Source: a virus. From it: DNA of 64,000 nt. Position numbers and translations under genes: made by a program. The DNA lies in IMG/VR virus record IMGVR_UViG_3300050821_006345, positions 32,001 through 96,000 of that record; one strand, written 5' to 3'. Positions 1 to 64,000 of this stretch are shown here, in pieces. The notes below the pieces were generated by a model. That model was not told the DNA's origin. It was given only the letters and a program-made list of their open reading frames with translations, and did no database searches. The stretch's first letter is position 1; the number at the start of each line of letters is the position of its first letter.

Positions 1-113
1 AGGCATCATTAAAAACTCCGACCACACATGGACGTGCGCGGACTGCCAGATCAAGGAGTCAAAATACAGCCGATGCATCACATCGCTGGAACTGCGCCGG
101 GAAAGAAACAAGC

Positions 114-500
114 TTGAAAACGAAATTGAAGAAGCCAAAAGACTTCAAATCACTGCGCCAGATTGGAATTGAACGTGGGTGGATTTCATCCGATCCACAA
201 ATCCAGCGAAAAACCGATTCCCGCCACGGCCTGATCCGCCGCTACGTCCTGCATCTGGCAAAATCAATCCAATTCATGACGGTGGACGATCTGATGCCGT
301 TGATGACTCGTCCGCAAGCCTACAGCGCGCTTCAGCAGGCCGTTAAATATGGTCAGATGAAGATTTATCAGAAAGGCAAGTCTGGGCCAACACCAAGAAG
401 AACTTTATTTATTTCGGTTGACAATCAGGCGGTTTATGGCAGACTCTCCCTATCGCAGATGGCGAAGAGCCTGAAGCGAACTAAAGGCAAAATAATATGA
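114..500 (+). CDS. basic hypothetical protein, possible winged helix
   Basis: 128 aa K/R-rich ORF overlapping the next ATG (ATGA); start uncertain (TTG). Confidence 0.5.
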   Translation: MKTKLKKPKDFKSLRQIGIERGWISSDPQIQRKTDSRHGLIRRYVLHLAKSIQFMTVDDLMPLMTRPQAYSALQQAVKYGQMKIYQKGKSGPTPRRTLFISVDNQAVYGRLSLSQMAKSLKRTKGKII

Positions 501-1738
501 ATGCGGAACTGATTCTTCGAGAAATATGCGCCCGATGGGATTTGGGCGTTGACCGCCTGTCTCGCGCCGAGGCGGTGCCAATCGAATCCAAGCGTCCAGA
601 ATTCACCGAGCTTGCCGCGACAATTGGCCATGCCAAGCAGCTTCTGAACGGAGACTTTGATTATCTTGCACGACGGAATTCTGGACGCAAGAAGGCCGAC
701 CTTTCTGGAGTGGACTGGAACAAGTCCAACCACCAGATTGCCGCCGAGACCGGACTTTGCTATGCTTCGGTTTGCGCCAAGCGGCCAGCAGACCGCAAGC
801 CAATTGCGAAAGGGCTAAATCCAATTGACTGGAACGCCGTGGACTTTAAGCGCAGCGACCTTGACATTGCCGAGGAATTTGGAATATCTGGTGCAACGGT
901 GCATAAAAACCGAGTCCGTCTCGGCCACCATTCTTCCACCAAACTGACCCGCCTCTTTGACTGGGCATCGGTTGACTGGTCAAAGAACAACGGAGAGATT
1001 GCCGCCGAACTTGGCACATCCATTAACAACGCCCGTAAATATCGGGCGAAAGCGGGTCGGAAGAATCCGTTTACAACGGATGCCAGCCGGCCACATCGGA
1101 AGGTGACCAAGGAGATGATTGAAACGGCCAACTGGCTGGAAGACCGAGACGTAGATATTTGCCAGCGGTGGGGCGTTACCAGAGAGCGCGTCCGTCAGCT
1201 GCGGATTGAGAACAAGAAGCCGGCGTGCATCTACAAAGATCGCCACGGTCTGCCAATGATGAAGGCAATTGCTGGCCTTCGCCATGAATTAACCGGCTTG
1301 GACTTGGCCGCCATCACCAACAGGCTGACTCCGGTGGTCGGAGCAATCCGGAGGCCTTCGCTTATCTCCGCGCTGAGATTCCTTGGAGTTGATTACGCAT
1401 CGAAAAAGATTCGGAATAAGCGCATGAAGTATCCGTATGATGATATGAATTGGGAATTGCCGAACTGCATTCTCAGCATTATTTATGACGCTCCAAAAAA
1501 TGTAATTGCCCGTGGCAGACATCTGAACTGCAAGCCTGCGCCGAATTGGACGATGGGCGGTGCATTTAACCGCAAGTTTGAAGACCGTGAATTTCAGGGG
1601 GCGGTCGCGCAGGAAATTTTGTTCGCCGAATCCAAAGGCTTCAATAACCGAATCGCCGCGAACGAATATCTGCTTGAAAGGAAGGCGGCGGCGGATGCTG
1701 TGGCAGAAAAACGCCGGCGAACCATCGCCGCATCATGA
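497..1738 (+). CDS. multi-HTH DNA-binding protein
   Basis: Repeated VDWxKSNxxIAxEx G units (VDWNKSNHQIAAETG, VDFKRSDLDIAEEFG, VDWSKNNGEIAAELG) plus WGVTRERVRQ sigma-region-4-like helix. Confidence 0.7.
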   Translation: MNAELILREICARWDLGVDRLSRAEAVPIESKRPEFTELAATIGHAKQLLNGDFDYLARRNSGRKKADLSGVDWNKSNHQIAAETGLCYASVCAKRPADRKPIAKGLNPIDWNAVDFKRSDLDIAEEFGISGATVHKNRVRLGHHSSTKLTRLFDWASVDWSKNNGEIAAELGTSINNARKYRAKAGRKNPFTTDASRPHRKVTKEMIETANWLEDRDVDICQRWGVTRERVRQLRIENKKPACIYKDRHGLPMMKAIAGLRHELTGLDLAAITNRLTPVVGAIRRPSLISALRFLGVDYASKKIRNKRMKYPYDDMNWELPNCILSIIYDAPKNVIARGRHLNCKPAPNWTMGGAFNRKFEDREFQGAVAQEILFAESKGFNNRIAANEYLLERKAAADAVAEKRRRTIAAS

Positions 1739-1968
1739 GCGAGAAGCGACACCTCTACGAGAAGCGGCAGAAGAAGCAGTTTGCCGAAATATGCGGCGCA
1801 ACTGGCAAGCGGATGTTCTCCACACACGAAGGCGCGCTGCTATTTGCCGGAAACATGAACGATCCACGTCGAGACACTCCGATGGAGTGGCGTGCATATC
1901 TTTGTAAATATTGCCAGGAATATCACCTCACAAGCCAGCCGTTAAGAACTTATGCAAGAGTCAATTAA
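1735..1968 (+). CDS. small phage Zn-binding protein
   Basis: RAYLCKYCQEYHLTS motif; translationally coupled. Confidence 0.65.
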   Translation: MSEKRHLYEKRQKKQFAEICGATGKRMFSTHEGALLFAGNMNDPRRDTPMEWRAYLCKYCQEYHLTSQPLRTYARVN

Positions 1969-2131
1969 ACAGCCAGGTGAACTGGAATTGCGGGCAATCC
2001 GCGACGCAGTATTTGAACATGGCTCCTCACAGGAGAACTGGGACGGGTGCATGGACAGCTGGATGCGTCCAGAGGAAACCAAGTGGCTTCAGGATGAATA
2101 CGCCAAGCTGAAGGCGAAGGAGGCCAAGTGA
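1952..2131 (+). CDS. hypothetical protein (59 aa, read by hand)
   Basis: MQESIKQPG...KAKEAK fills the gap in a coupled gene chain. Confidence 0.5.
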   Translation: MQESIKQPGELELRAIRDAVFEHGSSQENWDGCMDSWMRPEETKWLQDEYAKLKAKEAK

Positions 2132-2249
2132 AAAGCCCTAAAAAGTCATGGTTTATTGTGGCAATCAAGTCTGCCAAGTTTTCCTGCGACGACATCTGCC
2201 GCGATGCGAAGAAGGCTGGACTGACGCGGTGGTGCATCTGTGCCGAGCG

Positions 2250-2492
2250 ATGAAGTGTTTAAGCCAGCGCGAATTGGACGAGTGTGTTGCGGCAATGAAA
2301 AATGCCGTGGCACGCGGAGATTATCCGGTTCGCCAGTTGCGGCAGGAAAAGTTAATCATAATGGACGCGAAACATTCAATGCAAAGAACCTGCATGCAGC
2401 GGCTGCGTGACTATCGTCGGTCAATTGGTCTAAACGCCCACGGTCTTCCCAAGAAGGATTTTAGGATTGGCCGTCCACGGAGGAAAACATAA
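2250..2492 (+). CDS. basic hypothetical protein
   Basis: MKCLSQRELD...GRPRRKT; TAATG coupling to the next gene. Confidence 0.5.
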   Translation: MKCLSQRELDECVAAMKNAVARGDYPVRQLRQEKLIIMDAKHSMQRTCMQRLRDYRRSIGLNAHGLPKKDFRIGRPRRKT

Positions 2493-2848
2493 TGGCCTGC
2501 CGATACTGCATTGACGTTCCTTCTGGCCAGTATTGCGATGGTTGCGGCCAGCTTGTCGTTAAGAATCACGGCCAGCACCAGATATTTCCACAGGACTCGT
2601 CGCGGTTTGGCCAGTCTCTTGGCGAGTATGATTTAACAAATCCAGAAAATTTAAGACGGCTTATGGTTCACGAACCAACGCTTCATGCCGTGCCGAATTC
2701 GATGAGATGCCAAGAAACCGCCCCAAGACGGAACGAGCCAAGTTATGGCCTTCGATGTGCGTTTCATCGCGACCATTCTGGGCCACATTGCACCAACGCA
2801 AATACGGCAGACCACTCAAGGCAGACGTGGGAAGAAGTGCCGTTTTAA
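2492..2848 (+). CDS. CxYC...CDxCG zinc-finger family member 1
   Basis: MACRYCIDVPSGQYCDGCG plus one C..C..HxGxH module. Confidence 0.8.
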   Translation: MACRYCIDVPSGQYCDGCGQLVVKNHGQHQIFPQDSSRFGQSLGEYDLTNPENLRRLMVHEPTLHAVPNSMRCQETAPRRNEPSYGLRCAFHRDHSGPHCTNANTADHSRQTWEEVPF

Positions 2849-3073
2849 TAGATGTTGAATAGGCACTGAATATGCTGTGAATATGTTTTACAACAAACAT
2901 GGCTTGGCAGACACGAGACGTCAGTCCGTTTTCATTGGCGATTTATGAATTGGCGATTATTGCTTGTAAATCTTATGCACGGCTTATTCACAGCTTATTA
3001 AACTTCTGTTCAAATTTTCCACTTCTTATTTCGTTGAATTTCGGCCACAGAAAACGCATCATGTTTCATTGAT

Positions 3074-3667
3074 ATGTCCTGCAAATATTGTTCCGATGTC
3101 CCGCTTGGCGCGTTCTGCGATGAATGCGGAGAGAAGCGGTCGTCTCCACTTATTGGCGATTCAATTGTTGGCCGACTTAATCCAAATTTAAGTCCGTGCG
3201 GCGGACATCGGGCATGTCTGGCGTTTGGCAACAGTGCTATTTACGACAATGATGAAAGAATGTGCCGCGACCATTCTGAAGGATACATTTGCACGCTTCC
3301 GGTCGGCCATAACGGAAATCATGTAGGATGCTCACGAGTCCGTCACAATAATCATTCATGGCCGAGAGTCGAAGCCATTGATAATCTCGACCGCGAGATA
3401 CGAAGATACAACGATGGATTGCCAGTGCGCGGAAATGGCCGATGCCAAGCTACGACCGCGAGTGGAATGATCTGCACCAGAACAGCCGAACACGACGGAA
3501 GCCATGCGTTCGCTTGGCCAGCAACGGCGGAGAATGTTCTGCGCGAACCACAACATCGGTGTCTGGCCGTTCACGCCGGTTCTGGAATGCAGTGCATCTT
3601 TGCACCGGGACACGAAGATTATCACCGAGTGGTTACGCCAGATGGCTCGGATTGGAGATGGCGTTAA
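3074..3667 (+). CDS. zinc-finger family member 2
   Basis: MSCKYCSDVPLGAFCDECG plus three C..C..HxGxH-type modules. Confidence 0.8.
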   Translation: MSCKYCSDVPLGAFCDECGEKRSSPLIGDSIVGRLNPNLSPCGGHRACLAFGNSAIYDNDERMCRDHSEGYICTLPVGHNGNHVGCSRVRHNNHSWPRVEAIDNLDREIRRYNDGLPVRGNGRCQATTASGMICTRTAEHDGSHAFAWPATAENVLREPQHRCLAVHAGSGMQCIFAPGHEDYHRVVTPDGSDWRWR

Positions 3668-3759
3668 ATAGTTGATTATTCAAGTTGACAATAAGCGGCC
3701 ATAGTGTATTCTGTTGGTAGCTGGACGCTGAAGAGGCGGAAGGCGAGAAAGAACAAAAT

Positions 3760-3933
3760 ATGAAGCGGAAATTTACAGCGGCAAGACAGGCCGAGCGATG
3801 CAATGCGGTTGTTAAACTGGCCGATGGCTCAACGGCAGACTGTATGCGCCGCGCAATCAAGAACGGCCATTGCCACCAGCACGATAAAATATCAATGCAG
3901 CGTAAAGAAATGGCGGTGCAATCGTGTGCATGA
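3760..3933 (+). CDS. small C3H Zn-binding protein (read by hand)
   Basis: RCNAVVKLADGSTADCMRRAIKNGHCHQH. Confidence 0.5.
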   Translation: MKRKFTAARQAERCNAVVKLADGSTADCMRRAIKNGHCHQHDKISMQRKEMAVQSCA

Positions 3934-4146
3934 CAGAACATCTTGGCGGAGTGAGGACGGTATCCGACAACTGGACGCCGTGTCTGTTTGGACAAGTCCT
4001 TATCGGCGCGAGAATCAAGCTTCAGCCGGACGGCATCGTTTACGTCAAGACCGGCTACGGCAAATACACGCGCGAAGGCCGCCATCCCAATTCAGAATGG
4101 CACTTTGGTTACATGGACATGGCGGTTCTGGTTGAAGGCTAAACCT

Positions 4147-4362
4147 ATGAATATACTTTGCTCAATGTTTGGCCACCAGCCTCCGGTCTATGCTCCGAAA
4201 GGATGGTTCTCGCCGGGAGAGGAATACGCGCGGCGAGTTGTGCCAATAGCGACCGATGGCATTGGCCGCGAACACGCATACGTTGAATCGGAGTGTCCTC
4301 GGTGTGGCGAGACGTTCACATTGTGTCGGATTCATCTGCCGACCAGAAAGGATAAGCCGTGA
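4147..4362 (+). CDS. small Zn-binding phage protein (C..FGH...CxxC)
   Basis: MNILCSMFGHQ...ECPRCGE. Confidence 0.55.
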   Translation: MNILCSMFGHQPPVYAPKGWFSPGEEYARRVVPIATDGIGREHAYVESECPRCGETFTLCRIHLPTRKDKP

Positions 4363-4598
4363 ACTCGCCACTTGAATACAGCGGTCGGCCAGCGGCGTTC
4401 AATCCGAAGTTTGGATTGGCCGTGGACGATGCCGGTGAGCCAATTTTAGCGCACGACGCAACATTGGTTCTGTGTGCTTGGCACGATGCGGACAAGTCGC
4501 TTACAAAGCAGCTGAAGGCTGCTGGCTACCAAGTATCGCATGGGATTTGCGCGGATCATTTGGCATCGGAAATGGCCACGCTCAAAGATGATGAATAA
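4359..4598 (+). CDS. hypothetical protein
   Basis: LCAWH...SHGICADH; coupled. Confidence 0.5.
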   Translation: MNSPLEYSGRPAAFNPKFGLAVDDAGEPILAHDATLVLCAWHDADKSLTKQLKAAGYQVSHGICADHLASEMATLKDDE

Positions 4599-5205
4599 AC
4601 CACTCCATTGCGGCAAGCTGTGTCAGCCGGTCATGCTGCGGCAGATTGTTTCCAAGCGTCCGTTCTTCAACTGCTGGATTCAATTCTTCCGCTGTCGGGT
4701 ATGCGGCGAGCAGTTTGTGCCATATCAAACGTCAGCCGATACGTCCTACATGGACTCGCTTGAGCCATTGAGACTTGCGGCCATTGCCGAAGAAACCATA
4801 CGCTACGGAACGTGAATGTTATATCGCCAAATCTGGCTGAGAATAAAACAAGGCTTGATTCACAACCGGAGAAATAGCAGGCTTAAACCACTATGAACAA
4901 CAACACCAAGAATCGGAAACGGCTAGAGCGCAAAGACGCCAAGTTCCAGCCCAGACTTTCCATGAAGCCAAAAGTAGCCGCCAGCGGCTGCAAGGACGGT
5001 CTTTCTCTGGGCGACCAGAAACGCATCTTTTACGGAGTATGACACCCTGAACGGAACGGTGAAACGGCTTCGCATGGCGTTAAGCGGGCTTGTTGGCGAG
5101 CAATGTGGCGTTATTGACGCGCCAGATGCGTTGGCAAACATAAATGCTGTGGCTAATGCCCAATCGGAATTTGACAGAATCAAGCTCGCCTAGTAAATTA
5201 ACTGC

Positions 5206-5598
5206 GTGCCGAACAACCTCGTAATTTGTCCCATCTGCGGTGAAGGCGATGCGGAGTGTCGAGTGGAAGGAGACGGCCAGATCATCCACTGCGAAAATCT
5301 GCGATGTGCTTCAAACGGTGGAACAAACGCCTCCAAGCTGCTTGCGTCAATCACACCTCAGACAGCCAGAGCCGGCAACCGCCCAATTGAGCCGTCACCA
5401 GACAGAGACATCGCCGAGGAACTTGGCCGCTTGTCCGCAGAACAGATGGATGAGCCGGAGATGTGCGGAGCTTGCTCTGCCAATCTTCGCATGGACGCCA
5501 TGAAACTGGCCGTGGACTCGTTCCACGACACGCCAACCACACAAAAGCTGCTGGATAGGGCGGAGTCCATATTCTGCTGGTGTCTGGACGTTGACTGA
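5206..5598 (+). CDS. Zn-ribbon hypothetical protein
   Basis: CPICG...CENLRC...CGAC. Confidence 0.5.
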   Translation: MPNNLVICPICGEGDAECRVEGDGQIIHCENLRCASNGGTNASKLLASITPQTARAGNRPIEPSPDRDIAEELGRLSAEQMDEPEMCGACSANLRMDAMKLAVDSFHDTPTTQKLLDRAESIFCWCLDVD

Positions 5599-5704
5599 CG
5601 TCCGGCAATGGCAGTTAAAACGCGCCAGAAGGCTTTCTGCTGCGTTTTGATGCCAAAACCGCACGGAAACACCAGAAAGCGTCTCCGCACGGTTAAATGG
5701 CCGA

Positions 5705-5956
5705 TTACGCCGGTTGATGCTTGCCAAAGTTAGACCGCCAGACCGTGGCCTTGCGTCCAGCTCCCCGACGAACCATGCGAACCAGCTTGTGCCGCCACAA
5801 TGTTTCAATCGCGGCATTGATTGCGCCCCGATTAATGACCAACTGGTGGAAGTGGCTGTGAAGGCTGTGGATGACGTCCCCGGATGTGAATTTATCGCCC
5901 AGCTCGCCGGAGATTTGAACTATGCGATTCCTTAATGTTTTACGTTTTGTTTTCAT
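5705..5956 (-). CDS. small winged-helix-like protein
   Basis: FTSGDVI...AAIETLWRHKLVRMVRRGAGRKATVW pattern. Confidence 0.5.
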   Translation of the reverse strand: MKTKRKTLRNRIVQISGELGDKFTSGDVIHSLHSHFHQLVINRGAINAAIETLWRHKLVRMVRRGAGRKATVWRSNFGKHQPA

Positions 5957-6143
5957 ATGTTGTGTTGGCCAGTTTTGACCGACATGAAGTAACGCAGCTA
6001 GTGTGCCAGTGTTTGGAGTGCCGGAATTTCAAAGAATAGGCCGTTTTTATCTATAAGGCCATTGCAAATGACAAGATGTTTAATTGCAATAGACAAGGTT
6101 TAATTCCATTGATTTATGTCGGGAAAATTCGCACCATGGATTC

Positions 6144-6494
6144 ATGAAGTGCCGTTATTGTGAAGATGTTCCATCCGGAAGCTACTGCGATGGGTGCGGA
6201 GAGCTTCGGGTTTGCGACCGCGCGTCTGGGCACTCTGGCAATCATTCTGGCCTGATCCAGTGCGGCATGGATTATCGCTATGGAGATTACGCTCCGTGGC
6301 ACACCTGCACGCTGCCGATGGGACACGACGGCGCGCATGGACAGAATGCCGATACTCCGTTAACGAACGCAGTCGCAGATATTCAGGCGGCATCTACTCG
6401 TCAAAGTTATTCTGGTAGTGGATCTCGTCCGCCACAGCCAGACCGCACCTATGGAACCCAGGAAACGCGTCACGCCCAGCTTGTAAGGGATTAA
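6144..6494 (+). CDS. zinc-finger family member 3
   Basis: MKCRYCEDVPSGSYCDGCG plus two GHxGxH modules. Confidence 0.8.
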   Translation: MKCRYCEDVPSGSYCDGCGELRVCDRASGHSGNHSGLIQCGMDYRYGDYAPWHTCTLPMGHDGAHGQNADTPLTNAVADIQAASTRQSYSGSGSRPPQPDRTYGTQETRHAQLVRD

Positions 6495-6772
6495 GTCCTG
6501 CCGAAGTCCTCGGCAATGCCGATCCAAAACGACTCCTCGTCCTCCTTTTTGCACGAGTCAGCAATGGCAATCTTGCGGACAATCACCTTCTTCTTCTGTT
6601 CCGGAGTCATGTCTTTCCAGTGAAACCACACGCCGGCAATGATGAACGGCTCATTGGGCGACAGATTGCCATCAACCATTGGCTCAATTAATAATTTGTT
6701 CATACGAAACTTATGATGCCAAATAGCCGATGGAACATCAAGAACCATCGCGCCTACCATTGGTCTTGCCAT
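6491..6772 (-). CDS. hypothetical protein
   Basis: 93 aa ORF overlapping the end of the replication gene. Confidence 0.5.
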   Translation of the reverse strand: MARPMVGAMVLDVPSAIWHHKFRMNKLLIEPMVDGNLSPNEPFIIAGVWFHWKDMTPEQKKKVIVRKIAIADSCKKEDEESFWIGIAEDFGRT

Positions 6773-7563
6773 CCATCGCCGCCCACATTGACGAACGGTC
6801 GGTGTGGGTCAAGCACGTCCACCAAGGCTTTCATGGCTGGATCGACCGGTCTGTCCAGAGGCGGCACATAATCCTTGCGGTGCATCGGGTGGCGAGGATC
6901 ACTGATTAACATCGGCCATTGGAAATCCGAAACCCATTCACCCGCATCCAAATACCGCTCGCGACCCGACTCCGGGTCGATGCGGGTTTCGGCATCCCGG
7001 CGTCTGGTGGATTCAGGCAAGTTAAGGCTTTTAAGGTATTCCTCATCGAAATAGCTTCCCTGAGAGCCAAGGTCGCTTGCGACCGCAGGTGTTTTGCCGT
7101 CGTTGTCTCTCTGTGTTCTCGTATATTCCGTCTTACCGTCTTCGTTAGTGGTCGGTTGAGTGTCTGCCGTTAGTCTGTCGTTAGTCGGCTGTCTGTCGTT
7201 TTGCCTGTCGTTTTGATTGTCCATCACATCCTTGCCATCTTCAGAAACCACGGTGAACAGGCGATTATCTAGCAGCCGACCGATTGTCCCTTTGTTAGTC
7301 GTTTTGAATGTCGCAAATCCCCGTCTCGCCAGATAGTCCTTGGCGGTTCTATACTCTCTCGAAGACATGCCGCAGTTTTCATAGTCTCCAAGGAAACATT
7401 CGCCTTTGCGAAGCTCGTGTCGGTTGTGTCCGTCCTTCCATCTGGATCGGATTGCCATGATGGATGCCAGTCTGAATGCGTTTGGGTGTGCCGCGATAAG
7501 CTCGAACAAGTCTTCAGTGCGACTCATTTTAACCCATCCGGTGTGGATGCCGTTTAATGCCAT
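6754..7563 (-). CDS. phage replication initiator (lambda O / replisome-organiser-like)
   Basis: N-terminal HTH (ELRKGECFLG...SSREYRTAKDYLARRGFATFKTTNKGT) followed by a linker encoded by direct repeats. Confidence 0.65.
   Translation of the reverse strand: MALNGIHTGWVKMSRTEDLFELIAAHPNAFRLASIMAIRSRWKDGHNRHELRKGECFLGDYENCGMSSREYRTAKDYLARRGFATFKTTNKGTIGRLLDNRLFTVVSEDGKDVMDNQNDRQNDRQPTNDRLTADTQPTTNEDGKTEYTRTQRDNDGKTPAVASDLGSQGSYFDEEYLKSLNLPESTRRRDAETRIDPESGRERYLDAGEWVSDFQWPMLISDPRHPMHRKDYVPPLDRPVDPAMKALVDVLDPHRPFVNVGGDGWQDQW
7162..7212. repeat. four iteron-like 10-bp direct repeats, putative origin
   Basis: GTCTGCCGTT 7162, GTCTGTCGTT 7173 and 7191, GCCTGTCGTT 7203. Confidence 0.6.
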
Positions 7564-7813
7564 AGTGCTTGATACCAGTAAAAAGACCGTTGGAATGTGG
7601 TAATAAATCGGCGTCAAGCACTGCGCCACTGCCTTTCGGCCCACATCCGCAACGGTCTCAAATCTACTGAGCTTGATTTTAGAACGGTTTATTAAGCCGC
7701 GTCAATAGTTTTCCGCAGAAATCGGTTATTGCAACCAGAAGATTGTCCAGAAGGTCAGATTTCTTCCCACACGCCTTTTTGGACGTATTCCAAGCAGTCT
7801 GAAAGATTGTAGC

Positions 7814-7999
7814 CTAGTCTGGTTGGATTGTGTTCTCCATCATAGTGCATATTGTGTCCCTTGCTTCCATCTTTGGCTGGGAGAAACCTCGATGTGACTT
7901 ATGTTGCTGCCGTCTGGGAATCCTCCAATATGCCTGAACCGCCGTTTCAACGTCGCAGACCTGTCCGGCTGGAAGGTCGGTGCAGTAGATGCAGGTCAT
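7814..7999 (-). CDS. truncated or chimeric zinc-finger family member 4
   Basis: MTCIYCTDLPAGQVCD, then the motif breaks before the last Cys. Confidence 0.55.
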   Translation of the reverse strand: MTCIYCTDLPAGQVCDVETAVQAYWRIPRRQQHKSHRGFSQPKMEARDTICTMMENTIQPD

Positions 8000-8223
8000 T
8001 GGTCAGATTCCGCTTGTCACGACGTGGGCATTGGCCGATTCACACTCGTTGGCCGCGTCTTCAAGTATCTGTTCTGGTGATTTCATAAGAAAAGTGTGGC
8101 AAATCGGCCAATCAAAGTCAACGCAAGATAGCGGTTCTTTCGCGCGACGTTCGTTTATTGGCCATCAGAAGCTTCAGATTGGAGTTGCGTTCACGTCCAT
8201 GATTTCGCAGACTGGTTGCCGAT

Positions 8224-8499
8224 ATGCCAGATGAACCGTCCAAGCTTGAAGTGAAACAGAACATCTCCACCACAGTTATCGGCACATCGCGCCGTAACTG
8301 CAAGATCGAGGTCAATGGTGGCAACGCCATGTTCTCGCTTAAAATCGGCCAGATGCAGCGGGAAAACGGATCAATCCAGCGGGAGTCGGAACACTATCTT
8401 TACATGGACGAGCTTGACGTTCTGATCGATGGCCTGACCGAGTTCCAAAGGCTTCAGCTCAAATCAAAGATTGTTCCACCAAATGAACGTGCCGTTTAA
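8224..8499 (+). CDS. hypothetical protein
   Basis: 91 aa ORF with an ATG start. Confidence 0.55.
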   Translation: MPDEPSKLEVKQNISTTVIGTSRRNCKIEVNGGNAMFSLKIGQMQRENGSIQRESEHYLYMDELDVLIDGLTEFQRLQLKSKIVPPNERAV

Positions 8500-8682
8500 C
8501 ATCAACGATTATGTGCGCGGCAAGCGATCCGTGACCGCGTGTTCAATGGAACTCTTAAACGACTTCCGTGCGAAGTCTGCGGTAATCCAGAAACCCACGC
8601 TCACCATGAAGATTATAGCAAGCCGCTTGAAGTGAAATGGCTTTGCCCGAAACACCACAAGGAGGTTCACGATGAAAAATGA
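8500..8682 (+). pseudogene. start-less HNH-like fragment
   Basis: Frame reads RLPCEVCGNPETHAHHEDYSKPLEVKWLCPKHH with no in-frame ATG. Confidence 0.55.
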
Positions 8683-9476
8683 TACGCCCGAAACTGACGC
8701 AGTTAAAATCCTAAAAGGATTACACGATTTTATTTCGGCGATGCCGATTAACTGCTTTGGCAGCGGTGACAACAATGGACAGGAATACCCGATTCGTGAT
8801 GAAGTTTTAGACAACATTTGCAAAGCTATTGCAGACGCCCGCAAACTCGAACGTGAACGGAATGCCTTAAGGCTAGTGCGTAATCCAAACGGAACAGCAG
8901 CAGCCATAATGGATATGCAAGCCGAACTCACCCAACTCCGCAAGGCGTGTGATGAATTGGCAGATTATCTTTCAGTTTATGTCAAACACGACAAAGAATT
9001 TGGCAGTGGTTGGCCAACAGCCGAAGAAGTTCTCGGCAATTACCGCACCCTATCACACACCATCAAAGCGAAAGGAAAAGGACGGAATCGCTTCAATGCC
9101 TGTATCGCGGCGGGCGTAAATGCCAGATTCGAGCCATACACGGGAAATGACCCGGCTGGATTTGTCGAAAGCGTCAACGACAGAAGGCGGCATTCATCGG
9201 AGCCAAGACGCGCAACGGCAGCAGCTCGGCGCCCAAAAAGAAAGTCTTTCTCTCGCCAAAGCTAGCAAATCGAAGGATTCCAGCATTCCGTCGACCAGAT
9301 TAGCCGCCAAAATTCTGGCCGCAGATCCGGCGGTCGCCAAGCTGGTATCTGATGGAGAAATATCATTGCCAGAAGCGGCCAGACGAGCTAAAATCGAAAC
9401 CGTGAAACCAAAACCATCCAAATCCGCACCCAAAGAAAGTCAAACCAAGATTGTCCAACCGCTTCGTGAAATTTAA
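8672..9476 (+). pseudogene. chimeric ORF ending in the second half of a ParB-like domain, with a frameshifted HTH-like tail
   Basis: GRNRFNACIAAGV...GNDPAGFVESVNDRRRH lacks its N-terminal half; continues in ORF 9120..9476 (VSDGEISLPEAAR). Confidence 0.5.
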
Positions 9477-9692
9477 CTAACCGCTTGGAGAATAATTCTG
9501 TAACCGCTTGGACAATATGCCATCGCCGGATTATACCAATCCGCTTCGCACCAAGACTGGCCAAGCATCGAGCGAAGGATAATGCGAAGAAAATCGGCCA
9601 TCAGAAACCACCTTAAAGAGCCTTTCCAGAGCGGATAGACGACCAACAAAGAATGGCCAGAATAAACGAGAATCGGCCAACAATCAACGACG

Positions 9693-9899
9693 TCAGTGTC
9701 CACGCCCATCCGTGGCTATATAGCTAGGAATCCTTGCATGTTGCCAATACCAGATCTTCCCATGCTCATCCTGCTCCCACGGATAATCATCCATCTCGCG
9801 GCTACGCCACGTGCCAAACCATCGAGACTTGCGACGAATCAACTCACCACACCCATCGCAGAACTGCCCCGCCGGAACATATTTGCAGTAGTCGCACAT
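9693..9899 (-). CDS. zinc-finger family member 5
   Basis: MCDYCKYVPAGQFCDGCGE plus Trp-rich tail. Confidence 0.7.
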   Translation of the reverse strand: MCDYCKYVPAGQFCDGCGELIRRKSRWFGTWRSREMDDYPWEQDEHGKIWYWQHARIPSYIATDGRGH

Positions 9900-10338
9900 A
9901 AGCTTAAAACGAATAACGTTGACGGCCATTATGAGTAATAAACAAAGCCACGTCAACGAACAACGGACAACTGCGGACGGAGGCGGATAATGGAAGCGGC
10001 CACGGAGCGGAGACAACTCGGCATCATGCGCGCACGAGCGTCCTGCTGGTTCGGTCGGCTCCCTCGGTTCTCGTCTTCCGCCATCGGTTCTCGTCCTCAA
10101 TCACGTTTGTTCGCTTTGTCGGTTTGGCGTGAAAGCTATCGTAGCCATCTCTCCGCCTTTCCCTGCCGTCCTTCGTCCTCTTTGTAATGCTTTCCGCTAC
10201 GTCCTTGTGGCGTCTTCGCCTAAACCGTTTGTATTTAACCAGTTTTGGCTCTTATGGTTGGCCGATTTTCTTGTGAGTTGTTTTTCGGATGTTGCTGTTC
10301 CGATTTTTGGCGGGTTTGACAACTTCTGGCAACACCGG

Positions 10339-10836
10339 TCAGAAGTCTTCTGCTGTGGCGTTGGTTCGGAACCGTCTTTCGGCAGCGGTCGATCTGTGGG
10401 CGCCTATTCTGTTGTTGGCCGATTCTCGCGCATCTTCATAACCACAATCGCAGGCCAGCAGACATAATCCGTCCGAATTAGTAATAACTGAAGCGCAGTT
10501 TGATTTGTGGCCGCTTGGATGGGTCTCGTTGCCTCCTGATTCCTCCGGGCTGAACATATCCACGTTCTTTCCTTGATACGTTCCTTTGTAACACCATCCG
10601 AAGCCTGAGACTTTCTTTAGGCCGATTTCGGCCAAAGCTGGCCACAGACCATCGAAGTCAATCTTTGGTGATTGCCTGATTCTGTATAAAACGATGTCGC
10701 AATCCTTCCTCGCTCCTTGTTTGTAGAGCAGACCTCCGGTCAGGGCGATGTGACAACCGAATCTTGGGCAGATCTTCTCAATCTCGACGCACAGGTCTAT
10801 CGCGTCGCTCCATAGCCACATATCTTCCTGATTCAT
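10339..10836 (-). CDS. Pol-beta-superfamily nucleotidyltransferase-like protein
   Basis: ALTGGLLYKQGARKDCDIV (GG...DxD) and a later VDMF Asp. Confidence 0.6.
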   Translation of the reverse strand: MNQEDMWLWSDAIDLCVEIEKICPRFGCHIALTGGLLYKQGARKDCDIVLYRIRQSPKIDFDGLWPALAEIGLKKVSGFGWCYKGTYQGKNVDMFSPEESGGNETHPSGHKSNCASVITNSDGLCLLACDCGYEDARESANNRIGAHRSTAAERRFRTNATAEDF

Positions 10837-11045
10837 TCGTTTAACGGGTTTGGCGGCATCCTGAACCACGAGAATCCTTTATCGCCGTGTTTTATTGGCC
10901 GAATTTCTGATTCTTTGAAAAAGAGAACGAACGGAAGGTTGTGGAACTCAATGCCGAAAGGATTCTCCTGCTCCGGTTTGATTTCTTTAATCGTTCCGGT
11001 TTCACCAAACCTCACGCTCACCGATACTTTATCGCCGATTTTCAT
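10833..11045 (-). CDS. SH3/KOW-like small protein
   Basis: MKIGDKVSV...GETGTIKEI...FKESEI. Confidence 0.55.
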   Translation of the reverse strand: MKIGDKVSVSVRFGETGTIKEIKPEQENPFGIEFHNLPFVLFFKESEIRPIKHGDKGFSWFRMPPNPLNE

Positions 11046-11263
11046 AAAATTTCTTTCCGATTCGTTTGCAAGTCCGGCATTTGAAACAGCTTGGACACAG
11101 GCCTCGCGCCTCGCTGAACACGAATCCGCACGAAGAACACGGCTTGTCGTATGGCATCGCCGCTCCGTTCCACATCCCGTGGCGTCCGTTGGTTGGGCAA
11201 TAAGGTTTCAATTGCTATTTATTGTGCCGATAATCGGCGTTTTAACTATCGCCGCCCGCGCCG

Positions 11264-11551
11264 TTAATGTGGCACAGACATTGAATCGTCTGGAGCTGTA
11301 TCCGCCAATCTCGCATAAGCACGCTCAAAGTCAGCTTTTAAATCGTTTCGTTCCGCAGCCAGTTCGTAATCAGCCAGAACCATTGTTTCATTTGGCTCCT
11401 CGCCGTCCCGCAAATGAAAGTTGGCCTCGTGGACGATGCGGGTGGCTTCGGCCAGATTGTATTGCCCGGCCTCCGGGCGGCATTTGGTGTAGCCGCAGGC
11501 CGATGGCCTCCACCACGCGGCGTGTTCGTTTGACCATATCAAGAAGTTCAT
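11264..11551 (-). CDS. phage hypothetical protein
   Basis: IWSNEHAAWWRP..CGYT...AGQY motif. Confidence 0.6.
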   Translation of the reverse strand: MNFLIWSNEHAAWWRPSACGYTKCRPEAGQYNLAEATRIVHEANFHLRDGEEPNETMVLADYELAAERNDLKADFERAYARLADTAPDDSMSVPH

Positions 11552-11793
11552 AGTTGCGGATGGATGATTTGTTGGATTTGATTGGCCAGTTTTGCCGCCG
11601 GAGAAGCGTCTGGCGCACCGTCAAGGTAGCCGTCAATAAAAAGGTCGACTTCAGACAGTCTTCGGATTGCTGCCTCGCCAGCCAGCAGGATTAAATTAAG
11701 CTTGTCAACCGCGTTGCCGCTTATTTCTCCGTCTTTGGACGGTTGCAGGTCAGAGACAATCTTTAGCGTTCGCGGAGATGTTAGGACAATCAT
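11548..11793 (-). CDS. hypothetical protein
   Basis: Coupled ORF. Confidence 0.45.
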   Translation of the reverse strand: MIVLTSPRTLKIVSDLQPSKDGEISGNAVDKLNLILLAGEAAIRRLSEVDLFIDGYLDGAPDASPAAKLANQIQQIIHPQL

Positions 11794-11891
11794 ATCTTTA
11801 TCGTTTCACGGGTGGTGGCGTGCTATTTCCACTAATAAGCGGCCACAGATAACCAGCGCCGAAAATAAAATAATTGCCACTAAATTTTCTT

Positions 11892-12524
11892 TCATATCTT
11901 TATACTTTCGCCAATAGCTAAACAAATAAACCGAGTTCTGTCAACCACAATATCAAGGTGTTGGTGGTGGTGGCCGAAAACCACCAGCTTTGGCCTGCGG
12001 GCTTCAATCATCGCCTGGAGCAGCTTCCGTGTGATACAGCGGCTAGGAACTCGCAAATAGGCTTCAGCGATTGATTGCGGGCAATCGTGGGCGATGATGG
12101 TCTCGCACTCGGACGTTTTCCACTGAAAAAGACAATCGTCGGCCTGCAACTGATTCAGTTCCTCGTCGCTCCACCAGCTAACGCCTTCCACCCTTGCCCA
12201 CTGGTCGTGAGACTGCGCTCCAGATACAAAGAACACGTTCTCGAACTCGCCATAATCACCGAGGCAAGATTTAAGCTTCTTGGCCAGTTGCCTGTTATCA
12301 TGGTTGCCAACAAAGAAATGAAAGTTCTTTGGCAGCTTCTTGACCACGTCAAATACAGGCCATCCTGTGTGCTTGAACGGAATGCCTAAAAACGGCGGGA
12401 CATTAAATCCGATGCCCAAGTCTCCAATTTGAAGCACGGTGTCCGTGTGTCCTTTCTTCGTGTGCTTCTTTGCAACACAAAGGCAGGTGTTTATATCGCC
12501 ATGGACATCGCCGAGAATTATCAT
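11892..12524 (-). CDS. calcineurin-like metallophosphoesterase
   Basis: GDVHG, GDLG, GNHD, AHD and FGHHH motifs. Confidence 0.9.
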   Translation of the reverse strand: MIILGDVHGDINTCLCVAKKHTKKGHTDTVLQIGDLGIGFNVPPFLGIPFKHTGWPVFDVVKKLPKNFHFFVGNHDNRQLAKKLKSCLGDYGEFENVFFVSGAQSHDQWARVEGVSWWSDEELNQLQADDCLFQWKTSECETIIAHDCPQSIAEAYLRVPSRCITRKLLQAMIEARRPKLVVFGHHHQHLDIVVDRTRFICLAIGESIKI

Positions 12525-12562
12525 CGCGGCAAATGATGAGATTTAACCGGCCAGAAATCAAG

Positions 12563-13003
12563 TCATATTGTGCCGGTTAAATCAAATTGGCCGATGAGCA
12601 GTTCGTCCTTCGTGCCGACGAAGCCGTGGGCGTTCAGCCGCTCCTTAATGGCGTCCACCAGCGGACGCGAGAAGGCTGCGTAGTTGTCTGGAATGTTAAG
12701 GCAATAAACCTTCTTGCTTGGGTTGGAGCATTTAGCAACCAGATGGCGCACTCTTGGCAGGTGTTCTTCATCTGCGACCACAATCACATCCGCCCATTCA
12801 ACGAGAACCCTGTCAATGACGATTAGCGCGTATTCCTTTGCCACTCCGCAGTTCCTCGTGTTGCAATTATAGGGAGGCTGGCCAAGCACCCATGCTGTTG
12901 TGCTACTCCTCAAAATTCCGGCACTGCAAACGACCAGACACTTAAGTCGCGGCGATTGCCATGGGTTCTTGGTGTTTTCTAAACGGCCATTCAGGTCATC
13001 CAT
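12563..13003 (-). CDS. low-molecular-weight protein-tyrosine phosphatase-like protein
   Basis: VCSAGILRS (CX5R), WADVI, LNIPDNY. Confidence 0.85.
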   Translation of the reverse strand: MDDLNGRLENTKNPWQSPRLKCLVVCSAGILRSSTTAWVLGQPPYNCNTRNCGVAKEYALIVIDRVLVEWADVIVVADEEHLPRVRHLVAKCSNPSKKVYCLNIPDNYAAFSRPLVDAIKERLNAHGFVGTKDELLIGQFDLTGTI

Positions 13004-13004
13004 A

Positions 13005-13301
13005 TCAGTTATCGTGTTTTGCGGTTCTGGCCGCATCTATTGCCTCCACTGCGGCGGTTAAATACTTGTCGCGCTCGTCATCGTCAAATCCTCCGTCTCC
13101 GTTTGGGTGCGCTTCATAAACCGTGACGGTTTCTCCCTCCGTCCAATCGGCGCGGAACCAGCCATGGCGGAGGCGCAGGTAGCCGACCTCCCTGTCGCCA
13201 TCGAACACGTCATATTGTTCGGGACACATTCCGCCGCCTTCGAGTCTGTATTTTCCTATTTGCACGCCGATTACAATGCAATTTTCGTTCTCTTTCCGCA
13301 A
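13005..13301 (-). CDS. phage hypothetical protein
   Basis: CPEQYDVF...VGYLRLRHG motif. Confidence 0.6.
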   Translation of the reverse strand: MRKENENCIVIGVQIGKYRLEGGGMCPEQYDVFDGDREVGYLRLRHGWFRADWTEGETVTVYEAHPNGDGGFDDDERDKYLTAAVEAIDAARTAKHDN

Positions 13302-13348
13302 GGCAATTCGTCGTTTTACTTGGCCGATTTTTAGTTTACGTTGTTTCC

Positions 13349-15274
13349 ATGAAGTTCACCAAGAATTTTGCCAGCACAAACATTTTCGGCCACAAACCGA
13401 ACGGAGCCATCACGTTCCTCAATGCCAAAGGCCAGATGGTCGGCAAGCATCCTCCGACCGTCAATCCACCAGCACCCAATAGCGAGGACGTCGGCCCGCT
13501 GGTTCCGACCCTGCCGGTTGTTGACTGGACGTTCGCTTCAAACTACAAATGCTATCCGATTGACACGAAACCAGTTGATGGCGGAGTTGTGGTTCGCGTC
13601 GGTGGTTCAGTGGACGCCTGCCGTGGTCTGGTGTTCAAAGACAATCCTTCTGCGATTAACTACGGAAAGCAAATCTGCGACTACTGGGAGACGGGAACGC
13701 TGCCTCCTGCACCAGATGGAGTTGTTTCTGACGATGAAACGATTCGGAACTCAAGAACCGCGTTGTTAAATGCCGGAACATCTGCTGGCGTTCTTAAAAG
13801 CTGGATTGTCCGCCGAATCGGAAGCGGTGAAAAAGTGAACAGCTTTCAGGCCAGAAACGCAGCACACGCCAAAGAAAAATACGAGGCGTTCCACGGCAAA
13901 CCACTTCCGAAAGATTTAGAGGTCGTGCCACATTCAGAAGTCGTGGCCGAAAAGAACGATTACAAAGACTGGAAGACTGGATACGGTCTGCACAATTCAG
14001 AACAAGTTCTGAACGCCGGAACCAAGGAAGGCTTCAAGAAGGCACTCGACACCAGATCGGCTACAGGAGCCAAGAACGCCGCCTCCTCTGCCGTCCACTT
14101 CAAGAACGAGGCCAAGCGTCATTCATCGGGTCTGTTCGTCAAGGGCAAGAAGCCAGATTTGGAAAAGGCATCGAAAGCGGCGAACCTCGCAACCGGAGCC
14201 GCAGTAGTGGCTGATGCTTCTGCCCGCGAAGCTGACACTGCTCCTGCCTACGACCAAGCCATCATCGCCCACCAAGCGGCAGCCGACGCACACAAAGCCG
14301 CGCGGGGAGGCGTGAAGGGCGACCATCAATCACCGTCGAGAACCAAAGAGTCGGCGCACCTGAGGTCCATTGAAGACCTCAAGGGATTGAAGCAGACGAT
14401 TTCAAACTCGGCCATCTTAAACGCTGGAACAAGTGCTGGCGTTTATGAGGCATGGCAGACTCGTCGCGGAAATGTTTCACAAATCATCAAGGCCAGAGAC
14501 GACGCATCAAAGATGGAGGCATCGCCACAGCGGTTTCCGGCATATAATCGCTCGGTTGATGCGTGGAAGGCGACACAAAAGGCCGAGCAAACAGGAACGG
14601 CGGAAGACCACGGTGCGGCGGCACAAGCACACCACGAGGCTGCCCGACAGTTTGACGGGAGAAACAAATCACACGATGAGGCGTCTCTTGCTCACGAGGC
14701 CAAATTGAAAGAACTGAAGCAGGCCATCACCAACTCACGCATTTTGAACGGCGGGCCGGGCAGTGGCAGAAAACCGGGAGGCAGCCGTTGGTTTGACAAT
14801 CGTCATGGTAGTGGGCCAAATCCAAATCTTTTTGAGGTGAAGGACGGAGAGCAGAAAGGTGGTCGCGTTGAATACGGTGGGCCGAAAGATTATCACCACG
14901 ACCCCAACCACAGCGGCCAAGGCCGTCCAGTGCCACTAAAGTTTCTGGAAGATGGAGCGGCCAACGAGGGCCATCTACGCGAATTAAACCTTGGCCACGG
15001 GCCGACTCCAGAAGGCCTGTTGCGGCACATCAAGGAGAGTGACGACGCGATGTACTCATCGAAGACACCGGAGCAGTTCGCAGCACACAAGGCATCGCGC
15101 GATGCGTTTGAAGCGACGGATAAGCATGGTGTGTCGGAAGCCTCCCATGCGGCGCACGACTATGCTGCTTCGCTTCATGAAGCTCGCGGCAACCACGACC
15201 AAGCATCGGTTCATCGTGATTTCGCCAAGCTCCACATCCCCTATAACGTGGACAAATACGGTCGCCGAATCTAA
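13349..15274 (+). CDS. putative head-internal polyprotein with four tagged cassettes
   Basis: LLN-AGTSAGV, VLN-AGTKEG, ILN-AGTSAGV, ILN-GGPGSGR; His/Ala helical repeats; directly upstream of the F-like gene. Confidence 0.75.
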   Translation: MKFTKNFASTNIFGHKPNGAITFLNAKGQMVGKHPPTVNPPAPNSEDVGPLVPTLPVVDWTFASNYKCYPIDTKPVDGGVVVRVGGSVDACRGLVFKDNPSAINYGKQICDYWETGTLPPAPDGVVSDDETIRNSRTALLNAGTSAGVLKSWIVRRIGSGEKVNSFQARNAAHAKEKYEAFHGKPLPKDLEVVPHSEVVAEKNDYKDWKTGYGLHNSEQVLNAGTKEGFKKALDTRSATGAKNAASSAVHFKNEAKRHSSGLFVKGKKPDLEKASKAANLATGAAVVADASAREADTAPAYDQAIIAHQAAADAHKAARGGVKGDHQSPSRTKESAHLRSIEDLKGLKQTISNSAILNAGTSAGVYEAWQTRRGNVSQIIKARDDASKMEASPQRFPAYNRSVDAWKATQKAEQTGTAEDHGAAAQAHHEAARQFDGRNKSHDEASLAHEAKLKELKQAITNSRILNGGPGSGRKPGGSRWFDNRHGSGPNPNLFEVKDGEQKGGRVEYGGPKDYHHDPNHSGQGRPVPLKFLEDGAANEGHLRELNLGHGPTPEGLLRHIKESDDAMYSSKTPEQFAAHKASRDAFEATDKHGVSEASHAAHDYAASLHEARGNHDQASVHRDFAKLHIPYNVDKYGRRI

Positions 15275-15275
15275 C

Positions 15276-17021
15276 ATGAACCTGCGGCAGATATTCAACG
15301 CGGATGCTCCAGACGTTGTTCCAGAAACCAAAGACGCCAAGCACGAGCTTTCGCTTTTAGATAAAGCACTCCTTGCATTCGCTGCTGCCCTTGCCATTGA
15401 CCTTGCCTTCATTCGTGACCGCGTAGATTCGGCCAAAACATCGGAAGATTATCAGAAGATTCACGAGGAGCTTCCGAATCTGCTTGAAGAAGCGTTAAAG
15501 AAGAAAGCGGCGCAGAAAGCATTGGCTGATTCAATGGCGACCTTCTACCACAACGGCATGGTCGATGTGAATGACAAGCTGGAAGAAGCAGACCAAGCGG
15601 ACGCCGAGTTGATGGACGAGGTTCAGTCAGCTGGTAAAGTTCCGGGACGCATCTTATCCGAAGAGCTTCTAACCGACCACTCGCTAGTTAAGCAGGACAT
15701 CAACGACATTTTGGACCGCGCAAACTGGGCGGCGGCGGCAACCAAGGCATCCATTGTCGATGAATGGAAGGGAATTGATGCGGAGAATAAGCCGTCAATC
15801 GCCGCATATTTTGCGGAGGATGCTCTGGCCGAGAATCCGAACGTTTCTATTGCCTCGGACACTCAGCACAAGATGGCCGAAGGACTTGGAGAACAACGCG
15901 AGCTTAACGAAAACATAAAAGCATATCCATGTCAGGAATTTTATAGGGAAAGCCCGCGCGAAGTGTGGCGTAACTGGCCCGCCAGATTTTTGCGCGGCGG
16001 GGGAACGCTATACCCAGACGAAGATGGAAGCGCAGACTACGCAGAAGGCCGCATGATTGCTCCGGTCGGTGATTCTGTGTGGCTTCGCATCTCCCGCTTT
16101 GGCACGCCGTTCGCTCCTTTTGATTACCGAAGCGGCATGAATCTTCGCCCAATCGCACTGAGCCTTTCGTCTGAGCTTGGCGTTCTGAACGACTACAAAG
16201 AACCGCCGAAGCCAGTCACTGAATCCTTTAATCACAATGTCCAATTCTCTGCCGCCATTTCACCAGCGTTAAAAGAAGTTCTGCTTGGTTACTTGGGCGA
16301 TTCATTCTCCGATGCTTCGGGCGTCATTGCCAACTCAAAGCACAATCCAGACGTGCTGCTTAATTCAAAAGATTTACTTCCAGATGCGCTGGCCAGATGC
16401 AAGAAGTGTGGCGGAATAGCCAACCTAGCCAGAGAGCCGGAAATATCCATGGGCGCAGTTGCGTGTCCAAAGTGCAAAAGCCCGGTGACGCAGGCCGACC
16501 TAATGCAAAAAAATCCACGGACGGATTACTCAGCGTCCAAGGAAGTTTTACTCAACGGTGCGCCGATTGGAAACGATAACGCATCAAGAGACCACCATAC
16601 TGCCATGCGGTCTTGGACAATGCGCGGCATTGGAGAGAAGGCTGCATTGGTTGGAAACTGCGGAAACTATGCGGAAGCGTTACGCGAGGCAAAAGGCGGA
16701 GGACAAATCGTTCAGTTGCAGCAGACGCACCCAACAACCGAATGGCATCAAGCGTTGAAGCACAACGGGAAGTATTACGATGCGGCCACTCATTCTGGTG
16801 TGGAAGATCCGAAACAACTTGGATTCTTCAAGCACGTCAACAAATGCGAAGCAGACGTTAAGATTGCTCCAGAAAGAATTGTAAAAGAATCGGTAGCCAA
16901 CAGCCTTTCTTCCGTGTTCCTGCCGCCGGACAAATACGCACAGACCCTCAAGGAAATTGAGGTTGTGTGCAACAATCGGCCAAAAGAACCGCTCCCACCA
17001 GTCGGAGGACTGTTCAAATGA
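15276..17021 (+). CDS. Mu gpF-like minor head protein with C-terminal Zn-ribbon and papain-like cargo
   Basis: GRMIAPVGDSVW...FGTPFAPFDYRSGM core; CKKC..CPKC; GNCGNYAEAL..H..YYDA. Confidence 0.65.
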   Translation: MNLRQIFNADAPDVVPETKDAKHELSLLDKALLAFAAALAIDLAFIRDRVDSAKTSEDYQKIHEELPNLLEEALKKKAAQKALADSMATFYHNGMVDVNDKLEEADQADAELMDEVQSAGKVPGRILSEELLTDHSLVKQDINDILDRANWAAAATKASIVDEWKGIDAENKPSIAAYFAEDALAENPNVSIASDTQHKMAEGLGEQRELNENIKAYPCQEFYRESPREVWRNWPARFLRGGGTLYPDEDGSADYAEGRMIAPVGDSVWLRISRFGTPFAPFDYRSGMNLRPIALSLSSELGVLNDYKEPPKPVTESFNHNVQFSAAISPALKEVLLGYLGDSFSDASGVIANSKHNPDVLLNSKDLLPDALARCKKCGGIANLAREPEISMGAVACPKCKSPVTQADLMQKNPRTDYSASKEVLLNGAPIGNDNASRDHHTAMRSWTMRGIGEKAALVGNCGNYAEALREAKGGGQIVQLQQTHPTTEWHQALKHNGKYYDAATHSGVEDPKQLGFFKHVNKCEADVKIAPERIVKESVANSLSSVFLPPDKYAQTLKEIEVVCNNRPKEPLPPVGGLFK

Positions 17022-17143
17022 TCCGTCTCATTCAATCTTTAATCGCAGCAGGACTTGTTTTCATCTCCGGATGCCACGGCGTTCCAGCTTACGGTAAAGT
17101 CGCAGTTGAGCAAGCGGTCAAACAAGCTACTTTGAACAAGTAA
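17018..17143 (+). CDS. 41-aa lipoprotein (read by hand)
   Basis: MIRLIQSLIAAGLVFISG-C lipobox; ATGA-coupled. Confidence 0.55.
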   Translation: MIRLIQSLIAAGLVFISGCHGVPAYGKVAVEQAVKQATLNK

Positions 17144-17148
17144 ACATT

Positions 17149-17949
17149 ATGAGCAACCTGAACATTTTCAAGAACGCACTTGCCGAGCGCAAGGCCGAAC
17201 AGACGACCATCACCACGCCCAGCGGCTACCACTCGCTGCTCAACGCCATCAGGCACGAGGTGAAGATTGTTAACGGAGGGCCGGGAAGCGGTCGCAGGGA
17301 TGGATTTTCTTATCATTCAGAATATGGTTCTGGCTCTGTGCCGCATGAATCAGAATCCGATGCGTTATCATACCACCAAAAAAAATATCCAAATGCTTCA
17401 TTTGGTGACTGGGAGAACAATGGAGGCAATAGCGAGCGAAAATTGGTTTGGGAAAACAATAAAGATTCTGAAAACGATGATGGAAAAAAGGCCGTGGCTC
17501 AAATTGTAAGAAAATCGGCCAATGTTTCAAACTCCACCTACACCAACCCCGACGGCTCGTTCAAAATCGTGAACGGCAGCCAGATTGGCGCGGCGACCGC
17601 ACTTTTCATGGAAAAGGGCCACAGCGAGGAATCGGCCACAAGGATGGCAAAATCACTTCTGAACGCCGAAACCGACAACGTATGTCTGCCCGGCACTGCT
17701 AATGGCCTCGCTACGGCCTCCAGCAAGGCCGCTGATGCGTCAGAAGCAGCAGAACGCACCGGAACGGCCTCCGACCATTTTGCGGCCAAAAATGCCCACG
17801 AAGTCGCAGGAAACCATGCCGCACGGCTTGGCTGCACAGAAAAAGCTTCCCACCACGCTAAAAAGGCTTCTGAACACCAAGCCAAGGGAGTAGCGGCTTA
17901 TCCGAAGGGACAAACCGATAAGCAGAACGCTGGCTCACCGAAGGCTTGA
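17149..17949 (+). CDS. putative head-internal polyprotein
   Basis: IVN-GGPGSGR tag, several xxN(A/S/G) motifs, His-rich tail. Confidence 0.7.
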   Translation: MSNLNIFKNALAERKAEQTTITTPSGYHSLLNAIRHEVKIVNGGPGSGRRDGFSYHSEYGSGSVPHESESDALSYHQKKYPNASFGDWENNGGNSERKLVWENNKDSENDDGKKAVAQIVRKSANVSNSTYTNPDGSFKIVNGSQIGAATALFMEKGHSEESATRMAKSLLNAETDNVCLPGTANGLATASSKAADASEAAERTGTASDHFAAKNAHEVAGNHAARLGCTEKASHHAKKASEHQAKGVAAYPKGQTDKQNAGSPKA

Positions 17950-18058
17950 AGCTTTCTTCGTTCCATTCGCAGGCAATCACATGTTGCAGTAGCTGACGTC
18001 CATCGGAAATGGTGATCAAACGAATCTCGGAAGATTTAACTGTTAGCTTGGCCATCTT

Positions 18059-18613
18059 TTAAGATAGCACAGTCTTTGGCCGATATTTGTAAAAGTGTTT
18101 CATAAACAGCTTCTCGGACTCCAGTGGTGAAAGCGGAATGATTTTGTCTGGAAGCGGTGGATACTCCTCCTGCAATCTCCAAGGATGGTCGGTCTGCGTG
18201 CAAATGTCCCGCCGCTCGGTCATCAATGCAGTATTGTCTGCTCGTTTAACTTCTGGATGGAACACAGAATTTATTCCAAACACATCGGCAATCACCAGCC
18301 ACAACTTGTCCTCTGCCGCGCAATAATCAGGCATTGAAATCTTTAGCGGACGAACCATGTCGCCAAGAGCGTATTCTGTGGCGTCGTGCATCAATCCTTG
18401 GAATGTGGCTTGAGTGCAGATCTGGCTGACGATTACAGAATGTTGAGCGACAGAATAAAACTGTCGGCAATGACCACCAAATCTACAAATATTAGATAAT
18501 GCATGGGCGATGTCCTCGATGCAGATGTCTTCCGGCTGCGGGTCGAGCGGATGAAACTTCTTGCCGGTGAACGTGAGAAACCAATCTCCGATTAACTGCT
18601 TATCTTTATTCAT
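18059..18613 (-). CDS. HD-domain (YfbR/YfdR-like) nucleotide phosphohydrolase
   Basis: IAHALSNICRFGGH..FYSVAQHS..LMHDATE..GDMVRPLK..KRAD. Confidence 0.9.
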   Translation of the reverse strand: MNKDKQLIGDWFLTFTGKKFHPLDPQPEDICIEDIAHALSNICRFGGHCRQFYSVAQHSVIVSQICTQATFQGLMHDATEYALGDMVRPLKISMPDYCAAEDKLWLVIADVFGINSVFHPEVKRADNTALMTERRDICTQTDHPWRLQEEYPPLPDKIIPLSPLESEKLFMKHFYKYRPKTVLS

Positions 18614-18618
18614 ATTCG

Positions 18619-18897
18619 TTATTCTGGCCGTTGATGGTCTTCAGCAAAAAGCAAATAGGCCCGCGCATCCAAAAAATTGTCGCCGTGAAATACTCTGGCC
18701 GACCGCTGCGTCTTGAAATCCACCATCATAAGCTCAACCATCCAGCTTGGTAGCGGATGGTCAAGCCGGATGCCGTAATGCTGCTGAATCAATCCAGTCC
18801 ACGCAAGGCCAATGTTCTCGTGCGAGAGTTTTGGGTCGCCGTAAATCTTGCCGCGTTCTTTGATTGTGTCTGAAACGACATCGTTATTTTTTGGCAT
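18619..18897 (-). CDS. DUF6378-like all-alpha protein
   Basis: ERGKIYGDP..HENIGLAW..MMVDFK..R..DNFLDARAY. Confidence 0.7.
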   Translation of the reverse strand: MPKNNDVVSDTIKERGKIYGDPKLSHENIGLAWTGLIQQHYGIRLDHPLPSWMVELMMVDFKTQRSARVFHGDNFLDARAYLLFAEDHQRPE

Positions 18898-19114
18898 ATT
18901 TTTTATTCACACGATAGGCTGGCACGGTGTAGTTGCCAACCTTTTTCAACACCCTTTCCAACTCGCCGGACTCGACCTTGATTTTAACCAGCTCCCGCAC
19001 ATAACTTCCGCCGCGTCCTGTGGCCTTGGCTATTTCCGCGACGGTCTCGGCGGTCTGGTCGGTTTCTACGCGGCCAATAAGCTCGCTGGCCATCATGGAA
19101 GTCCAGTGCTTCAT
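18884..19114 (-). CDS. small winged-helix protein
   Basis: TVAEIAKATGRGGSYVRELVKIKVESGELE. Confidence 0.65.
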   Translation of the reverse strand: MKHWTSMMASELIGRVETDQTAETVAEIAKATGRGGSYVRELVKIKVESGELERVLKKVGNYTVPAYRVNKKYAKK

Positions 19115-19857
19115 TTATATTCAACAATGTCGGATGGTAAAATCCAGTTTCCGTCGATGGATTCCGCCTGCCATGTGTGGTATCGGCCTGTCCGCATATT
19201 AACCACTCCGTAGGCAAAGCCATTTGCCTGCCGCAGCGTGTTGGGATTGCGTTCGTTATACTGCATATCAAGTTGACAGAGCGCGCCAATGTTTCTGGCA
19301 ACGCGTCGGTCAAGCCCTCCAATTGAATGCTCATCAATGACGTGTGTGTGGCCGAACAATGCCGAACCATAGATTAAAGCAGTCTGACGAGCTGCGAATA
19401 CACCACAGTGGAATCCATGCAAAACCTTGAGCGATCCAATCCTCATTACGCCATCGCGCTTGTGGTATGGATACATTTTGCACTTCATATCTCGCGCAAT
19501 TTTTTCAACCTCAATCACGCCAAGTTGGGCATAATCTGATAATGCGCCCCGGTCGCTTTCTGCTGTCTCCCAAAGCCTAGAGTCGTGATTTCCAATTAAA
19601 AAGTGATGAGGCTTGAATTTGTTCATCCAGACAACGCCAGCATCGTAGTCTTTCCTCATTGATTCGCGCCGCTCTTCCTCGCTTGCACCCTTTCTTAAAC
19701 ACCTGAAGTCCCAAAGGTCTCCGGCGAAAACCCTGATGTCTGGCGCAAAATCGTCAACGAACTTAAAGAATACATTGTTAGACGCGATGTCCTGCATATC
19801 ACCGTGGACGTCGGAACCAACTATAAACTTGACCCACCGTCTGGTTATGTTAGGCAT
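19111..19857 (-). CDS. calcineurin-like metallophosphoesterase
   Basis: SDVHG, GDLWD, GNHD, HG, GHTH. Confidence 0.9.
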   Translation of the reverse strand: MPNITRRWVKFIVGSDVHGDMQDIASNNVFFKFVDDFAPDIRVFAGDLWDFRCLRKGASEEERRESMRKDYDAGVVWMNKFKPHHFLIGNHDSRLWETAESDRGALSDYAQLGVIEVEKIARDMKCKMYPYHKRDGVMRIGSLKVLHGFHCGVFAARQTALIYGSALFGHTHVIDEHSIGGLDRRVARNIGALCQLDMQYNERNPNTLRQANGFAYGVVNMRTGRYHTWQAESIDGNWILPSDIVEYK

Positions 19858-19982
19858 GATTATATCTATGTGAACAACCTTCGAACAACTTTTAGATTAT
19901 TGACTTGATTCATTGCGAATGCAAGCGTTATTTGAAATCCGACGAGCGTCATAGCCAAAAGTAAATTATCATCGTCGACATA

Positions 19983-21113
19983 CTACTGCGGATAAACCCA
20001 ATATACACCATTGCTGTTCCAGATTTTATATTCCGCCGCGCCATTGCTGTTCGCGAAGTTCGCAAAGCAACCCAACGCGAGATTGTTCGTGGCGTTGTAA
20101 AAGGCCAGCGGCCACGAATTCGACAGGCTCACGAAACTGCCCAGCGCACCAACCGTGGCCGTCAGATTTGAAAGGCCAGCCGTGTTTGCATCCATTTGAG
20201 CCGAATGCAGATTGCCTTCCACCTTCAAATCTCGAACCGTGAAATCGTGGCCGTGAAACGGATACGGCACGCCGATGTCTTTTTGATGTTTCACGTTGTA
20301 AATTGCCAGCGATTGCAGGCCGCCCGGAGGATGGTTCGTGGCCACCGTCACCAGCGCGACGTAAAGCTGGTTTGTCGTTTGCGTGTTTCCAATCTGCCAA
20401 AAGTTCGTGCCGTCACCGGACACATAAAGCACGCTGGGCGAATAAACATTCGTCATCGCCAGTGAAAAGGCCGTGATGTTCGTCACCGAGCCGAGCAGTG
20501 TCAGGCCGGGTTGCGAGAAGCCGGAATAAAATGCGTTTGAATTGAGGTTCACCGTGAGCGGATCGCCAAAGATTCCGTTCGTCGGGTTTCCATAAATCGC
20601 CAGATACCCGCTCACCGCGTTCGTATAACCATTGGTCAAAATCGTCAACGTCGTCGGGTCGGCATTCGTGGCGATGACGGATGAACTCCACAGCACGGAC
20701 ACCGTTGTATAGTTCGTGATGCTCACCAGCGAATTGCTCCAAATCCCCTGCACCGTGCCGAGATAGTTTGAGTCCGTTCCCCACACGTTCGTGAACAACG
20801 ATGTCACCAGCGGATTCAACACCGGCACGTTGTTGGAAATCCATGCGGCATGATTTGTGATTTCAGATTGCAGAAAGGCGTTGTTGGCATTCTGCTTGAT
20901 GCGCACGGTCGCCAATGAATCGCCCACCGAGATTCCGTTGGTATCAACGGCTGTGTATGGCGCATTGGTGGCCGCGCCAGCAATCCAGATATACGCCCCC
21001 GACTGGCTCTGCGAATAATTCGTGAACGTCGTCGTCGTGTCGAGGTTGGTGATTTGCGCGGACGCGGCACAGCAGAGCAGCGTGGCGATCAATGAGCTGA
21101 TTTTTGTTTTCAT
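19983..21113 (-). CDS. Thr/Asn-rich protein with Sec signal peptide (fibre-like)
   Basis: MKTKISSLIATLLCCAASA-Q; TN-rich beta composition. Confidence 0.7.
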   Translation of the reverse strand: MKTKISSLIATLLCCAASAQITNLDTTTTFTNYSQSQSGAYIWIAGAATNAPYTAVDTNGISVGDSLATVRIKQNANNAFLQSEITNHAAWISNNVPVLNPLVTSLFTNVWGTDSNYLGTVQGIWSNSLVSITNYTTVSVLWSSSVIATNADPTTLTILTNGYTNAVSGYLAIYGNPTNGIFGDPLTVNLNSNAFYSGFSQPGLTLLGSVTNITAFSLAMTNVYSPSVLYVSGDGTNFWQIGNTQTTNQLYVALVTVATNHPPGGLQSLAIYNVKHQKDIGVPYPFHGHDFTVRDLKVEGNLHSAQMDANTAGLSNLTATVGALGSFVSLSNSWPLAFYNATNNLALGCFANFANSNGAAEYKIWNSNGVYWVYPQ

Positions 21114-21388
21114 AATTTAGGCCATTTGTTTTCAGGGCAATCTTCCGTCGTCAAAAAAGCCTTGTGCAGCATCAATCCATCCATCCAGCAGTTGCACTTG
21201 TTGCAAAAGCGCGCCGTGCCGTCTTTTGACACGGACATGAATTCACACTTCATGCAGACCGCCATCCGCGCCGCGATCTGTTCCGGCGTGCAGCGCGTTT
21301 CCTGTCCCGCCAGTTTCGCGCCAGCGTAACGCACGACGGCTCCGCTGCCATTGACGGCTTGCTTGATGATTTGTCCACAGCACGGCAT
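21110..21388 (-). CDS. Cys-rich small protein (DUF6171-like)
   Basis: RMAVCMKCE..CNKCNC..KA..EDCPENKW. Confidence 0.65.
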   Translation of the reverse strand: MPCCGQIIKQAVNGSGAVVRYAGAKLAGQETRCTPEQIAARMAVCMKCEFMSVSKDGTARFCNKCNCWMDGLMLHKAFLTTEDCPENKWPKL

Positions 21389-21392
21389 AAAA

Positions 21393-24300
21393 TCAGATTC
21401 CAAGTCCCCCGCCATCGGCACCCGGCAACGCGCCTGTGCCGGACGGTTCCGCCAATTGGCCGTTGCCCGGCGGTTGGATAAATCCGCTGGCGAGCGGCAG
21501 GACATATTGCACATTCACCGCGCAATGATCGTGCGTCATTTCACGCCAGTCGGCGCACGCCATATACTGCGAGTAAATCGAAACCAGTTGCGTGGTTGCG
21601 ACATTGGCAGTGCAACCGCCCAGCGAACCGAGCCGTCCGGCGTCACCGGCAAGGGCAGGCATCGTCGTGCCGCTTCCGTATGGGCCGCCAAACGTCACGC
21701 CAACCGCCAATCCCGGCGCGCCGGCGGGAAGTCCGATCACAGGCTCGACAAGCGGATGAAAACGATAATAGGTGATCGGAACCAGCGTGTCGGTTTCTGA
21801 CGGGCCGTCCGTGCATGGCGATGGCTGCATCCGCAAGAGCTTGCTGCCAGTGCCGGATTCAGAGGCCGAACATTGCTGCGGCGCAAGCCAAAACGGATCG
21901 GCCACGGCCGGCAAAAATGCGCCATGCCACTGGCTTGGATCGAAGCACGATTCGTAGGCGATGTTGCCAAATGGCAGCCGATAAATCGGAACGCCAGCGG
22001 GAAAAGATTCCGCATTCGGCGAACACAGCAGCACGCTCGGTTTGCCCGAAACAGGCGCGAGCGTTCCTTGAACTTCAGAATATGCCGTGCCGCCGTTTTG
22101 CCGATACGTCGTCTGCCACGTCTGCGCGACGAACTGGTGACGCGAACAGGTGTAATCCCATTGCGCCGTATCCTGCATGATGCCCGCGCTGGCGATGAAG
22201 CCGCCGCCAGTGTAGGGCTGCGTCACGTCCAATGTTCCCGCCACGGTCAAAGTGTTCGAGTCCGGCGTGGCCGTAACCACCGTCTCGCCGTCGCCAAGGC
22301 CGGCGATTTTGTAAAAATCAATCTTGTCCGTGTAACCGTGGCCATCGCCGTTGCCGCAAAGCCAATGTGGTTCGGTCGTGGTGAGCGTTATGACACCGGG
22401 ACTCGTCTGGACGGCGGATGAAATTCCGATGACCGAACCAATCGCGCGGCACGTTGGAAACTTTCGATAGCCGTAAAAATAATTCGTCGGGTCGAGGCAA
22501 ATTTCGCTCGCGCCGGGCGTATAATTGCGGGCATCAATGCCGTTGCCGCCGCCAACGCACGTCGGATTTTTTACCGCATCCGGCGGCGCGGCGCTGTAAT
22601 CCACGACGAACCGGTCGCGTCCGAACGGCCGCGCCAGATTCACCGATGGCCACGCCTCCAAAATTTCCGCCCATTTGTAAAGCATCAATCCCTCTCCGGC
22701 CACAAGCTGGACCAGCGAGCCGCCGGTGACGGGACAGTAATTTCCGTCGGTCAGCGATGTCCATTGCGTCGCCGTCTTTGGCAGCGGCGCGGCAGCCCAT
22801 TGTCCCCATCCGGTCTGGCAAACTCCGCAGCCGCCCGATTCGGATCGCAAATCGCAAATCTCCTGGACACTCTGGCTGAAATTGTAGCAATAGTCATTGT
22901 CCACAGACTGCGGCACGCCGATAAGCTTGCCGGTATATTGAGACCACGATGGGTTATATGTGATACTGCCGCTCCTGGCTCCGGTTATCACTCTCGTTTG
23001 CACCGTGCCGTCAGGAGAAGTGGTTGTCACGTCCGATGGTGTCCAAGGCGTCGTGCATTCACCGAGGCTCAATGGATAAGTCGGACCTGCGCTCACAGCA
23101 TCGCGCGTTACTAGCGGCACGAGCCACGTCTCGCCGTCTTGACGCCACGGATAAACAACGTCATCACCGAGATTCCACGCCGTCGCGATTGCCGCCGCGT
23201 CATTGTGGACATCGGCAAAGGTGTGGGGATCGCTCAAGGAAACCGAAAATTCATAATCGTAGGAAACACTGTCGTTGAATTGGTTGACAATTGCGCCCGT
23301 TGAATCTGTGTCAATCTGTGTCCAGGTGGAACTGCCCGTGATTGTAAAACCAAATCTTTCAGTGTCACCAAAAGCCACCAGACTGCCGACACATACAAGG
23401 CTCAAAGAGGATGTGCCGCCCCATTGATTTGAGCGGCCACTGTAGTTAAAATCAGGGTCGGAATTGTAGGCGTCAAAATTAAACAAGCGCACGGCGTTGA
23501 TCTCGTCAATCGTTCCAATAAAAGTGAAACCCCCGGATGGATTATTGGCCTGACTCGTAGGCGCCGGAACGATGTATCTTCCGCAACTACTGGACGACAT
23601 CGAAAGCGGCACGGAAGGAAAACTGGGCGCGGGAAGGGATGTTTGATATCCGGCCACGCCAATGGCATCGCCCGGATTGAAACCATTAAGCCCGCAATCG
23701 TCCTCCAAATCAACCGTTGCGATGTTTTTGAAATTGTTGCTGACTTCGTTGAAAAGTGACGTGGCCTTGGTGCTTGACGAGATGCTCGCGGAATTGGTCG
23801 GATTTCCGAAAAGATCCACGGAACTTGTCGCGGTCAGATTATATTTCGCCGTGCCGGTGGAATTGCCGACGTTCGCCCCGCGCAGTTCGTAAAACTTGCC
23901 AGCATAGGTGACGCTGCCCGAACTGATCTGGACGGCAGTGCGGTATTTTGTCTGCGGATTTCCCAGCGTCGGGCAGCATTGTCCGTCGCCCGGGTCGTAA
24001 AATCCAAAAATCCCCGGCCACGTTGCCCGGACCGCCACGCCTTTCCAGCCGGGCAACTGGCATTTCTTTTGCGGCTTGTAAGCCGGGTTCAATGTCCACA
24101 CGTTTTGACCCGTCAGGTTGCCGGGAGCGGTCTCAAACCCGCAGGAAATCATGGTCGAATCCGTCGCGGTCGGATTGTAGGATTTGCCGCAGTTCGGTCG
24201 CCCCAGCGGAAAACCGCAGCCGTCGGTTTCTTCGTTGCCGCCGCAGGATTGCCACGGTTGCAGGAAGCCGCCGAACGCCGTCCGAATGTCCACCGTCACG

Positions 24301-24398
24301 GAAGAGCCATCCGCTTTCTGCAACACCACCGTCGGATTGTCCAGATACTTCGGCGGCGGATTCGGATCGCAGCAGCAACATTTATTGAATCTTCCCAT
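21393..24398 (-). CDS. large Cys-rich tail/structural protein
   Basis: About 1000 aa starting MGRFNKCCCC; lies in the tail operon. Confidence 0.7.
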   Translation of the reverse strand: MGRFNKCCCCDPNPPPKYLDNPTVVLQKADGSSVTVDIRTAFGGFLQPWQSCGGNEETDGCGFPLGRPNCGKSYNPTATDSTMISCGFETAPGNLTGQNVWTLNPAYKPQKKCQLPGWKGVAVRATWPGIFGFYDPGDGQCCPTLGNPQTKYRTAVQISSGSVTYAGKFYELRGANVGNSTGTAKYNLTATSSVDLFGNPTNSASISSSTKATSLFNEVSNNFKNIATVDLEDDCGLNGFNPGDAIGVAGYQTSLPAPSFPSVPLSMSSSSCGRYIVPAPTSQANNPSGGFTFIGTIDEINAVRLFNFDAYNSDPDFNYSGRSNQWGGTSSLSLVCVGSLVAFGDTERFGFTITGSSTWTQIDTDSTGAIVNQFNDSVSYDYEFSVSLSDPHTFADVHNDAAAIATAWNLGDDVVYPWRQDGETWLVPLVTRDAVSAGPTYPLSLGECTTPWTPSDVTTTSPDGTVQTRVITGARSGSITYNPSWSQYTGKLIGVPQSVDNDYCYNFSQSVQEICDLRSESGGCGVCQTGWGQWAAAPLPKTATQWTSLTDGNYCPVTGGSLVQLVAGEGLMLYKWAEILEAWPSVNLARPFGRDRFVVDYSAAPPDAVKNPTCVGGGNGIDARNYTPGASEICLDPTNYFYGYRKFPTCRAIGSVIGISSAVQTSPGVITLTTTEPHWLCGNGDGHGYTDKIDFYKIAGLGDGETVVTATPDSNTLTVAGTLDVTQPYTGGGFIASAGIMQDTAQWDYTCSRHQFVAQTWQTTYRQNGGTAYSEVQGTLAPVSGKPSVLLCSPNAESFPAGVPIYRLPFGNIAYESCFDPSQWHGAFLPAVADPFWLAPQQCSASESGTGSKLLRMQPSPCTDGPSETDTLVPITYYRFHPLVEPVIGLPAGAPGLAVGVTFGGPYGSGTTMPALAGDAGRLGSLGGCTANVATTQLVSIYSQYMACADWREMTHDHCAVNVQYVLPLASGFIQPPGNGQLAEPSGTGALPGADGGGLGI

Positions 24399-24399
24399 A

Positions 24400-24984
24400 T
24401 CAAGTTGGGCAGCCAGAGAGGTTGAACCAAACCGATGAGGTATTATCTCCACCCTTCAAACACGTCCATAAATCAACTCCGGGAGTGGCGTCGTTGATAT
24501 GCGTGATGTCGAGATATGTGTCTGGCGGCTGGGTGGCCAGATAGAATGTTGCGCCAGAACCGCCCCCGATGATGTTTGTGGCCGATGCTGGAATGGATGG
24601 GTAGGCAGAGTAAACACCATAATCATTGGTGCTAAAGTCCAGCAATGCTCCGGTCGGGTCCACATTGTCCGCAATTAGTATAAGTGCGGATGAAAATGTT
24701 CCTCCCACCACAATCATCGTATCGTCTTCTGCGTATCCAGAGCCGGAAGATGCGAGAGATGCACCAAGCACCCATCCCCCGGACGCGCCGCAGTATTTTC
24801 CGTTTCCTGCCAGCAGGACATCGGATGTTCCTCCGCTGGCAATGTTTGGTTTTCCGACACCAATAAACATTCTTTGAGTCAGAACAAACTGATCGGAAGG
24901 AATGCTGATGATGGCCGGCGCATTGCCCACCACCGCATGGGTTGGCCGGAACCTTGCAGTTGGAGTCTGTGGAAGGGTGGCCAT
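24400..24984 (-). CDS. tail structural protein
   Basis: SSGSGYAEDD...GGGSGATF beta motifs; coupled to the hub gene. Confidence 0.65.
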   Translation of the reverse strand: MATLPQTPTARFRPTHAVVGNAPAIISIPSDQFVLTQRMFIGVGKPNIASGGTSDVLLAGNGKYCGASGGWVLGASLASSGSGYAEDDTMIVVGGTFSSALILIADNVDPTGALLDFSTNDYGVYSAYPSIPASATNIIGGGSGATFYLATQPPDTYLDITHINDATPGVDLWTCLKGGDNTSSVWFNLSGCPT

Positions 24985-27215
24985 TAGTTATTCAGCGATT
25001 GGTTGTTAATCAAATCTTGCAGTGCCAAATTTAACACACCATCTCCTTCTGGCAACTCCGACTGCGATTGTCTTCCGGTGATCCTTAATCCGGCGGTGGC
25101 CGTGTTGGAATCCATCTGCGCGGTTATTTTTTGTGGGTCTGATGGATCAAGCGAGTTGGGGTCTTTCACCTGCGAAGCGCCAACCACCACCGACACGTTG
25201 CCGTTGTGGTCGGCCTGTGCGACTGGCGAGTATATTCCAAGGCCCACGCTCTCTGTTGCGTATGAACCGCTGTTGTCGCTAAACCTGAAGGTGATTATTC
25301 GGTTGCGAATGACGCGGACAAGCTCAACCAAGTCAGATGCCCCAAGATTTTTCTTCGGGCCGAACGATACTTGCGTGGTTCCTTGGTCGACGTTCTCGTC
25401 AATTTGAACCACCATGGCGTTCATATCCTCCCAGTTTGGCGACATGTTAAGCACCTGCCCCAACTCAACTATTCCGCTGCATTCATCCTCCGTTATCGTT
25501 ATCTCGCCATCATATTGCAGTGCCTCCACCGATTCGTAGAGCAGCTTAGCCAGTCCGACTGGAACCGGCTCTGCATAGGTTATTCCCTGCGAGTTGTTAT
25601 ATGTGCCGCTGGCAGCCGACGTGGATTGAAGTGTGGTCTGAATGGGTGCGATGATCTGCTGGCCTCCCAATGTGTGGTAAAAAATGGTTGCTGTGACCTG
25701 TTCGCGGGAAGAGTAAACGCTCATCCAGTCGGCGATGGAGCCGGATATAAGCTCGTTGGGAAGCAGCGTGTAATCAATCGGATTCCCGTTTTCATCCACC
25801 GGATTCCGGCCGTTGAGCGTGATGGAGTCAACAATGACATCCGACTGACGGGCCAGCGGCCACTCCTTCCTCCCCTTCCACCAGTTAAAGGCGTCTCCAG
25901 AAGTAACCGACAGTCCATCCTGCATATCCGGCAGCGGGCTGGTCACCAAGTCCGCGTATGCTCCGGAGCTGTATCCGCGCAGGTCGATGGTGTTTATCAT
26001 CGCGCAGAATCCGTAGGTTGGCGATCCTGCGGGATAGACATCCACCACCCGCGTCATGTAGTTGAGACCATTCACGGTGTTGTTCTGCTCGTAATTAATT
26101 CTGACGAACGGGACTTTCAGGTCGTAGCGAGGATTGATGGAAACAGCGGACACGTCGGCCCCGCCCAATATCGGAACCAACTGGTCTGTTTCATTTCCAC
26201 TTCCTGAAGTAAGCTCGATGACCCCGAAATTAAACAATCCCGGAATAAGCACGGCATCCAGCGAGCTTCTTTGGTTGATGTGGAATGTGGGCGGCGTGGT
26301 TGAATAGTCAAACCACGCGACGGCATCTGGAGACCAACGCAGCTGGTTTCTAATAACCTCCGCCACCGATATATCGCGCTGTTCGGACACCACTGCCGGA
26401 ACTTCTGGAGAAACCGTGGCCGACCTATAATACGGCTTAGCCTGTGCCTGACTTGTGAGAACCGTGGGCGGAACCGTGGATGGAACGGTCTGGACTGCGC
26501 CCATCTGAAAAGCTGGCGAGCCAAGAATCTGGGTCTGGGCGTCCTGTGCATTCAGCAGTGCCTGCGTTATCTGCTGGCCAGTGTCCCTTACAAGACCGGA
26601 AAAATAAGTGACGCCAAACGAGCTTGTTATCTCCACGGTCTGCACCCGTCCATAGCTGTCGAAAATCCACGAGTTAAGGAAAACATGGCTGGTTGGCTGG
26701 AATCCGAATATTGCACCATCTGCCGCCCGAATCAAAAGATTGCCGTTGTTGTATGGAATGGCCGTCTTAAACCACGAAGGCCAGTTATGTGTGTGTCCGT
26801 CCGTGCCGACATACGTTCCGCCTACAATCGTTGACTGGTAGTCAGAGGATTGCGGGACGGCTGGGGGTGTCAGGTTTCTGATGTTGGTGATGAATCCAAC
26901 ATAGGTTTGCTCAAAAATCTGGTTCTCGAAGAAATACCACGGCCCGGATACCTCGTAGGAGTGTGACTCCTCCTGCGATGTTCCCTTCACCGGCGTCTTG
27001 GTTACGGTTCCTTGGAACCACGGAACTGTGTTCTTGTAAATGACGACCTTATCGCCAAAGTTAAGCTGGTTCGCGGCGTCGATGTTCTGGCCTTCGGCAT
27101 CAAAGGTGCAAGTATCAACGCCCTGCGACACCAGCTTGCGATGCATGTTCACAAAGAACCACGACGCAAATGACTGGGCTGGATGACCGTTCTGTGATAA
27201 AGTCCAAGTGGCCAT
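24984..27215 (-). CDS. tail hub/tip protein
   Basis: Follows the tape measure; WFQGTVTK N-terminus and MVVQIDENVDQGTTQVSFG hub-like C-terminus. Confidence 0.65.
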   Translation of the reverse strand: MATWTLSQNGHPAQSFASWFFVNMHRKLVSQGVDTCTFDAEGQNIDAANQLNFGDKVVIYKNTVPWFQGTVTKTPVKGTSQEESHSYEVSGPWYFFENQIFEQTYVGFITNIRNLTPPAVPQSSDYQSTIVGGTYVGTDGHTHNWPSWFKTAIPYNNGNLLIRAADGAIFGFQPTSHVFLNSWIFDSYGRVQTVEITSSFGVTYFSGLVRDTGQQITQALLNAQDAQTQILGSPAFQMGAVQTVPSTVPPTVLTSQAQAKPYYRSATVSPEVPAVVSEQRDISVAEVIRNQLRWSPDAVAWFDYSTTPPTFHINQRSSLDAVLIPGLFNFGVIELTSGSGNETDQLVPILGGADVSAVSINPRYDLKVPFVRINYEQNNTVNGLNYMTRVVDVYPAGSPTYGFCAMINTIDLRGYSSGAYADLVTSPLPDMQDGLSVTSGDAFNWWKGRKEWPLARQSDVIVDSITLNGRNPVDENGNPIDYTLLPNELISGSIADWMSVYSSREQVTATIFYHTLGGQQIIAPIQTTLQSTSAASGTYNNSQGITYAEPVPVGLAKLLYESVEALQYDGEITITEDECSGIVELGQVLNMSPNWEDMNAMVVQIDENVDQGTTQVSFGPKKNLGASDLVELVRVIRNRIITFRFSDNSGSYATESVGLGIYSPVAQADHNGNVSVVVGASQVKDPNSLDPSDPQKITAQMDSNTATAGLRITGRQSQSELPEGDGVLNLALQDLINNQSLNN

Positions 27216-30200
27216 TATCTGAACATCCTCCCTTGGTCAACCGTCTTTTTAATTCCTGCAACTTCTTCGTTGGTAGCCGCGAGCGACCGCAATAGCGTGT
27301 TCATGGTGTCTGGAATGATGGCCAGTGTTTTTTGAATCGCCGCGAGCATGGTCTGAACAGATTGTGTTGCGCCATGAGCGGCGTCGAGTGCCCCGCTGCC
27401 GTGCGGTGTGTCGCGATGCGCCGGAAAATCACGGTGGTATTGAGCGTCCTCTGATGGAGGAGTTCCGTAAGTTTTCTTGTGATCCGGAGATGTCCATGTG
27501 CCATCTCCGTTATCGATGTCTCCACGATCGCGATGGAATTCACGAACGCGGACGGCTGAAGCCTCTTTTCTGGCTGCCGCTTTAGCCTGCCAATCAGCTC
27601 CACCAAACTCCTGCTCCCACTCCTTGTCACGCCTTTCTTTATCTGATGCGGCTTGAGATTTATAGAACGCATCCCTTTCAGCCTCCGTGGTCGTTTTCCA
27701 CCCATTCTTGGCGGCATCAGCAGCGGCCTGCTTCTTGTAAAAGTCATCCTTTTCCTGACCAGACATATGTATATTCCATTTGTTTTTTACTGCGTCTGCC
27801 TCGCGTTGTTTTTCGTAAAAATCATCTTTTTCAGATGCGGTCGGATTTAGCCATCCATTTGTTTTGGCATCGTCTGATGCCTGTTTGGCGTAAAACGCGC
27901 GATTCTCTTCGGCAACCTGCGATTGAGACTTCCCAGAATCGTCCCTCCAACCGTTTGTGGCGGCGTCAAACTCAGCCCATTCAGCCGCTGATGAAGGAAT
28001 CTTGTTCTTATACTTAGCCACCACATCCGATGGAACAACGATTTCACCCTTGTGAACGATTCCGGCCACAGCGTCGGGATGACCATCTCCTGTATATCCG
28101 CCGTCGGCGAAGCCAGGAAGACCAGAAGTGGATGGCTTTGTAACATCCGGACTAGCAGCACCCTTGACAGCCAATTCCAGCCTAATAGACTCTAGAATCC
28201 TGATAATTTGATACTGCTCGCCGGCCAGTGATTGCTTGTCCTGATCCACTGCAAGGCCAGGTGTTCCGGCGTTGTTGTCCGGATTAAACACGGCCGCGTG
28301 CTGGCGGATTATGTCTGCAATCGGCGCGCCCTGCTCGCCCAGCGCGCGAATCAAATTAAGCAGGTTTTCTCGCCCTTTTTCAAATTCAACCAGCTTCAGC
28401 TGCATCTCAATCATCTGGTTGTCACGGTCGGTGCGTATTTCTGGACGCTTCGCCAAGGCGTCGGCTGCCGCAGTGTCTATCCTATCCTTGGTATATCTGA
28501 GATTGTTCAGTTGATGAATCTTGTCGATGGCCGATGTTCCAGCCGCAACAATCTGCGGCACGGTCTCCGTCTTCAGCACCTCCTTAAGTGATTCATTGGC
28601 CAGCGTCAGCTGCGCCTGCCTGAACTGCTTGTCAAATGCGGTCTGGCGGGCGGCCATTTCGCCAGCATAAATCGGATCATTCTTTCCGCGAAGCGGGTCG
28701 TTGGCGTTGCCGTAAAGCTTGTCTTTTTGCTGCTGAAGGGCGTTTAAATTTTCAGGAGTGAGAACGTTTGCCGCATTTAACGCTGTTGTATTAAGACTGG
28801 CGGCGGCGATGTCTGCCGCTGCTTGCGCGTTTCTTACTGGTGCCAATTCCTCCCATAACTGAGACCTTTGCAAATAAAGCTGCGTTATCTTTGCCAAATC
28901 CTGTTTTTGCTCCTGAAGCGCATAAATCAGTTTAACGGTGTCTCCAGCGTTGCCAATCTGACCAGTCGCTCCTTGGTTTGATTGATTGTAAAGCGCCGCT
29001 GCCGCTTCGGGGTGGTCTTTGGCCAAATCTTGAACAGCTTGGTTGATGCTTTTTATAGGGCCTTCGCCCATGTTCTTGTATTTATCTAGCGCGTTAACAA
29101 TTGCCGGAAGATTGTCGGATATGGCCTTTGGCAACTCGGCCTTTTTACTCATCATCTTGTCCGTCGGAGACTGCGTTGAATCAAGCAGTGACTGGATATA
29201 CTCCTGTTGTGCCGCCGCCTTCGTCACTTTCTGCCCCTTGTTCGTCAGAGCGATTCCGGCACCCTTCATTTGCTCCGCAAACTCTGGCGTTCCGTTAAGC
29301 AAGTCGCTTATGGAATCATCTGTTCTTTTAAGGTTTGTTGTTGTGTTTTCAGCTTGGCGAGCCCTGTTCTCGGCAACTTTGTTGGCAGCATCATAGGCAG
29401 CTTCCGCCGCCGGAACTGCGTTCCTTGCATCATCAATCTCTTTCTGCTTGGCGGCAATGGCGGCCTCATCAGTTTTATTGGCCGCATCCATCTTGTTGCG
29501 GGCATCCTGTAGCGCTGTTTGCGCCTTCTCCTTTGCCGCCTGATCGTCGTTGATTAGTCCCAATGTCCGCATCAGCTCAATGCGCGTATTCAAAAGATTT
29601 ATCTCGCCTGTTTCGTGGGAGGTAAGCTCGGCAAACTGGGCATTGATGGCATTGGTGGTGTTGGCCATCTGCGTCTGAAGCACGTTTGTGTCCTTCATTA
29701 TCCTCTGAATCTCTAGATGAAATTTATACGCGCTCTCGGAGATCTTATCATTCATCTCCCTGACTCCGTTCAGGTCGCCAACCAGACCTGGAACATGAAT
29801 GGCTTGCCCCATGAAGTCTTCAAACGCCTTGTCCGCCTCTTGGGTGCTTTCCTTTATCTTTCTAAATATGCCCTCAATCGCAAAGAATCCAACCGATGCA
29901 GCTGTAAGTGCCGGAAGAACCCCTGCGCCCTTCAGCCCAAGAGATGAAAGAAGGAGTCCAAGAGAACCGGGCGTTCTTGAAACATTGCCCGACATCAACT
30001 CGCGCGTAATCACCATCGCCTCGCGCATGGCCACTGTGTTTCCGTGGGTTGCGCCGGTTTCAGCGTGTTGCCCGGCTGCTGCTGCGAGCGCCGCTTCAGC
30101 AAGTTGTTTCTTGACAAGTGCCGCCTCGCGTTCCGCGATGGTATCCCTGATCTGAATCGCACTGGAAGATGCCAAAACCGTCGCATACTTGGCTTGCGTC

Positions 30201-30937
30201 GCCTCCAGTGCCACAGTTTCAACACCCGCAGCCTTCATCACTGGCAGCTTGGCAGATATTGCATCGTGCGCCTTCTTGATGGCAAGATACTCGGCCTCGG
30301 TGGAAATCGTGAACGCGGCGGCAGCAGCCGTTGATGTGGTCTGTGCCTCGGCAACAGATGCAACCGATGTCGCCAAAGCCTTGTTGTCTGCTATGGTCAT
30401 CTCGACATATTTGTCGTAGTCCTCCAGCGCGCCTTCAAGCTGCTCAATGCGGGCTTTCTGCACAACTGTGGCCTCTGATGCCTTGGTTCTCGCCGCCACT
30501 AGCTTGGTTAACTGGTCTAATTCCACCAGCGCGGCGGCCTGTTGGAATTTGTTTCCAATGGCCAGACCTTCTGCGTTCGGCGACGACGGCGGAGGATTTC
30601 TATATTCTGATAATGGCGTCCTTGGACTTGGATCACCCATTGCGATATTTACCGGAAGGCCATCTCCTCCAGCGTGCGACCCAGTGATTTTGATGTTCGC
30701 TTCACGCTCCGCTTTTAACTCCCGCCAAGCAACCAACTGTGCTTCCAGTGATTCGGTGGTCTTGGCGATGGCCTGATCCTCGGCTGCACTGATGGTTAAC
30801 GAAGAATCGGCACGCGACTTGGCCGCAGCTTCAGCCGCCTTGTTTGAAGCGGCAAGCTGGTCGAGCGTGGACTTTGCTTCCTTAGCCGCCGCTAAATCGG
30901 CAGCTGTAGAAACTTTAATGATTATTTCATCTGGCAT
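27215..30937 (-). CDS. tail tape measure protein
   Basis: 1240 aa Ala-rich helical ORF, hydrophobic segment, FADGGYTGDG..AGIVHKGE motif. Confidence 0.8.
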   Translation of the reverse strand: MPDEIIIKVSTAADLAAAKEAKSTLDQLAASNKAAEAAAKSRADSSLTISAAEDQAIAKTTESLEAQLVAWRELKAEREANIKITGSHAGGDGLPVNIAMGDPSPRTPLSEYRNPPPSSPNAEGLAIGNKFQQAAALVELDQLTKLVAARTKASEATVVQKARIEQLEGALEDYDKYVEMTIADNKALATSVASVAEAQTTSTAAAAAFTISTEAEYLAIKKAHDAISAKLPVMKAAGVETVALEATQAKYATVLASSSAIQIRDTIAEREAALVKKQLAEAALAAAAGQHAETGATHGNTVAMREAMVITRELMSGNVSRTPGSLGLLLSSLGLKGAGVLPALTAASVGFFAIEGIFRKIKESTQEADKAFEDFMGQAIHVPGLVGDLNGVREMNDKISESAYKFHLEIQRIMKDTNVLQTQMANTTNAINAQFAELTSHETGEINLLNTRIELMRTLGLINDDQAAKEKAQTALQDARNKMDAANKTDEAAIAAKQKEIDDARNAVPAAEAAYDAANKVAENRARQAENTTTNLKRTDDSISDLLNGTPEFAEQMKGAGIALTNKGQKVTKAAAQQEYIQSLLDSTQSPTDKMMSKKAELPKAISDNLPAIVNALDKYKNMGEGPIKSINQAVQDLAKDHPEAAAALYNQSNQGATGQIGNAGDTVKLIYALQEQKQDLAKITQLYLQRSQLWEELAPVRNAQAAADIAAASLNTTALNAANVLTPENLNALQQQKDKLYGNANDPLRGKNDPIYAGEMAARQTAFDKQFRQAQLTLANESLKEVLKTETVPQIVAAGTSAIDKIHQLNNLRYTKDRIDTAAADALAKRPEIRTDRDNQMIEMQLKLVEFEKGRENLLNLIRALGEQGAPIADIIRQHAAVFNPDNNAGTPGLAVDQDKQSLAGEQYQIIRILESIRLELAVKGAASPDVTKPSTSGLPGFADGGYTGDGHPDAVAGIVHKGEIVVPSDVVAKYKNKIPSSAAEWAEFDAATNGWRDDSGKSQSQVAEENRAFYAKQASDDAKTNGWLNPTASEKDDFYEKQREADAVKNKWNIHMSGQEKDDFYKKQAAADAAKNGWKTTTEAERDAFYKSQAASDKERRDKEWEQEFGGADWQAKAAARKEASAVRVREFHRDRGDIDNGDGTWTSPDHKKTYGTPPSEDAQYHRDFPAHRDTPHGSGALDAAHGATQSVQTMLAAIQKTLAIIPDTMNTLLRSLAATNEEVAGIKKTVDQGRMFR

Positions 30938-30997
30938 CTGGCCGTAAGATTAAGCCAGATTCAGCCAAGACACAACCAGCCGATTACCGCGAGAAGA

Positions 30998-31351
30998 TTA
31001 GAACGGAGCCTGTGGGTCGGATGAAGATGTGCCGGATGAAGTCGTGTAGAATGGACGGACTGTATTGTTGTTAAAATCCACTTCCTCTGCCGGATTGTAA
31101 TTCGGAATTGGCTGAACTGTCGGCCAAGGCGATCTCGGCACAATTTGTGGGCGACCTGGCGGGATGTTTCGCGCCGCGTTGGTTTGTCCGGCACGACGAA
31201 TCAATTCTGGCTCTGCAAACGATGGTTTATTGCGCTTCTTTGGCCTCTTTTTGCCGCACTCATCGCAATAGTGGCCGGGAGGCACGTCTGGACAATAACG
31301 GCACTTCTCGGAGACTGGGGCTTCAACCGAAATGTTGGCGTCACTTGGCAT
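30998..31351 (-). CDS. zinc-finger family member 6
   Basis: EKCRYCPDVPPGHYCDECG. Confidence 0.7.
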   Translation of the reverse strand: MPSDANISVEAPVSEKCRYCPDVPPGHYCDECGKKRPKKRNKPSFAEPELIRRAGQTNAARNIPPGRPQIVPRSPWPTVQPIPNYNPAEEVDFNNNTVRPFYTTSSGTSSSDPQAPF

Positions 31352-31490
31352 CGAGGTCTTTAATCTTTGGCTTCGGCACGGTGAAGCACTCGAAGCAATG
31401 AGCGCATCGAACCCGTTCTCCGGCCTCAAACTTCTGGGCGTCGACTGGTTCCATGACCAGCGTGCAGTTGGGACATTTGATTTCACTCAT
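31341..31490 (-). CDS. 49-aa zinc ribbon (read by hand)
   Basis: MSEIKCPNC...RVRCAHCFECF. Confidence 0.6.
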   Translation of the reverse strand: MSEIKCPNCTLVMEPVDAQKFEAGERVRCAHCFECFTVPKPKIKDLDAK

Positions 31491-31575
31491 AATTAAAAAG
31501 GCGACTGGCGGCAAACACGAACCTTACTTAAGATTTCAGGTCGCAATTGGCTTGCAATCACCAGTCGCCAAACTT

Positions 31576-32490
31576 TTACCGCATCCGCGCCCATTCGTCA
31601 AGTTGATTTGAAAACTTGGCAATGGTTTCATTTCCGGCCAGACGAAGATTCTCCAGATCTTCATCGCTTACACCGTCAATCGGAAACGGATGCTTCAGCA
31701 CCGGCTGGATGCGGACGTAATCCTTTCCAATCATCTGCTCCATTTGATAGTCCACGTCCTCGCTTCCAGCCTCAAACAGCATTTGAACAGTGGCAGCGGC
31801 GGCTCTTATCGCTCCGCCGTTTATCATCTTTTCGGGATTGATGGATGCGGAAGACGAGCCACAGCCAAGCGAAAGGATTTTTACATTAAAATCGTCTCCC
31901 CAGAGCTTCACCGCATCGGCATAGGCGCACAGCGAAGGATTATTTGCGACATTCCCACCGTCCCAGAACACCTTGTCGCTCCAAGCATCTGGGCAGGAAA
32001 ATGCGGGAAAGTAGGTTTGCGCCGCGCTGGTGGCTCTTGCAACCCGCCAAAGGAAGTCGTTCTGACCATCAAGGTAGTTTTTGAAGAAATACGGCTTCTG
32101 ACTCACCAGTTCAAGTGATGTCACCAATAGCTTTGTTTTGCACCCATTTAGCTTCTGGTGCGCCAGACGTGTCTGAAGCACCCTTTCCAGCTGTCTGGCA
32201 GGATAACGCGGCAGAATCAATCCAAGAGCCCTCCACCAATGCTTTTTGAAGATGACCTTGCCGTCGACGGTGAAGAACTTGATGGCTTCGGCAGCCGGAA
32301 CGCCAGAGGCAAGCAGGCAGGCGAGGATGCCGCCGATGGAAGTTCCAGCAATTAAATCAAACATCGAGGCAATCGGCCTTCCGGCACGTCTTTCCAGTTC
32401 CACGAGAATGGCAGCCGGGATCATTCCACGTTGACCGCCGCCATCTAAACTTAAAACTCGAACGATTTTATTTTTCTTTTTAGTTGCCAT
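31576..32490 (-). CDS. patatin-like phospholipase
   Basis: DGGGQRG, GTSIG, SAAQTYF, DGGNVANNP. Confidence 0.92.
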   Translation of the reverse strand: MATKKKNKIVRVLSLDGGGQRGMIPAAILVELERRAGRPIASMFDLIAGTSIGGILACLLASGVPAAEAIKFFTVDGKVIFKKHWWRALGLILPRYPARQLERVLQTRLAHQKLNGCKTKLLVTSLELVSQKPYFFKNYLDGQNDFLWRVARATSAAQTYFPAFSCPDAWSDKVFWDGGNVANNPSLCAYADAVKLWGDDFNVKILSLGCGSSSASINPEKMINGGAIRAAAATVQMLFEAGSEDVDYQMEQMIGKDYVRIQPVLKHPFPIDGVSDEDLENLRLAGNETIAKFSNQLDEWARMR

Positions 32491-32646
32491 AGCTTCTTGC
32501 CGGTGTGGCTAGCGCATCTTCCTGAGACCATCTCTATCATTTTCTCGCCATAAAATTATGCGACCGGAAGGGTCTTGCGACCTAGCACCATGGCTATCGC
32601 GCGTCCACGATGTGTTCTGGCGGACTTCCGGCCACTGCCAGATTGG

Positions 32647-33261
32647 TTAAAATCCCTTGTTCACTTCCAGGCCGCCGCAAATGTATTTGGCCGTCCAGAA
32701 TCCCGCGCCGATCCGGTCTTCGTAAAATCCAACCGCGCCCAGGTTCCAGCCGCCGCCGAACGTGACGAAGTTCAGCTTCGCGCCGGCGGTGACAATTTCC
32801 GAAACGGAACCGTTGCCCGTGGCCATCAGCACATTGGCAAACGGCGTCGCCGCCACGTTGGTCATTCCAAAGTTTTTAAGCGGATAAATGACCGCCGAAA
32901 GCGTGATGCCGCCCTTGACCAGGTTGGCCTGGGCTGGAATGCCTGATTTTTTCGATGTCCAAAGATAATCGTAGCCGACGACCAGCCCGACATTTTGCGA
33001 CACATTGTAAATGTAATCGGCGAACGCAAGATTGCGGTTGCCGGTGGTTGCCCGTCCGCCGCCGATAGCGATGGCATAATTGGTGGAGACGGTCACGGAG
33101 TCGTAAAGTTCCTGCAACCCGGAACTGAATGACGGCATGGCAGGTGCGGCATTGGTGACAATGACCGGCTGCGCGTTGAGGTTGCTGGTGATGCCCACTG
33201 CGACCAGTGCGGCGATGGCAACTACTAATCTAATGCTAATTTTGTTTAATTTAGTTTTCAT
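32647..33261 (-). CDS. putative outer-membrane beta-barrel protein
   Basis: Signal peptide, amphipathic aromatic strands, C-terminal Phe (GLEVNKGF). Confidence 0.55.
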   Translation of the reverse strand: MKTKLNKISIRLVVAIAALVAVGITSNLNAQPVIVTNAAPAMPSFSSGLQELYDSVTVSTNYAIAIGGGRATTGNRNLAFADYIYNVSQNVGLVVGYDYLWTSKKSGIPAQANLVKGGITLSAVIYPLKNFGMTNVAATPFANVLMATGNGSVSEIVTAGAKLNFVTFGGGWNLGAVGFYEDRIGAGFWTAKYICGGLEVNKGF

Positions 33262-33269
33262 TTTGTTTT

Positions 33270-33632
33270 TTATTTCGGTTGTGCCGCATCAGCGGCGGGT
33301 TGTGGTTTGGCTGCGGGTTCAGGATTTATTTCCAGCGCGGCGTGCTTTAGCACCGTGCCGACAATGCCGGTCTGCATTGAGTCGGGAACGCCCTTGCGGA
33401 GCAAGCGGGCGGAAACCCACGCGATGAATCCGGCGCTGGTCAAGCCGCTCAAATTGATTTGGTCAATGCAGTCCACGAACAGCTTCACCAAGTCGGCCTT
33501 GATGTTCGCCGGAATTGGCGCAGATGGTTGCGAAATGGGCGCGGTGGCCGCCGGCGCATTGGTGTTTTGCGCCATGACTGCCAGTGAGCAGAATATGACG
33601 CCGACCGTTATGATTGCGATGGTGGTTTTCAT
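33270..33632 (-). CDS. membrane protein (holin-like candidate)
   Basis: Signal/TM segment plus a second hydrophobic segment. Confidence 0.5.
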   Translation of the reverse strand: MKTTIAIITVGVIFCSLAVMAQNTNAPAATAPISQPSAPIPANIKADLVKLFVDCIDQINLSGLTSAGFIAWVSARLLRKGVPDSMQTGIVGTVLKHAALEINPEPAAKPQPAADAAQPK

Positions 33633-33964
33633 TGGACTTCTTTTTTTGGTTGATTTACCTGCTGGACTAAAACTGGCTGCGCTTTGCAGGTGGTGGTGAC
33701 GGCGCGGATTAGCTCGTCGTGGTATGCCTTGTTGACCTCTACCACGGTCGCCAGCTTCCCGTTTTGCAAATCCTGCCCCTGCTTGATCTGGCGCATATAG
33801 TCGCGCTGTTCTTTCTGAATTTGCTGGGCAAGGTCTTCCCTCTTGGCATCGTGAATGCGCGTCCACAGCATTCCAATTGCCCCTAGCACAACGACAATGA
33901 GGGTAGCCCATTGTCCAAGGGACGTGTCGCTGTGAACATTGACCGGAACTTGGGCGAACATCAT
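33629..33964 (-). CDS. single-TM coiled-coil membrane protein
   Basis: WATLIVVVLGAIGMLW followed by coiled coil. Confidence 0.6.
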   Translation of the reverse strand: MMFAQVPVNVHSDTSLGQWATLIVVVLGAIGMLWTRIHDAKREDLAQQIQKEQRDYMRQIKQGQDLQNGKLATVVEVNKAYHDELIRAVTTTCKAQPVLVQQVNQPKKEVQ

Positions 33965-33968
33965 AAAA

Positions 33969-34322
33969 TCAATTCAGTTGACCGTAGGCGGAATAAAATT
34001 TCGCAGCGTTGGTCATCGGCAGATCGCAGTTGGTGCAAAGGAGACCGGTGAATTCCACCGCCCACTGGTTGCGCGGCACCGTCAAATCAGTGCTGCTGAC
34101 GATGACCGCCGCGTAATTCGTGGGCGCATTGGCGGGCAGGTTCCAAGCCAGCCCGATATACGGCGTGACGGTGGAGAGCGCGATCACATTGGCGCGCGCC
34201 GCCGACACCGCGTTGGCACGGCTCGCCGCCATCATCTGCGCCGCGACCGGATTCCAATTCGTCTGCGCGGCCAGCGACAAGGCGAGCGTCAGGAGCGAGA
34301 GGGAAAGGAGTTTTGTTTTCAT
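33969..34322 (-). CDS. small secreted protein
   Basis: MKTKLLSLSLLTLALSLAA-Q; SSTDL..W..FY motif. Confidence 0.65.
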   Translation of the reverse strand: MKTKLLSLSLLTLALSLAAQTNWNPVAAQMMAASRANAVSAARANVIALSTVTPYIGLAWNLPANAPTNYAAVIVSSTDLTVPRNQWAVEFTGLLCTNCDLPMTNAAKFYSAYGQLN

Positions 34323-34326
34323 AAAT

Positions 34327-34914
34327 TTATTTTGTGGCTTTCACATCTTCATCCCATGAGCGAACAAGCCCGCGCAGAATCGGATGAAATCCGTGTGCCA
34401 ACATTTCTTTATATGCTTCAGATTTTGACCAACCTTCAGCTTCGACGCGATATGCTCCGATGATAAGTCCAGTGCGGTCTTGGCCGTGTTCGCAGTGGAC
34501 ATAGACGCCCTGATGGTTATACTTGCTCAGTGCGATTAAATACATCGCAGCTTCAATGCTTTCCTTATTCGGTTTCCCAAGCGTCTGCTGCTCGAAATTT
34601 ATTGCACCTTCGGTTTGGAGGAACATTCCGTTAGTCAAAGCGTCAGCATCCGACGCTTCATTTGGTGTGTTCAATTTTACATCAACAAAAACACCTTGAG
34701 ATTTCAACCATGCCCAGCCTTCCGCGTTCGGTTGTCCGCCCCGCCACACGCCAGGCTCGACCAGCGCCAGATTTGGAATGCCGTGAGTTACCGGTGCGGT
34801 TTTGCAGCCGGTCAAACAAAGCACCAGCGCTGCGGCGAAAAGAATGACGCCAACCGTGCGCTGAAACATAGCGCTTAGCCACACCAGCGCAAGGATGAGG
34901 AGCGTGGGTTTCAT
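34327..34914 (-). CDS. tyrosine/dual-specificity phosphatase, lipoprotein-like
   Basis: WRGGQP, VHCEHGQDRTG (CX5R), LCLTG-C lipobox. Confidence 0.85.
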   Translation of the reverse strand: MKPTLLILALVWLSAMFQRTVGVILFAAALVLCLTGCKTAPVTHGIPNLALVEPGVWRGGQPNAEGWAWLKSQGVFVDVKLNTPNEASDADALTNGMFLQTEGAINFEQQTLGKPNKESIEAAMYLIALSKYNHQGVYVHCEHGQDRTGLIIGAYRVEAEGWSKSEAYKEMLAHGFHPILRGLVRSWDEDVKATK

Positions 34915-35017
34915 TTTAATGGGCGAGACAAAATAACCAGCCGGCTACACTGATCGCGGTGATGATGCCAAGCGAAAAACTTTCAAAATCAAATTGTCCT
35001 TTTTTCATAAAATTGGT

Positions 35018-37714
35018 TTATTTGTGAACCACAGCGCCTTCAATGGTCTGGCTGGTTATTGTGGCGGCGGTGAATCCGAGTGTGAAGTTCGTCGGTGTTC
35101 TGGCGGTGACGGTTGCTCCCACCAAATCATTCGGCGCGGTTACGGTGTAATTTGTCGTCAGGTCAGGAAACCCGGAAATGTTCACCACCAGCGAAGTTGC
35201 CGCCGACAGGGTCGCGTTTGTTGAATAAGTCTGCGCCGATCCGGTGTAAGCCCCGACCGCCGAATACAAACCCGCAATCTCTGCATCCGACAACGCGCGG
35301 TTGAACATCTTCACGTCGTCTTCCGAACCGTTGTAAAATCCGGCGGCAGAATCAATGTAGCGGCCAATCGTCACACCCAGGCCGGAGTCAGCGTAAGTGT
35401 CAGTGACCGTCGCGCCGTCGCGCGCTCCGTTGATGTAGAATTGCATCACGCCGTTGCTGCGTTTCAGCGCCAGATGATTCCAGGCCGCGCCCGTCAGCGT
35501 GTTGCTGCCGGTCAGTTTAAATCCGCCGCCCTGATAAACCTGCGGATGGCCGCTGGTGTCGCAGGTGATCAGCAATGAGACCGTCCGCGCACCGCTGTCG
35601 CCGATCCTTGCCGTTTCCAGAATGGCCGGTGTCCCGGAAAATGAAGCCGGATTGAGCCAGAGCGAAATTGTGAAATCGCCCTGGCCGAACGGATAGCCGT
35701 CGGAACCGAGCGAATAGCTGCTGCTGCCATTGTAGGACAGCGCGCTGCCGGAACTCGTCGGATTGACGATGCCGGCCACCCAGGTCGTGCTGGTGTTGGT
35801 CAGAGTGTTCCAACTGAAATTGTTGTTGGCAGAATCAGCGTCAGTCGAGCCTGAACCCTCATCAAACGTCCAGTTGCGGACAGGCGTGACAATTGGTTCA
35901 AGCGTTTGCAGATAATTGGTGACAAGATACGATCTTTTGCCTTCGACAAAAAGATTGCCGATGCTCGTGTTGGTTCCCGCCAGATAAACCGGCTCACCCG
36001 CAATCAAATTGTTTGTGGCAATGTTTGAGAGCCTCGCTTCATCAAATTTCGAGTTCATCACAATTAATCCGTAGGAAAGGTTCATCAATTGGGAATTGTC
36101 AACGTAACTGAAATGCTGACCACAGTTCACATTGTTGATGATGGCGATTCCTACATTTCCACGCTGACCGTTGGCGTAAAAATAGTAGGGATTAAAATAG
36201 ACGGCGGGCAGTCCGAGATAGCCGAACACACCATTGATGGTAATGCGCTCCAGCCGGTTAGTGATGGTTAGGACGCGCACACCCGAGCCCGCATAGGCGT
36301 AATGATCAACATTGTTATTTGTGGTGGCGGAGACAAAAACATCCTCGACCAGCACGTCATTCATGCCGCCCCATGTGAAGGCTGGAATGCTCGTGTTGGT
36401 AACACCGTTGAGATAACCAAGCTGCTCATCCGGCGCGATGGTCACAGTATCATCACCGCCATTTCCGTGCATTCTGGCGATGTGAAGGAATCCGGTGTTC
36501 GGCCCCCAATTATGGCTCAAATCAGTCCCAAAAGAATAGTAAGTGGAATTTTGCCAGATGTCGTGTTGGTAAATGTTTTCTGAGTGTGAAGTCGTTATTG
36601 CAAAATTTGGGTTGCCATAAAAATAAATGTCATCGAGTTCGCAGTTTGTAATTGACGAAACAAAAACGCCCGCACCACCCCCGGTATAATTGCCGGCACG
36701 ATATTGGTTGGTTCCGTTTGCGTTTAGTGCAAAATTGCCGATGCGGATATTGAAGTTTCCGGGAACTTGGTTTGACCAGTTCAGGTTGGCAATTGCCGGG
36801 CAAGGAATGTTATTGTTCGTTCCCAAGTTGGTTGCCACAAAAAAACCAGAGCCCATCCCAACTCCAAGGAAGGCCACGTTGTTTGGAACAAAGATTGTTT
36901 TGTCAATCAACTCTGAATTGGAAATGGTCGTGTCATTCCAAAATGTGCCGCCGCCCGCCGCAGACAAGACCAGCAGGTTTGAATTGATGGCGGTGGACGC
37001 GCCGGTGCCGCCGCCGGTGTAAAAATTGCAGTTCTGCGGCACTCCGCATTGCGAGGCAATCATCCCACGGCCAGAATACCAAGCGTTCGTCACCGCGCCG
37101 GCGGCGGCGATGGCGGACACCGTGTTGGTGAATCCGGGCGTGTTGACCTGTGAAACATCAAACTTTCCAGACACGTTGTTGGACGTGACCGTGACCGAGG
37201 TTGGCAGCGCGCCAGCCGTCACGCCGGTCGCTGGAACGACATCCGCATTAGTCGCGTGCGTGGCCTGCGCCACCGCCGTGCTGACCTGACTGCCGAGAAT
37301 CGTGCCGGATAGATTCGCGGCGGATGTAGCCAACGGCACCGTGCCAGTCACCAGCGAACCCGCCACAGGAGCGGTATTGGTCGTCGCGGCGGATAGATTT
37401 CCAGAACCAACTCCAGCAGCAGGCACGGATACAGCGGTCGCCGCGCTTCCGGTCGTGCTGTTCGTCAGCGTGCCGATGAGGTTAGTGCCGTTTAACGGCG
37501 ACCCGTTCGTGAGCGTTCCACCAATCGGAAGGCCGTTTGTGCCAACCACGGAAGCAACGTTGGTGATGGTCTGGCCACCGGCGTCCAGCGGGGTCTGAAG
37601 CAGTCCGTTGGCGATGGGAAATTTCGCAGCGGACGCCGAAAGTGCAAATGACGCCAAAAACATGGCGACTGTAAGTCTTAATCGCATTCCGCCAATATAA
37701 TGTCTCAAAATCAT
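35018..37714 (-). CDS. receptor-binding-like protein with signal peptide, pectate-lyase-type beta-helix and LamG domain
   Basis: FALSASA-A; IQ/IN..L....GGGT and GDD beta-helix hallmarks; DFTISLW..WNHLAL..FYING..DDVKMFNRALS. Confidence 0.8.
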   Translation of the reverse strand: MILRHYIGGMRLRLTVAMFLASFALSASAAKFPIANGLLQTPLDAGGQTITNVASVVGTNGLPIGGTLTNGSPLNGTNLIGTLTNSTTGSAATAVSVPAAGVGSGNLSAATTNTAPVAGSLVTGTVPLATSAANLSGTILGSQVSTAVAQATHATNADVVPATGVTAGALPTSVTVTSNNVSGKFDVSQVNTPGFTNTVSAIAAAGAVTNAWYSGRGMIASQCGVPQNCNFYTGGGTGASTAINSNLLVLSAAGGGTFWNDTTISNSELIDKTIFVPNNVAFLGVGMGSGFFVATNLGTNNNIPCPAIANLNWSNQVPGNFNIRIGNFALNANGTNQYRAGNYTGGGAGVFVSSITNCELDDIYFYGNPNFAITTSHSENIYQHDIWQNSTYYSFGTDLSHNWGPNTGFLHIARMHGNGGDDTVTIAPDEQLGYLNGVTNTSIPAFTWGGMNDVLVEDVFVSATTNNNVDHYAYAGSGVRVLTITNRLERITINGVFGYLGLPAVYFNPYYFYANGQRGNVGIAIINNVNCGQHFSYVDNSQLMNLSYGLIVMNSKFDEARLSNIATNNLIAGEPVYLAGTNTSIGNLFVEGKRSYLVTNYLQTLEPIVTPVRNWTFDEGSGSTDADSANNNFSWNTLTNTSTTWVAGIVNPTSSGSALSYNGSSSYSLGSDGYPFGQGDFTISLWLNPASFSGTPAILETARIGDSGARTVSLLITCDTSGHPQVYQGGGFKLTGSNTLTGAAWNHLALKRSNGVMQFYINGARDGATVTDTYADSGLGVTIGRYIDSAAGFYNGSEDDVKMFNRALSDAEIAGLYSAVGAYTGSAQTYSTNATLSAATSLVVNISGFPDLTTNYTVTAPNDLVGATVTARTPTNFTLGFTAATITSQTIEGAVVHK

Positions 37715-37736
37715 TTCACAACTCCGACTTTACCGC

Positions 37737-38273
37737 TTACGGTGCGGCCATCCAGTTCAGGACATAAAGACCTGAATCCGTTAATCCGTTCATGGTGAAC
37801 GTCCAGCCGTCACTGGTCGGTGAACCGGAAAGCGTGGCATATAAAACCAGTCCGTTCGCTGGCGACTGAACAGTCATTAAAACCTTGGTGGGAGTGAACG
37901 GCAGTGCCAGACCGGTCAGGGATGCGCCCTGCGAACTGTTGGGTATGGAATATGCTCCTGTTGCTGAATTGATGTAGACGACTGATCCTGTCAAAAGCTG
38001 ATCTACAGAGTATGTTCCAGTAGACGGAACCGAGATGTTGATGGTTGATGGACTGGATGAATTATTGTAGCCAAATGAAATTGTGTAAAGGCCAGGCTCA
38101 AGCGTCATCGACCAGTATCCGGTGGACGGATTGGTTTTGACCCTGGCCGTGAATGAGGCAATCAGAATCCCGCCAGCCATCGCGGTCGGTCCGGATGAGG
38201 AGATGGCCACCACCTCCGCATAAAGCGGGTCGGCGTCCACATCAAGGAGCGTTCCATATACTGTCACTGCCAT
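37737..38273 (-). CDS. tail protein (Ig/prealbumin-like N-terminus plus shared C-terminal module)
   Basis: TGYWSMTLEPGLYTIS; C-terminus paralogous to the insert in 41330..42262. Confidence 0.65.
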   Translation of the reverse strand: MAVTVYGTLLDVDADPLYAEVVAISSSGPTAMAGGILIASFTARVKTNPSTGYWSMTLEPGLYTISFGYNNSSSPSTINISVPSTGTYSVDQLLTGSVVYINSATGAYSIPNSSQGASLTGLALPFTPTKVLMTVQSPANGLVLYATLSGSPTSDGWTFTMNGLTDSGLYVLNWMAAP

Positions 38274-38839
38274 AAAATCGCGTTTGTAATCGTGCCGCCG
38301 TTAATTATGAATGTGTCGTTCGTTGAAATCGGCTCGCAAAAATTATTCGTAACCGGAATCCAGTATCCGACTCCTGAATTGGTGTGGAAAAGGGTGCCGC
38401 CCGTTGCATATCCCCTCCAAAACCCCTTGCGCCCAAGATTTGTGTAAAGCACCCCGACAGAATATTGATTTGTCGGGTTTGATGTTGTTGTGAAAGATGG
38501 ATTGTTTGTGGCTGGCTGATAGCCAAGATTGACGCCTACCGTCGGGGTAACTGTTCCATCAGAGTTTGTCACCATTGAATTGGTCAATGGAGCGACGGAT
38601 ACAAACCCCTTTAGCACTGGAGTGTTGGTTGAAACCGCCCCTGAAAAAGTGCCGCTGAATGTTCCGGAGAGGTTTGCATTGGTGTCGTTGTTGGCAATCA
38701 GTCCGGTATTGGCCTTAAGCTGAGCAATATTGGTGGAGTTCACTACGTTGGTTCCGGCCCAATCCTGAATGTTCCAGTTTGCGGCAAACAGGCTGAATGC
38801 CAAAAAACAAAGCGCGAAAGATAGGGCAATTATTTTCAT
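38264..38839 (-). CDS. TN-rich protein with signal peptide
   Basis: MKIIALSFALCFLAFSLFA-A. Confidence 0.65.
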   Translation of the reverse strand: MKIIALSFALCFLAFSLFAANWNIQDWAGTNVVNSTNIAQLKANTGLIANNDTNANLSGTFSGTFSGAVSTNTPVLKGFVSVAPLTNSMVTNSDGTVTPTVGVNLGYQPATNNPSFTTTSNPTNQYSVGVLYTNLGRKGFWRGYATGGTLFHTNSGVGYWIPVTNNFCEPISTNDTFIINGGTITNAILWQ

Positions 38840-39831
38840 TATGACCAGCCTCCGGTTGATGGAACTGAATATGTTCCGGTTGTTTTAATCATGGTTTTTA
38901 TGTAAACGCCGCCTGTAATCATAACGTATTGGTCGCCAGCCTTGCCTGAAAGCAATGCCGAATTCGGGTCTGCTGATCCAGTGTATGTGGTCGGCAGCTG
39001 CGTTAACGCCTGAAGTGCCGCGATGTTGGCCGTGATGGTCGCCAGACTGATGCCGGTCGGATACCTTGCGTCACCAGCCGCCACCGTCAGGTAGGTCGGC
39101 GTGAAAACCGATGCTGGCGCGGGCATGGCAATGCCGGTGTCGATGATGGATGACTGGCCGTATCCGACCTGCTGCTCGGTCGAGTAATTCTCGTAAATCG
39201 TGGCCGTGATTGCGCTTGTGCCAGATCCGTTAAGCGTCGCCGTGGTTGCCGTGGCGGTGAACTGGCCGGAGGTGGTGAGCGTGGTCGAGCCACAGACAAT
39301 GGATGTGTCGTTTGCTCCTTTTGTCCAATAGTAGGATGCTCCGACGACCAGGCCGGCTGCGGTCGCTGCGCCGGCCACATAGCTGCCCGCTGGCGCATAG
39401 TTGGTGTCGCCGATGAAATTGCTGGTCGCAACCAAAGAAGCCCAAAGATACGCCTGCGATCCGGAGACGTAGATGTTCGTGGCCGCTCCTGTGAAAACCA
39501 CAATGCAGTGCTGGTCAGTTCCAGCGCTCCAGTTGTTTATGGTCAATCCAGTGTTCCATGCCACACCACCCTCTGGAAGATAGGAGGCCGTGCCAGCCAC
39601 GGCCTGCGTCAGAATCGGGCCATTCTGACCGTTGATGTCCATGAAGTTAACCGTCATGGTCGCCCAGCTGGTGATGTCAATCAAAGCCCCATTCAGAAAG
39701 AATCCAAGCTCGAACTGGATGTCCGCGCCGCGAACCAGCGATGGAATGCCTCCAGTGATCTGGTCAACCAGTGTTCCCTGCTGGGCAAGATCAACGGCGA
39801 TTCTTATTCTTTGGCGTTTCTGGCTGCTCAT
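38839..39831 (-). CDS. tail/baseplate structural protein
   Basis: BppU-like N-terminus (LVRGADIQFELGF..IDITSW); tail operon position. Confidence 0.55.
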   Translation of the reverse strand: MSSQKRQRIRIAVDLAQQGTLVDQITGGIPSLVRGADIQFELGFFLNGALIDITSWATMTVNFMDINGQNGPILTQAVAGTASYLPEGGVAWNTGLTINNWSAGTDQHCIVVFTGAATNIYVSGSQAYLWASLVATSNFIGDTNYAPAGSYVAGAATAAGLVVGASYYWTKGANDTSIVCGSTTLTTSGQFTATATTATLNGSGTSAITATIYENYSTEQQVGYGQSSIIDTGIAMPAPASVFTPTYLTVAAGDARYPTGISLATITANIAALQALTQLPTTYTGSADPNSALLSGKAGDQYVMITGGVYIKTMIKTTGTYSVPSTGGWS

Positions 39832-40259
39832 GGTGCGATATTAACGCTTGAAATTAACCCACCGCTGATGGAATACGAGTGGGAAGTTGTCCGTCCAGTG
39901 TGCTTGGACTCGGTGGTCTTCACCACAGCGTTCGTTAAATAGTAATTTGTGCCGCCAACCGTCTGGAAAACTACGGTGCCTCCTCCCGGAATTGTTGATG
40001 CGTGAAGCAGGATATATGATTCGGCCAGTTGAACCGTTGAAAAATATCTCGTAACACTGAACGAAACCGAGGTCTGCATATTTCCACGGTCGCTATCCCT
40101 TGCCGCCATCGCCCTTAACGCCTGCCGAACCTGTGTATTGCGTTCGGTGTGGATGGCCAGGCCATTGGGCGAACTTATGCCGCCGGGCGCGAGAATGAAT
40201 GTGGCCGGATTAGGAAGGGGTGTGCCAGCTGAAACTACTGCGTTGATGGTGACAATCAT
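39828..40259 (-). CDS. tail protein (distal-tail-like)
   Basis: 143 aa beta-rich ORF after the tube gene. Confidence 0.5.
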   Translation of the reverse strand: MIVTINAVVSAGTPLPNPATFILAPGGISSPNGLAIHTERNTQVRQALRAMAARDSDRGNMQTSVSFSVTRYFSTVQLAESYILLHASTIPGGGTVVFQTVGGTNYYLTNAVVKTTESKHTGRTTSHSYSISGGLISSVNIAP

Positions 40260-40274
40260 GTCTCATCGCCGTCA

Positions 40275-41276
40275 TTAGTTCACGGTGATCGCGTAAGCCG
40301 GTTGCAGCACGTTGGACGTCAGATAACGCAGCGTGGTGAACTGAATCTGTGGAACGCGGTTTGCAATCAGGCCGTAGTCATATCCAATCTGGAGTATGGA
40401 TGAGTTGCCAAGGGTTACGTTGGCCGAGCCGGACGGAGTTCCATTGGACGGAACGATTGAAAGCAAATTGCCAGACAGCAGGCTCTGGCCGCGATCGGCT
40501 CCGGTGTTCTGCATGTTCAGAATCGCAGTCAAAGTGGTTTCGGAAACAGTCAGAGGCGAGCAGGTCGCGGTCGCGACGTTATCGCCGACCGTGAAGTCCA
40601 CGATACCGTATTCGTCGGCCTCGACCGGCGTGGTTGACACGTTAAAGTTCACCGAAAATCCGTCCTTGGTATCATAAACCGCAAGGCTCGGAGATCCGGT
40701 CAGCGTCCAAGTCGGGACAGAATAAGAGGCGGTCGCTCCCCAGCCGCCAACGTAAGGCGTGGTTCGGATGGATGAAGGACTGAAGGCGTAGGAGCCGAAC
40801 GAAGCTGTGGCCTCGGTATAAAGACTGTTGTTGGTCGACCACAGAACGCCTTCCTTGCCAATCGCCGTGAATGTGATTGGCCCGACAATGGTCTTCACTG
40901 CGGAAAGCATCATTGATGGCTGCTTGGTCACCACTGCACCGTAGAACGTGTATTGATAGCCCGTCTTTGGGATGATCTGGATTTGCGGGTTTCCTGCGCC
41001 AATCAGCGAGTCTCCTGGATTCTTGCTGCCGTGCGGCCAGAGGACTCCGGCCATCGCCGTTGTAAGCTCGCCGGTTGGAGTCCATGTGATTTCAACTGAA
41101 CGCTGGTTGGTTCTCTTGTCCACGACGCCATAAAGCGAGGTGGCGATGTCGAACGTCTGGTTGGCAAGACGAACCTGAATGTCGCCCTGCGAGTAAAGTG
41201 TGGTTGGCGAGCCAACAGCCGGAGTGTAGATAATTACGGCTGGCCCACGGATGATAGATGCGCGTGTCAATGACAT
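40275..41276 (-). CDS. major tail tube protein
   Basis: IIRGPAVI..TSLYGVVD tube-like N-terminus with internally duplicated halves; follows the terminator-like gene. Confidence 0.6.
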   Translation of the reverse strand: MSLTRASIIRGPAVIIYTPAVGSPTTLYSQGDIQVRLANQTFDIATSLYGVVDKRTNQRSVEITWTPTGELTTAMAGVLWPHGSKNPGDSLIGAGNPQIQIIPKTGYQYTFYGAVVTKQPSMMLSAVKTIVGPITFTAIGKEGVLWSTNNSLYTEATASFGSYAFSPSSIRTTPYVGGWGATASYSVPTWTLTGSPSLAVYDTKDGFSVNFNVSTTPVEADEYGIVDFTVGDNVATATCSPLTVSETTLTAILNMQNTGADRGQSLLSGNLLSIVPSNGTPSGSANVTLGNSSILQIGYDYGLIANRVPQIQFTTLRYLTSNVLQPAYAITVN

Positions 41277-41329
41277 GAAATTAAAATAAGCCGATTATCC
41301 GGTCTCGCAAACGAAAGATTACCGCGAGG

Positions 41330-42262
41330 TTATGGTGCAGTTGCCTTGGCCTCTTTGCTCGTTAATTGTCCAGCCAGCCATGCCGATGTCCTGATTTTAG
41401 TCCCGCTTGAAACAGTGGACATCGATGATGGCGAAAAGGCCGTCCAGTTCAGGACATAACTTGTATCGTCGGTAAAGCCGTTAAGATTGAATCCCCACCC
41501 GTTACTGGTGATTGACCCGAATTCAGAAGCATCTAGAATCAAGTCTCCGGTCAATGTGGAAACGGTCATCACAGCGGCAGAGGGAGTGAATGGAAGTGCA
41601 AGACCAGTTAGCGTCCCGGTGTTCACCCCGTTCGGAATTGAGTATGTGCCGGAAATCTGGTAGCCAAGCCAGACGGAGGCAGAGGGATTGCCCGGAGACG
41701 GAGTTGACCCGTCGGTGGTGTAAAAAATGGCAGCACCTGGAGTGGAGCAGGAAAGCGCAAAAGTATCGCCGCTGAAGGCAATGACCGGAGTGGCCACTTG
41801 GTTGATCGTGTAGTCAAAGCCTCCGGCGGTCTTGAATCGGACATCGTAGCAGAGGAGCTTGCCAACTGTGCCTCCGGGCGCGATTGTGATGCTGGGAGTA
41901 TCCAATACCACCACCTCACTTATTCCAAGAGGTTCAAACTGGTGCAGCGTTACGGCGACCATCTCGGCAACTTCAGAGGCTTGCTTTCCGGTTCCAGATG
42001 TTGACCGATTAAGAATGACGTTCTCTACTGTGCGGCAAATTATTTTGATGTCATTAAAATACGGCTTTAGATAATTCGGGAAAGCTGCGTTGGCTGTTGG
42101 AGTAATCACAATGACGCAAATGCCTAATTTCGCCAAGGCCGTCTGGATCGCATTTTCAATATCTCCAGTCTGCTCCGTGATTATGGTCACGTTGCTGAAG
42201 TAGGGTGTCGCGGCCAGTTGGTCGGCGCATCCCTGCTGGATTCCTTTTAAGATGCTGCTCAT
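41330..42262 (-). CDS. tail completion protein with Fn3-associated domain
   Basis: N-terminal terminator-like region; VATPVI..STPGAAIFYTTDGSTP. Confidence 0.6.
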   Translation of the reverse strand: MSSILKGIQQGCADQLAATPYFSNVTIITEQTGDIENAIQTALAKLGICVIVITPTANAAFPNYLKPYFNDIKIICRTVENVILNRSTSGTGKQASEVAEMVAVTLHQFEPLGISEVVVLDTPSITIAPGGTVGKLLCYDVRFKTAGGFDYTINQVATPVIAFSGDTFALSCSTPGAAIFYTTDGSTPSPGNPSASVWLGYQISGTYSIPNGVNTGTLTGLALPFTPSAAVMTVSTLTGDLILDASEFGSITSNGWGFNLNGFTDDTSYVLNWTAFSPSSMSTVSSGTKIRTSAWLAGQLTSKEAKATAP

Positions 42263-43094
42263 TGCCTTAATGTAAATGGCTTTTGTTTAAAAGCAATTGC
42301 ATCGTTGCCGCTCCAGTTTATCTTGTATCCTTTTTCCATATTGTGAATCCACCATAGAGGCTGAAAATTTTGTAATTAAAACAGATGGCCTGTTGCATTG
42401 GATCGCTCAAGTCGAATGATGCAACCGGGCGGATATGATCCAAATTCCATTTTCCGTGTCCGTTTCCTCGGTTTGCCCAAGTCATTCCATCTTTGAATTT
42501 ACTTTCAATTCTCGCCTTAAAATCGTCCAGCGAACAGCCAAGAAGCTCGCGGGCTTTCTTGCTCTTGCCTTTCCCTTTAATGAAATCCGCAATCCTTCCG
42601 CGCAAAGAAATTGCAATTCTTAATTTAATGGCACCCGGAGTCATAGACTTCCGATATTTTCTTGCCCTCTCGCGCTCTTTAATTCTTGCCTCCGGCTTAA
42701 GCCGAAATTTTCTAGCTCTTGCTAAAATATTTTCCCTATCTCTCTTGTATCTCTCGCGATTGCGCGCTTGTATTTTTGCTTTTTGCAGTTCAGTTGGTGG
42801 CTTTACAGGTTTTCGATAAATCACGCCACCCTCATATTCCATTAAAGTGATTGCATTGGTGCAGTTTTCAAAATCGTCGGCGGCGTGTTCTGCGGCATAC
42901 TGGATGCGTCGTTTAGCTAGAATATCTTCACCTTTTTCCTCCCAGTATTTCGGCGCATATTCCGCCAGATACGCCTTCATATACGCGGAGTTCTTCTCCT
43001 TGTTTTTGCCGCGCCATTTCTGTTGCTGTGCCGCTCTTTTAGCCCTCACCGCCTCCCGCTGTTCCTCTGGATAATCTTCAATTCTCTTTGACAT
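42260..43094 (-). pseudogene. HNH/endonuclease-VII-like homing endonuclease with one frameshift near 42366
   Basis: LGCS..IESKFKDGMTWAN..W.LDHIRPVASFDL..CFNYK, then NFQPLWWIHNMEKG in the -1 frame. Confidence 0.75.
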
Positions 43095-43116
43095 GCCACA
43101 CATTCTGCCTCACACT
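43088..43116 (+). promoter_or_regulatory. candidate sigma70-type promoter for the ncRNA
   Basis: TTGACA-17 bp-CACACT, overlapping the divergent HNH promoter. Confidence 0.4.
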
Positions 43117-43149
43117 AAAACGAACGCAAGTGCCACATTGCCATTAGGT

Positions 43150-43925
43150 TCTGGTAGCACCTCCACGTCCGCAAACAAGCGGCAGATTGTCCTTGTGCCG
43201 AAATGAGCCTTGCGGTAATCTTCCACTTGCCACGCGATCCAAGATGGATTTTATTACTGGCGTTAGATGCTGATTAAAATCCAGCTTGGCGGAACATAGC
43301 GGTCGAATTTCTAATTTGCCCGTCCGTTTGACCGAAAGGTCATGCTCTCTGCCAAGAGTGATTTTAACCGGACGGGCATTTCTTTTGCCGTCATTCATCG
43401 GCTAATGCACGATGAGCGGCCAACCAAATCCAACATCAAACCTGCCGAACCCACGGCAACGCTCCCGTTGAGCTTGGGAATGTTTGGTGTGTTTTGCGAA
43501 ATATAGAATAATGTCGGTAGGATGGCATTCCCCGACCAACTTCGAGACCGAGGACAAACTCGGCCCAATACACAACCCCGCCTTCGGGAAACCGGAGTGG
43601 CGGCAGTCTGATGCGGTAAAAATCACCGCCCGATACAAGCTGGGTGCGAAGGTCGGAAGCAAGATTGTCATACGCGAAAGAGGACAGACCCCAATCCTAT
43701 GAAATGGGGCGGTCAGGCGTAGCCAAAGCAAGAGTCCGCAAGATCGGCACACTAAACATTATCGGCCAGCAATCGCGGTCGCCAGCTAAACGAACATCAG
43801 ACACTCGTGATAAACCATTAAAACGGTGCGAGCAGGCTCTAACGCGGCGGATTGCGGCAGAAACCAGACCTGAAATGTCTCTGGCTAGTGGCCGCGTGTA
43901 TTATGGCCGACGTAGGTGTGGTTAG
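43150..43925 (+). ncRNA. large structured non-coding RNA (~770 nt)
   Basis: No credible ORF; at least 10 hairpins, GAAA tetraloops on the + strand, long-range stems 43158-69/43909-18, 43194-201/43744-51, 43209-15/43736-42. Confidence 0.8.
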
Positions 43926-44010
43926 GCAGTTAGACGCTTAACCGTTACCGATGTTCTTCAGTTTCTGTTTGAAATGTTAAAGATTTAACGGCATACTCCG
44001 ACCAGAATTT

Positions 44011-44439
44011 GTGGCAAAAATCATCAAAATCTACTTTGACGGAGGATGTTCTCCCAATCCCGGCCAAGCCTACGGGTCATTCCACATTTTGAACGGCGAC
44101 CAAGAGCTTTTCTACCGCAGTCGAGTTCCTTTCGGTTTCGGAACGAATAACTTTGCCGAATTCACCGCCCTGACGATGGCGTTAAAAACATTGGCAGACG
44201 ACATGGCCGAACATGACGCCGATCCGAAAGAATACAACCTCTTTATTGAATCCGACTCCAGAATTGTCGTCAACCGCCTGACCAAGAAGAACAAAATCCA
44301 CAAGAAACCCAGAATGGTGGAAGCCAGCACCAGAATGTTTAATCTGGCCTGTGGCTGCTTGGATTACATGAAGCGGTTCAAATCGGTTGAAGTCGTCTGG
44401 AAGAAGCGGGATGCCAACGTCGAGCGTTTTGGCCACTAA
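44011..44439 (+). CDS. rnhA: ribonuclease HI-like protein
   Basis: YFDGGCSPNPG, TNNFAEF, SDSRIVVN; own TTGAAA-17-CATACT promoter. Confidence 0.85.
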   Translation: MAKIIKIYFDGGCSPNPGQAYGSFHILNGDQELFYRSRVPFGFGTNNFAEFTALTMALKTLADDMAEHDADPKEYNLFIESDSRIVVNRLTKKNKIHKKPRMVEASTRMFNLACGCLDYMKRFKSVEVVWKKRDANVERFGH

Positions 44440-45209
44440 TAAACGTCGGTTGCCCGGATAAACGCCGGATCTTGGTAGATGCTTCCGGTTTCTTTAGGCA
44501 ATGTGACGTTGTGCAAATACGCCTTCAGCGAGTTAATCGCGGCCTCCGTCATCGCTTCCTCCGATGGCAGCACGGTCGGGTCGGGTTGTTGCGTCACCGA
44601 TTCCACCAGCCAGTAAAACACGGTTCCTTCACTGTGCTGAATTTTACGTCCACGAGGCTCGGTTGGCTCGTATTCGCCCTTGTAAAATTTGCCTCCTCGT
44701 TTACGTCTTCTCGATGCCGATCCGCTTCGCGTCTCCGCAAATTCATGGTTCTGCCAGTGTGCGCCAGTAACGTCGTCTGAATCATCGTCAGAGGCTTTAA
44801 GTCCTACGACGCCGATTTTACCGGATTTCTGTCGGCCAAAAAACGGAACAAGATTTGCGAATTCGGTCGGTGAATGGCCGTAGGCTTCGGGCGTTGCTGG
44901 GATCGAGAGGTAGTGTGCGAAAACGGGTTTAATCTCTCCGCCCAAAAGTCTCTGACGCATTCCGGTCTGATTGATAACGACCGATGCCTCGTCCTCGCCA
45001 TACTCCATCGTTATGCCATCCGCCGCCTTCTGGTAAAAATTCGATTTGAAAGCCTCGCCGAATGGATTGGTTCGGTCAAGGTTGAGATTCGACAAATACG
45101 CGCTTAAGTAAGCATGGACGCCATCGGCTGCCGCTGCGGTTGCTTCAGAGCGGTCGTCGCCTAGAGAAAGAAGCGCGCCTAAATTCGGAAGGTCGATGGT
45201 GTATGGCAT
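44436..45209 (-). CDS. virion morphogenesis (neck / Mu gpG-like) protein
   Basis: GGEIKPVFAHYLSIP...YWLVESVTQQPDP. Confidence 0.6.
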   Translation of the reverse strand: MPYTIDLPNLGALLSLGDDRSEATAAAADGVHAYLSAYLSNLNLDRTNPFGEAFKSNFYQKAADGITMEYGEDEASVVINQTGMRQRLLGGEIKPVFAHYLSIPATPEAYGHSPTEFANLVPFFGRQKSGKIGVVGLKASDDDSDDVTGAHWQNHEFAETRSGSASRRRKRGGKFYKGEYEPTEPRGRKIQHSEGTVFYWLVESVTQQPDPTVLPSEEAMTEAAINSLKAYLHNVTLPKETGSIYQDPAFIRATDVY

Positions 45210-45211
45210 GG

Positions 45212-47791
45212 TTAAGCCTTGTGTGGCCGAATTTGCCAGTCCACTTCAGAATGCTGTGCCAGATGTTTAATCGGAATCTTAAAGCTTGTTAAATCACGGC
45301 CTTCGCCCCAGTAGCTCGCCGCGTGGCTCTTGTCCGGTGAAACAAAGATGCCTTCTGGATATTCTCCTGCCTTAATCTTTGAAATGACATCCGATGGCTG
45401 GCTGGTATAAACGCGCACCTGCTTGTCTCCGATACCCATCGCCTCATTCACCAAGTCCATCGTTTCCGGAGTTGCCTCGTCGTTTCCTTCAAACATCTCC
45501 TTTTTGCCGTCCTTGCTTAATAGCAGTCCGACTGTGTTTGGGTCGTTCTTGGCCGAAATATAAACCGGAACCGGCCAGACGCCGTCAGGATTGTCGTCAA
45601 ACAACGCCTGACTGGTTACGAGCCTTCTGGTTAAGTCTTTTTGATTGAATGGAATATCCCCCATCAGTTTGTGAACTTCGTCGTTCAGGTCATTGGCCAG
45701 TTTCAGAACGTGGTCTCCAGCTGGCTTGTTCTCGAAGTCGGCCAGAGTTTCAAGATGAATCTGGTCGTCACTTTTCCTCCCACGGGAGAATCTGGACTCT
45801 CGGTCAAGGTTCTCCTTCACGTCGTCCCACGTTATCGGATGCGGTGATGATTCGCCTTTCGGCAGGCTTCCTCCAACTTGACCCACCCGTCCTTCGTGGC
45901 CTTCAAACGAATTGAGAAGCCGTTTTTTAAGTGCGGCCTTTCTGGTTCGTGAGTTGGCGAGTTTTACAACTGGCTTCGGAAACTGGCCAGCAACCGGCTT
46001 GCTTAAATCACCGCCCTTGATCCACTGCTCAAACTGGCCGAAATCCAATTTTGTAACAGCACCGATTCTCTCATGTCCCCTTCCATCGGAGAACGCCCGC
46101 TTGTAGCAGTCGGTCGCCTGCTTCTCGTCTTGAAAGCCAATCATGCACTTTCTCTCGTCTGGATTTCCAGTCTCCGCGTCCACTTGATCGATGACAAACA
46201 CGGAAGCGGTGTCGCTTGGATTGGTGGATAAATAGCAGTCCAGCAAGTCTCCATCTTGGGTGCCTTTTTTCGTCCCCTTCACCCCGCCATAATCACTCGG
46301 CATGACCACCGTCCAAACCTTGCCGTCTTTGCCGATTCCAGAACGGACACTTCCGGCCAGTGACTCAATACTAATTCCGAGCGTTTTGTAGGTGGTGTGG
46401 GTTTGGCGATAATTTCCGGCCTTGGATTGTTTTGGCGTGGGAACGCGGCCAAGTCCTTTGTGCGGCAGGGCGTTGGTGATTTTTAATTCTGGCCTTTTGC
46501 CAACAATCACTTCTTCGTATGTTCCCGTTAAGCCGACGTTGACAGCCACAATATCGTCCACTGGAATAGACTTGGTGATTATATTTCCGCCGTATTGCTC
46601 TGCACCAGACTTGGTTGTTGCCCAGTTCTTTGTGGCCTTCTGCTTCTGCAATCCTTCCGACCGATACAGCGTCATTGAATCTCCAAAGTTGCTGCGAAGC
46701 TCATTTCTTGTTGGCGTGAAGCAGTCGTATAATTCAGATGCGGAAACCCGGCTGTTTCGGCCATCCATTATGTTGTCAACCGCCGTGTTTGTTCCCATGC
46801 CAACTCCGATCGCAGCCTCGGTGATTGCGTTGTAAACATCCCGATTTTTCATCAGGTCGTTTCTGGCCGTTAAAACAACCGAGGATGGGATTGCGCTTTT
46901 CCGGTCGGCAGGAGACTTTATATCCTCGATGGTCTTCGGCCTTGCCAAGTCGTAACGCAGCGAGTTGGCCTCGGCGTTCAGTGCGATAAATCTGGACGCC
47001 TCCGATGCTGTTAAGCCGCCCTTTTGAGCCAGCGGCATGATTTCGGATTTGATGGCGTTTAATCGGCCAATCATAGTCGGCCTGTCGGTGACGTGGCCTT
47101 TTAAGCCAGATCCGACCCCGCCGTTAGCCACCACAACCACCGGATTTGCCTTCCAGCGGCCTATTACGGCGTTCAGAAGCTCGAACTGCGGCTTGGGGGA
47201 CACCGTTTTCGGCAAATAAGCGTTTAACAGGCCGTGTAGCGTTGCCCGGATGGTCTTGGGCGAGGCTTTGGCCTTCAGCAGGGCGGAAGCGGTGTTTTTA
47301 ATGGCCAGAGGAAGCGGAATGGCGAAGTTTTTAACCTTCTCGTCCATGTTTACATGATAAACATCAGCCGTCTTGTCTCCGAGAAGTTTTCTGGCAGTCA
47401 GCCTATGATTTCCATCGGCGATGTATTGCTTGCCTCCTTTTTGAACCACCACCGGCTTGTCAAGCTGGTCGTCTGATGGCTCGGATGCCTTTCTTGAGTC
47501 ATCTCCGCGTTCAATGATGTCTTTTACTTTTGGCTCAAAGAACTCGTTGGTTCCGGTAAGATCGTCCAGATTGACGGTTTTCACTGTTTTTGGACCGCGC
47601 AGACGACGCCTTAATTCTTCCGTATCGTAGGGTGCCGCATGATCGCCGGATTTGAATATACTGTGCGTCCAGTTTTTCTCATCTGGAAGCCGTGGCAGTT
47701 TTTCAAGAGATGATAGCGCGCCAGCCTTTCGCACCTCCCACGCCTTCTTGACGCCCACACTTGTGCCTGCGTTGAGTAGCTTCCGCTTCAT
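45212..47791 (-). CDS. polyvalent protein: ParB-like, ART-like, InPase and second ART-like domains
   Basis: IADGNHRLTA; LYR..WATT..YEEV; AGNY..GSVRSG..YG..DGDLLDCY..DERKCMIGF; GIFVSPDKSHAASYW. Confidence 0.75.
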   Translation of the reverse strand: MKRKLLNAGTSVGVKKAWEVRKAGALSSLEKLPRLPDEKNWTHSIFKSGDHAAPYDTEELRRRLRGPKTVKTVNLDDLTGTNEFFEPKVKDIIERGDDSRKASEPSDDQLDKPVVVQKGGKQYIADGNHRLTARKLLGDKTADVYHVNMDEKVKNFAIPLPLAIKNTASALLKAKASPKTIRATLHGLLNAYLPKTVSPKPQFELLNAVIGRWKANPVVVVANGGVGSGLKGHVTDRPTMIGRLNAIKSEIMPLAQKGGLTASEASRFIALNAEANSLRYDLARPKTIEDIKSPADRKSAIPSSVVLTARNDLMKNRDVYNAITEAAIGVGMGTNTAVDNIMDGRNSRVSASELYDCFTPTRNELRSNFGDSMTLYRSEGLQKQKATKNWATTKSGAEQYGGNIITKSIPVDDIVAVNVGLTGTYEEVIVGKRPELKITNALPHKGLGRVPTPKQSKAGNYRQTHTTYKTLGISIESLAGSVRSGIGKDGKVWTVVMPSDYGGVKGTKKGTQDGDLLDCYLSTNPSDTASVFVIDQVDAETGNPDERKCMIGFQDEKQATDCYKRAFSDGRGHERIGAVTKLDFGQFEQWIKGGDLSKPVAGQFPKPVVKLANSRTRKAALKKRLLNSFEGHEGRVGQVGGSLPKGESSPHPITWDDVKENLDRESRFSRGRKSDDQIHLETLADFENKPAGDHVLKLANDLNDEVHKLMGDIPFNQKDLTRRLVTSQALFDDNPDGVWPVPVYISAKNDPNTVGLLLSKDGKKEMFEGNDEATPETMDLVNEAMGIGDKQVRVYTSQPSDVISKIKAGEYPEGIFVSPDKSHAASYWGEGRDLTSFKIPIKHLAQHSEVDWQIRPHKA

Positions 47792-47799
47792 GGCGTTAA

Positions 47800-48273
47800 T
47801 CAGAACTCCCGTTCAGCACGTCGGCCAAACCCACGATGGAAACCGCATGTGTTGAAGCTCGGCTTGGAATAGCCCAGAACTGTAGTGTCAAGGTTGTTTG
47901 GGTCTGCTGCCTCAACAATTAATTTTGCCTGTGCCACATCGTTGAATATCTGCCACGCCCGGTTCGCATTTACCCGACGGAAATTCTGCTCGTCGATGAC
48001 CGTTCCGGCGGCACGGCTCATGATGGCCAGAATGATGATGTCCACTGCCGGGCCAATGAGTGCTTCCGGCAGTGTGATGCCTGCGCCCATCGGGACATTG
48101 TTCAAATTTCTCGCGATCAGCGACCTTGCAGTTGTTACCACCTGATTGATAACTCCTGCGATGGGATCGCCCTGCGTCGGAGACTGTTCGAGCGCGGCTC
48201 CGCGAAACCCGTCAAGCTCAGGGCCAGATATTTTCAGAAGCAAATCATCGGTCGTTAAATTGCGCCATGCCAT
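47800..48273 (-). CDS. head-tail connector, Mu gp36-like
   Basis: 157 aa helical; LTTDDLL..LPEAL..AVDI..AWQIFNDVAQAK pattern. Confidence 0.6.
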   Translation of the reverse strand: MAWRNLTTDDLLLKISGPELDGFRGAALEQSPTQGDPIAGVINQVVTTARSLIARNLNNVPMGAGITLPEALIGPAVDIIILAIMSRAAGTVIDEQNFRRVNANRAWQIFNDVAQAKLIVEAADPNNLDTTVLGYSKPSFNTCGFHRGFGRRAEREF

Positions 48274-48437
48274 AATTGAATCAAGATTAAGCCACGTCTC
48301 GGCCAAACACAACCACGACATTTCACTTGCCAACCGGAAGCGGAATTGCCAATCTGATGGCCGATAATATATGAGAAATCCGAATGGCAAACAGGCAGTT
48401 GACAAACCGCAGCGGTGCGGTATTCTGGAGGCGTGAA

Positions 48438-48632
48438 ATGCGAAACAAAATCAAAAATCCAGCCGCTGTTGCCCTTGGCAGGCTTGGTGGAGCAAAAGCA
48501 AGCGAGAAGCAAAAAATGGCAGCTCGTGAAAATGGCAAGCGGGGAGGTCGCCCAAGGCATCACCAGAAAGGCCGGAATTTACGCGATCATCAACAACAAG
48601 ACGGGGAAGCGTTACATCGGCCAGACGAATAA
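48438..48632 (+). CDS. small basic protein
   Basis: KNPAAVALGRLGG..AARENGKRGGRP. Confidence 0.6.
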   Translation: MRNKIKNPAAVALGRLGGAKASEKQKMAARENGKRGGRPRHHQKGRNLRDHQQQDGEALHRPDE

Positions 48633-49410
48633 TTTCAGCTTTCGGAAAGGCAAGCACATCGGTTATCTGCGGAGCAACTCCCACATCAATCCACACCTTC
48701 AACGTGCGTTTAACTTGGACGGCGAGGAAAGCTTTGAATTTACGATTCTTGAAGTAGTGGTGGATGGAGACATTAATGCAGCCGAGGTGCGATGGATTGC
48801 TATGTTTAATTCAGACAATCCTGAATTTGGATACAACTGCACTTCTGGAGGCAAATATGCACCACTCAATCGTGCCGCACTGGATGCAATCAGTAAGAAG
48901 CTTTCTGGAAGACCGCTTGCTCCAGAACATCGAGCAAAAATAAGCGCATCCAACAAAGGCAGAATTATTAGTGCAGAAAGCCGAAGAAGGCTGTCCGTTA
49001 CGTTAAAGGCCAAATACGACAGATGCGAGATGCCTTGGTTTGTGCCTACATATTTTTCTGGAGAACAACATGGAATGTTTGGCAAAACACACACGCCAGA
49101 AGCACGCGCAAAGATTTCATCTGCGAGAATGGGCAAAACATATTATGAAGTAATGTCAAAAGAAACGGCAGATAGGTTGATAGCACAACGGAAGGCAATG
49201 GTCGGCGATAAGAATCCAAATTACATTCACGTCGATTTAGAAGCCGTGATTTCAAGAATACAGGGCGGTGAATTCGTAGAAGATATTGTTAAATCACTTG
49301 CTATTTCAAAGACACAATTGCACTATAAGTTCAAGCGAAAATACAACTGCCCGCCGGTTGAATACGTCAATAAATTAAAATATGAAAATTGCGACAATCG
49401 AAACAATTAA
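48532..49410 (+). CDS. GIY-YIG homing endonuclease with NUMOD3 repeats
   Basis: GIYAIIN..RYIGQT..GYN; GKTHTPEARAKIS. Confidence 0.9.
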   Translation: MASGEVAQGITRKAGIYAIINNKTGKRYIGQTNNFSFRKGKHIGYLRSNSHINPHLQRAFNLDGEESFEFTILEVVVDGDINAAEVRWIAMFNSDNPEFGYNCTSGGKYAPLNRAALDAISKKLSGRPLAPEHRAKISASNKGRIISAESRRRLSVTLKAKYDRCEMPWFVPTYFSGEQHGMFGKTHTPEARAKISSARMGKTYYEVMSKETADRLIAQRKAMVGDKNPNYIHVDLEAVISRIQGGEFVEDIVKSLAISKTQLHYKFKRKYNCPPVEYVNKLKYENCDNRNN

Positions 49411-50365
49411 GTCAGTCCGCAAGCATCCGAACGCGGATTCCTTGGATATTTGCTCGGTTCTGGGTTTTGAATGCATCACCAAGATCGGCCAGTTCAAAGA
49501 AGGCGATGTTGTAGCTTTCCTGCAACCAGATTCAGTGCTTCCGCCCGATAAGGAGTGGTCTGCGTTCTATCGCTCAAAATCAAACAGAATTAAGGCGATT
49601 CGCCTGCGTTCGTGCTGGTCGGAAGGCGTCGCTGAATCACTCGCAACCGTTGGCTATACTGGGCAGATTGAAATTGGCCGAGAAATCTCGCAGGACATCG
49701 GAGTCACCCACTACGAGCCACCACTGCCTCAAGACCTGTCGGCCAAGGGACTGCTTCCGTTCGGCATCCCGCCCACAGATGAAGAGCGAGTGAATAATCT
49801 CGAAGCGATTCCCTACGGCGAAATCGTGGACGTGACGCTCAAGATTGACGGACAAAGCTGGTCGGCATACAACGCCATGGCGCGCGATTCCGATGGCAAC
49901 TTCATGCCGCCAGTCTCCGGCGTGTGCGGGCGGCGACTGGAGTATAAATTGGACTGCGACAATCACTATACGCGCAACTTCAAAAAATACGCGCATATTT
50001 TTGGCAAAAACCACAATCTGGTGAACGTCTGCTTTCGTGCAGAACAATATGGCTTTGGAATCCAAAGCTCGGCCAACAACCCGCACAGTAAGCTTCCGGT
50101 GGATTTGGCATTTTATTCAGTCTGGATGATGAACGACCGCAGATACGCACGCAAAGGAGAGTCTTTTTACGCTTACGACTTCTTCCCCAAATTCGGAATT
50201 CCAACAGCGCCAGTCATTGAGCGGGACGTTGTTCTGACACCGGAACTGGTTGCAAAATACGCGGATGGCAAAGAGATTAACGGGCAAAGTTATGAAGGAG
50301 TTGTTATACAATGGAGTGGCGGATCGTTTAAGGTTTTATCAAAGGAATACGATTCAAAGAAATGA
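49382..50365 (+). CDS. RNA ligase (Rnl2/DRB0094-like)
   Basis: HPNADSL N-terminal domain; TLKIDGQS, EGVV, SFKVLS. Confidence 0.88.
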   Translation: MKIATIETIKSVRKHPNADSLDICSVLGFECITKIGQFKEGDVVAFLQPDSVLPPDKEWSAFYRSKSNRIKAIRLRSCWSEGVAESLATVGYTGQIEIGREISQDIGVTHYEPPLPQDLSAKGLLPFGIPPTDEERVNNLEAIPYGEIVDVTLKIDGQSWSAYNAMARDSDGNFMPPVSGVCGRRLEYKLDCDNHYTRNFKKYAHIFGKNHNLVNVCFRAEQYGFGIQSSANNPHSKLPVDLAFYSVWMMNDRRYARKGESFYAYDFFPKFGIPTAPVIERDVVLTPELVAKYADGKEINGQSYEGVVIQWSGGSFKVLSKEYDSKK

Positions 50366-50607
50366 GAACGCCGGCCGACATGGTTAAATTCACCAAGCAG
50401 TCAGAAAATGATTATCTGATCGTTTTCGAGAACGGCATCTGCCTTGGTCATTTGCTGAAAGAGGTTGACGGCTACTTTGTTTATTATCCAGAGACTCGCG
50501 GCGGATTCATGGAGTCTTGGATTATGCGGATTATCGCAGATAAAATGGATGACCTGAACCGCGATTGGGACGAGACCGCGAGGCGCGAAATCGGAGGCCA
50601 ATCATGA
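50362..50607 (+). CDS. phage hypothetical protein
   Basis: EVDGYFVYYP..IADKMDDLNRDWD. Confidence 0.6.
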   Translation: MRTPADMVKFTKQSENDYLIVFENGICLGHLLKEVDGYFVYYPETRGGFMESWIMRIIADKMDDLNRDWDETARREIGGQS

Positions 50608-51099
50608 GCGAACCCGCCAACAAGAAGCATTTCGTGGTCATCAAGCCGTATCAATACGATGGAGATGTTGCCTTTGGTTTCTGGAACTCATCGTTCAAAG
50701 CCTACGAGCTTGGCGATGGGGATTGTTACACGATTGACCAGCTGAAGGAATCGTGGTCGGATGCCAAGTTTCTTTCGTGGACTGAAATGGAGAACAAATT
50801 CAAGTGACATGGAACAACAGAATCTTCCGCCGCGTGCGGATTGCCGATTAAATGTCCGCAGTGCCGTGCCGTCTCGGTGCAAAATCGGCCCAAACGGAAG
50901 CTGCGAAGGATTCTCGGCCAATAAGGATACTGGAAAGAAGGATGGAGACTAAATGGCCTGTAACGACGCGCTCTGCGATGGCGGCGGAGACAAGCGATGA
51001 ACGTGATCCAGACATTTGAATTTGAAGCGAGAGGCGAGCGCACGGAACAGCCGCCATTCGTCAGCAGCAACTTGTTCCACATCACAACCAAAACACACA

Positions 51100-51489
51100 A
51101 TGAAAAATCCACATATAATCGTAGGCGCTGGACACCGCTGCCTCTGCGGGACATACGGCATACCGGGCGGCACACCAGATAAAGCATATCCGCTCGGCTG
51201 CTCGTCCGTGCTGGACGCGCTCGACAGAATCACTGGCGACGGTGCCAGCATCCTCAAGGCTGTAATCGTGCCGCTCGTAGAAGATAGACCGATGCCGATG
51301 GACGACAATATCGTGCTGGCGGGACACCTCTACGAACAATACTGCCAAGCTGTCGGTGGCTTCGCGTTCAACGGCGACCCGCTGCCGAATTGGGAAACAT
51401 TCCGTGGCGACCCGACAAAACAAAAACAGAGTGACGCATGTGTGGCTGTCGCCTCTTGCGCCTCGAACCGACTGTTGGCGGCGCAGTGA
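51100..51489 (+). CDS. hypothetical protein
   Basis: LYEQYCQAVGGFAFNGDPLPNW motif. Confidence 0.5.
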   Translation: MKNPHIIVGAGHRCLCGTYGIPGGTPDKAYPLGCSSVLDALDRITGDGASILKAVIVPLVEDRPMPMDDNIVLAGHLYEQYCQAVGGFAFNGDPLPNWETFRGDPTKQKQSDACVAVASCASNRLLAAQ

Positions 51490-51704
51490 TGTGGAACTAC
51501 TGCATCGACCTGCCCGATGGCCAAGTTTGTGATGAATGTGGCCAGCGAAAGACGCGCGATATACGATGCAAAGCGGCTATGTTCGGTTATGCTCGATGCT
51601 CGCAGATCGCCGGACATTCTGGCCAGCATTTCTCCATGCACGGCGGAACGCCCCACCGCTGGGATCACAATAAACCAACCACGCCACCATCGACGCCTCC
51701 GTGA
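51489..51704 (+). CDS. zinc-finger family member 7
   Basis: MWNYCIDLPDGQVCDECG plus RC..RCSQIAGHSGQH. Confidence 0.7.
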   Translation: MWNYCIDLPDGQVCDECGQRKTRDIRCKAAMFGYARCSQIAGHSGQHFSMHGGTPHRWDHNKPTTPPSTPP

Positions 51705-51931
51705 CGGCCAAAGAAAACCAAATCATCAAGGATTGCCGACGATGGCTCTGTCGGGCCGTGGTGGTTACTTTCACCGATGAAGACTACGACTGGCGTTATT
51801 TTCGCATCGAGCGGGTTTCCGGCCAGAAGATAGCCTTCACCGGCATGACGGACGCGGATGGAAACAAACACGACGGAGATTTCTTCTGGGTCAAGGCAAG
51901 CGAGATTGAAAGCGTTACACTGAGGGAATGA
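51701..51931 (+). CDS. hypothetical protein
   Basis: Coupled ORF. Confidence 0.5.
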   Translation: MTAKENQIIKDCRRWLCRAVVVTFTDEDYDWRYFRIERVSGQKIAFTGMTDADGNKHDGDFFWVKASEIESVTLRE

Positions 51932-52263
51932 TTTACGTTGACCAACTTCGGATCTGGCCTACCAAAATTCGATGCTTCAAGAAAGGATCGTGCCATCTAT
52001 TTGCGGACACCGAGGAGGAGCTTCACGAATTTGCTGCTGAAATCGGCCTAAAGAAATCCTATTTCCAAAATGGACGGAATCTGGCCCATTACGACCTTAA
52101 TAAATCACGGAGAAAACACGCGCTTGCTCTCGGGGCAAGCGAGCTTGAAGGACGCGAACTGCTGGCCAAATGGAAGGAAATAAGGACTACTTCAATTGCT
52201 GGGCCTGTTGCGAGATGTTTGGTTGAAAATACGGGCCTGCCGGATAACTCCCAAGTCCGTTGA
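51928..52263 (+). CDS. DUF4031-like protein
   Basis: IYVD..CHLFADTEEELHEFAAEIGLK..FQ..HYDL. Confidence 0.8.
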   Translation: MIYVDQLRIWPTKIRCFKKGSCHLFADTEEELHEFAAEIGLKKSYFQNGRNLAHYDLNKSRRKHALALGASELEGRELLAKWKEIRTTSIAGPVARCLVENTGLPDNSQVR

Positions 52264-52573
52264 TGTGATTCCACATAACGGCATCAATCCTTTGCTGGTC
52301 TGAAAATTGGACGTTTCTTAACTGACTATCTGCGTTGAATTGGGTCTCGATCTCGCCCTCCTTGGCCACGCGTTCGGAATGATCCGCCGCCACCGAGGCA
52401 AGCAACGCATCGTATTTCTCCTGAAGCTTCTCAAGGTTGTCAATCTTGTCTTCCAGAGGCTTTAGCCTGCTCTCGGCCACCGCAGCAACCATGCCAAGGA
52501 TGAGAAGAATGACAATGACAAATTGTATCCAGTTTGCGGCAGTCAATGCCTTGGCCTCGCTATTTCCGTTCAT
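52187..52573 (-). CDS. single-TM coiled-coil membrane protein
   Basis: WIQFVIVILLILGMVAAV plus coiled coil. Confidence 0.6.
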   Translation of the reverse strand: MNGNSEAKALTAANWIQFVIVILLILGMVAAVAESRLKPLEDKIDNLEKLQEKYDALLASVAADHSERVAKEGEIETQFNADSQLRNVQFSDQQRIDAVMWNHINGLGSYPAGPYFQPNISQQAQQLK

Positions 52574-52742
52574 GGTTACAATTTCTGCCAGTTCAAGAAA
52601 TAATCAAATATAACATTGCCACGGCTAACGTCCGGCCTGTGAATTGTTTGTAATAATCACATTCAGTCGAAGATCGCTACTTCGTCAATGCAAATTCTCT
52701 TGTGTTTACGGACTGACGTCCTTCATTGAATATCTGGCCAAT

Positions 52743-53915
52743 TTATGCTCCAGTCGAACTTTGCTGATTCGGCACGTCCGTCTCCTGTGACGTAGAGCGG
52801 GCAGCTAAACGCTCGGCCTTCCTTCTAGCCTTGTATGCTCGGTTGTATTCCACCAATGCGGCTCCGGTCGGGCCGTTTCTGCGCTTCACAATTCCAAAAG
52901 CCTCTTCAGGAGTCCAGTTCAAATCTCTAATCCTATTGCAGATTTGTATTAAATCACCTCCGCGAATTGCAATGTGGTTCGCAATCGTGTCTGATTGTCC
53001 GGCAAGCGATATATTGGCCGATTGTGCATAGGAAGCGCATTCATTCAATTTAGCTAATTGCCTCGCCTCGACCTTTTGTTTCCGATAGCTTTTGTTGTAA
53101 TCGCGAGATCTGTGCATCCTTTCCTCCGGCGTTAATCCAGCGTCATTCCAAGCCCTTCTTCCGGGCGGAGGGTCGATGCGTAATGCCTCTTTTAATGTCC
53201 AACCAAGCCGATGAATCCTAGCGTGAACCAAAGGATATTTCTGGTGAAATTCAGATGCTAAACTTTTTAGGGATCGTTTCTCGCCATTCCAATCCACTGC
53301 CTTATCTGTTGGATTTCCTCCGCGAGATGAAAGCGGTGTGGCTACCGCCTGTTCTGGAGTCATTCCGTTCCGGATGCGCTTCCGAACGCACACTGGAGTC
53401 ATTCCATTTTCTTCAGCAACCTCGTTTAATGGCCTTTCCTGTCCTTGAAACGTAATAATTTCAAGCAGTGGATATGTGTGCGGCTCCAGCCCAACGGCCT
53501 GTTCCGGTGTTAAACCGCTTCTTAATTTTGCGCGAATGGTGGTGTGCTGAATCCCATATTCTGCGGCGACATCCATCAGATACCTTCTTTGTCCAAGAAG
53601 CGTGATGTAACTTGAAACACGGCGATTTCTGTTCTGATCGTCAGGAGTCGCCCATCGGCAGTTTTCTGGCGAATAACCAAGGTTATTGTTCTTTCTTTCA
53701 AGAGTCATTCCATCTGGTCTCGGCCACATATCGCGAATAAAATCTACAACGGAAATCCTCCACCTGTCACAAACGGTGATTCCACGGCCTCCGTAATCTG
53801 GATATCCACCATTGCGAGGACTGTAGCACCGGCTAATCATATTAGACCAGATGCCTTTCAACTCGGCGACTTTTACTATTTCACTATCCGACAGCGGTAT
53901 TGTTTCGTTTGGCAT
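52743..53915 (-). CDS. HNH homing endonuclease with tandem HTH repeats
   Basis: WSNMISRC..YGGRGITVCDRW..TLERKNNNLGYSPENCRWAT. Confidence 0.9.
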   Translation of the reverse strand: MPNETIPLSDSEIVKVAELKGIWSNMISRCYSPRNGGYPDYGGRGITVCDRWRISVVDFIRDMWPRPDGMTLERKNNNLGYSPENCRWATPDDQNRNRRVSSYITLLGQRRYLMDVAAEYGIQHTTIRAKLRSGLTPEQAVGLEPHTYPLLEIITFQGQERPLNEVAEENGMTPVCVRKRIRNGMTPEQAVATPLSSRGGNPTDKAVDWNGEKRSLKSLASEFHQKYPLVHARIHRLGWTLKEALRIDPPPGRRAWNDAGLTPEERMHRSRDYNKSYRKQKVEARQLAKLNECASYAQSANISLAGQSDTIANHIAIRGGDLIQICNRIRDLNWTPEEAFGIVKRRNGPTGAALVEYNRAYKARRKAERLAARSTSQETDVPNQQSSTGA

Positions 53916-53976
53916 GACGACACGATACCAGTATAACAAACTATTTCAAGTTAAATCTTCACATGAATATAACAGC

Positions 53977-54011
53977 AAAAAACCCGCTCAAACACAATGT
54001 TTAAGCGGGTT
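53977..54011 (-). terminator. intrinsic terminator after the capsid gene
   Basis: AACCCGCTTAAACA-TTG-TGTTTGAGCGGGTT followed by a T run. Confidence 0.8.
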
Positions 54012-54026
54012 ATGAAATTGCTACTG

Positions 54027-54965
54027 TTACGGCCCTGTCGGATTCAAACGCACGGCGGCAGCACTGTTAGTAGTGTGTATGTCTTCCGACCAGTCAAATT
54101 TGGCAACCTCTGCCCTACCGTCCTCGCGGACATAGCTACCCGGCACCATGAAGTTGTTGATCAGGCGGAACGTCTTCATGAAGCTAGGGTCGCGGCGCGT
54201 TGGATTTTCCTTGCGTGCGAAGATCAGGACGCTGGTGTCGAGCAGGAAGTTCATCGATGCTGCGATGCCTTCGCTGGCCGAGTCGTAAACCATGTAGGAC
54301 ACGCGGGTGTCAGGGTTGCCCAAGAACAGTCCAGAGGCGGTGTCCGGGGTGATGTTCGGGATTGCATTACCACCGGCGGTCACGAAACGTGAACGAACCG
54401 TTGGGTGATTCTTGAAATACATGTAGGCTGTGGCACCGAACAGAACGCCAACGCCCATCAACGAGCCGTATTTGGCGATCTTGATGACCGACAGGATGGC
54501 GTTGTCGATGTCGGAAACTGGGTCGCCTGTTCCGGCGCGAGTCCAGTCAACCGATGAGCCGCCTCCGACCGCAACGAGAGCCGCGTCAATGACGCTCTTT
54601 TCGTGGGCGAGGCCGGCGACTTCGGCGATCAGCGTGGCACCTTCCTGAAGGATGTTCTCCAACAGGTCTCCTTCCAGCTGTTCAAGATTGTCAACTGGAA
54701 AGTCCAGCGCGTGGGGGACGCAGTTGTAGGTCTTGTCCGTCATGTTAAACGAAAGCTCCACGGCACGTCCGCCGAGGCCACGGATGGTCTGGGGGAGGTG
54801 GAAGCGGTTCTTTTCGTCGTATTGCTTGTAGCGGCCAACAGAGGTCGCCACCGGCACGGTTGGCGCGAGGAATTCGGCCACGGGCTGGATTGAGTCCTGC
54901 GCCGCGCCCTGCGCGTATTGCTTCAGCATCGGGCTGCTGGAAATTGATTCGAGTCTTGATCCCAT
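54027..54965 (-). CDS. major capsid protein
   Basis: 312 aa; AEFLAPTVPV..DPVSDID; position after scaffold and decoration genes; terminator follows. Confidence 0.85.
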   Translation of the reverse strand: MGSRLESISSSPMLKQYAQGAAQDSIQPVAEFLAPTVPVATSVGRYKQYDEKNRFHLPQTIRGLGGRAVELSFNMTDKTYNCVPHALDFPVDNLEQLEGDLLENILQEGATLIAEVAGLAHEKSVIDAALVAVGGGSSVDWTRAGTGDPVSDIDNAILSVIKIAKYGSLMGVGVLFGATAYMYFKNHPTVRSRFVTAGGNAIPNITPDTASGLFLGNPDTRVSYMVYDSASEGIAASMNFLLDTSVLIFARKENPTRRDPSFMKTFRLINNFMVPGSYVREDGRAEVAKFDWSEDIHTTNSAAAVRLNPTGP

Positions 54966-55012
54966 AATGTTTGGTTATTTGGTGGTGGTGATGTGTTGGT
55001 TAAATTTGACCG

Positions 55013-55450
55013 TTATTTCTTATACGGCCCAATGGGGCGGATAAGCAGGTATTGGCCTGCGACACCGGCCTCTTCGGTGATTCCGAATACCCAGTTGCCG
55101 GAGGAGGCAGGAACGGCCTGGCCTGATGCATCTGATTGAACCTCGATGCCGCCATTGATGGAGCCGGTTGAAATCACCCTGATTTGCTGGTCGCTTGAAA
55201 GCGGCAGGCAAGTAACGATTTGAAGGTCGTTCGTTGATTCGTTGGTGCTGGCCGAGTCGCCGACATTGGTGCCGCCTTCGAGCAACACATAGTGGGGCTG
55301 TGCGCCAGCGCCGGTGGTGTTCACCGTGGTCGGAGACGTGGATGCGTTGAGTGAAACAAGCGTTCCCTCAAGTCCCGTCAGGTTCGCCGACGGAAGGCGA
55401 ACGATGCGTCCCTTGGTGGTGTTGGATTGAATGAATGAGCTGGCTGCCAT
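55013..55450 (-). CDS. capsid decoration/cement protein
   Basis: VQSDASGQAV..FGITEEAGVAGQY pattern; precedes the capsid gene. Confidence 0.7.
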   Translation of the reverse strand: MAASSFIQSNTTKGRIVRLPSANLTGLEGTLVSLNASTSPTTVNTTGAGAQPHYVLLEGGTNVGDSASTNESTNDLQIVTCLPLSSDQQIRVISTGSINGGIEVQSDASGQAVPASSGNWVFGITEEAGVAGQYLLIRPIGPYKK

Positions 55451-55485
55451 AATTTTGTTTTAGTTATGTTTGGTTGGAGATTGGT

Positions 55486-56091
55486 TTAGTTGACGATCTG
55501 CTGGCCGGCGACCATTTCAGCGCGGGCGTTCAGAAACGCCTGATTCCAGCCCATGCCCTTGTTGGTGGCCTGAATTTCGCGGGCGCGGTTGGAAACCTTC
55601 ACCGAGAATTCCTCGGTTTCGCCGCTGTTCGCGTTCAAAATGGGTTCAGGCTGTGCGGCCTTGCTGGAGTTGTGCAGCGGAGCCTTGCGGGTCGGCTTCG
55701 GGTCAGCCACTGGCGCAGGTGCAGCCGCATTGGTCAGCTTGATGCCCTTCAGGAAGGCAAGACCGACTTCGCGGTTGTTCATCAGCATCGCCTTCACTCC
55801 GGCTTCGTCGCTGATTACATCCTTGAAACTCGCAACGTCGTTGTTCACGAGTGACTCAAGCATGGACTTGTTGGAGTTGGTCAATTTTTCATTGGCCGCA
55901 GTCAACTGCTCAACCTGCTTGGTCGAATTCATCAAATTTTGTTCAGCCGAAATAAGCTGACCATCGGTCAACTCTTTGTAGGCGACCATGCTGGAAGTAA
56001 ACTCGTTTACGGAATTCGCCAAAATTTCGTCTGAAGAACCGGCAGGAACACCCATCAAGGTTTCCAGTGTTTGCTTGTAATCAAGAGCCAT
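55486..56091 (-). CDS. head scaffolding protein (Mu gpZ-like)
   Basis: LMGVPAGSSDE start, coiled coil, C-terminal helix pair; about 10 xxN motifs. Confidence 0.7.
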   Translation of the reverse strand: MALDYKQTLETLMGVPAGSSDEILANSVNEFTSSMVAYKELTDGQLISAEQNLMNSTKQVEQLTAANEKLTNSNKSMLESLVNNDVASFKDVISDEAGVKAMLMNNREVGLAFLKGIKLTNAAAPAPVADPKPTRKAPLHNSSKAAQPEPILNANSGETEEFSVKVSNRAREIQATNKGMGWNQAFLNARAEMVAGQQIVN

Positions 56092-56461
56092 AATTGTTTC
56101 GTAAATTGGTTTGTTGTTGTCTGGTCGCTACTTGCGGTTGCGAAAAATTTACAATGTGTTCTTGGCGTGTCAAAAATGACTTTACACACTAGCTATTTAT
56201 TGGATGGCAGAAATTGGCAGAAACCATTGAGAATAAATGGCGGAATAAGCGTCGATGGAGAAGTCGAGAAACTTTACCAAAAGGTCGGTCTTGGACAAAC
56301 CTCCACTTGCTATTGACTGGTCTGGCATTAGATTTTGGCCAGAAAAGAATTGTGTTAGTCCCACAATGAAACTACCATTACATCGCCGCTCAAGTGCCGC
56401 CGGATGCCGCAAGGCAACTTACCCGTCGGGGACTACACTCTGGGCGGCATTTTGATTATTT

Positions 56462-57423
56462 ATGAAGCAATACACGATTAATGGCAAAACACAGTCACTC
56501 GAAGAATGGTCTGCGGAAACAGGATTAGGAACATTCGCTTTGGCGTATCGAATTAAAAATTGGCCAGAAGAAGATTGGATGCTCCAGCAAAAGAGCCAGT
56601 TTAAGATTGGAAGCAACAATGCTTTAATTGGATTGAGGGTTGGTAAATTAACAATTGAATCTTGCGTTGAGCCTCCCAACAATGTGAATCGTGGAGAGGT
56701 ATTTGGACGTGTCTTTGCGACTGCGGAAACAAGAAGGACATTCATGGTTACAGCCTTACAAAGAAAGTTCCAGTGAGGAGTTGCGGATGCCTTCGGTCAT
56801 ACGACAGGGCTCTTGCCAAAAAGAAATCTTATTCATCTGAATACAAAATCGGCCAGAAGTTTAATGCTTTCACTGTTACAGGATGCGTCGAGCCATCCAA
56901 CGGCAACAACGGTGGCGGTGTGTGGACTTGTGTTTGCGATTGCGGGAAAACAATGGCTAGAACCGGAAGGCAGCTAATTTACGGCAAGGGACATCGCGGA
57001 TGCACCCGGCCAGATTTGTATCGAAGAAGCAATGCTGACGACAAAAGACAGTTAACCATTAGCAATCAATACACACAGCACAAAAAGCGGTGCAAATTGA
57101 AGGGAATTGAACATCTTGATTTTACAGACTGGGAATCTGTTGTTTTCAGGCCGTGCCATTATTGCGGACTGATTGACGAGCGGTCTTACACCAATAAATA
57201 CATACAATCTTACGGCGAAGAAATCATCAATCTCTATAAGGTTAAGATAAACGGTGTGGACAGGCTTGATTCATCCATTGGATACACGCTTTCAAATTGC
57301 GTTCCGTGCTGCTTTTTCTGCAATACCGCAAAATATGCACACGAAGAAAATTACTTCCTGTCTAGGATAAAGCAGATTTATGAATTCAGAAGACTTGGGG
57401 AATTTACACCGACAGCGCCTTGA
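56462..57423 (+). pseudogene. HNH endonuclease split by a frameshift near 56695
   Basis: WTCLCDCGN..RSCGC lies in the second frame; CHYCG..NGVDRLDSSIGYTLSNCVPCC. Confidence 0.8.
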
Positions 57424-59134
57424 CGGGTAGGTTGGGCTTGTTGGTCAGCGCCACAGCCGAGAGTTCCTGTGGGATTAACCTGTCCGGCGTGCCGTCTTGA
57501 AGGCACATCGCCCTAGTAAAAACGGGACTCACAAAGCGGTATGTGCCGGAAGAAACAGCCCTGTCTCCTTCAGGAGTCAGCTTGGCGTGTCCCCACAATC
57601 CTGAAGCATCGTTGCGAAGGGCATCAATCCAGCCAGCGGCAGCCGTGTTCGGCGTGGTGTCTGAAGAATGGTCGAAATCCAAAATTATCATGTGGTTGGG
57701 ATCAACCGCACGTTGTGAATTGAATGCTGCAACCATCTGTGAGTGGCTGGAAGGAGAAAGAACTTGTGTAACGCCTGCGTTGGCATTCTCGTATTCACCA
57801 ACAGGGCTGAGATGCATCCACCCAGAAGGATCTGCCTTGAAAGCACTGTTTGACAGACGCTCTCCTTTTATCTCCACCGCCTTGCCCACAATCCTTTGCG
57901 CGTTGCTCAATTTTGCAGACCCGCTCCAGTCCGCTCCCGATTCCCATTGAAGGGTTTTCGGTGTCTGCACCTTGATGGTCTTGCTCTCTGGGTGATACGA
58001 GACAGTTGGAGGCGTGCGGTCTTTTCCTTCGGCACTGCGGTCGAGCTTTTGGTCAAATTGGGATGTCCGGTTGCCGCTGTGGTCTTCCGAAACGATTGAA
58101 AGATGGTCGGTGGCCGCGTCGTGGTTGACGTGGATTTTGCCCTCCGGCACATTCATTGAACCGTTGCCTTTGCGCGTAATCCACTCTTTATTCACGCCTT
58201 CGCTGGTTCCGCTGTTCACAATGGCCTTCTGCTCATCCGCCTTTTTCAGGTCGGATTTCTGCTCTTCCACCGTCGCCTGCTTTGGGTCGGTCACTGGCTT
58301 GGCCAGAGGAACGTCCTTGTTCATTATCTCGGTGTCTGGAGATGTAATGGGCGCAGGCATTGATGGTGCTTGAGGTGCTGGCATCGCATCATCGTTTAGC
58401 ATAGCATCGTCTGAGGCGTCGATGGGAGACGTAGAGTCGTTCTTTAATTTGGCAGGATTCGGCGCATTGTTGGCCATTACAGGGCTTTTCTTGAACCGCT
58501 CGATGGTCGACGCAAACGCTGGCTTGGCCGCGTTTAAGATTGAAGCTGGAATGAAGTTGGTTATGCGTCCCTGATGGTCGTAGGTTATCTGGCCGATTTT
58601 CGTGGACGAATTTCTGAATGAAGGGTCGCCAGCCTCCTCCGAGTGAAGCCGCGCCCGGCCCATGTGGTAGGCAATGCGTCCCATTGCGTTTGTTTTGCTT
58701 CCAAGCATGGAGTTCATTTCATCGCGATAATGAGTTGCGGCGGCCTTGTGTGCGTATTGTGCGGCAACGTGGTCTTTTGGTTTGCCGGTTTTGAAAGCCT
58801 TTTTAGTCAGTGTTTCTGCATTTTGTCCGGTGGCAAACGCGGACGATTCTTTATGCCTGCCAGAACCCGGCCCTCCGTTCAGCATAACGTCTTCACATTC
58901 TCCGCTGTTTCCAATGGAGGGATACTTCTTGGCCGCTTTTGCGCGGACTATTGCCTTCTCTTCTGGTGTGCCGAATTCAGACACGCGTGAAAGAGCTGCT
59001 CGTGCGTGACTTGGATTTTCGATTGGGTAGCGTCCGCCAGAAAGCGCGAAGTTTTCAGGCTTAATCTTTGAGCGCGCCTTGGCCGTCAGCTTGCCGTTCA
59101 GCATCGCCCACTTGTTGACAAGGTCGGTGAACAT
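57404..59134 (-). CDS. Mu gpI-like prohead protease with long N-terminal tagged extension
   Basis: LDFDHS..AAGWI..GLWG..YRFVSPVF..VALTNKP. Confidence 0.85.
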   Translation of the reverse strand: MFTDLVNKWAMLNGKLTAKARSKIKPENFALSGGRYPIENPSHARAALSRVSEFGTPEEKAIVRAKAAKKYPSIGNSGECEDVMLNGGPGSGRHKESSAFATGQNAETLTKKAFKTGKPKDHVAAQYAHKAAATHYRDEMNSMLGSKTNAMGRIAYHMGRARLHSEEAGDPSFRNSSTKIGQITYDHQGRITNFIPASILNAAKPAFASTIERFKKSPVMANNAPNPAKLKNDSTSPIDASDDAMLNDDAMPAPQAPSMPAPITSPDTEIMNKDVPLAKPVTDPKQATVEEQKSDLKKADEQKAIVNSGTSEGVNKEWITRKGNGSMNVPEGKIHVNHDAATDHLSIVSEDHSGNRTSQFDQKLDRSAEGKDRTPPTVSYHPESKTIKVQTPKTLQWESGADWSGSAKLSNAQRIVGKAVEIKGERLSNSAFKADPSGWMHLSPVGEYENANAGVTQVLSPSSHSQMVAAFNSQRAVDPNHMIILDFDHSSDTTPNTAAAGWIDALRNDASGLWGHAKLTPEGDRAVSSGTYRFVSPVFTRAMCLQDGTPDRLIPQELSAVALTNKPNLPVKALSV

Positions 59135-59139
59135 TGGAG

Positions 59140-59838
59140 TTATTGCACTGAAGGTGCTTGGGTCGTTACCACAAGTTCCGCAGCCGGAGTGGTCAAATCT
59201 TGGTCGCCGTAGATGATCGTTGCTGCTGGCTGGTTGTCTTGGCCGGAAGGTGTGTTGGCATCATCGTCGTCATCGTCAAGGTCGATGTTCATAATCGCAT
59301 CATCGTCGCCCATTTCGCTGTTGGCCAGTTTCACCCTCATGGCTGAAAGTGCCGAGTGGTAGTTGCCGCGAATGGAAGGATAAACCGAGTTCTTCACCTT
59401 TTTCTTGGCCAGCGCGTCGCCATTCTTGGCATCAATCTGCTTCTGAATGAAGGCCGGAAGCGTCTTCTTCGCGTTGGTGATGGTCTTTCCGTCCGGCCCG
59501 ACCGCAGGAGTTCCAGACTTTGGATTGGCCGTATCATGGCCACATTGACACGGAGATTGGCCGCAGGTGCATGGAGTCTTGCCGTCCATCATCTCAAGGT
59601 CGGCGTTCTGCTTCGCCACTGTATTTTCACCCGCCTCCTTGGTGGGCGGGTTCTCAATGGTGGGCTGGGGCACGTTTGGAGCGGTGTTCGGGCCGCTGGC
59701 GTTGCGGAGCTTCGCTGCGCCGTAGACGGTCGATCCGTTTAGGGCGGCGACCTGCGCGGTCACCTTGGGTGAAAGTCCGTTCTTGAGTTTGCGCTTTTCG
59801 TCGCGCAGGCCATTGTTGTTTCGGAAAGCAATTTTCAT
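59140..59838 (-). CDS. low-complexity head-associated protein
   Basis: Many (L/I/V)xN motifs, LPAFIQK, acidic tail; upstream of the protease. Confidence 0.65.
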   Translation of the reverse strand: MKIAFRNNNGLRDEKRKLKNGLSPKVTAQVAALNGSTVYGAAKLRNASGPNTAPNVPQPTIENPPTKEAGENTVAKQNADLEMMDGKTPCTCGQSPCQCGHDTANPKSGTPAVGPDGKTITNAKKTLPAFIQKQIDAKNGDALAKKKVKNSVYPSIRGNYHSALSAMRVKLANSEMGDDDAIMNIDLDDDDDDANTPSGQDNQPAATIIYGDQDLTTPAAELVVTTQAPSVQ

Positions 59839-59892
59839 TGAAGGAATTTACCCCTTCAATCGGCCTGTGCAAATGCAAGATTACCGTGAGGC

Positions 59893-60135
59893 TTACTCGA
59901 CTGGAGGAACGACTTCTCCGGCCCTCGCCTTGCGCTGCGTCAGTGGAAGATTATCCTCCTTGTAGGCGAACCACGCTGCGTTAAACTGCTCGATCTCGTC
60001 CTTGGAGTTCAGTGCGATGATGCCGCCAGTTGTTAGGACTTCGTGGCTGCCCTGAATGGCTGGTCGGCTGCCGGTGACGTAGTGGAGGGAGATGTCTTTT
60101 GATCCGATTTTGATGGATTTAAATTTTTGGCTCAT
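59893..60135 (-). CDS. hypothetical protein
   Basis: TTGTGT-16-TATAAT promoter upstream. Confidence 0.55.
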   Translation of the reverse strand: MSQKFKSIKIGSKDISLHYVTGSRPAIQGSHEVLTTGGIIALNSKDEIEQFNAAWFAYKEDNLPLTQRKARAGEVVPPVE

Positions 60136-60391
60136 GATTTATGTTATTTGTAATGAACTGAAATTATAGGCTATTGCCGGCCGAACACAAGCCAATTCTG
60201 CTAATTGGAAAGAATTTCGGCGTAGATGCCCACGATGGTCATCTTTTCTATGGCCGTCGGATGCACGCGAGACTTCTCGGAGATTGAATCAAACCCATCG
60301 CCTATGTCCGCTGCGTCATCCAAGTCTCCTCCCTGCCTGTGTTCCGACCAGAACACCAGTGCCGTGGCAAACAAGAGCATTTCATTCGATG

Positions 60392-61030
60392 TCATGGCTG
60401 GCGCATATCGTCGTGGTCGCCGTCGCCTTGCGTTGGCGTAAGCGAATCTGCCTCGGCAAGAATGGATGCACGAAGCGTTTCCTCGGATGGACGCGATACT
60501 CTGGCGGGCGGCCTTGGAGCAATGGTTCTCGCCGAGACAATCTCATCCATTTCGTTTCGCAATGCCTCTCTCATGGTCTCTGGAATCTGGCCAGTAGGAG
60601 CTACACCCGCATCGGACTCGCGTTTGTATTTAACCACTATCCCTTTCTGCTTCAGGTGAAATGGAACCGCGCGAGTGAATGACAATGCCTTCTCAAATTC
60701 TCCGCCGAACTTGTCCACCACCATCTTGGCGATTTCTCTGGCCGTTAATTCTGCGCCACGGTTAACCAGCAGGTCGCGGATGAACTTGGTCTTGTTGATG
60801 GCTGATTCTGTCGCAGGCCTGGCCACAGGAAACGCAGGAGTCTGCTTCTTGGCAACTTCTGCCAGCTGCTCTCCAGTCATCGGAATAAAAGTGAAGTTCT
60901 CGTAGATGCCGTATTCAACCGGCAGATGCTCGTTCATCCAGCGAATGCCTCCGGCAGGAAATACCTCCTCCATGCCGTCCTTGGACTGGCGGGCGTGACT
61001 TGCTCCAGATGGAAAAATGATTGGTGGCAT
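60392..61030 (-). CDS. hypothetical protein with HTH-like segment
   Basis: KTKFIRDLL..LTAREIAK. Confidence 0.55.
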   Translation of the reverse strand: MPPIIFPSGASHARQSKDGMEEVFPAGGIRWMNEHLPVEYGIYENFTFIPMTGEQLAEVAKKQTPAFPVARPATESAINKTKFIRDLLVNRGAELTAREIAKMVVDKFGGEFEKALSFTRAVPFHLKQKGIVVKYKRESDAGVAPTGQIPETMREALRNEMDEIVSARTIAPRPPARVSRPSEETLRASILAEADSLTPTQGDGDHDDMRQP

Positions 61031-61046
61031 ATCGTTGCGAAATAGT

Positions 61047-61511
61047 TTAGGAAACAGTCTCGGCGTTGGCAAGAATTTGTTTGTTCTTTTCGGTATCTTG
61101 CGCCCAAAAATCGTCTGGCATTGCCTGCTGCCCTGCAACATCCTCTGTAAGATTGATTTGCAGACGCAATGCTTCAGTAAGTTTAGCGATGTGCTTTGCG
61201 GCATGGGTCATTAGTGCTGCGTTGGCCTTCTGCATCTCATCCCATCCTTGCGGAGCAAACTGCACCCACTTTTCATAGCCGAACATCACGCGGATGTCAT
61301 TCGGAGATTGCGGGTGTGGAGTTGGATTGTAAGAGCCATCGCGATAACCGCTGACCAGCGTGAAGATTTGCTGTGTTCCTGGACGCAACTTATGCTCGAC
61401 GTGATTGGTGACTGGATCTGGAACGTCGCCGTAAAGCTGAAGTCCTGCACCAGAATCATACTGCCATCGAAGATTCTTGCTGGCCTTGCTGACGACTTCT
61501 TGCAAATTCAT
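61047..61511 (-). CDS. hypothetical protein
   Basis: TTGACT-17-TAAGCT promoter upstream. Confidence 0.55.
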   Translation of the reverse strand: MNLQEVVSKASKNLRWQYDSGAGLQLYGDVPDPVTNHVEHKLRPGTQQIFTLVSGYRDGSYNPTPHPQSPNDIRVMFGYEKWVQFAPQGWDEMQKANAALMTHAAKHIAKLTEALRLQINLTEDVAGQQAMPDDFWAQDTEKNKQILANAETVS

Positions 61512-61874
61512 ATTGAAATCAGCTTAAGAATTTATGGCCGCAGAGTCAACTTTATTTATAGGTGCAATAGGCGAACGACGAGGAAATCGGCCACATGACC
61601 GACGGATTGCTTCTGGCGTATTTGATTGCCAGTTTCCTCGAGTGGAAAATCCGGCAAATTGAGAAGTGCGGTTTGCGGCTTACGGAAGGCTTCAGGTGCA
61701 GCGAATGAAAATGATGGTTCAGTGTTCTTTCCTCCGCAACCCACCTCTGACTCTTGTAATTCCAGATTCGGTTCGTGCGCGAATAAACAATCCACCGATC
61801 CTTGGCCGGAGGCCATTTACATTCTGGCGGCTTCCGATAATTCGGATTCAATGGATTGTCGTTGTCGCGCATTG

Positions 61875-62489
61875 TCAGACGAATAGCTGTGGATTCGGAT
61901 TGACGGTTGGAATGTTTCTGGACTGGCCGGTGCAAATCAAATGCACATTAGATGTTGATGCGTTAAATTTCCTCGCAATCTTCCTATATGACAATCCAGT
62001 TTCTTCTCTCATTTTGCGAATTTCACCCACTTGTTTGTCGGAAAGCTTAACCGACCCGTTGTTTTCTCCAATCTGGTCGTTTCCGTGGCGCACACGATCC
62101 TCCTGATTTTCGGTTGGCGTTGCCCACTTCAGGTTGTCAAGGCGGTTATCTGCTCTGTTCCCGTTTTTATGGCATCCGTAATATCCGTCTGGCCGAGGGC
62201 CAATGAATGCCAGAAGCACCAGCTCGTGAACACCATCGTGTTTGTGAGGCATTCCATCCATTGTCATAGTTACATATCTATAACCATTTATTAAGCCTCC
62301 CCACAATATATGCGGCTCATAGTTTCTGTTCGGAAGCTTCTTGCGGACGCGATCAGATGCAAGACTGTGCCTGCGGACTCTTCCCATGTTGGAGACATCG
62401 TATGGATAACCTGCGTGAGGAGATGGCATCCATATTTCTCCTGAAATTATTCTCGTGTCCCACGCCGTCCTGTTTGGATGTGACTTCAT
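61875..62489 (-). CDS. NUMOD4-HNH homing endonuclease
   Basis: YDVSNMGRVR; HELVLLAFIG..CHKNGNRADNRLDNLKWAT..EN. Confidence 0.9.
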   Translation of the reverse strand: MKSHPNRTAWDTRIISGEIWMPSPHAGYPYDVSNMGRVRRHSLASDRVRKKLPNRNYEPHILWGGLINGYRYVTMTMDGMPHKHDGVHELVLLAFIGPRPDGYYGCHKNGNRADNRLDNLKWATPTENQEDRVRHGNDQIGENNGSVKLSDKQVGEIRKMREETGLSYRKIARKFNASTSNVHLICTGQSRNIPTVNPNPQLFV

Positions 62490-63772
62490 AATGTGAACGT
62501 CCCGCCAACAAACTCATACCCAAGAGATTTATAAACTTCCAGCCTCTTTTGGGAGTGGCGGCTTGCTAAACTGTGGAAGCCGTCAGTCCAGTCATAAATC
62601 AGACCATATTCCTTGCCTGGGAAAGAACGCAAAACACGACCTGTTCTTTGGGTGACGCGCGCCGAACTACGTCCTGCTGAAAGCATGATTAAAACATTGC
62701 TCCGTGGAAAATTTGCGCCCTCATCTAGGAGTGATGTAGAGACGATGGTTTTTATTTCTCCGGAGTTAAACTTTTCCAATGCGGATCGGCGCGCTTTTAT
62801 TCCCATCTTGCTATGCACCACCACCGCGTCTGGAATCCTATCTGCGAGTTCTTTTCCATGTTCAACTTGGTTCACCAGCACAATCACGCTGTCGTTCTTG
62901 TGCCTGATGGCCATTCCAATCGCCTCCTCGTTCCGCGTCCGGTTTTCAACGATTCCAAGCTTGACCAGAAATTGCCATGCAATTTGCCCCTTCATTTCTT
63001 GCTCCATGCCGTAAAGCTCGCTGGCGCATTTATGGATTGATTCGGCGGACGCACCAGCAGAGCGAAGTCGGCCAATCTCCGCCTCCTTCTTTTTTAACGC
63101 TCCGGCCATCCACCAGTTCCTGCGCTTCTTGCATTCCATTATTATCTGAATGTCCATCATGTCGCCAATGCCTCGGTCTGTTCCGTTAAGCATAATCACT
63201 TTTGCAGGAGCAAGGTTGGTCTGCACGTCTTCTCGCGTGATTGTGTGGTGTTCTCCATCAAAGAAAGACATCAGTGTTTTATATGCTTCCTCGTCCTCTG
63301 GAATCGTGGCTGTGAATCCCCAAAACGCACCGCGACAGGTTTCGACTTGAGACTGCCACTGGAGTGCGGTTGCCAAATGATGAATTTCGTCCCCAATGAG
63401 GACGTCGCGATCTGACCAGTCGGTGTTCGCTGCTGCACACGCAACCTTCAGGTCAATCTTTGCACCATCACCTTCGTGGCATCGTGCTTCCCATTCAGCT
63501 TTTGCCTTGGTTGGTTCTACTTTTATGCCGTAGAAGATTTGAAGCATGGCCTCGTATGCTTGACCACATTGCTCTAATGTATTAGCAAGCCACCCCACCA
63601 TTGCCTTTCTGTTGCGATTCTTTGCCATCACCACGCGATGCAAAGCTCCTGCGGCAATGCAGGTCTTTCCAGAAGCAGCCGGGGCCTCAATTATGCCCCT
63701 CGGCCTCGACGCCAGCCACTCAATGGCCGGAGGTTGATAGACGCGCCACTGGAAGTCAGTGAATGAACTCAT
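62486..63772 (-). CDS. superfamily 2 helicase
   Basis: APAASGKT, DEIHH, TAT, DEGANFP, QRTGRVLR. Confidence 0.9.
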   Translation of the reverse strand: MSSFTDFQWRVYQPPAIEWLASRPRGIIEAPAASGKTCIAAGALHRVVMAKNRNRKAMVGWLANTLEQCGQAYEAMLQIFYGIKVEPTKAKAEWEARCHEGDGAKIDLKVACAAANTDWSDRDVLIGDEIHHLATALQWQSQVETCRGAFWGFTATIPEDEEAYKTLMSFFDGEHHTITREDVQTNLAPAKVIMLNGTDRGIGDMMDIQIIMECKKRRNWWMAGALKKKEAEIGRLRSAGASAESIHKCASELYGMEQEMKGQIAWQFLVKLGIVENRTRNEEAIGMAIRHKNDSVIVLVNQVEHGKELADRIPDAVVVHSKMGIKARRSALEKFNSGEIKTIVSTSLLDEGANFPRSNVLIMLSAGRSSARVTQRTGRVLRSFPGKEYGLIYDWTDGFHSLASRHSQKRLEVYKSLGYEFVGGTFTL

Positions 63773-64000
63773 CGGTTACAAGGCGGTGGTTCTTTGTGGC
63801 AGCAAATTTCACCGCACTTTGGACAATAGTAATAAAATCCAAACGCACTCCATTTGGCAATTTCTTTGCAGCATTCGCTGGTTAGAATATCCAGCTTTTT
63901 AAGTTTTGGCCTTTTCACGGTCGCTTAATATCGGTGTGGCGGATGGTAAGCGTTGCGCCTTCCGATATGCCTTTGCCGTCCACTTTCACGGAGTAGAACT

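What the first reader, a model, noticed from the sequence alone, without database searches (positions are those of the whole stretch)
13349..59838. Candidate Asn-specific head-maturation code: (I/L/V/M/F)-x-N|(A/S/G) in seven head proteins
Seen: the motif is dense in the scaffold (LAN-S, LMN-S, LTN-S, LTN-A, LHN-S, ILN-A, FLN-A, ends in IVN), the protease pro-region (MLN-G twice, IGN-S, FRN-S, ILN-A, IVN-S, LSN-A, and LSN-S just before the catalytic domain), 59140..59838, the F-like protein, 13349.., 17149.. and 45212.., often as doublets at domain borders (IRNSRTALLNA, ISNSAILNA, ITNSRILNG). Established: T4 gp21 cuts scaffold and internal proteins after (I/L)-x-E. Inference: this Mu gpI-type protease cuts after Asn and releases separate cargo domains from polyproteins inside the capsid.
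Basis: partly seen in the sequence, partly recalled or inferred. Interest (0 to 1): 0.85.

Follow-up and report, generated by a model that had tools for sequence, protein, structure and literature searches.

The report
Asn-ending cut-site code in phage head
An uncultured soil phage marks its capsid scaffold, both edges of its capsid protease and the joints of several packaged multi-domain proteins with a short hydrophobic-x-asparagine signal that is most likely where its own head protease cuts, a rule shared by a very large, unstudied branch of Mu-type phage proteases, though no cut has been measured.

Summary
All 48 listed [ILVMF]-x-N-[ASG] sites exist. By a composition-preserving shuffle, six of the seven named proteins are the top six of 189 ORFs on the 132-kb contig. 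An unbiased scan finds Asn to be the only residue enriched two positions after a hydrophobic one (z=7.0).

The signal belongs to the protease family, not just this phage. Among the 150 best relatives of the catalytic domain, 127 of 130 fused protease-scaffold proteins carry P-L-S/T/A-N at the protease/scaffold junction. Twelve split forms, like this phage's protease, end at that point. In 86 of 114 relatives a second h-x-N lies a few residues before the catalytic core.

Homology-defined domains (InPase, a phrog_16160 domain, the catalytic core) are bracketed by sites. All seven proteins also have a site within about 30 residues of the start.

Best reading (about 0.65): a clan-SH Ser/His prohead protease that cuts after Asn, trims itself, fragments the scaffold and separates cargo modules.

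Not supported: the doublet claim (p=0.40) and the Pfam "F-like" label. Cleavage itself is untested. E. coli Mu instead shows L-S/T-A. I found no published cleavage rule for Mu-type proteases. This scan noted the same code before in a related genome (e1-5997607).

The parts
57404..59134 (-). Prohead protease, 576 aa. It has a long N-terminal cargo-like pro-region (aa 1-429) with 8 h-x-N-[ASG] sites, followed by the catalytic domain.
   Evidence: PF10123 Mu-like_Pro at aa 459-573. phrog_328 head maturation protease at aa 433-574. Sites.
57407..57847 (-). Catalytic domain (aa 430-576), with no site inside it. It ends ...LTNKPNLPVKALSV*, at the point where fused relatives carry PLSN|R.
   Evidence: His and Ser invariant in alignments A1 and A2. 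AF2 model pLDDT 86.4. VZV protease Z 9.1 and T4 gp21 Z 8.7. Junction statistics. Translation checked.
57845..57856 (-). LSN|S: predicted N-terminal self-processing site, 9 residues before the SGW core motif.
   Evidence: In 86 of 114 relatives an h-x-N lies within 25 aa upstream of the DGW motif, and in 64 of those it is 6-8 aa upstream.
58919..59095 (-). Domain at aa 14-72 of the pro-region. It is bracketed by MLN|G (N13) and IGN|S (N76).
   Evidence: phrog_16160 match at aa 14-72. 49-52% identity to annotated hypothetical proteins of three Streptomyces phages over aa 16-74. Sites.
55486..56091 (-). Scaffold protein, 201 aa, with 7 h-x-N-[ASG] sites plus the conserved N-R columns (MNNRE, VSNRAREIQ). 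Its C-terminus is ...QIVN.
   Evidence: 36% identical to the L001 scaffold and alignable to the C-terminal scaffold halves of fused relatives. Enrichment p<=0.0005.
59140..59838 (-). 232-aa protein of unknown family directly upstream of the protease, with 5 sites, the first at aa 18-21.
   Evidence: (p=0.0015). No Pfam or PHROG match.
13349..15274 (+). 641-aa modular protein with 9 sites. The modules start with GTS tags (three) or a GGPGSGR tag (one).
   Evidence: (p<=0.0005). No family match.
15276..17021 (+). 581-aa protein with 5 sites, including IFN|A at aa 6-9.
   Evidence: Weak enrichment (p=0.035). No Pfam match. No homologue found. Atlas structural leads to Phage_Mu_F-bearing clusters have TM of only 0.23-0.38.
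17149..17949 (+). 266-aa protein with 6 sites, an N-terminal FKN|A at aa 7-10 and a GGPGSGR tag at 17275-17295.
   Evidence: (p<=0.0005).
45212..47791 (-). 859-aa polyvalent-type protein with 8 sites. It starts MKRKLLN|AGTSVGVKKAW.
   Evidence: (p=0.0025).
46016..46432 (-). InPase domain (aa 454-592), bracketed by ITN|A (N440) and LAN|S (N613), with no site inside.
   Evidence: PF18823, E 9.8e-39. Sites. Coordinates checked.
58181..58213 (-). GTS tag (SGTSEGVNKEW) directly after IVN. Other copies lie at 13772-13804, 14423-14455 and 47738-47770, with a degenerate one at 14015-14047.
   Evidence: All 4 strict copies in this genome, 10 of 10 in the 150 relatives and 3 of 3 in the related loci are preceded by h-x-N within 3 aa.
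58856..58876 (-). GGPGSGR tag directly after MLN. Other copies lie at 14750-14770 and 17275-17295. A GGVGSGL variant lies at 47102-47122.
   Evidence: 4 of 4 in this genome and 3 of 3 in the relatives are preceded by h-x-N.
54027..54965 (-). Major capsid protein, 312 aa. It has one internal IDNA and no N-terminal site, so it is predicted not to be trimmed.
   Evidence: phrog_1005.. 55-70% identity to 11 viral loci.
56773..57423 (+). HNH/endonuclease VII-like gene on the opposite strand. It lies exactly between the protease and scaffold genes, which are fused or adjacent in relatives.
   Evidence: phrog_1035, E 8.3e-15. Gene order in L001-L008.

Best explanation
The window holds the head module of an uncultured 132-kb phage. 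Its Mu-I-type prohead protease is a Ser/His enzyme with the herpesvirus assemblin / T4 gp21 fold. It most likely recognises a hydrophobic residue at P3 and asparagine at P1, and cuts after the Asn.

In this phage P1' is mostly Ser, Ala or Gly. In most of the family it is Arg.

Inferred sequence of events:
1. The proteins carrying the signal are co-assembled into the procapsid core.
2. The protease frees its own catalytic domain at LSN|S. The gene already ends where relatives have their C-terminal site.
3. It cuts the scaffold into short pieces that can leave the shell.
4. It removes 7-26-residue N-terminal leaders from the internal proteins.
5. It separates the modules of the multi-domain (polyvalent) proteins. 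Many modules then begin with a conserved GTSxGVxKxW or GGPGSGR peptide.

Shown here: the motif, its enrichment, its placement at domain borders and at both edges of the catalytic domain, and its conservation across the protease family.

Inferred only: the cleavage itself, its register, the capsid location of the + strand proteins, and any role of the tags.
For: Enrichment in this phage:
- Six of the seven named proteins are ranks 1-6 of 189 ORFs.
- Asn is the only residue enriched after [ILVMF]-x (z=7.0, 82 observed, 43 expected). It is not enriched in the other ORFs.

The protease:
- PF10123 match.
- Invariant DxDH His and S-P Ser.
- Model pLDDT 86.4.
- VZV assemblin Z 9.1 (rmsd 2.8, 105 aligned) and T4 gp21 Z 8.7 (rmsd 3.4, 120 aligned).

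Family-wide junction. The profile search found 12,309 proteins at E<=1e-3, and the best 150 were examined. Of these, 142 had the TNxPN anchor and 8 were dropped.
- 127 of 130 fused forms have Asn at the aligned position (PLSN 104, PLTN 13, PIAN 5, PLAN 4, PISN 1), followed by unconserved sequence.
- P1' there is R 84, S 26, A 6.
- All 12 split forms stop at that position (PISR, PISK, PLTK and similar).
- This phage's protease and L001's also stop there.

Upstream site: 86 of 114 relatives have h-x-N within 25 aa before the DGW core, 64 of them at 6-8 aa (for example MNTLLLN|RDGFQMPADGW).

Non-catalytic parts of relatives:
- C-terminal parts: Asn z=23 (573 observed, 260 expected), no other residue above z=1.7.
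- N-terminal extensions: Asn z=12 (140 observed, 60 expected); the next residue there is Arg at z=3.8.

Conserved PLHN[SR] and [IV]xNRAxEI islands sit in otherwise variable scaffold linkers.

Independent relatives:
- L001 head and cargo proteins give Asn z=6.0.
- Among 148 ORFs of 11 related loci, the top-ranked are scaffolds, protease-scaffold fusions and neighbouring cargo proteins.

Placement:
- 7 of 7 named proteins have a site in the first ~30 aa, against 12 of 182 other ORFs.
- InPase (aa 454-592) is bracketed by N440 and N613.
- The phrog_16160 domain (aa 14-72) is bracketed by N13 and N76.
- The catalytic core is preceded by N429.
- No site lies inside any of these domains.

Tags: the GTS and GGPGSG tags always follow h-x-N (24 of 24 over three data sets). 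The QPCG tag follows it in 9 of 13 cases.

Other deposited Mu-like phages also have Asn at the junction:
- Shewanella MuM16-2: PALN|R.
- Akkermansia phage: PLVN|R.
- Campylobacter CAM-P21: LIAN|K.
- A Helicobacter pullorum prophage: VKAN|S.
- A faecal contig: TALN|Q.

Register: P3 hydrophobic with P1 specific is the rule of the same protease clan. T4 gp21 uses L/I-X-E and phiKZ uses S/A-X-E (passages read in PMC9026906). Herpesvirus V/L-x-A|S is recalled, not checked.

Control: in phage Mu the same kind of scan singles out gpI/Z among 51 proteins, with L-[ST]-A 8 observed against 0.64 expected.
Against: - No proteomic, N-terminal or biochemical datum exists for this phage or for any member of the Asn clade. 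No cultured phage in the 50,697-record collection is closer than 36% to the PLSN-type protease.
- Relatives share ancestry, so the family z-scores are inflated by conserved scaffold columns.
- The register is ambiguous by one residue. Split forms end in R, K, V, T or S rather than N. Mu-clade proteins share A-L-S followed by a variable residue, which would also fit a cut after Ser.
- Doublets are at chance level.
- In L001, Glu is also enriched after h-x (z=3.9).
- Only 5 of 13 h-x-N positions of the scaffold align exactly to Asn in L001.
- Single-protein scans of the deposited phages did not put Asn on top, because the hydrophobic residue there is at P2.
- The capsid location of the three + strand proteins rests only on the shared motif and tags.
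Confidence: 0.65

Rival explanations
1. The hydrophobic-x-Asn element, with the following GTS / GGPGSG / QPCG peptides, is a non-cleaved signal. It would be a docking or capsid-targeting module, or a linker N-cap, that brings cargo and scaffold to the protease, scaffold or shell interior. The multi-domain proteins would then stay intact in the virion.
For: - The tags follow the Asn rather than precede it, so they would stay on the product. This differs from T4's removed CTS leaders (PMC9026906 passages).
- Some polyvalent proteins are packaged unprocessed, for example N4 vRNAP as described in PMC5512222 (passages read).
- No cleavage data exist.
Against: - Only 8 of 48 sites are tag-linked.
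- The signal sits at both edges of the catalytic domain and exactly where split genes end. That pattern is expected of processing sites, not of docking peptides.
- The scaffold is saturated with it (7 in 201 aa), as are the scaffolds that T4 gp21 is known to cleave.
Confidence: 0.15
2. Cleavage occurs but not as proposed. Either the protease cuts one bond earlier (hydrophobic-x | Asn, for example L-S|N-R). Or the Asn itself drives protease-independent backbone scission through a succinimide, as in nodavirus, picornavirus and reovirus capsid maturation at Asn-Ala, Asn-Ser and Asn-Pro (recalled, not checked here).
For: - The Mu-clade proteins share A-L-S followed by a variable residue: LSA, LSE, LSG, LSS.
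- Split forms end P-I-S-(R/K) and not in Asn.
- In this phage P1' is S, A or G. These are the residues that most favour Asn cyclisation (general chemistry, recalled).
Against: - Family-wide, P1' is Arg (84 of 130 at the junction, 353 of 723 elsewhere). Arg does not favour succinimide formation.
- The Asn is the invariant residue while P2 varies freely in this phage.
- The clan rule places the specificity residue at P1.
- The signal co-occurs with an intact Ser/His protease.
Confidence: 0.12
3. The pattern has no function. It would be a by-product of Asn-rich, low-complexity or repeated segments and of picking the motif after looking at the proteins.
For: - Motif and protein set were selected post hoc.
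- Repeated tags contribute 8 sites.
- An Asn-rich tail-fibre-like ORF (38264-38839) also has 5 sites (p=0.02).
Against: - Shuffles keep each protein's composition and still give p<=0.0025 for six proteins.
- The unbiased 20-residue scan picks only Asn.
- The same signal recurs in independent relatives and at fixed positions around the catalytic domain in 127 of 130 and 86 of 114 proteins.
Confidence: 0.03

Closest known systems
T4 gp21 prohead protease with its L/I-X-E sites and the capsid-targeting leaders of the internal proteins; phiKZ gp175 and SPN3US gp245 (S/A-X-E, A-X-E)
   Same: - Same fold class (T4 gp21 Z 8.7).
- A three-residue code with the specificity residue at P1.
- A scaffold saturated with sites.
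- Short N-terminal leaders ending in the motif on internal proteins.
- Self-trimming of the protease.
- Multiple sites within propeptides.
Sources: passages read in PMC9026906, PMC5694885 and PMC10052503.
   Different: - P1 is Asn, not Glu.
- The enzyme belongs to the Mu-I family (PF10123), not to the T4/phiKZ families.
- The capsid protein has no propeptide site.
- Many sites are internal joints of multi-domain proteins and are followed by conserved retained peptides (GTS, GGPGSG).
- Nothing has been measured.
Phage Mu gpI protease / gpZ scaffold (nested genes) and Mu-like phages such as JBD25/JBD30 and RS138
   Same: - Same Pfam family and catalytic motifs.
- Same head-gene set: Portal_Mu and a Mu-type capsid protein.
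- In most relatives the scaffold is the C-terminal half of the protease gene, as in Mu.
   Different: - Here the protease and scaffold are separate genes with an HNH endonuclease gene between them.
- The protease carries a 429-aa cargo-like N-terminal extension.
- Mu has KKLTA and repeated ALSA where this clade has PLSN and h-x-N.
- JBD25, RS138 and PeaS-P1 also lack the junction Asn.
- No cleavage rule is stated for Mu-type enzymes in the passages I saw: PMC11445458 says only that gp37 cleaves the scaffold, and PMC2628397 gives no rule.
Herpesvirus assemblin (UL26-type) with release and maturation sites
   Same: - Best structural matches: VZV Z 9.1, PRV 8.3, HCMV 7.5.
- The protease is fused to the scaffold and frees itself at a site right after the catalytic domain.
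   Different: - Herpes sites are (V/L)-x-Ala|Ser (recalled).
- Sequence identity is only 13-20%.
- There is no cargo polyprotein system.
Polyvalent proteins of phages and conjugative elements (Iyer et al. 2017, PMC5512222)
   Same: - 45212-47791 carries the InPase domain defined there (PF18823), in a multi-domain head-module protein.
- L001 has a 2,212-aa counterpart.
   Different: - In the passages I read, that paper proposes processing by zincin-like metallopeptidase domains within the proteins.
- The word 'linker' does not occur in its main text, and a head-protease Asn code did not appear in the 12 of 27 passages shown.
- Its supplements were not seen.

Membership tests
Mu-like prophage protein I protease (Pfam PF10123) | Match to the family HMM above the curated cut-off | tested here: met
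   55.7 bits against a 25.2 cut-off, aa 459-573, profile positions 24-135 of 330. phrog_328 head maturation protease, E 3.8e-20.
Mu-like prophage protein I protease (Pfam PF10123) | Scaffold (gpZ-like) encoded as the C-terminal part of the same gene | tested here: not met
   The protease ORF ends right after the catalytic domain. The scaffold is a separate gene 1.3 kb away, with an HNH gene between them. 12 of 142 relatives are split in the same way.
Clan SH prohead/assemblin serine proteases (herpesvirus assemblin, T4 gp21, HK97 gp4) | Conserved catalytic His and Ser | tested here: met
   The H of D-x-D-H and the S of S-P are invariant in 8 and in 49 aligned sequences. That these are the catalytic residues is inferred by analogy.
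Clan SH prohead/assemblin serine proteases (herpesvirus assemblin, T4 gp21, HK97 gp4) | Assemblin-like fold | tested here: met
   AF2 model pLDDT 86.4, pTM 0.81. VIA-align gives 1vzv Z 9.1 / rmsd 2.8 / 105 aligned and 5jbl_A Z 8.7 / 3.4 / 120. Unrelated folds score Z 3.9 or less. Foldseek E-values were only 2e-3 or weaker.
T4-type head processing system (protease code plus capsid-targeting leaders) | Short N-terminal leaders that end in the protease motif on internal head proteins | tested here: met
   As a sequence pattern only: 7 of 7 named proteins against 12 of 182 others have a site within the first ~30 aa.
T4-type head processing system (protease code plus capsid-targeting leaders) | Cleavage C-terminal to Glu (L/I-X-E) | tested here: not met
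   Glu is not enriched after h-x in the seven proteins (z=0.47). Asn is (z=7.0).
T4-type head processing system (protease code plus capsid-targeting leaders) | Demonstrated protease-dependent cleavage and packaging | not testable with these tools
   This needs virions or expression. No cultured close relative exists in the phage collection.
Polyvalent proteins (Iyer et al. 2017) | Several unrelated effector or enzyme domains in one phage-encoded polypeptide, in a virion-gene context | tested here: inconclusive
   Only one named domain (InPase) was found in the 859-aa protein. The other segments have no family match. The context is the head and tail module.
Phage Mu F / SPP1 gp7 minor head protein (PF04233), for 15276-17021 | Match to the family HMM | tested here: not met
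   No match in the whole genome at E<=1, nor in the protein at E<=5. Atlas structural rows with Phage_Mu_F clusters have TM 0.23-0.38, which are leads only.
Asn-driven autoproteolysis (nodavirus, picornavirus, intein type) | Protease-independent scission at Asn within a fixed structural context | not testable with these tools
   This was considered because P1' is S, A or G here. The family-wide P1' of Arg argues against it.

The most novel reading that the evidence does not exclude
Asparagine specificity is the common, possibly ancestral, rule of a very large branch of Mu-I-type prohead proteases. That branch spans thousands of clusters and includes the cultured Shewanella and Campylobacter phages sampled here, as well as the deposited Akkermansia phage record and the Helicobacter pullorum prophage assembly. 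P1 would have switched to Ala in the E. coli Mu lineage. If so, the virion cargo of uncultured phages could be read from sequence alone: any protein with an N-terminal h-x-N leader or h-x-N joints. The GTSxGxxKxW, GGPGSG and QPCG peptides that always follow the Asn would then be portable signals that stay on the released cargo, for example for packing against DNA or for ejection.
Probability: 0.4. Interest if true: 0.78.

Novelty: new variant of a known kind. Interest (0 to 1): 0.62.

Why it matters
Head-maturation proteases decide which proteins end up inside a phage capsid, and in what form. Their cutting rules are known for only a few lineages: Glu for T4 and phiKZ, Ala for herpesviruses.

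A sequence-readable Asn rule for the Mu-I family would do three things:
- It would give the first substrate rule for that family, which the profile search puts at 12,309 representative clusters at E<=1e-3.
- It would let injected cargo (anti-defence enzymes, polyvalent proteins) be predicted in uncultured phages.
- It would offer a protease/tag pair of orthogonal specificity for loading foreign proteins into capsids.

It is directly testable in phages that are already cultured.

Tried and rejected
Tried, with no useful result:
- Megablast of the head module against 50,697 phage records gave no match.
- tblastn of the protease gave only 7 distant hits.
- The word-indexed homologue search of the catalytic region gave 2 relatives.
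- The same search for the 581-aa protein gave none.
- PDB sequence searches of the protease found nothing. For the capsid protein they found one weak hit, 3bjq.
- Foldseek alone gave no match at E<=0.001. The VIA second look was needed.

Literature. I made nine searches. Seven looked for an Asn-specific or Mu-type cleavage rule: (zero papers). One search found the polyvalent-proteins paper. One search looked for Grimaud's Mu head-assembly work and returned nothing relevant. None of these gave a cleavage rule for Mu-type proteases or an Asn-specific phage protease. That holds only for the library searched. Supplements are closed, so those of PMC5512222 and PMC10052503 were not seen.

What I saw of each paper (passages from 'find' only):
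- PMC5512222.
- PMC10052503. Its single 'asparagine' is a deamidation setting.
- PMC11445458.
- PMC3185693.
- PMC3012670.
- PMC5694885.
- PMC9026906.
- PMC2628397.
- PMC12991175 was seen only as a search listing.

Recalled and not verified:
- Grimaud's 1996 report that the Mu portal gpH is trimmed at its C-terminus. One search places an EAALSA|ED motif at aa 426-433 of 512 in the Mu portal, which would fit, but this is only a lead.
- Herpesvirus (V/L)-x-A|S.

Rejected or weakened:
- Doublets as a feature (p=0.40).
- A scaffold C-terminus ending in h-x-N as a family trait (7 of 127).
- Exact positional conservation of sites between this scaffold and L001's (5 of 13).
- A simple [ILVMFA]-x-Z scan as a P1 detector in single deposited proteins.
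- K/R at P4 or P5 is only modestly raised (20 of 48, against about 24% expected).

Not run:
- Complex prediction, because enzyme-substrate pairs are a poor use of it.
- A second structure job.

Limits of method:
- ORFs of the genome and loci were called with a crude longest-ORF script. Some wrong-strand ORFs in GC-rich loci entered. L003 and L004 are duplicates of one sequence, as are L009 and L010.
- In one search, 8 of 150 relatives without the TNxP[NR][LIMF] anchor were dropped.
- In one search, 36 of 150 without a recognisable DGW motif were dropped.

Full report
WHAT THE WINDOW IS

The window is bases 32001-96000 of a single 132,191-bp virus contig (CheckV estimate 78% complete, no N, 51% G+C). 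No record in the phage collection matches it at the DNA level.

The minus strand between about 19 and 64 kb carries virion genes:
- a major capsid protein (54027-54965, phrog_1005);
- a small phrog_673-like protein (55013-55450);
- a 201-aa scaffold (55486-56091);
- a 576-aa protease (57404-59134; PF10123 at aa 459-573, phrog_328);
- a 232-aa unknown protein (59140-59838);
- an 859-aa protein with an InPase domain (45212-47791; PF18823, E 9.8e-39).

The Mu-type portal lies outside the window at genome 110515-112047. Three adjacent + strand ORFs (13349-15274, 15276-17021, 17149-17949) have no family match.

THE OBSERVATION

- The seven proteins hold 48 [ILVMF]-x-N-[ASG] sites in 3,356 aa. The other 182 ORFs hold 130 in 37,347 aa.
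- With 2,000 composition-preserving shuffles per protein, six of the seven are ranks 1-6 of 189 ORFs (observed 5-9, expected 0.9-2.4, p<=0.0025). The 581-aa ORF is weaker (p=0.035).
- The motif was chosen by eye, so I also ran a scan with no prior choice of residue. Among all 20 residues two positions after a hydrophobic one, Asn alone stands out in the seven proteins (z=7.0, 82 observed, 43 expected; next is D at 2.2). It is not among the top residues elsewhere in the genome.
- After h-x-N, Ala (20 observed, 9.1 expected) and Ser (20 observed, 6.2 expected) are raised. Gly is barely raised (8 observed, 6.2 expected).
- Eight of the 48 sites belong to repeated tags. Without them the excess is still about 3.5-fold.
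- The claim that sites 'often' form doublets does not survive. There are 10 close pairs against 9.0 expected (p=0.40).

PLACEMENT

- All seven proteins have a site within about 30 residues of the start, for example MKRKLLN|AGTS, MNLRQIFN|AD, MSNLNIFKN|AL. Only 12 of 182 other ORFs do.
- Three domains defined by homology alone are bracketed by sites and contain none. InPase (aa 454-592) lies between N440 and N613. A phrog_16160 domain (aa 14-72 of the protease pro-region), 49-52% identical to hypothetical proteins annotated in three Streptomyces phages, lies between N13 and N76. The catalytic core is preceded by LSN|S at N429.
- Two conserved peptides, GTSxGVxKxW (4 strict copies plus one degenerate) and GGPGSGR (3 copies plus a GGVGSGL variant), start directly after an Asn site in unrelated proteins.

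THE PROTEASE

- Aligned with relatives, the catalytic region keeps an invariant D-x-D-H and S-P.
- An AlphaFold model built on 49 sequences (pLDDT 86.4) is most like herpesvirus assemblins (VZV Z 9.1, rmsd 2.8, 105 residues) and T4 gp21 (Z 8.7, rmsd 3.4, 120 residues). Unrelated folds score Z 3.9 or less. Foldseek's own E-values were weak.
- So it is a clan-SH Ser/His prohead protease of the Mu-I family.

THE FAMILY EVIDENCE, WHICH CARRIES THE ARGUMENT

Eleven viral-contig loci encode capsid proteins 55-70% identical to this one.

The closest, L001, shows the same system. Its scaffold has sites. Two large proteins upstream of the protease and a 2,212-aa InPase protein are punctuated by h-x-N followed by GTS or QPCGDSHI peptides. 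Asn is again the top residue (z=6.0), though Glu is also raised (z=3.9).

In the more distant loci the protease and scaffold are one gene, as in Mu, and the residue after Asn is Arg: PLSN|R at the protease/scaffold junction, PLHN|R in a Pro/Ala-rich linker, and IRN|RAAEIQ near the end.

A profile of the catalytic domain found 12,309 proteins at E<=1e-3 among 1.84 billion representatives. I examined the best 150.
- Of 142 with the TNxPN anchor, 130 continue past the domain. 127 of those have Asn at the aligned junction (PLSN 104, PLTN 13, PIAN 5, PLAN 4, PISN 1), followed by unconserved sequence.
- P1' there is R 84, S 26, A 6, T 4.
- The 12 that do not continue all stop at that very position. 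So do this phage's protease (...KALSV*) and L001's (...PISR*).
- On the other side, 86 of 114 have h-x-N just before the DGW core motif, 64 of them 6-8 residues before it. Often this is the whole N-terminus, as in MNTLLLN|RDGFQMPADGW.
- In the non-catalytic parts, Asn is by far the most enriched residue after h-x. In the C-terminal parts z=23 (573 observed, 260 expected), with no other residue above z=1.7. In the N-terminal extensions z=12 (140 observed, 60 expected), with Arg next at z=3.8. These z-values are inflated by shared ancestry, but the conservation is itself the point.
- Across 148 ORFs of the related loci, the proteins most enriched for h-x-N-[RSAG] are scaffolds, protease-scaffold fusions and adjacent cargo-like proteins.
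- The GTS and GGPGSG tags are preceded by h-x-N in 24 of 24 cases over three data sets. QPCG is preceded by it in 9 of 13.

A conserved four-residue island at both borders of a protease domain, at the point where split genes end, and repeated through its scaffold, is the signature of self-processing and substrate sites.

HOW FAR THE RULE REACHES

Deposited Mu-like phages were sampled.
- Five of nine have Asn at the junction: Shewanella MuM16-2 (PALN|R, plus IALN|R and VALN|R in the scaffold), Akkermansia phage (PLVN|R), Campylobacter CAM-P21 (LIAN|K), a Helicobacter pullorum prophage (VKAN|S) and a faecal contig (TALN|Q, with four more [AK]LN).
- E. coli Mu (KKLTA|L), JBD25 (ALSE|R), RS138 and PeaS-P1 do not.
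- In Mu, L-[ST]-A occurs 8 times in gpI/Z against 0.64 expected. This is the only one of 51 proteins so enriched, and one of the 8 contains the catalytic Ser. The extended AALSA also occurs once near the C-terminus of the portal.
With so few clades it is a lead, not a test.

MECHANISM PROPOSED

By analogy with T4 gp21 (L/I-X-E, scaffold fragmentation, 10-residue leaders on internal proteins, self-trimming) and phiKZ/SPN3US (passages in PMC9026906, PMC5694885 and PMC10052503), the enzyme reads a hydrophobic P3 and Asn at P1. After procapsid assembly it would:
- free its own catalytic domain;
- cut the scaffold into short pieces;
- remove the short leaders;
- separate the modules of the multi-domain proteins.

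Shown: the motif, its statistics, its placement and its family-wide conservation. Inferred: that bonds are cut, that the cut follows the Asn, that the + strand proteins are capsid cargo, and what the retained tags do.

RIVALS

- A non-cleaved docking or linker signal (0.15). This is favoured by the tags lying after the Asn and by known unprocessed polyvalent proteins (PMC5512222 passages). It fits poorly with the sites at both domain borders and at the split-gene ends.
- A different register or Asn autocleavage (0.12). The split forms end in R or K, not N. Mu-clade proteins share A-L-S plus a variable residue. S, A and G after Asn favour succinimide chemistry. However, Arg dominates family-wide and the clan rule puts specificity at P1.
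- Chance or composition (0.03), which is disfavoured by the shuffles and by the relatives.

WHAT IS KNOWN AND WHAT IS NEW

Prohead-protease codes with targeting leaders are textbook for T4 and for giant phages. Polyvalent head proteins with InPase are described (PMC5512222). The gpI/gpZ arrangement is known.

I found no stated substrate rule for Mu-type proteases and no Asn-specific phage head protease in nine full-text searches. Supplements and subscription papers were not searchable.

The finding is therefore a new variant of a known kind. This report agrees with it and adds the family-wide junction statistics and the Mu contrast.

VERDICT

Observation confirmed. Interpretation partly supported. 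Confidence in Asn-directed cleavage by the phage's own protease is about 0.65. Interest is 0.62.

Noticed in passing
window 56773-57423 (+), 52743-53939 (-), 48415-49410 (+); genome 112048-113073 (L012:16048-17073, -): The head module is peppered with homing-endonuclease-like genes. An HNH/EndoVII-like ORF sits exactly between the protease and scaffold genes, which are fused or adjacent in relatives. An HNH enzyme with repeated HTH modules lies next to the capsid gene. A GIY-YIG/NUMOD3 enzyme is also present. Another EndoVII-like gene lies next to the portal. The protease/scaffold split may have arisen by such an insertion.
   Followed up: partly
window 49382-50365 (+): An RNA ligase-like gene (PHA02142 OB-fold plus RNA_ligase; phrog_968, E 9.6e-35) lies next to the GIY-YIG endonuclease, inside the virion gene region.
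   Followed up: no
genome G000:C1:1-60 (outside the window): The contig begins with a tandem array of ~15-nt units (…CCAAGTTCGAC…). No terminal direct repeat was found by exact match of the first 20-200 bases.
   Followed up: no
L001 (IMG/VR contig, locus coordinates 5332-7617, 7621-8841, 11964-18602, 18618-19556): A third conserved peptide, (Q/K)PCGxSxIxxGxxCH(V/I)G, follows the Asn site about ten times in L001's cargo proteins and in three of the 150 protease relatives. It is absent from this window's genome. It looks like a small Cys/His knuckle used as a module header.
   Followed up: partly
phage Mu, L022:14554-16092 (portal H) and 18056-19141 (I/Z): Mu's protease/scaffold gene carries 8 L-[ST]-A motifs (0.64 expected), and the portal has one EAALSA|ED at aa 426-433 of 512. 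This would fit the C-terminal trimming of the Mu portal that I recall from the 1990s literature but could not check.
   Followed up: partly
window 38264-38839 (-) and 19983-21113 (-): Two Asn/Thr-rich secreted-looking proteins with N-terminal hydrophobic leaders and T-N-rich repeats, like tail fibres or decoration proteins, also contain 5 motif hits each. For 38264-38839 this is largely explained by its 13% Asn content (p=0.02); 19983-21113 is not among the 25 most enriched ORFs in that test.
   Followed up: no
genome 110515-112047 (L012:14515-16047, -), portal: The Mu-type portal has an h-x-N site (KIIN|ALEK) 24 residues before its C-terminus. L003's portal has LFN|G 7 residues before its end. 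Other relatives' portals do not.
   Followed up: partly

What the first reader, a model, noticed from the sequence alone, without database searches (positions are those of the whole stretch)
43150..43925. ~770-nt ornate non-coding RNA inside the virion gene region
Seen in the largest gap lacking a credible gene: closing stem CACCT-cc-ACGTC/GACGT-AGGTG; nested long-range TGTGCCGA/TCGGCACA and CTTGCGG/CCGCAAG; possible pseudoknot GAGCC (43205) with GGCTC (43835); local stems CCAAG-TGGATTTTA/TAAAATCCA-CTTGG (43239-89), TGCCCGTCCG/CGGACGGGCA (43317-78) holding TGACC-GAAA-GGTCA, ACATCAAAC/GTTTGGTGT, GTCGG/CCGAC, CCGAG/CTCGG, CTTCGG-GAAA-CCGGAG, GCGGT/ACCGC, CCCCA/TGGGG, GCGGC/GCCGC. No RNase P, tmRNA or intron hallmarks. 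The size is in the range of function-unknown classes such as GOLLD, ROOL and, as I recall, the Verrucomicrobia-associated MISL; it may be one of these or new. Any link to the flanking HNH and RNase H genes is inference.
Basis: partly seen in the sequence, partly recalled or inferred. Interest (0 to 1): 0.88.

Follow-up and report, generated by a model that had tools for sequence, protein, structure and literature searches.

The report
Hairpin-rich spacer in phage endonuclease island
A 0.9-kb gene-poor stretch in an uncultured soil phage is probably not one giant RNA but the inside of a mobile-gene insertion, holding a 365-base hairpin-rich segment and two tiny possible genes, and no relatives were found that could prove a function.

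Summary
The gap is real. Window 43104-44010 (907 nt) has no credible long ORF and no Rfam match, and it lies between a divergent HNH-type endonuclease gene and an RNase HI gene.

The reading of one ~770-nt ornate RNA does not hold. Excess folding stability is confined to 43146-43510 (365 nt): z about -2.8 to -3.4, against 0 of 31 control windows at -2.8 or lower. The remaining 415 nt fold like shuffles (z -0.5). That part is tiled by two tightly coupled small ORFs of 63 and 73 codons, separated only by TGA-A-ATG. One has a positive coding score and a start context typical of this phage.

The block 42263-44435 is an insertion. Two distant relatives have the flanking head genes abutting. The HNH gene is frameshifted.

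No homologue of the spacer turned up in any collection searched, so covariation could not be tested.

Verdict: a composite homing-endonuclease island with an orphan structured non-coding segment. It is not GOLLD or ROOL. Interest is low to moderate.

The parts
42318..43103 (-). HNH/endonuclease VII-like homing endonuclease gene, apparently frameshifted. The likely true start is the ATG at 43094.
   Evidence: 22 loci in viral contigs encode relatives of its C-terminal half. An intact 341-aa paralog in the same phage hits PHROG endonuclease VII (1.5e-28) and HNH families. The annotated frame stops at 42318. The conserved N-[LF]-QPLW...N motif continues in another frame from 42375 to a stop at 42259-42261, which overlaps the next gene's ATG as ATGA.
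43104..43145 (-). Upstream leader or promoter region of the HNH gene, shared with the paralog's upstream region.
   Evidence: A 26-nt match at 92% identity, containing an identical 21-mer, lies upstream of the paralog (genome 113098-113123). Similar bases follow down to the start codon.
43146..43510 (.). 365-nt non-coding segment that folds into about five successive stem-closed modules. These include hairpin 43239-43289 and the three-way element 43317-43378 (with a TGACC-GAAA-GGTCA hairpin), which is followed by TTTCTTTTG.
   Evidence: z -2.8 to -3.4 on both strands, with 0-2 of 100-200 shuffles as stable. 0 of 31 control windows reach -2.8. ORFs inside it score negative in the coding model. 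No Rfam match at E up to 10. An alternative pairing, 43274-43293 with 43348-43367 (16 of 20), competes with both main hairpins.
43511..43702 (+). ORF63, a possible small orphan gene.
   Evidence: Coding score +2.45 bits per 100 nt, against +3.52 for RNase H. About 1% of 495 embedded spurious ORFs score as high, and 2.6% of 1500 shuffles give such an ORF. The A/T-rich start context resembles other genes here. It was called as a protein in the public collection (P0006). A metatranscriptome contig covers 43523-43701. Against: no homologue, ESM pLDDT 0.32, and AF2 pLDDT 55 with no secondary structure.
43704..43925 (+). ORF73, a possible small, very basic orphan gene that starts one base after ORF63's stop (TGA-A-ATG).
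   Evidence: Read directly from the sequence. Tandem tiling of two ATG-ORFs of 60 or more codons occurs in 18 of 1500 shuffles. Coding score -1.72. No homologue found.
43926..44010 (+). Spacer before RNase H, with a promoter-like site TTGAAA-17-CATACT at 43969-43997.
   Evidence: The count of promoter-like sites in the region (2) equals the shuffle expectation (2.3), so this is only a consensus match.
44011..44439 (+). RNase HI gene. It is the only + strand gene inside a long - strand virion operon, and it overlaps the end of the 257-aa head gene tail to tail by 4 nt.
   Evidence: Pfam RNase_H 1.2e-09 and PHROG 531. Homologues at 92, 67, 65, 50 and 50% identity. Conserved D10, E50 and D82.
43094..43107 (.). 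Left arm of a 14-nt inverted repeat (13 of 14 complementary). It covers the HNH start codons. The right arm is 44003-44016, over the RNase H start codon.
   Evidence: Only 14 of 200 shuffles of the region hold any 14-nt inverted repeat with at most one mismatch.
44003..44016 (.). Right arm of the 14-nt inverted repeat, over the RNase H GTG start.

Best explanation
The stretch is the interior of a ~2.2-kb insertion (42263-44435) brought by homing-endonuclease traffic into the head-gene operon of an uncultured ~130-kb soil phage. The host is probably a verrucomicrobium. The stretch is composite rather than one RNA.

Composition, left to right:
1. The 42-nt upstream region of a now frameshifted HNH gene.
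2. A 365-nt non-coding segment (43146-43510) that folds into about five stem-closed modules.
3. Two translationally coupled small ORFs of 63 and 73 codons.
4. An 85-nt spacer.
5. An RNase HI cargo gene.

Shown: the insertion, the frameshift, the lack of coding potential in the 365-nt segment, that segment's excess folding stability, the lack of excess stability in the ORF part, and the tight ORF tiling.

Inferred mechanism: the 365-nt segment acts in cis on the + strand as the leader of the ORF63-ORF73-RNase H unit. Its three-way hairpin at 43317-43378 followed by a U-tract would act as a terminator-like gate. The competing pairing 43274-43293/43348-43367 would open that gate (attenuation). 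I put this specific mechanism at roughly one in four. That the stretch is composite and not one large RNA I put at about one in two or better.
For: Insertion:
- Relatives L025 and L027 carry homologues of the 257-aa gene (31% identity, E 3e-21 and 1e-22), the 310-aa gene (39-40%) and, compared in L027 only, the 333-aa gene (24%, E 2e-23).
- In both, the first two genes overlap by 4 nt with nothing between them.

Decaying mobile gene:
- The HNH gene is frameshifted just before its N-x-QPLW...N motif. The shifted frame ends in an ATGA overlap with the next gene.
- The window holds other endonuclease islands: GIY-YIG plus RNA ligase on the + strand, and an HNH beside the major head gene.

Structure confined to 43146-43510.

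ORF part unstructured: z -0.53, -0.29, -0.80 and -0.50.

Small ORFs:
- ORF63 scores +2.45. About 1% of 495 spurious embedded ORFs and 2.6% of 1500 shuffles reach this.
- ORF63's stop and ORF73's start form TGA-A-ATG. Such tandem tiling occurs in 18 of 1500 shuffles.
- A>T skew on the + strand of 43425-43875 reaches +0.42, matching sense strands in this genome.
- A metatranscriptome contig, 100% identical, covers 43523-43701.

No known RNA family.
Against: - No homologue of any part of the spacer was found, so neither the RNA fold nor the ORFs have comparative support.
- ORF63 has no real homologue among 1.84 billion representatives or in the 90% clusters.
- ORF63 is predicted disordered: ESM pLDDT 0.32, AF2 pLDDT 55.2 and pTM 0.12.
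- ORF73 scores -1.72 and is extremely basic, as translated purine-rich non-coding DNA often is. It was not found as a called protein.
- The two strands fold equally well, so the strand of any RNA is open.
- The terminator-like element was not picked up by the terminator scan, because its loop is a 36-nt insert.
- Local hairpins of similar stability occur about 20 times elsewhere in the genome.
- The RNA-library contig does not prove transcription and gives no strand.
Confidence: 0.5

Rival explanations
1. One large (~770 nt) ornate structured non-coding RNA spans 43150-43925 on the + strand. It would be a new class comparable in size to GOLLD or ROOL, and the small ORFs would be accidental.
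For: - The whole stretch folds better than shuffles.
- It ranks 3 of 168 windows after dinucleotide adjustment.
- Long-range helices 43194-43201/43744-43751 and 43209-43215/43736-43742 have pair probabilities of about 0.9.
- The + strand has two clean GAAA-loop hairpins.
- ORF63 and ORF73 lack homologues and predicted folds.
- An RNA-library contig lies inside the stretch.
Against: - The 3' 415 nt have no excess stability on either strand (z -0.53 and -0.29; -0.80 and -0.50).
- The long-range helices add only about 3 kcal/mol beyond the two halves.
- GC-adjusted rank is only 17 of 170.
- Inverted-repeat counts are ordinary for this genome.
- No Rfam family at E up to 10.
- No homologue anywhere searched.
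- ORF63's positive coding score and the TGA-A-ATG coupling are each unlikely by chance, 1-3%.
Confidence: 0.1
2. The whole spacer is functionless debris of repeated homing-endonuclease and cargo insertions. On this reading it holds decayed gene remnants and leftover palindromes, ORF63 and ORF73 are spurious or dying, and the hairpins have no role.
For: - The neighbouring HNH gene is itself frameshifted.
- The island is absent from two syntenic relatives.
- No homologue of the spacer exists in any collection searched.
- Three + strand ORFs (54, 63 and 73 codons) tile 43342-43925 in three different frames, as a frameshifted pseudogene would.
- The 92%-identical RNase H relative yielded no ORF63 homologue in the protein collection.
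Against: - Excess folding stability of 43146-43510 exceeds all 31 control windows.
- tblastn of 8139 ORFs, from the phage itself and 109 fetched loci, against the spacer gave nothing above 26 bits apart from a self-overlap at the flank.
- Six ORF pieces have no Pfam or PHROG match at E up to 1.
- ORF63's coding score is like that of real genes here.
- A 14-nt inverted repeat sits exactly on both flanking start codons.
Confidence: 0.25
3. The structure acts on the - strand, inside the long late transcript that must cross the island. The 14-nt arm at 44016-44003 pairs with 43107-43094 and hides the endonuclease start codons in read-through transcripts. Transcripts from the HNH gene's own upstream region lack the distal arm and are translated. 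The hairpin modules would help bring the arms together or stabilise the mRNA.
For: - The 13-of-14 inverted repeat covers both start regions and is rare by chance (14 of 200 shuffles hold any).
- All genes from 19983 to 48405 except RNase H are on the - strand, so late transcription has to traverse the island.
- The - strand folds at least as well as the + strand.
Against: - An 895-nt loop is far longer than in the known cases.
- GAAA loops and the single G-U pair in 43433-43490 favour the + strand.
- The same repeat could be a shared DNA operator or a recombination scar.
- There are no transcript data with strand information.
Confidence: 0.1
4. It is a DNA-level element: a replication origin primed through an RNA-DNA hybrid processed by the adjacent RNase HI, or the recombination or homing site of the island.
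For: - The non-coding, hairpin-rich DNA lies next to an RNase HI gene.
- Both strands are equally structured, as expected for DNA palindromes.
Against: - No iterons or tandem repeats.
- No AT-rich unwinding block; GC is 0.47-0.58 throughout.
- GC-skew turns in the window follow individual genes and do not meet at this point.
- RNase H relatives in 53 of 60 metagenome loci with enough upstream sequence have at most 225 nt upstream and no such element.
Confidence: 0.05

Closest known systems
Free-standing homing-endonuclease islands between conserved phage genes (T4-type seg/mob genes; intronless homing). Recalled knowledge.
   Same: An HNH-type endonuclease gene with its own upstream region is inserted exactly between two head genes that abut in relatives. 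It is coupled by an ATGA overlap to the downstream gene. Paralogs and other endonuclease genes are scattered through the same structural module.
   Different: The island also carries an RNase HI gene on the opposite strand and a 907-nt gene-poor spacer. The endonuclease is frameshifted. No cleavage site or homing event was shown.
GOLLD and ROOL large ornate RNAs of phages and prophages (Weinberg et al. 2017, PMC5737381: passages read; cryo-EM preprint 10.1101/2024.12.08.627333: abstract start seen in the search listing).
   Same: A long ORF-poor stretch in a phage, with many stems. Its size, if taken whole, is in the same range.
   Different: No match to either family's Rfam model, even at E up to 10. 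There is no tRNA neighbourhood (0 tRNAs in the window). Only 365 nt are more structured than chance. No homologues were found, whereas those classes are defined by conserved covarying structure.
Stem-closed small stable RNAs and structured leaders beside homing endonucleases in phages: T4 rnaC/rnaD next to segB (recalled), and unchecked notes of this scan e1-5892788, e1-3086825, e1-5618224.
   Same: A few hundred bases without a gene, built of back-to-back stem-closed modules, next to a homing endonuclease gene and absent from Rfam.
   Different: There is no tRNA cluster here and no promoter of known strength. There is no relative with the same element, and neither expression nor strand is shown.
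Transcription attenuators and terminator-antiterminator leaders.
   Same: A stable stem followed by a U-tract (43317-43388) upstream of an operon, with a mutually exclusive alternative pairing.
   Different: The terminator stem encloses a 36-nt two-hairpin insert and was not scored by the consensus scan. No ligand, leader peptide or protein partner is evident. The mechanism is inference only.

Membership tests
GOLLD RNA | Match to the family's covariance model (conserved sequence and structure) | tested here: not met
   No Rfam 15 match at gathering score in the window. None at E up to 10 in 42900-44200, 43120-43530 or 43480-44020.
ROOL RNA | Match to the family's covariance model. [quoted passage not shown] | tested here: not met
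   No Rfam match. No tRNA in the 64-kb window.
   Nothing in Rfam 15 matched. I could not confirm from any call that MISL is among the 4227 families. The term is absent from the main text of PMC5737381. Only one unrelated paper was listed for 'MISL RNA'.
Group I or group II intron | Conserved catalytic core, and insertion within a host gene (flanking exons) | tested here: not met
   No intron family at E up to 10. The flanking genes are complete on their own. The 257-aa and 310-aa genes abut as separate genes in relatives. The RNase H N-terminus aligns with its homologues from residue 1.
HEARO / IscB omega-RNA | RNA directly upstream of, and co-oriented with, an IscB-type nuclease (RuvC plus HNH, about 400-500 aa) and matching the HEARO model. 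Features recalled. | tested here: not met
   No Rfam match. The neighbouring protein is 261 aa, has no RuvC or other Pfam domain, and belongs to an endonuclease VII/HNH homing family.
Free-standing homing endonuclease island | Endonuclease gene inserted between genes that are adjacent in related genomes | tested here: met
   L025 and L027 have the two flanking head genes overlapping by 4 nt. 22 viral loci in unrelated contexts, including giant-virus bins, encode relatives of the endonuclease.
Free-standing homing endonuclease island | Active endonuclease that cuts the empty site | not testable with these tools
   The gene is frameshifted before its last catalytic motif. Activity and target site are unknown.
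Structured functional RNA (any class) | Conservation with compensatory base changes in homologues | not testable with these tools
   No homologue was found in any search.
Protein-coding small genes (ORF63, ORF73) | Coding statistics above chance, homologues, predicted fold | tested here: inconclusive
   For: coding score and coupled arrangement. Against, or uninformative: no homologues and no confident fold.

The most novel reading that the evidence does not exclude
The hairpin-rich 365-nt segment, alone or together with the downstream 415 nt, is a new class of phage-borne structured RNA. It would travel with a homing endonuclease and an RNase HI cargo gene in phages of Verrucomicrobia. It might be an RNA that the adjacent RNase H processes (primer or R-loop), or one that controls the mobile island's genes. 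Its apparent lack of relatives would only reflect poor sampling of these phages.
Probability: 0.12. Interest if true: 0.65.

Novelty: new member of a known kind. Interest (0 to 1): 0.27.

Why it matters
A real, new large phage RNA would join a very short list (GOLLD, ROOL and a few others) whose functions are still being worked out. The evidence here points to something more ordinary and still useful. Long gene-free stretches in uncultured phages can be mosaics left by homing-endonuclease traffic: a structured non-coding piece, tiny orphan ORFs and a cargo gene. A whole-stretch folding z-score can be carried entirely by one sub-segment. The case also gives a host hint for this phage (RNase H of verrucomicrobial type), and shows a virion operon interrupted by three endonuclease islands.

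Tried and rejected
Hidden coding in the gap:
- Six-frame translation and single-stop reassignment open no frame.
- Six ORF pieces have no Pfam or PHROG match at E up to 1.
- ORF63, ORF73 and orf54 have no PADLOC or NCBIfam match.
- tblastn of 8139 ORFs against the gap gave only noise, at most 26 bits.

ORF63 and the DUF7495 repeats:
- ORF63's hits to P0007-P0010 (E down to 1e-13) are rejected as homology. All four are repeat proteins with 3-7 matched stretches, which inflates the summed score. Single stretches reach at most 35 bits.
- P0008's repeat is DUF7495/FGE-sulfatase-like, but ORF63 does not hit that profile.
- The similarity does not extend upstream in any frame.

Link between the RNA and the flanking gene families:
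- 22 HNH loci and 5 head-gene loci have nothing like the spacer.
- The same holds for 80 metagenome and 13 genome loci with RNase H relatives.
- Of 60 metagenome loci with at least 900 nt upstream of RNase H, 53 have at most 225 nt to the next ORF of 90 aa or more.
- 7 have 417-996 nt. One of these (L084) is an N-terminally extended RNase H.
- Rfam found only two distant tRNAs in those 7 loci.

DNA-level searches for the spacer:
- Phage database, distant mode: no match.
- Own record: only itself plus the 26-nt HNH upstream match.
- Records of L025-L028: nothing below E 0.04.
- 5 Verrucomicrobia genomes: one 31-nt match at E 0.0026, taken as chance.
- 401 genomes of that phylum: 0 matches.
- Four exact-pattern scans of viral contigs: one hit, L129. 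It is a 19-mer inside unrelated coding DNA with no extension.

Sequencing runs:
- The DNA run X1 (soil) holds the stretch without differences and may be the source sample.
- The RNA run X2 has three small identical contigs, at 43523-43701, 44248-44484 and 44463-44613. The rest, including 43146-43510, has no cover. Contigs give no strand and no ends, and DNA may be present in the library.
- I draw no conclusion from the uncovered parts.

Other checks that led nowhere:
- Structure prediction of ORF63 gave no usable model, so no fold search was run.
- The sigma-54 reading of the HNH upstream TGGCAC..TTGC was considered and dropped because the spacing does not fit (my inspection).
- Cumulative GC skew as an origin marker was dropped because the skew follows individual genes.
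- Earlier-findings look-ups by place (relatives) and by sequence found no look-alike in other genomes.
- Supplementary files of papers were not consulted. The supplement of PMC5737381, which lists all 224 motifs, might bear on the MISL question.
Full report
**Where it lies**

The window is bases 32001-96000 of a 132,191-base IMG/VR virus record, estimated 78% complete. A soil metagenome run holds the stretch without differences.

The surroundings are a virion module on the - strand:
- head maturation protease (57404-59134);
- major head protein (54027-54965);
- a polyvalent protein with an InPase domain (45212-47791);
- a 257-aa gene (44436-45209), a 310-aa Ig-like protein (41330-42262) and a 333-aa protein (40275-41276);
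- a tape-measure-like protein (27215-30937).

Homing-endonuclease genes interrupt this module. One is a GIY-YIG gene followed by an RNA ligase on the + strand (48415-50365). Another is an HNH gene at 52743-53939.

**The observation**

The gap between the HNH-like gene (42318-43103, -) and the RNase HI gene (44011-44439, +) is 907 nt.
- No frame is open, and all six frames carry 7-15 stops.
- ORF pieces have no family match.
- In a rough ORF map of the whole record, every other gap is at most 353 nt.
- Rfam 15 gives nothing at gathering score for the whole window.
- At E up to 10 it gives only two chance rows: TCL6_1 at 18.7 bits against a cut-off of 60, and SorY at 13.5 bits against 111.

**Is it more structured than chance?**

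Taken whole (43150-43925) it is. z is -3.38 and -3.74 on the two strands with 20 shuffles, and -2.97 with 100 shuffles.

Controls from the same genome are mixed:
- Nine random 776-nt windows gave z from -1.93 to +1.02.
- Dinucleotide-adjusted energy ranks the stretch 3 of 168.
- GC-adjusted energy ranks it only 17 of 170.
- Inverted-repeat counts are ordinary.

Splitting the stretch resolves this.
- 43146-43510 has z -3.27 and -3.38, with 0 of 200 shuffles as stable. The fold tool gives -2.80 and -3.03.
- None of 31 control 365-nt windows reaches -2.8 (minimum -2.59).
- 43511-43925 has z -0.53 and -0.29. Its sub-blocks give -0.80 and -0.50.
- The long-range closing helices are predicted with high probability. 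They contribute only about 3 kcal/mol beyond the excess of the two halves.

So there is a structured 365-nt segment, not a structured 770-nt one. It folds into about five successive stem-closed modules. These include a 15-bp hairpin (43239-43289) and a three-way element (43317-43378) that holds a GAAA-loop hairpin and is followed by TTTCTTTTG. A 16-of-20 alternative pairing (43274-43293 with 43348-43367) competes with both. Single hairpins of this strength are not rare in the genome: the best one here is about the 20th most stable 70-nt window cluster.

**What fills the unstructured part?**

On the + strand an ATG at 43511, in an A/T-rich context like that of other genes of this phage, opens ORF63. 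ORF63 stops at 43700-43702. One base later an ATG opens ORF73, which ends at 43925.

I trained a periodic Markov model on the phage's own long ORFs.
- ORF63 scores +2.45 bits per 100 nt. RNase H, which was not in the training set, scores +3.52.
- About 1% of 495 spurious ORFs embedded in real genes score as high.
- 2.6% of 1500 dinucleotide shuffles of the gap produce such an ORF. Only 18 of 1500 produce two tandem ATG-ORFs of 60 or more codons.
- ORF73 scores -1.72 and orf54 (43342-43506) -3.02. The - strand ORFs score -1.3 and -13.4.
- The + strand of 43425-43875 is strongly A-over-T skewed, as sense strands are in this genome.

Against coding:
- ORF63 has no true homologue. A full HMMER scan found itself plus four repeat proteins whose scores are inflated by 3-7 repeated stretches.
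- Its 90% cluster holds one sequence on two contigs.
- ESM and AlphaFold give no confident fold.
- ORF73 was not found as a called protein.

A metatranscriptome holds a 179-nt identical contig at 43523-43701 and two at the RNase H end. These give neither strand nor proof of transcription.

**The island**

Three viral contigs encode relatives of the 310-aa protein over residues 1-192 or more (32-40% identity). In two of them (L025, L027) the gene just upstream is a homologue of the 257-aa protein (31% identity) and overlaps it by 4 nt. In L027 the next gene matches the 333-aa protein. Hence 42263-44435 (HNH, spacer, RNase H) is an insertion in this phage.

The endonuclease:
- 22 viral loci of unrelated context encode relatives of the HNH protein's C-terminal half.
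- An intact 341-aa paralog elsewhere in the record hits PHROG endonuclease VII (1.5e-28) and HNH families.
- The paralog shares the 42-nt upstream region with the window's copy.
- The window's copy is frameshifted at a short A/T homopolymer. The family motif N-[LF]-QPLW...N continues in another frame and ends in an ATGA overlap with the 310-aa gene.
- So this is a decaying gene, unless it is an assembly error.

The RNase H:
- It is intact, with D10, E50 and D82 conserved.
- Its relatives at about 50% identity sit in metagenome contigs and in MAGs. 8 of the 13 MAG loci are labelled Verrucomicrobia, mostly subdivision 3. This hints at the host.
- Shine-Dalgarno-like motifs precede only 12 of 108 long ORFs.
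- These relatives do not have the spacer.

**Homologues of the spacer**

None was found in any of the following:
- the phage database;
- the phage's own record;
- 109 fetched loci;
- four related viral records;
- 5 plus 401 Verrucomicrobiota genomes;
- four exact-pattern scans, which gave one chance 19-mer.

They did not turn up in the viral or metagenome collections. Covariation, the decisive test, was therefore impossible.

**A further feature**

A 14-nt inverted repeat (13 of 14 complementary) has one arm on the HNH start codons (43094-43107) and the other on the RNase H start codon (44003-44016). Only 14 of 200 shuffles have any repeat of that quality. It could be a shared operator, a recombination scar, or a long-range RNA helix that hides the endonuclease start in read-through late transcripts.

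**Reading**

Most likely (about 0.5) the stretch is composite. It would comprise the HNH upstream region, a 365-nt structured non-coding segment, two coupled small ORFs, and the RNase H upstream spacer, all inside a homing-endonuclease-borne island.

For how the structured segment works, my best guess is inference only, at about one in four. It would be a + strand leader whose terminator-like three-way hairpin and competing pairing gate transcription into ORF63-ORF73-RNase H.

Rivals:
- functionless debris (0.25);
- one large ornate RNA, as first proposed (0.1);
- a - strand cis element in the late mRNA (0.1);
- a DNA element such as an RNase H-dependent origin (0.05).

**Comparison with the known**

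It behaves like a free-standing homing-endonuclease island and meets the insertion criterion. It is not a member of GOLLD, ROOL, intron or HEARO families: models not matched, context features not met. It resembles the stem-closed small RNAs and leaders noted beside endonuclease genes in other phages. That comparison rests on recalled T4 rnaC/rnaD and on unchecked notes of this scan, and membership cannot be tested.

This scan had already noted the same stretch in another window, as two blocks split near 43481/43511. My tests agree with the 5' block and contradict the claim of an ornate 3' block.

**Verdict**

- Observation: partly confirmed.
- First interpretation: partly supported.
- Novelty: a new member of a known kind, with an orphan structured segment of unknown role.
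- Interest: 0.27.
- Boldest reading not excluded: a new phage RNA class travelling with an endonuclease and RNase H. Probability about 0.12; interest if true 0.65.

Noticed in passing
window 42259-42390 (- strand): The HNH-like gene is frameshifted at a short A/T homopolymer, just before its conserved N-[LF]-QPLW...N motif. The shifted frame runs on to a stop that overlaps the start of the 310-aa head gene as ATGA. Either the gene is decaying or the assembly has an indel.
   Followed up: yes
L002:451-1526 (genome 112048-113123, outside the window): An intact 341-aa paralog of the endonuclease (PHROG endonuclease VII/HNH). It has the same upstream region of about 60 nt, preceded by a strong terminator hairpin.
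   Followed up: partly
window 43094-43107 and 44003-44016: A 14-nt inverted repeat (13 of 14) whose arms sit exactly on the start codons of the two divergent genes, 895 nt apart. A related word, TG[CT]GG[TC]A[AG]AAA[TC]CA, occurs three times (43612, 43853, 44010).
   Followed up: partly
window 48415-50365 (+) and 52743-53939 (-): Two more endonuclease islands in the head module. One is a GIY-YIG homing endonuclease followed by an RNA ligase, on the strand opposite to the virion genes. The other is an HNH endonuclease directly beside the major head protein gene.
   Followed up: partly
window 44011-44439; loci L115-L124: The phage RNase HI is about 50% identical to proteins of MAGs. 8 of the 13 MAG loci are labelled Verrucomicrobia (mostly subdivision 3 or Limisphaerales). 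Only 12 of 108 long ORFs have a Shine-Dalgarno-like motif. Together these hint at a verrucomicrobial host.
   Followed up: partly
window 43523-43701, 44248-44613: A soil metatranscriptome holds three short contigs identical to the window, one inside ORF63 and two across the RNase H / 257-aa gene junction. Strand and transcription are not shown.
   Followed up: no
window 43511-43699 versus P0008: ORF63 resembles the C-terminal half of the DUF7495 (C-type-lectin/FGE-like) repeat of a 424-aa protein in four registers (W-S-x-x-NF...LG..HN..FG.PEW). I judged this an inflated repeat hit, but the motif match is striking.
   Followed up: yes
window 45212-47791: An 859-aa polyvalent head protein with an inorganic-pyrophosphatase (InPase) domain, of the kind found in DarB-like and giant virion proteins.
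   Followed up: no
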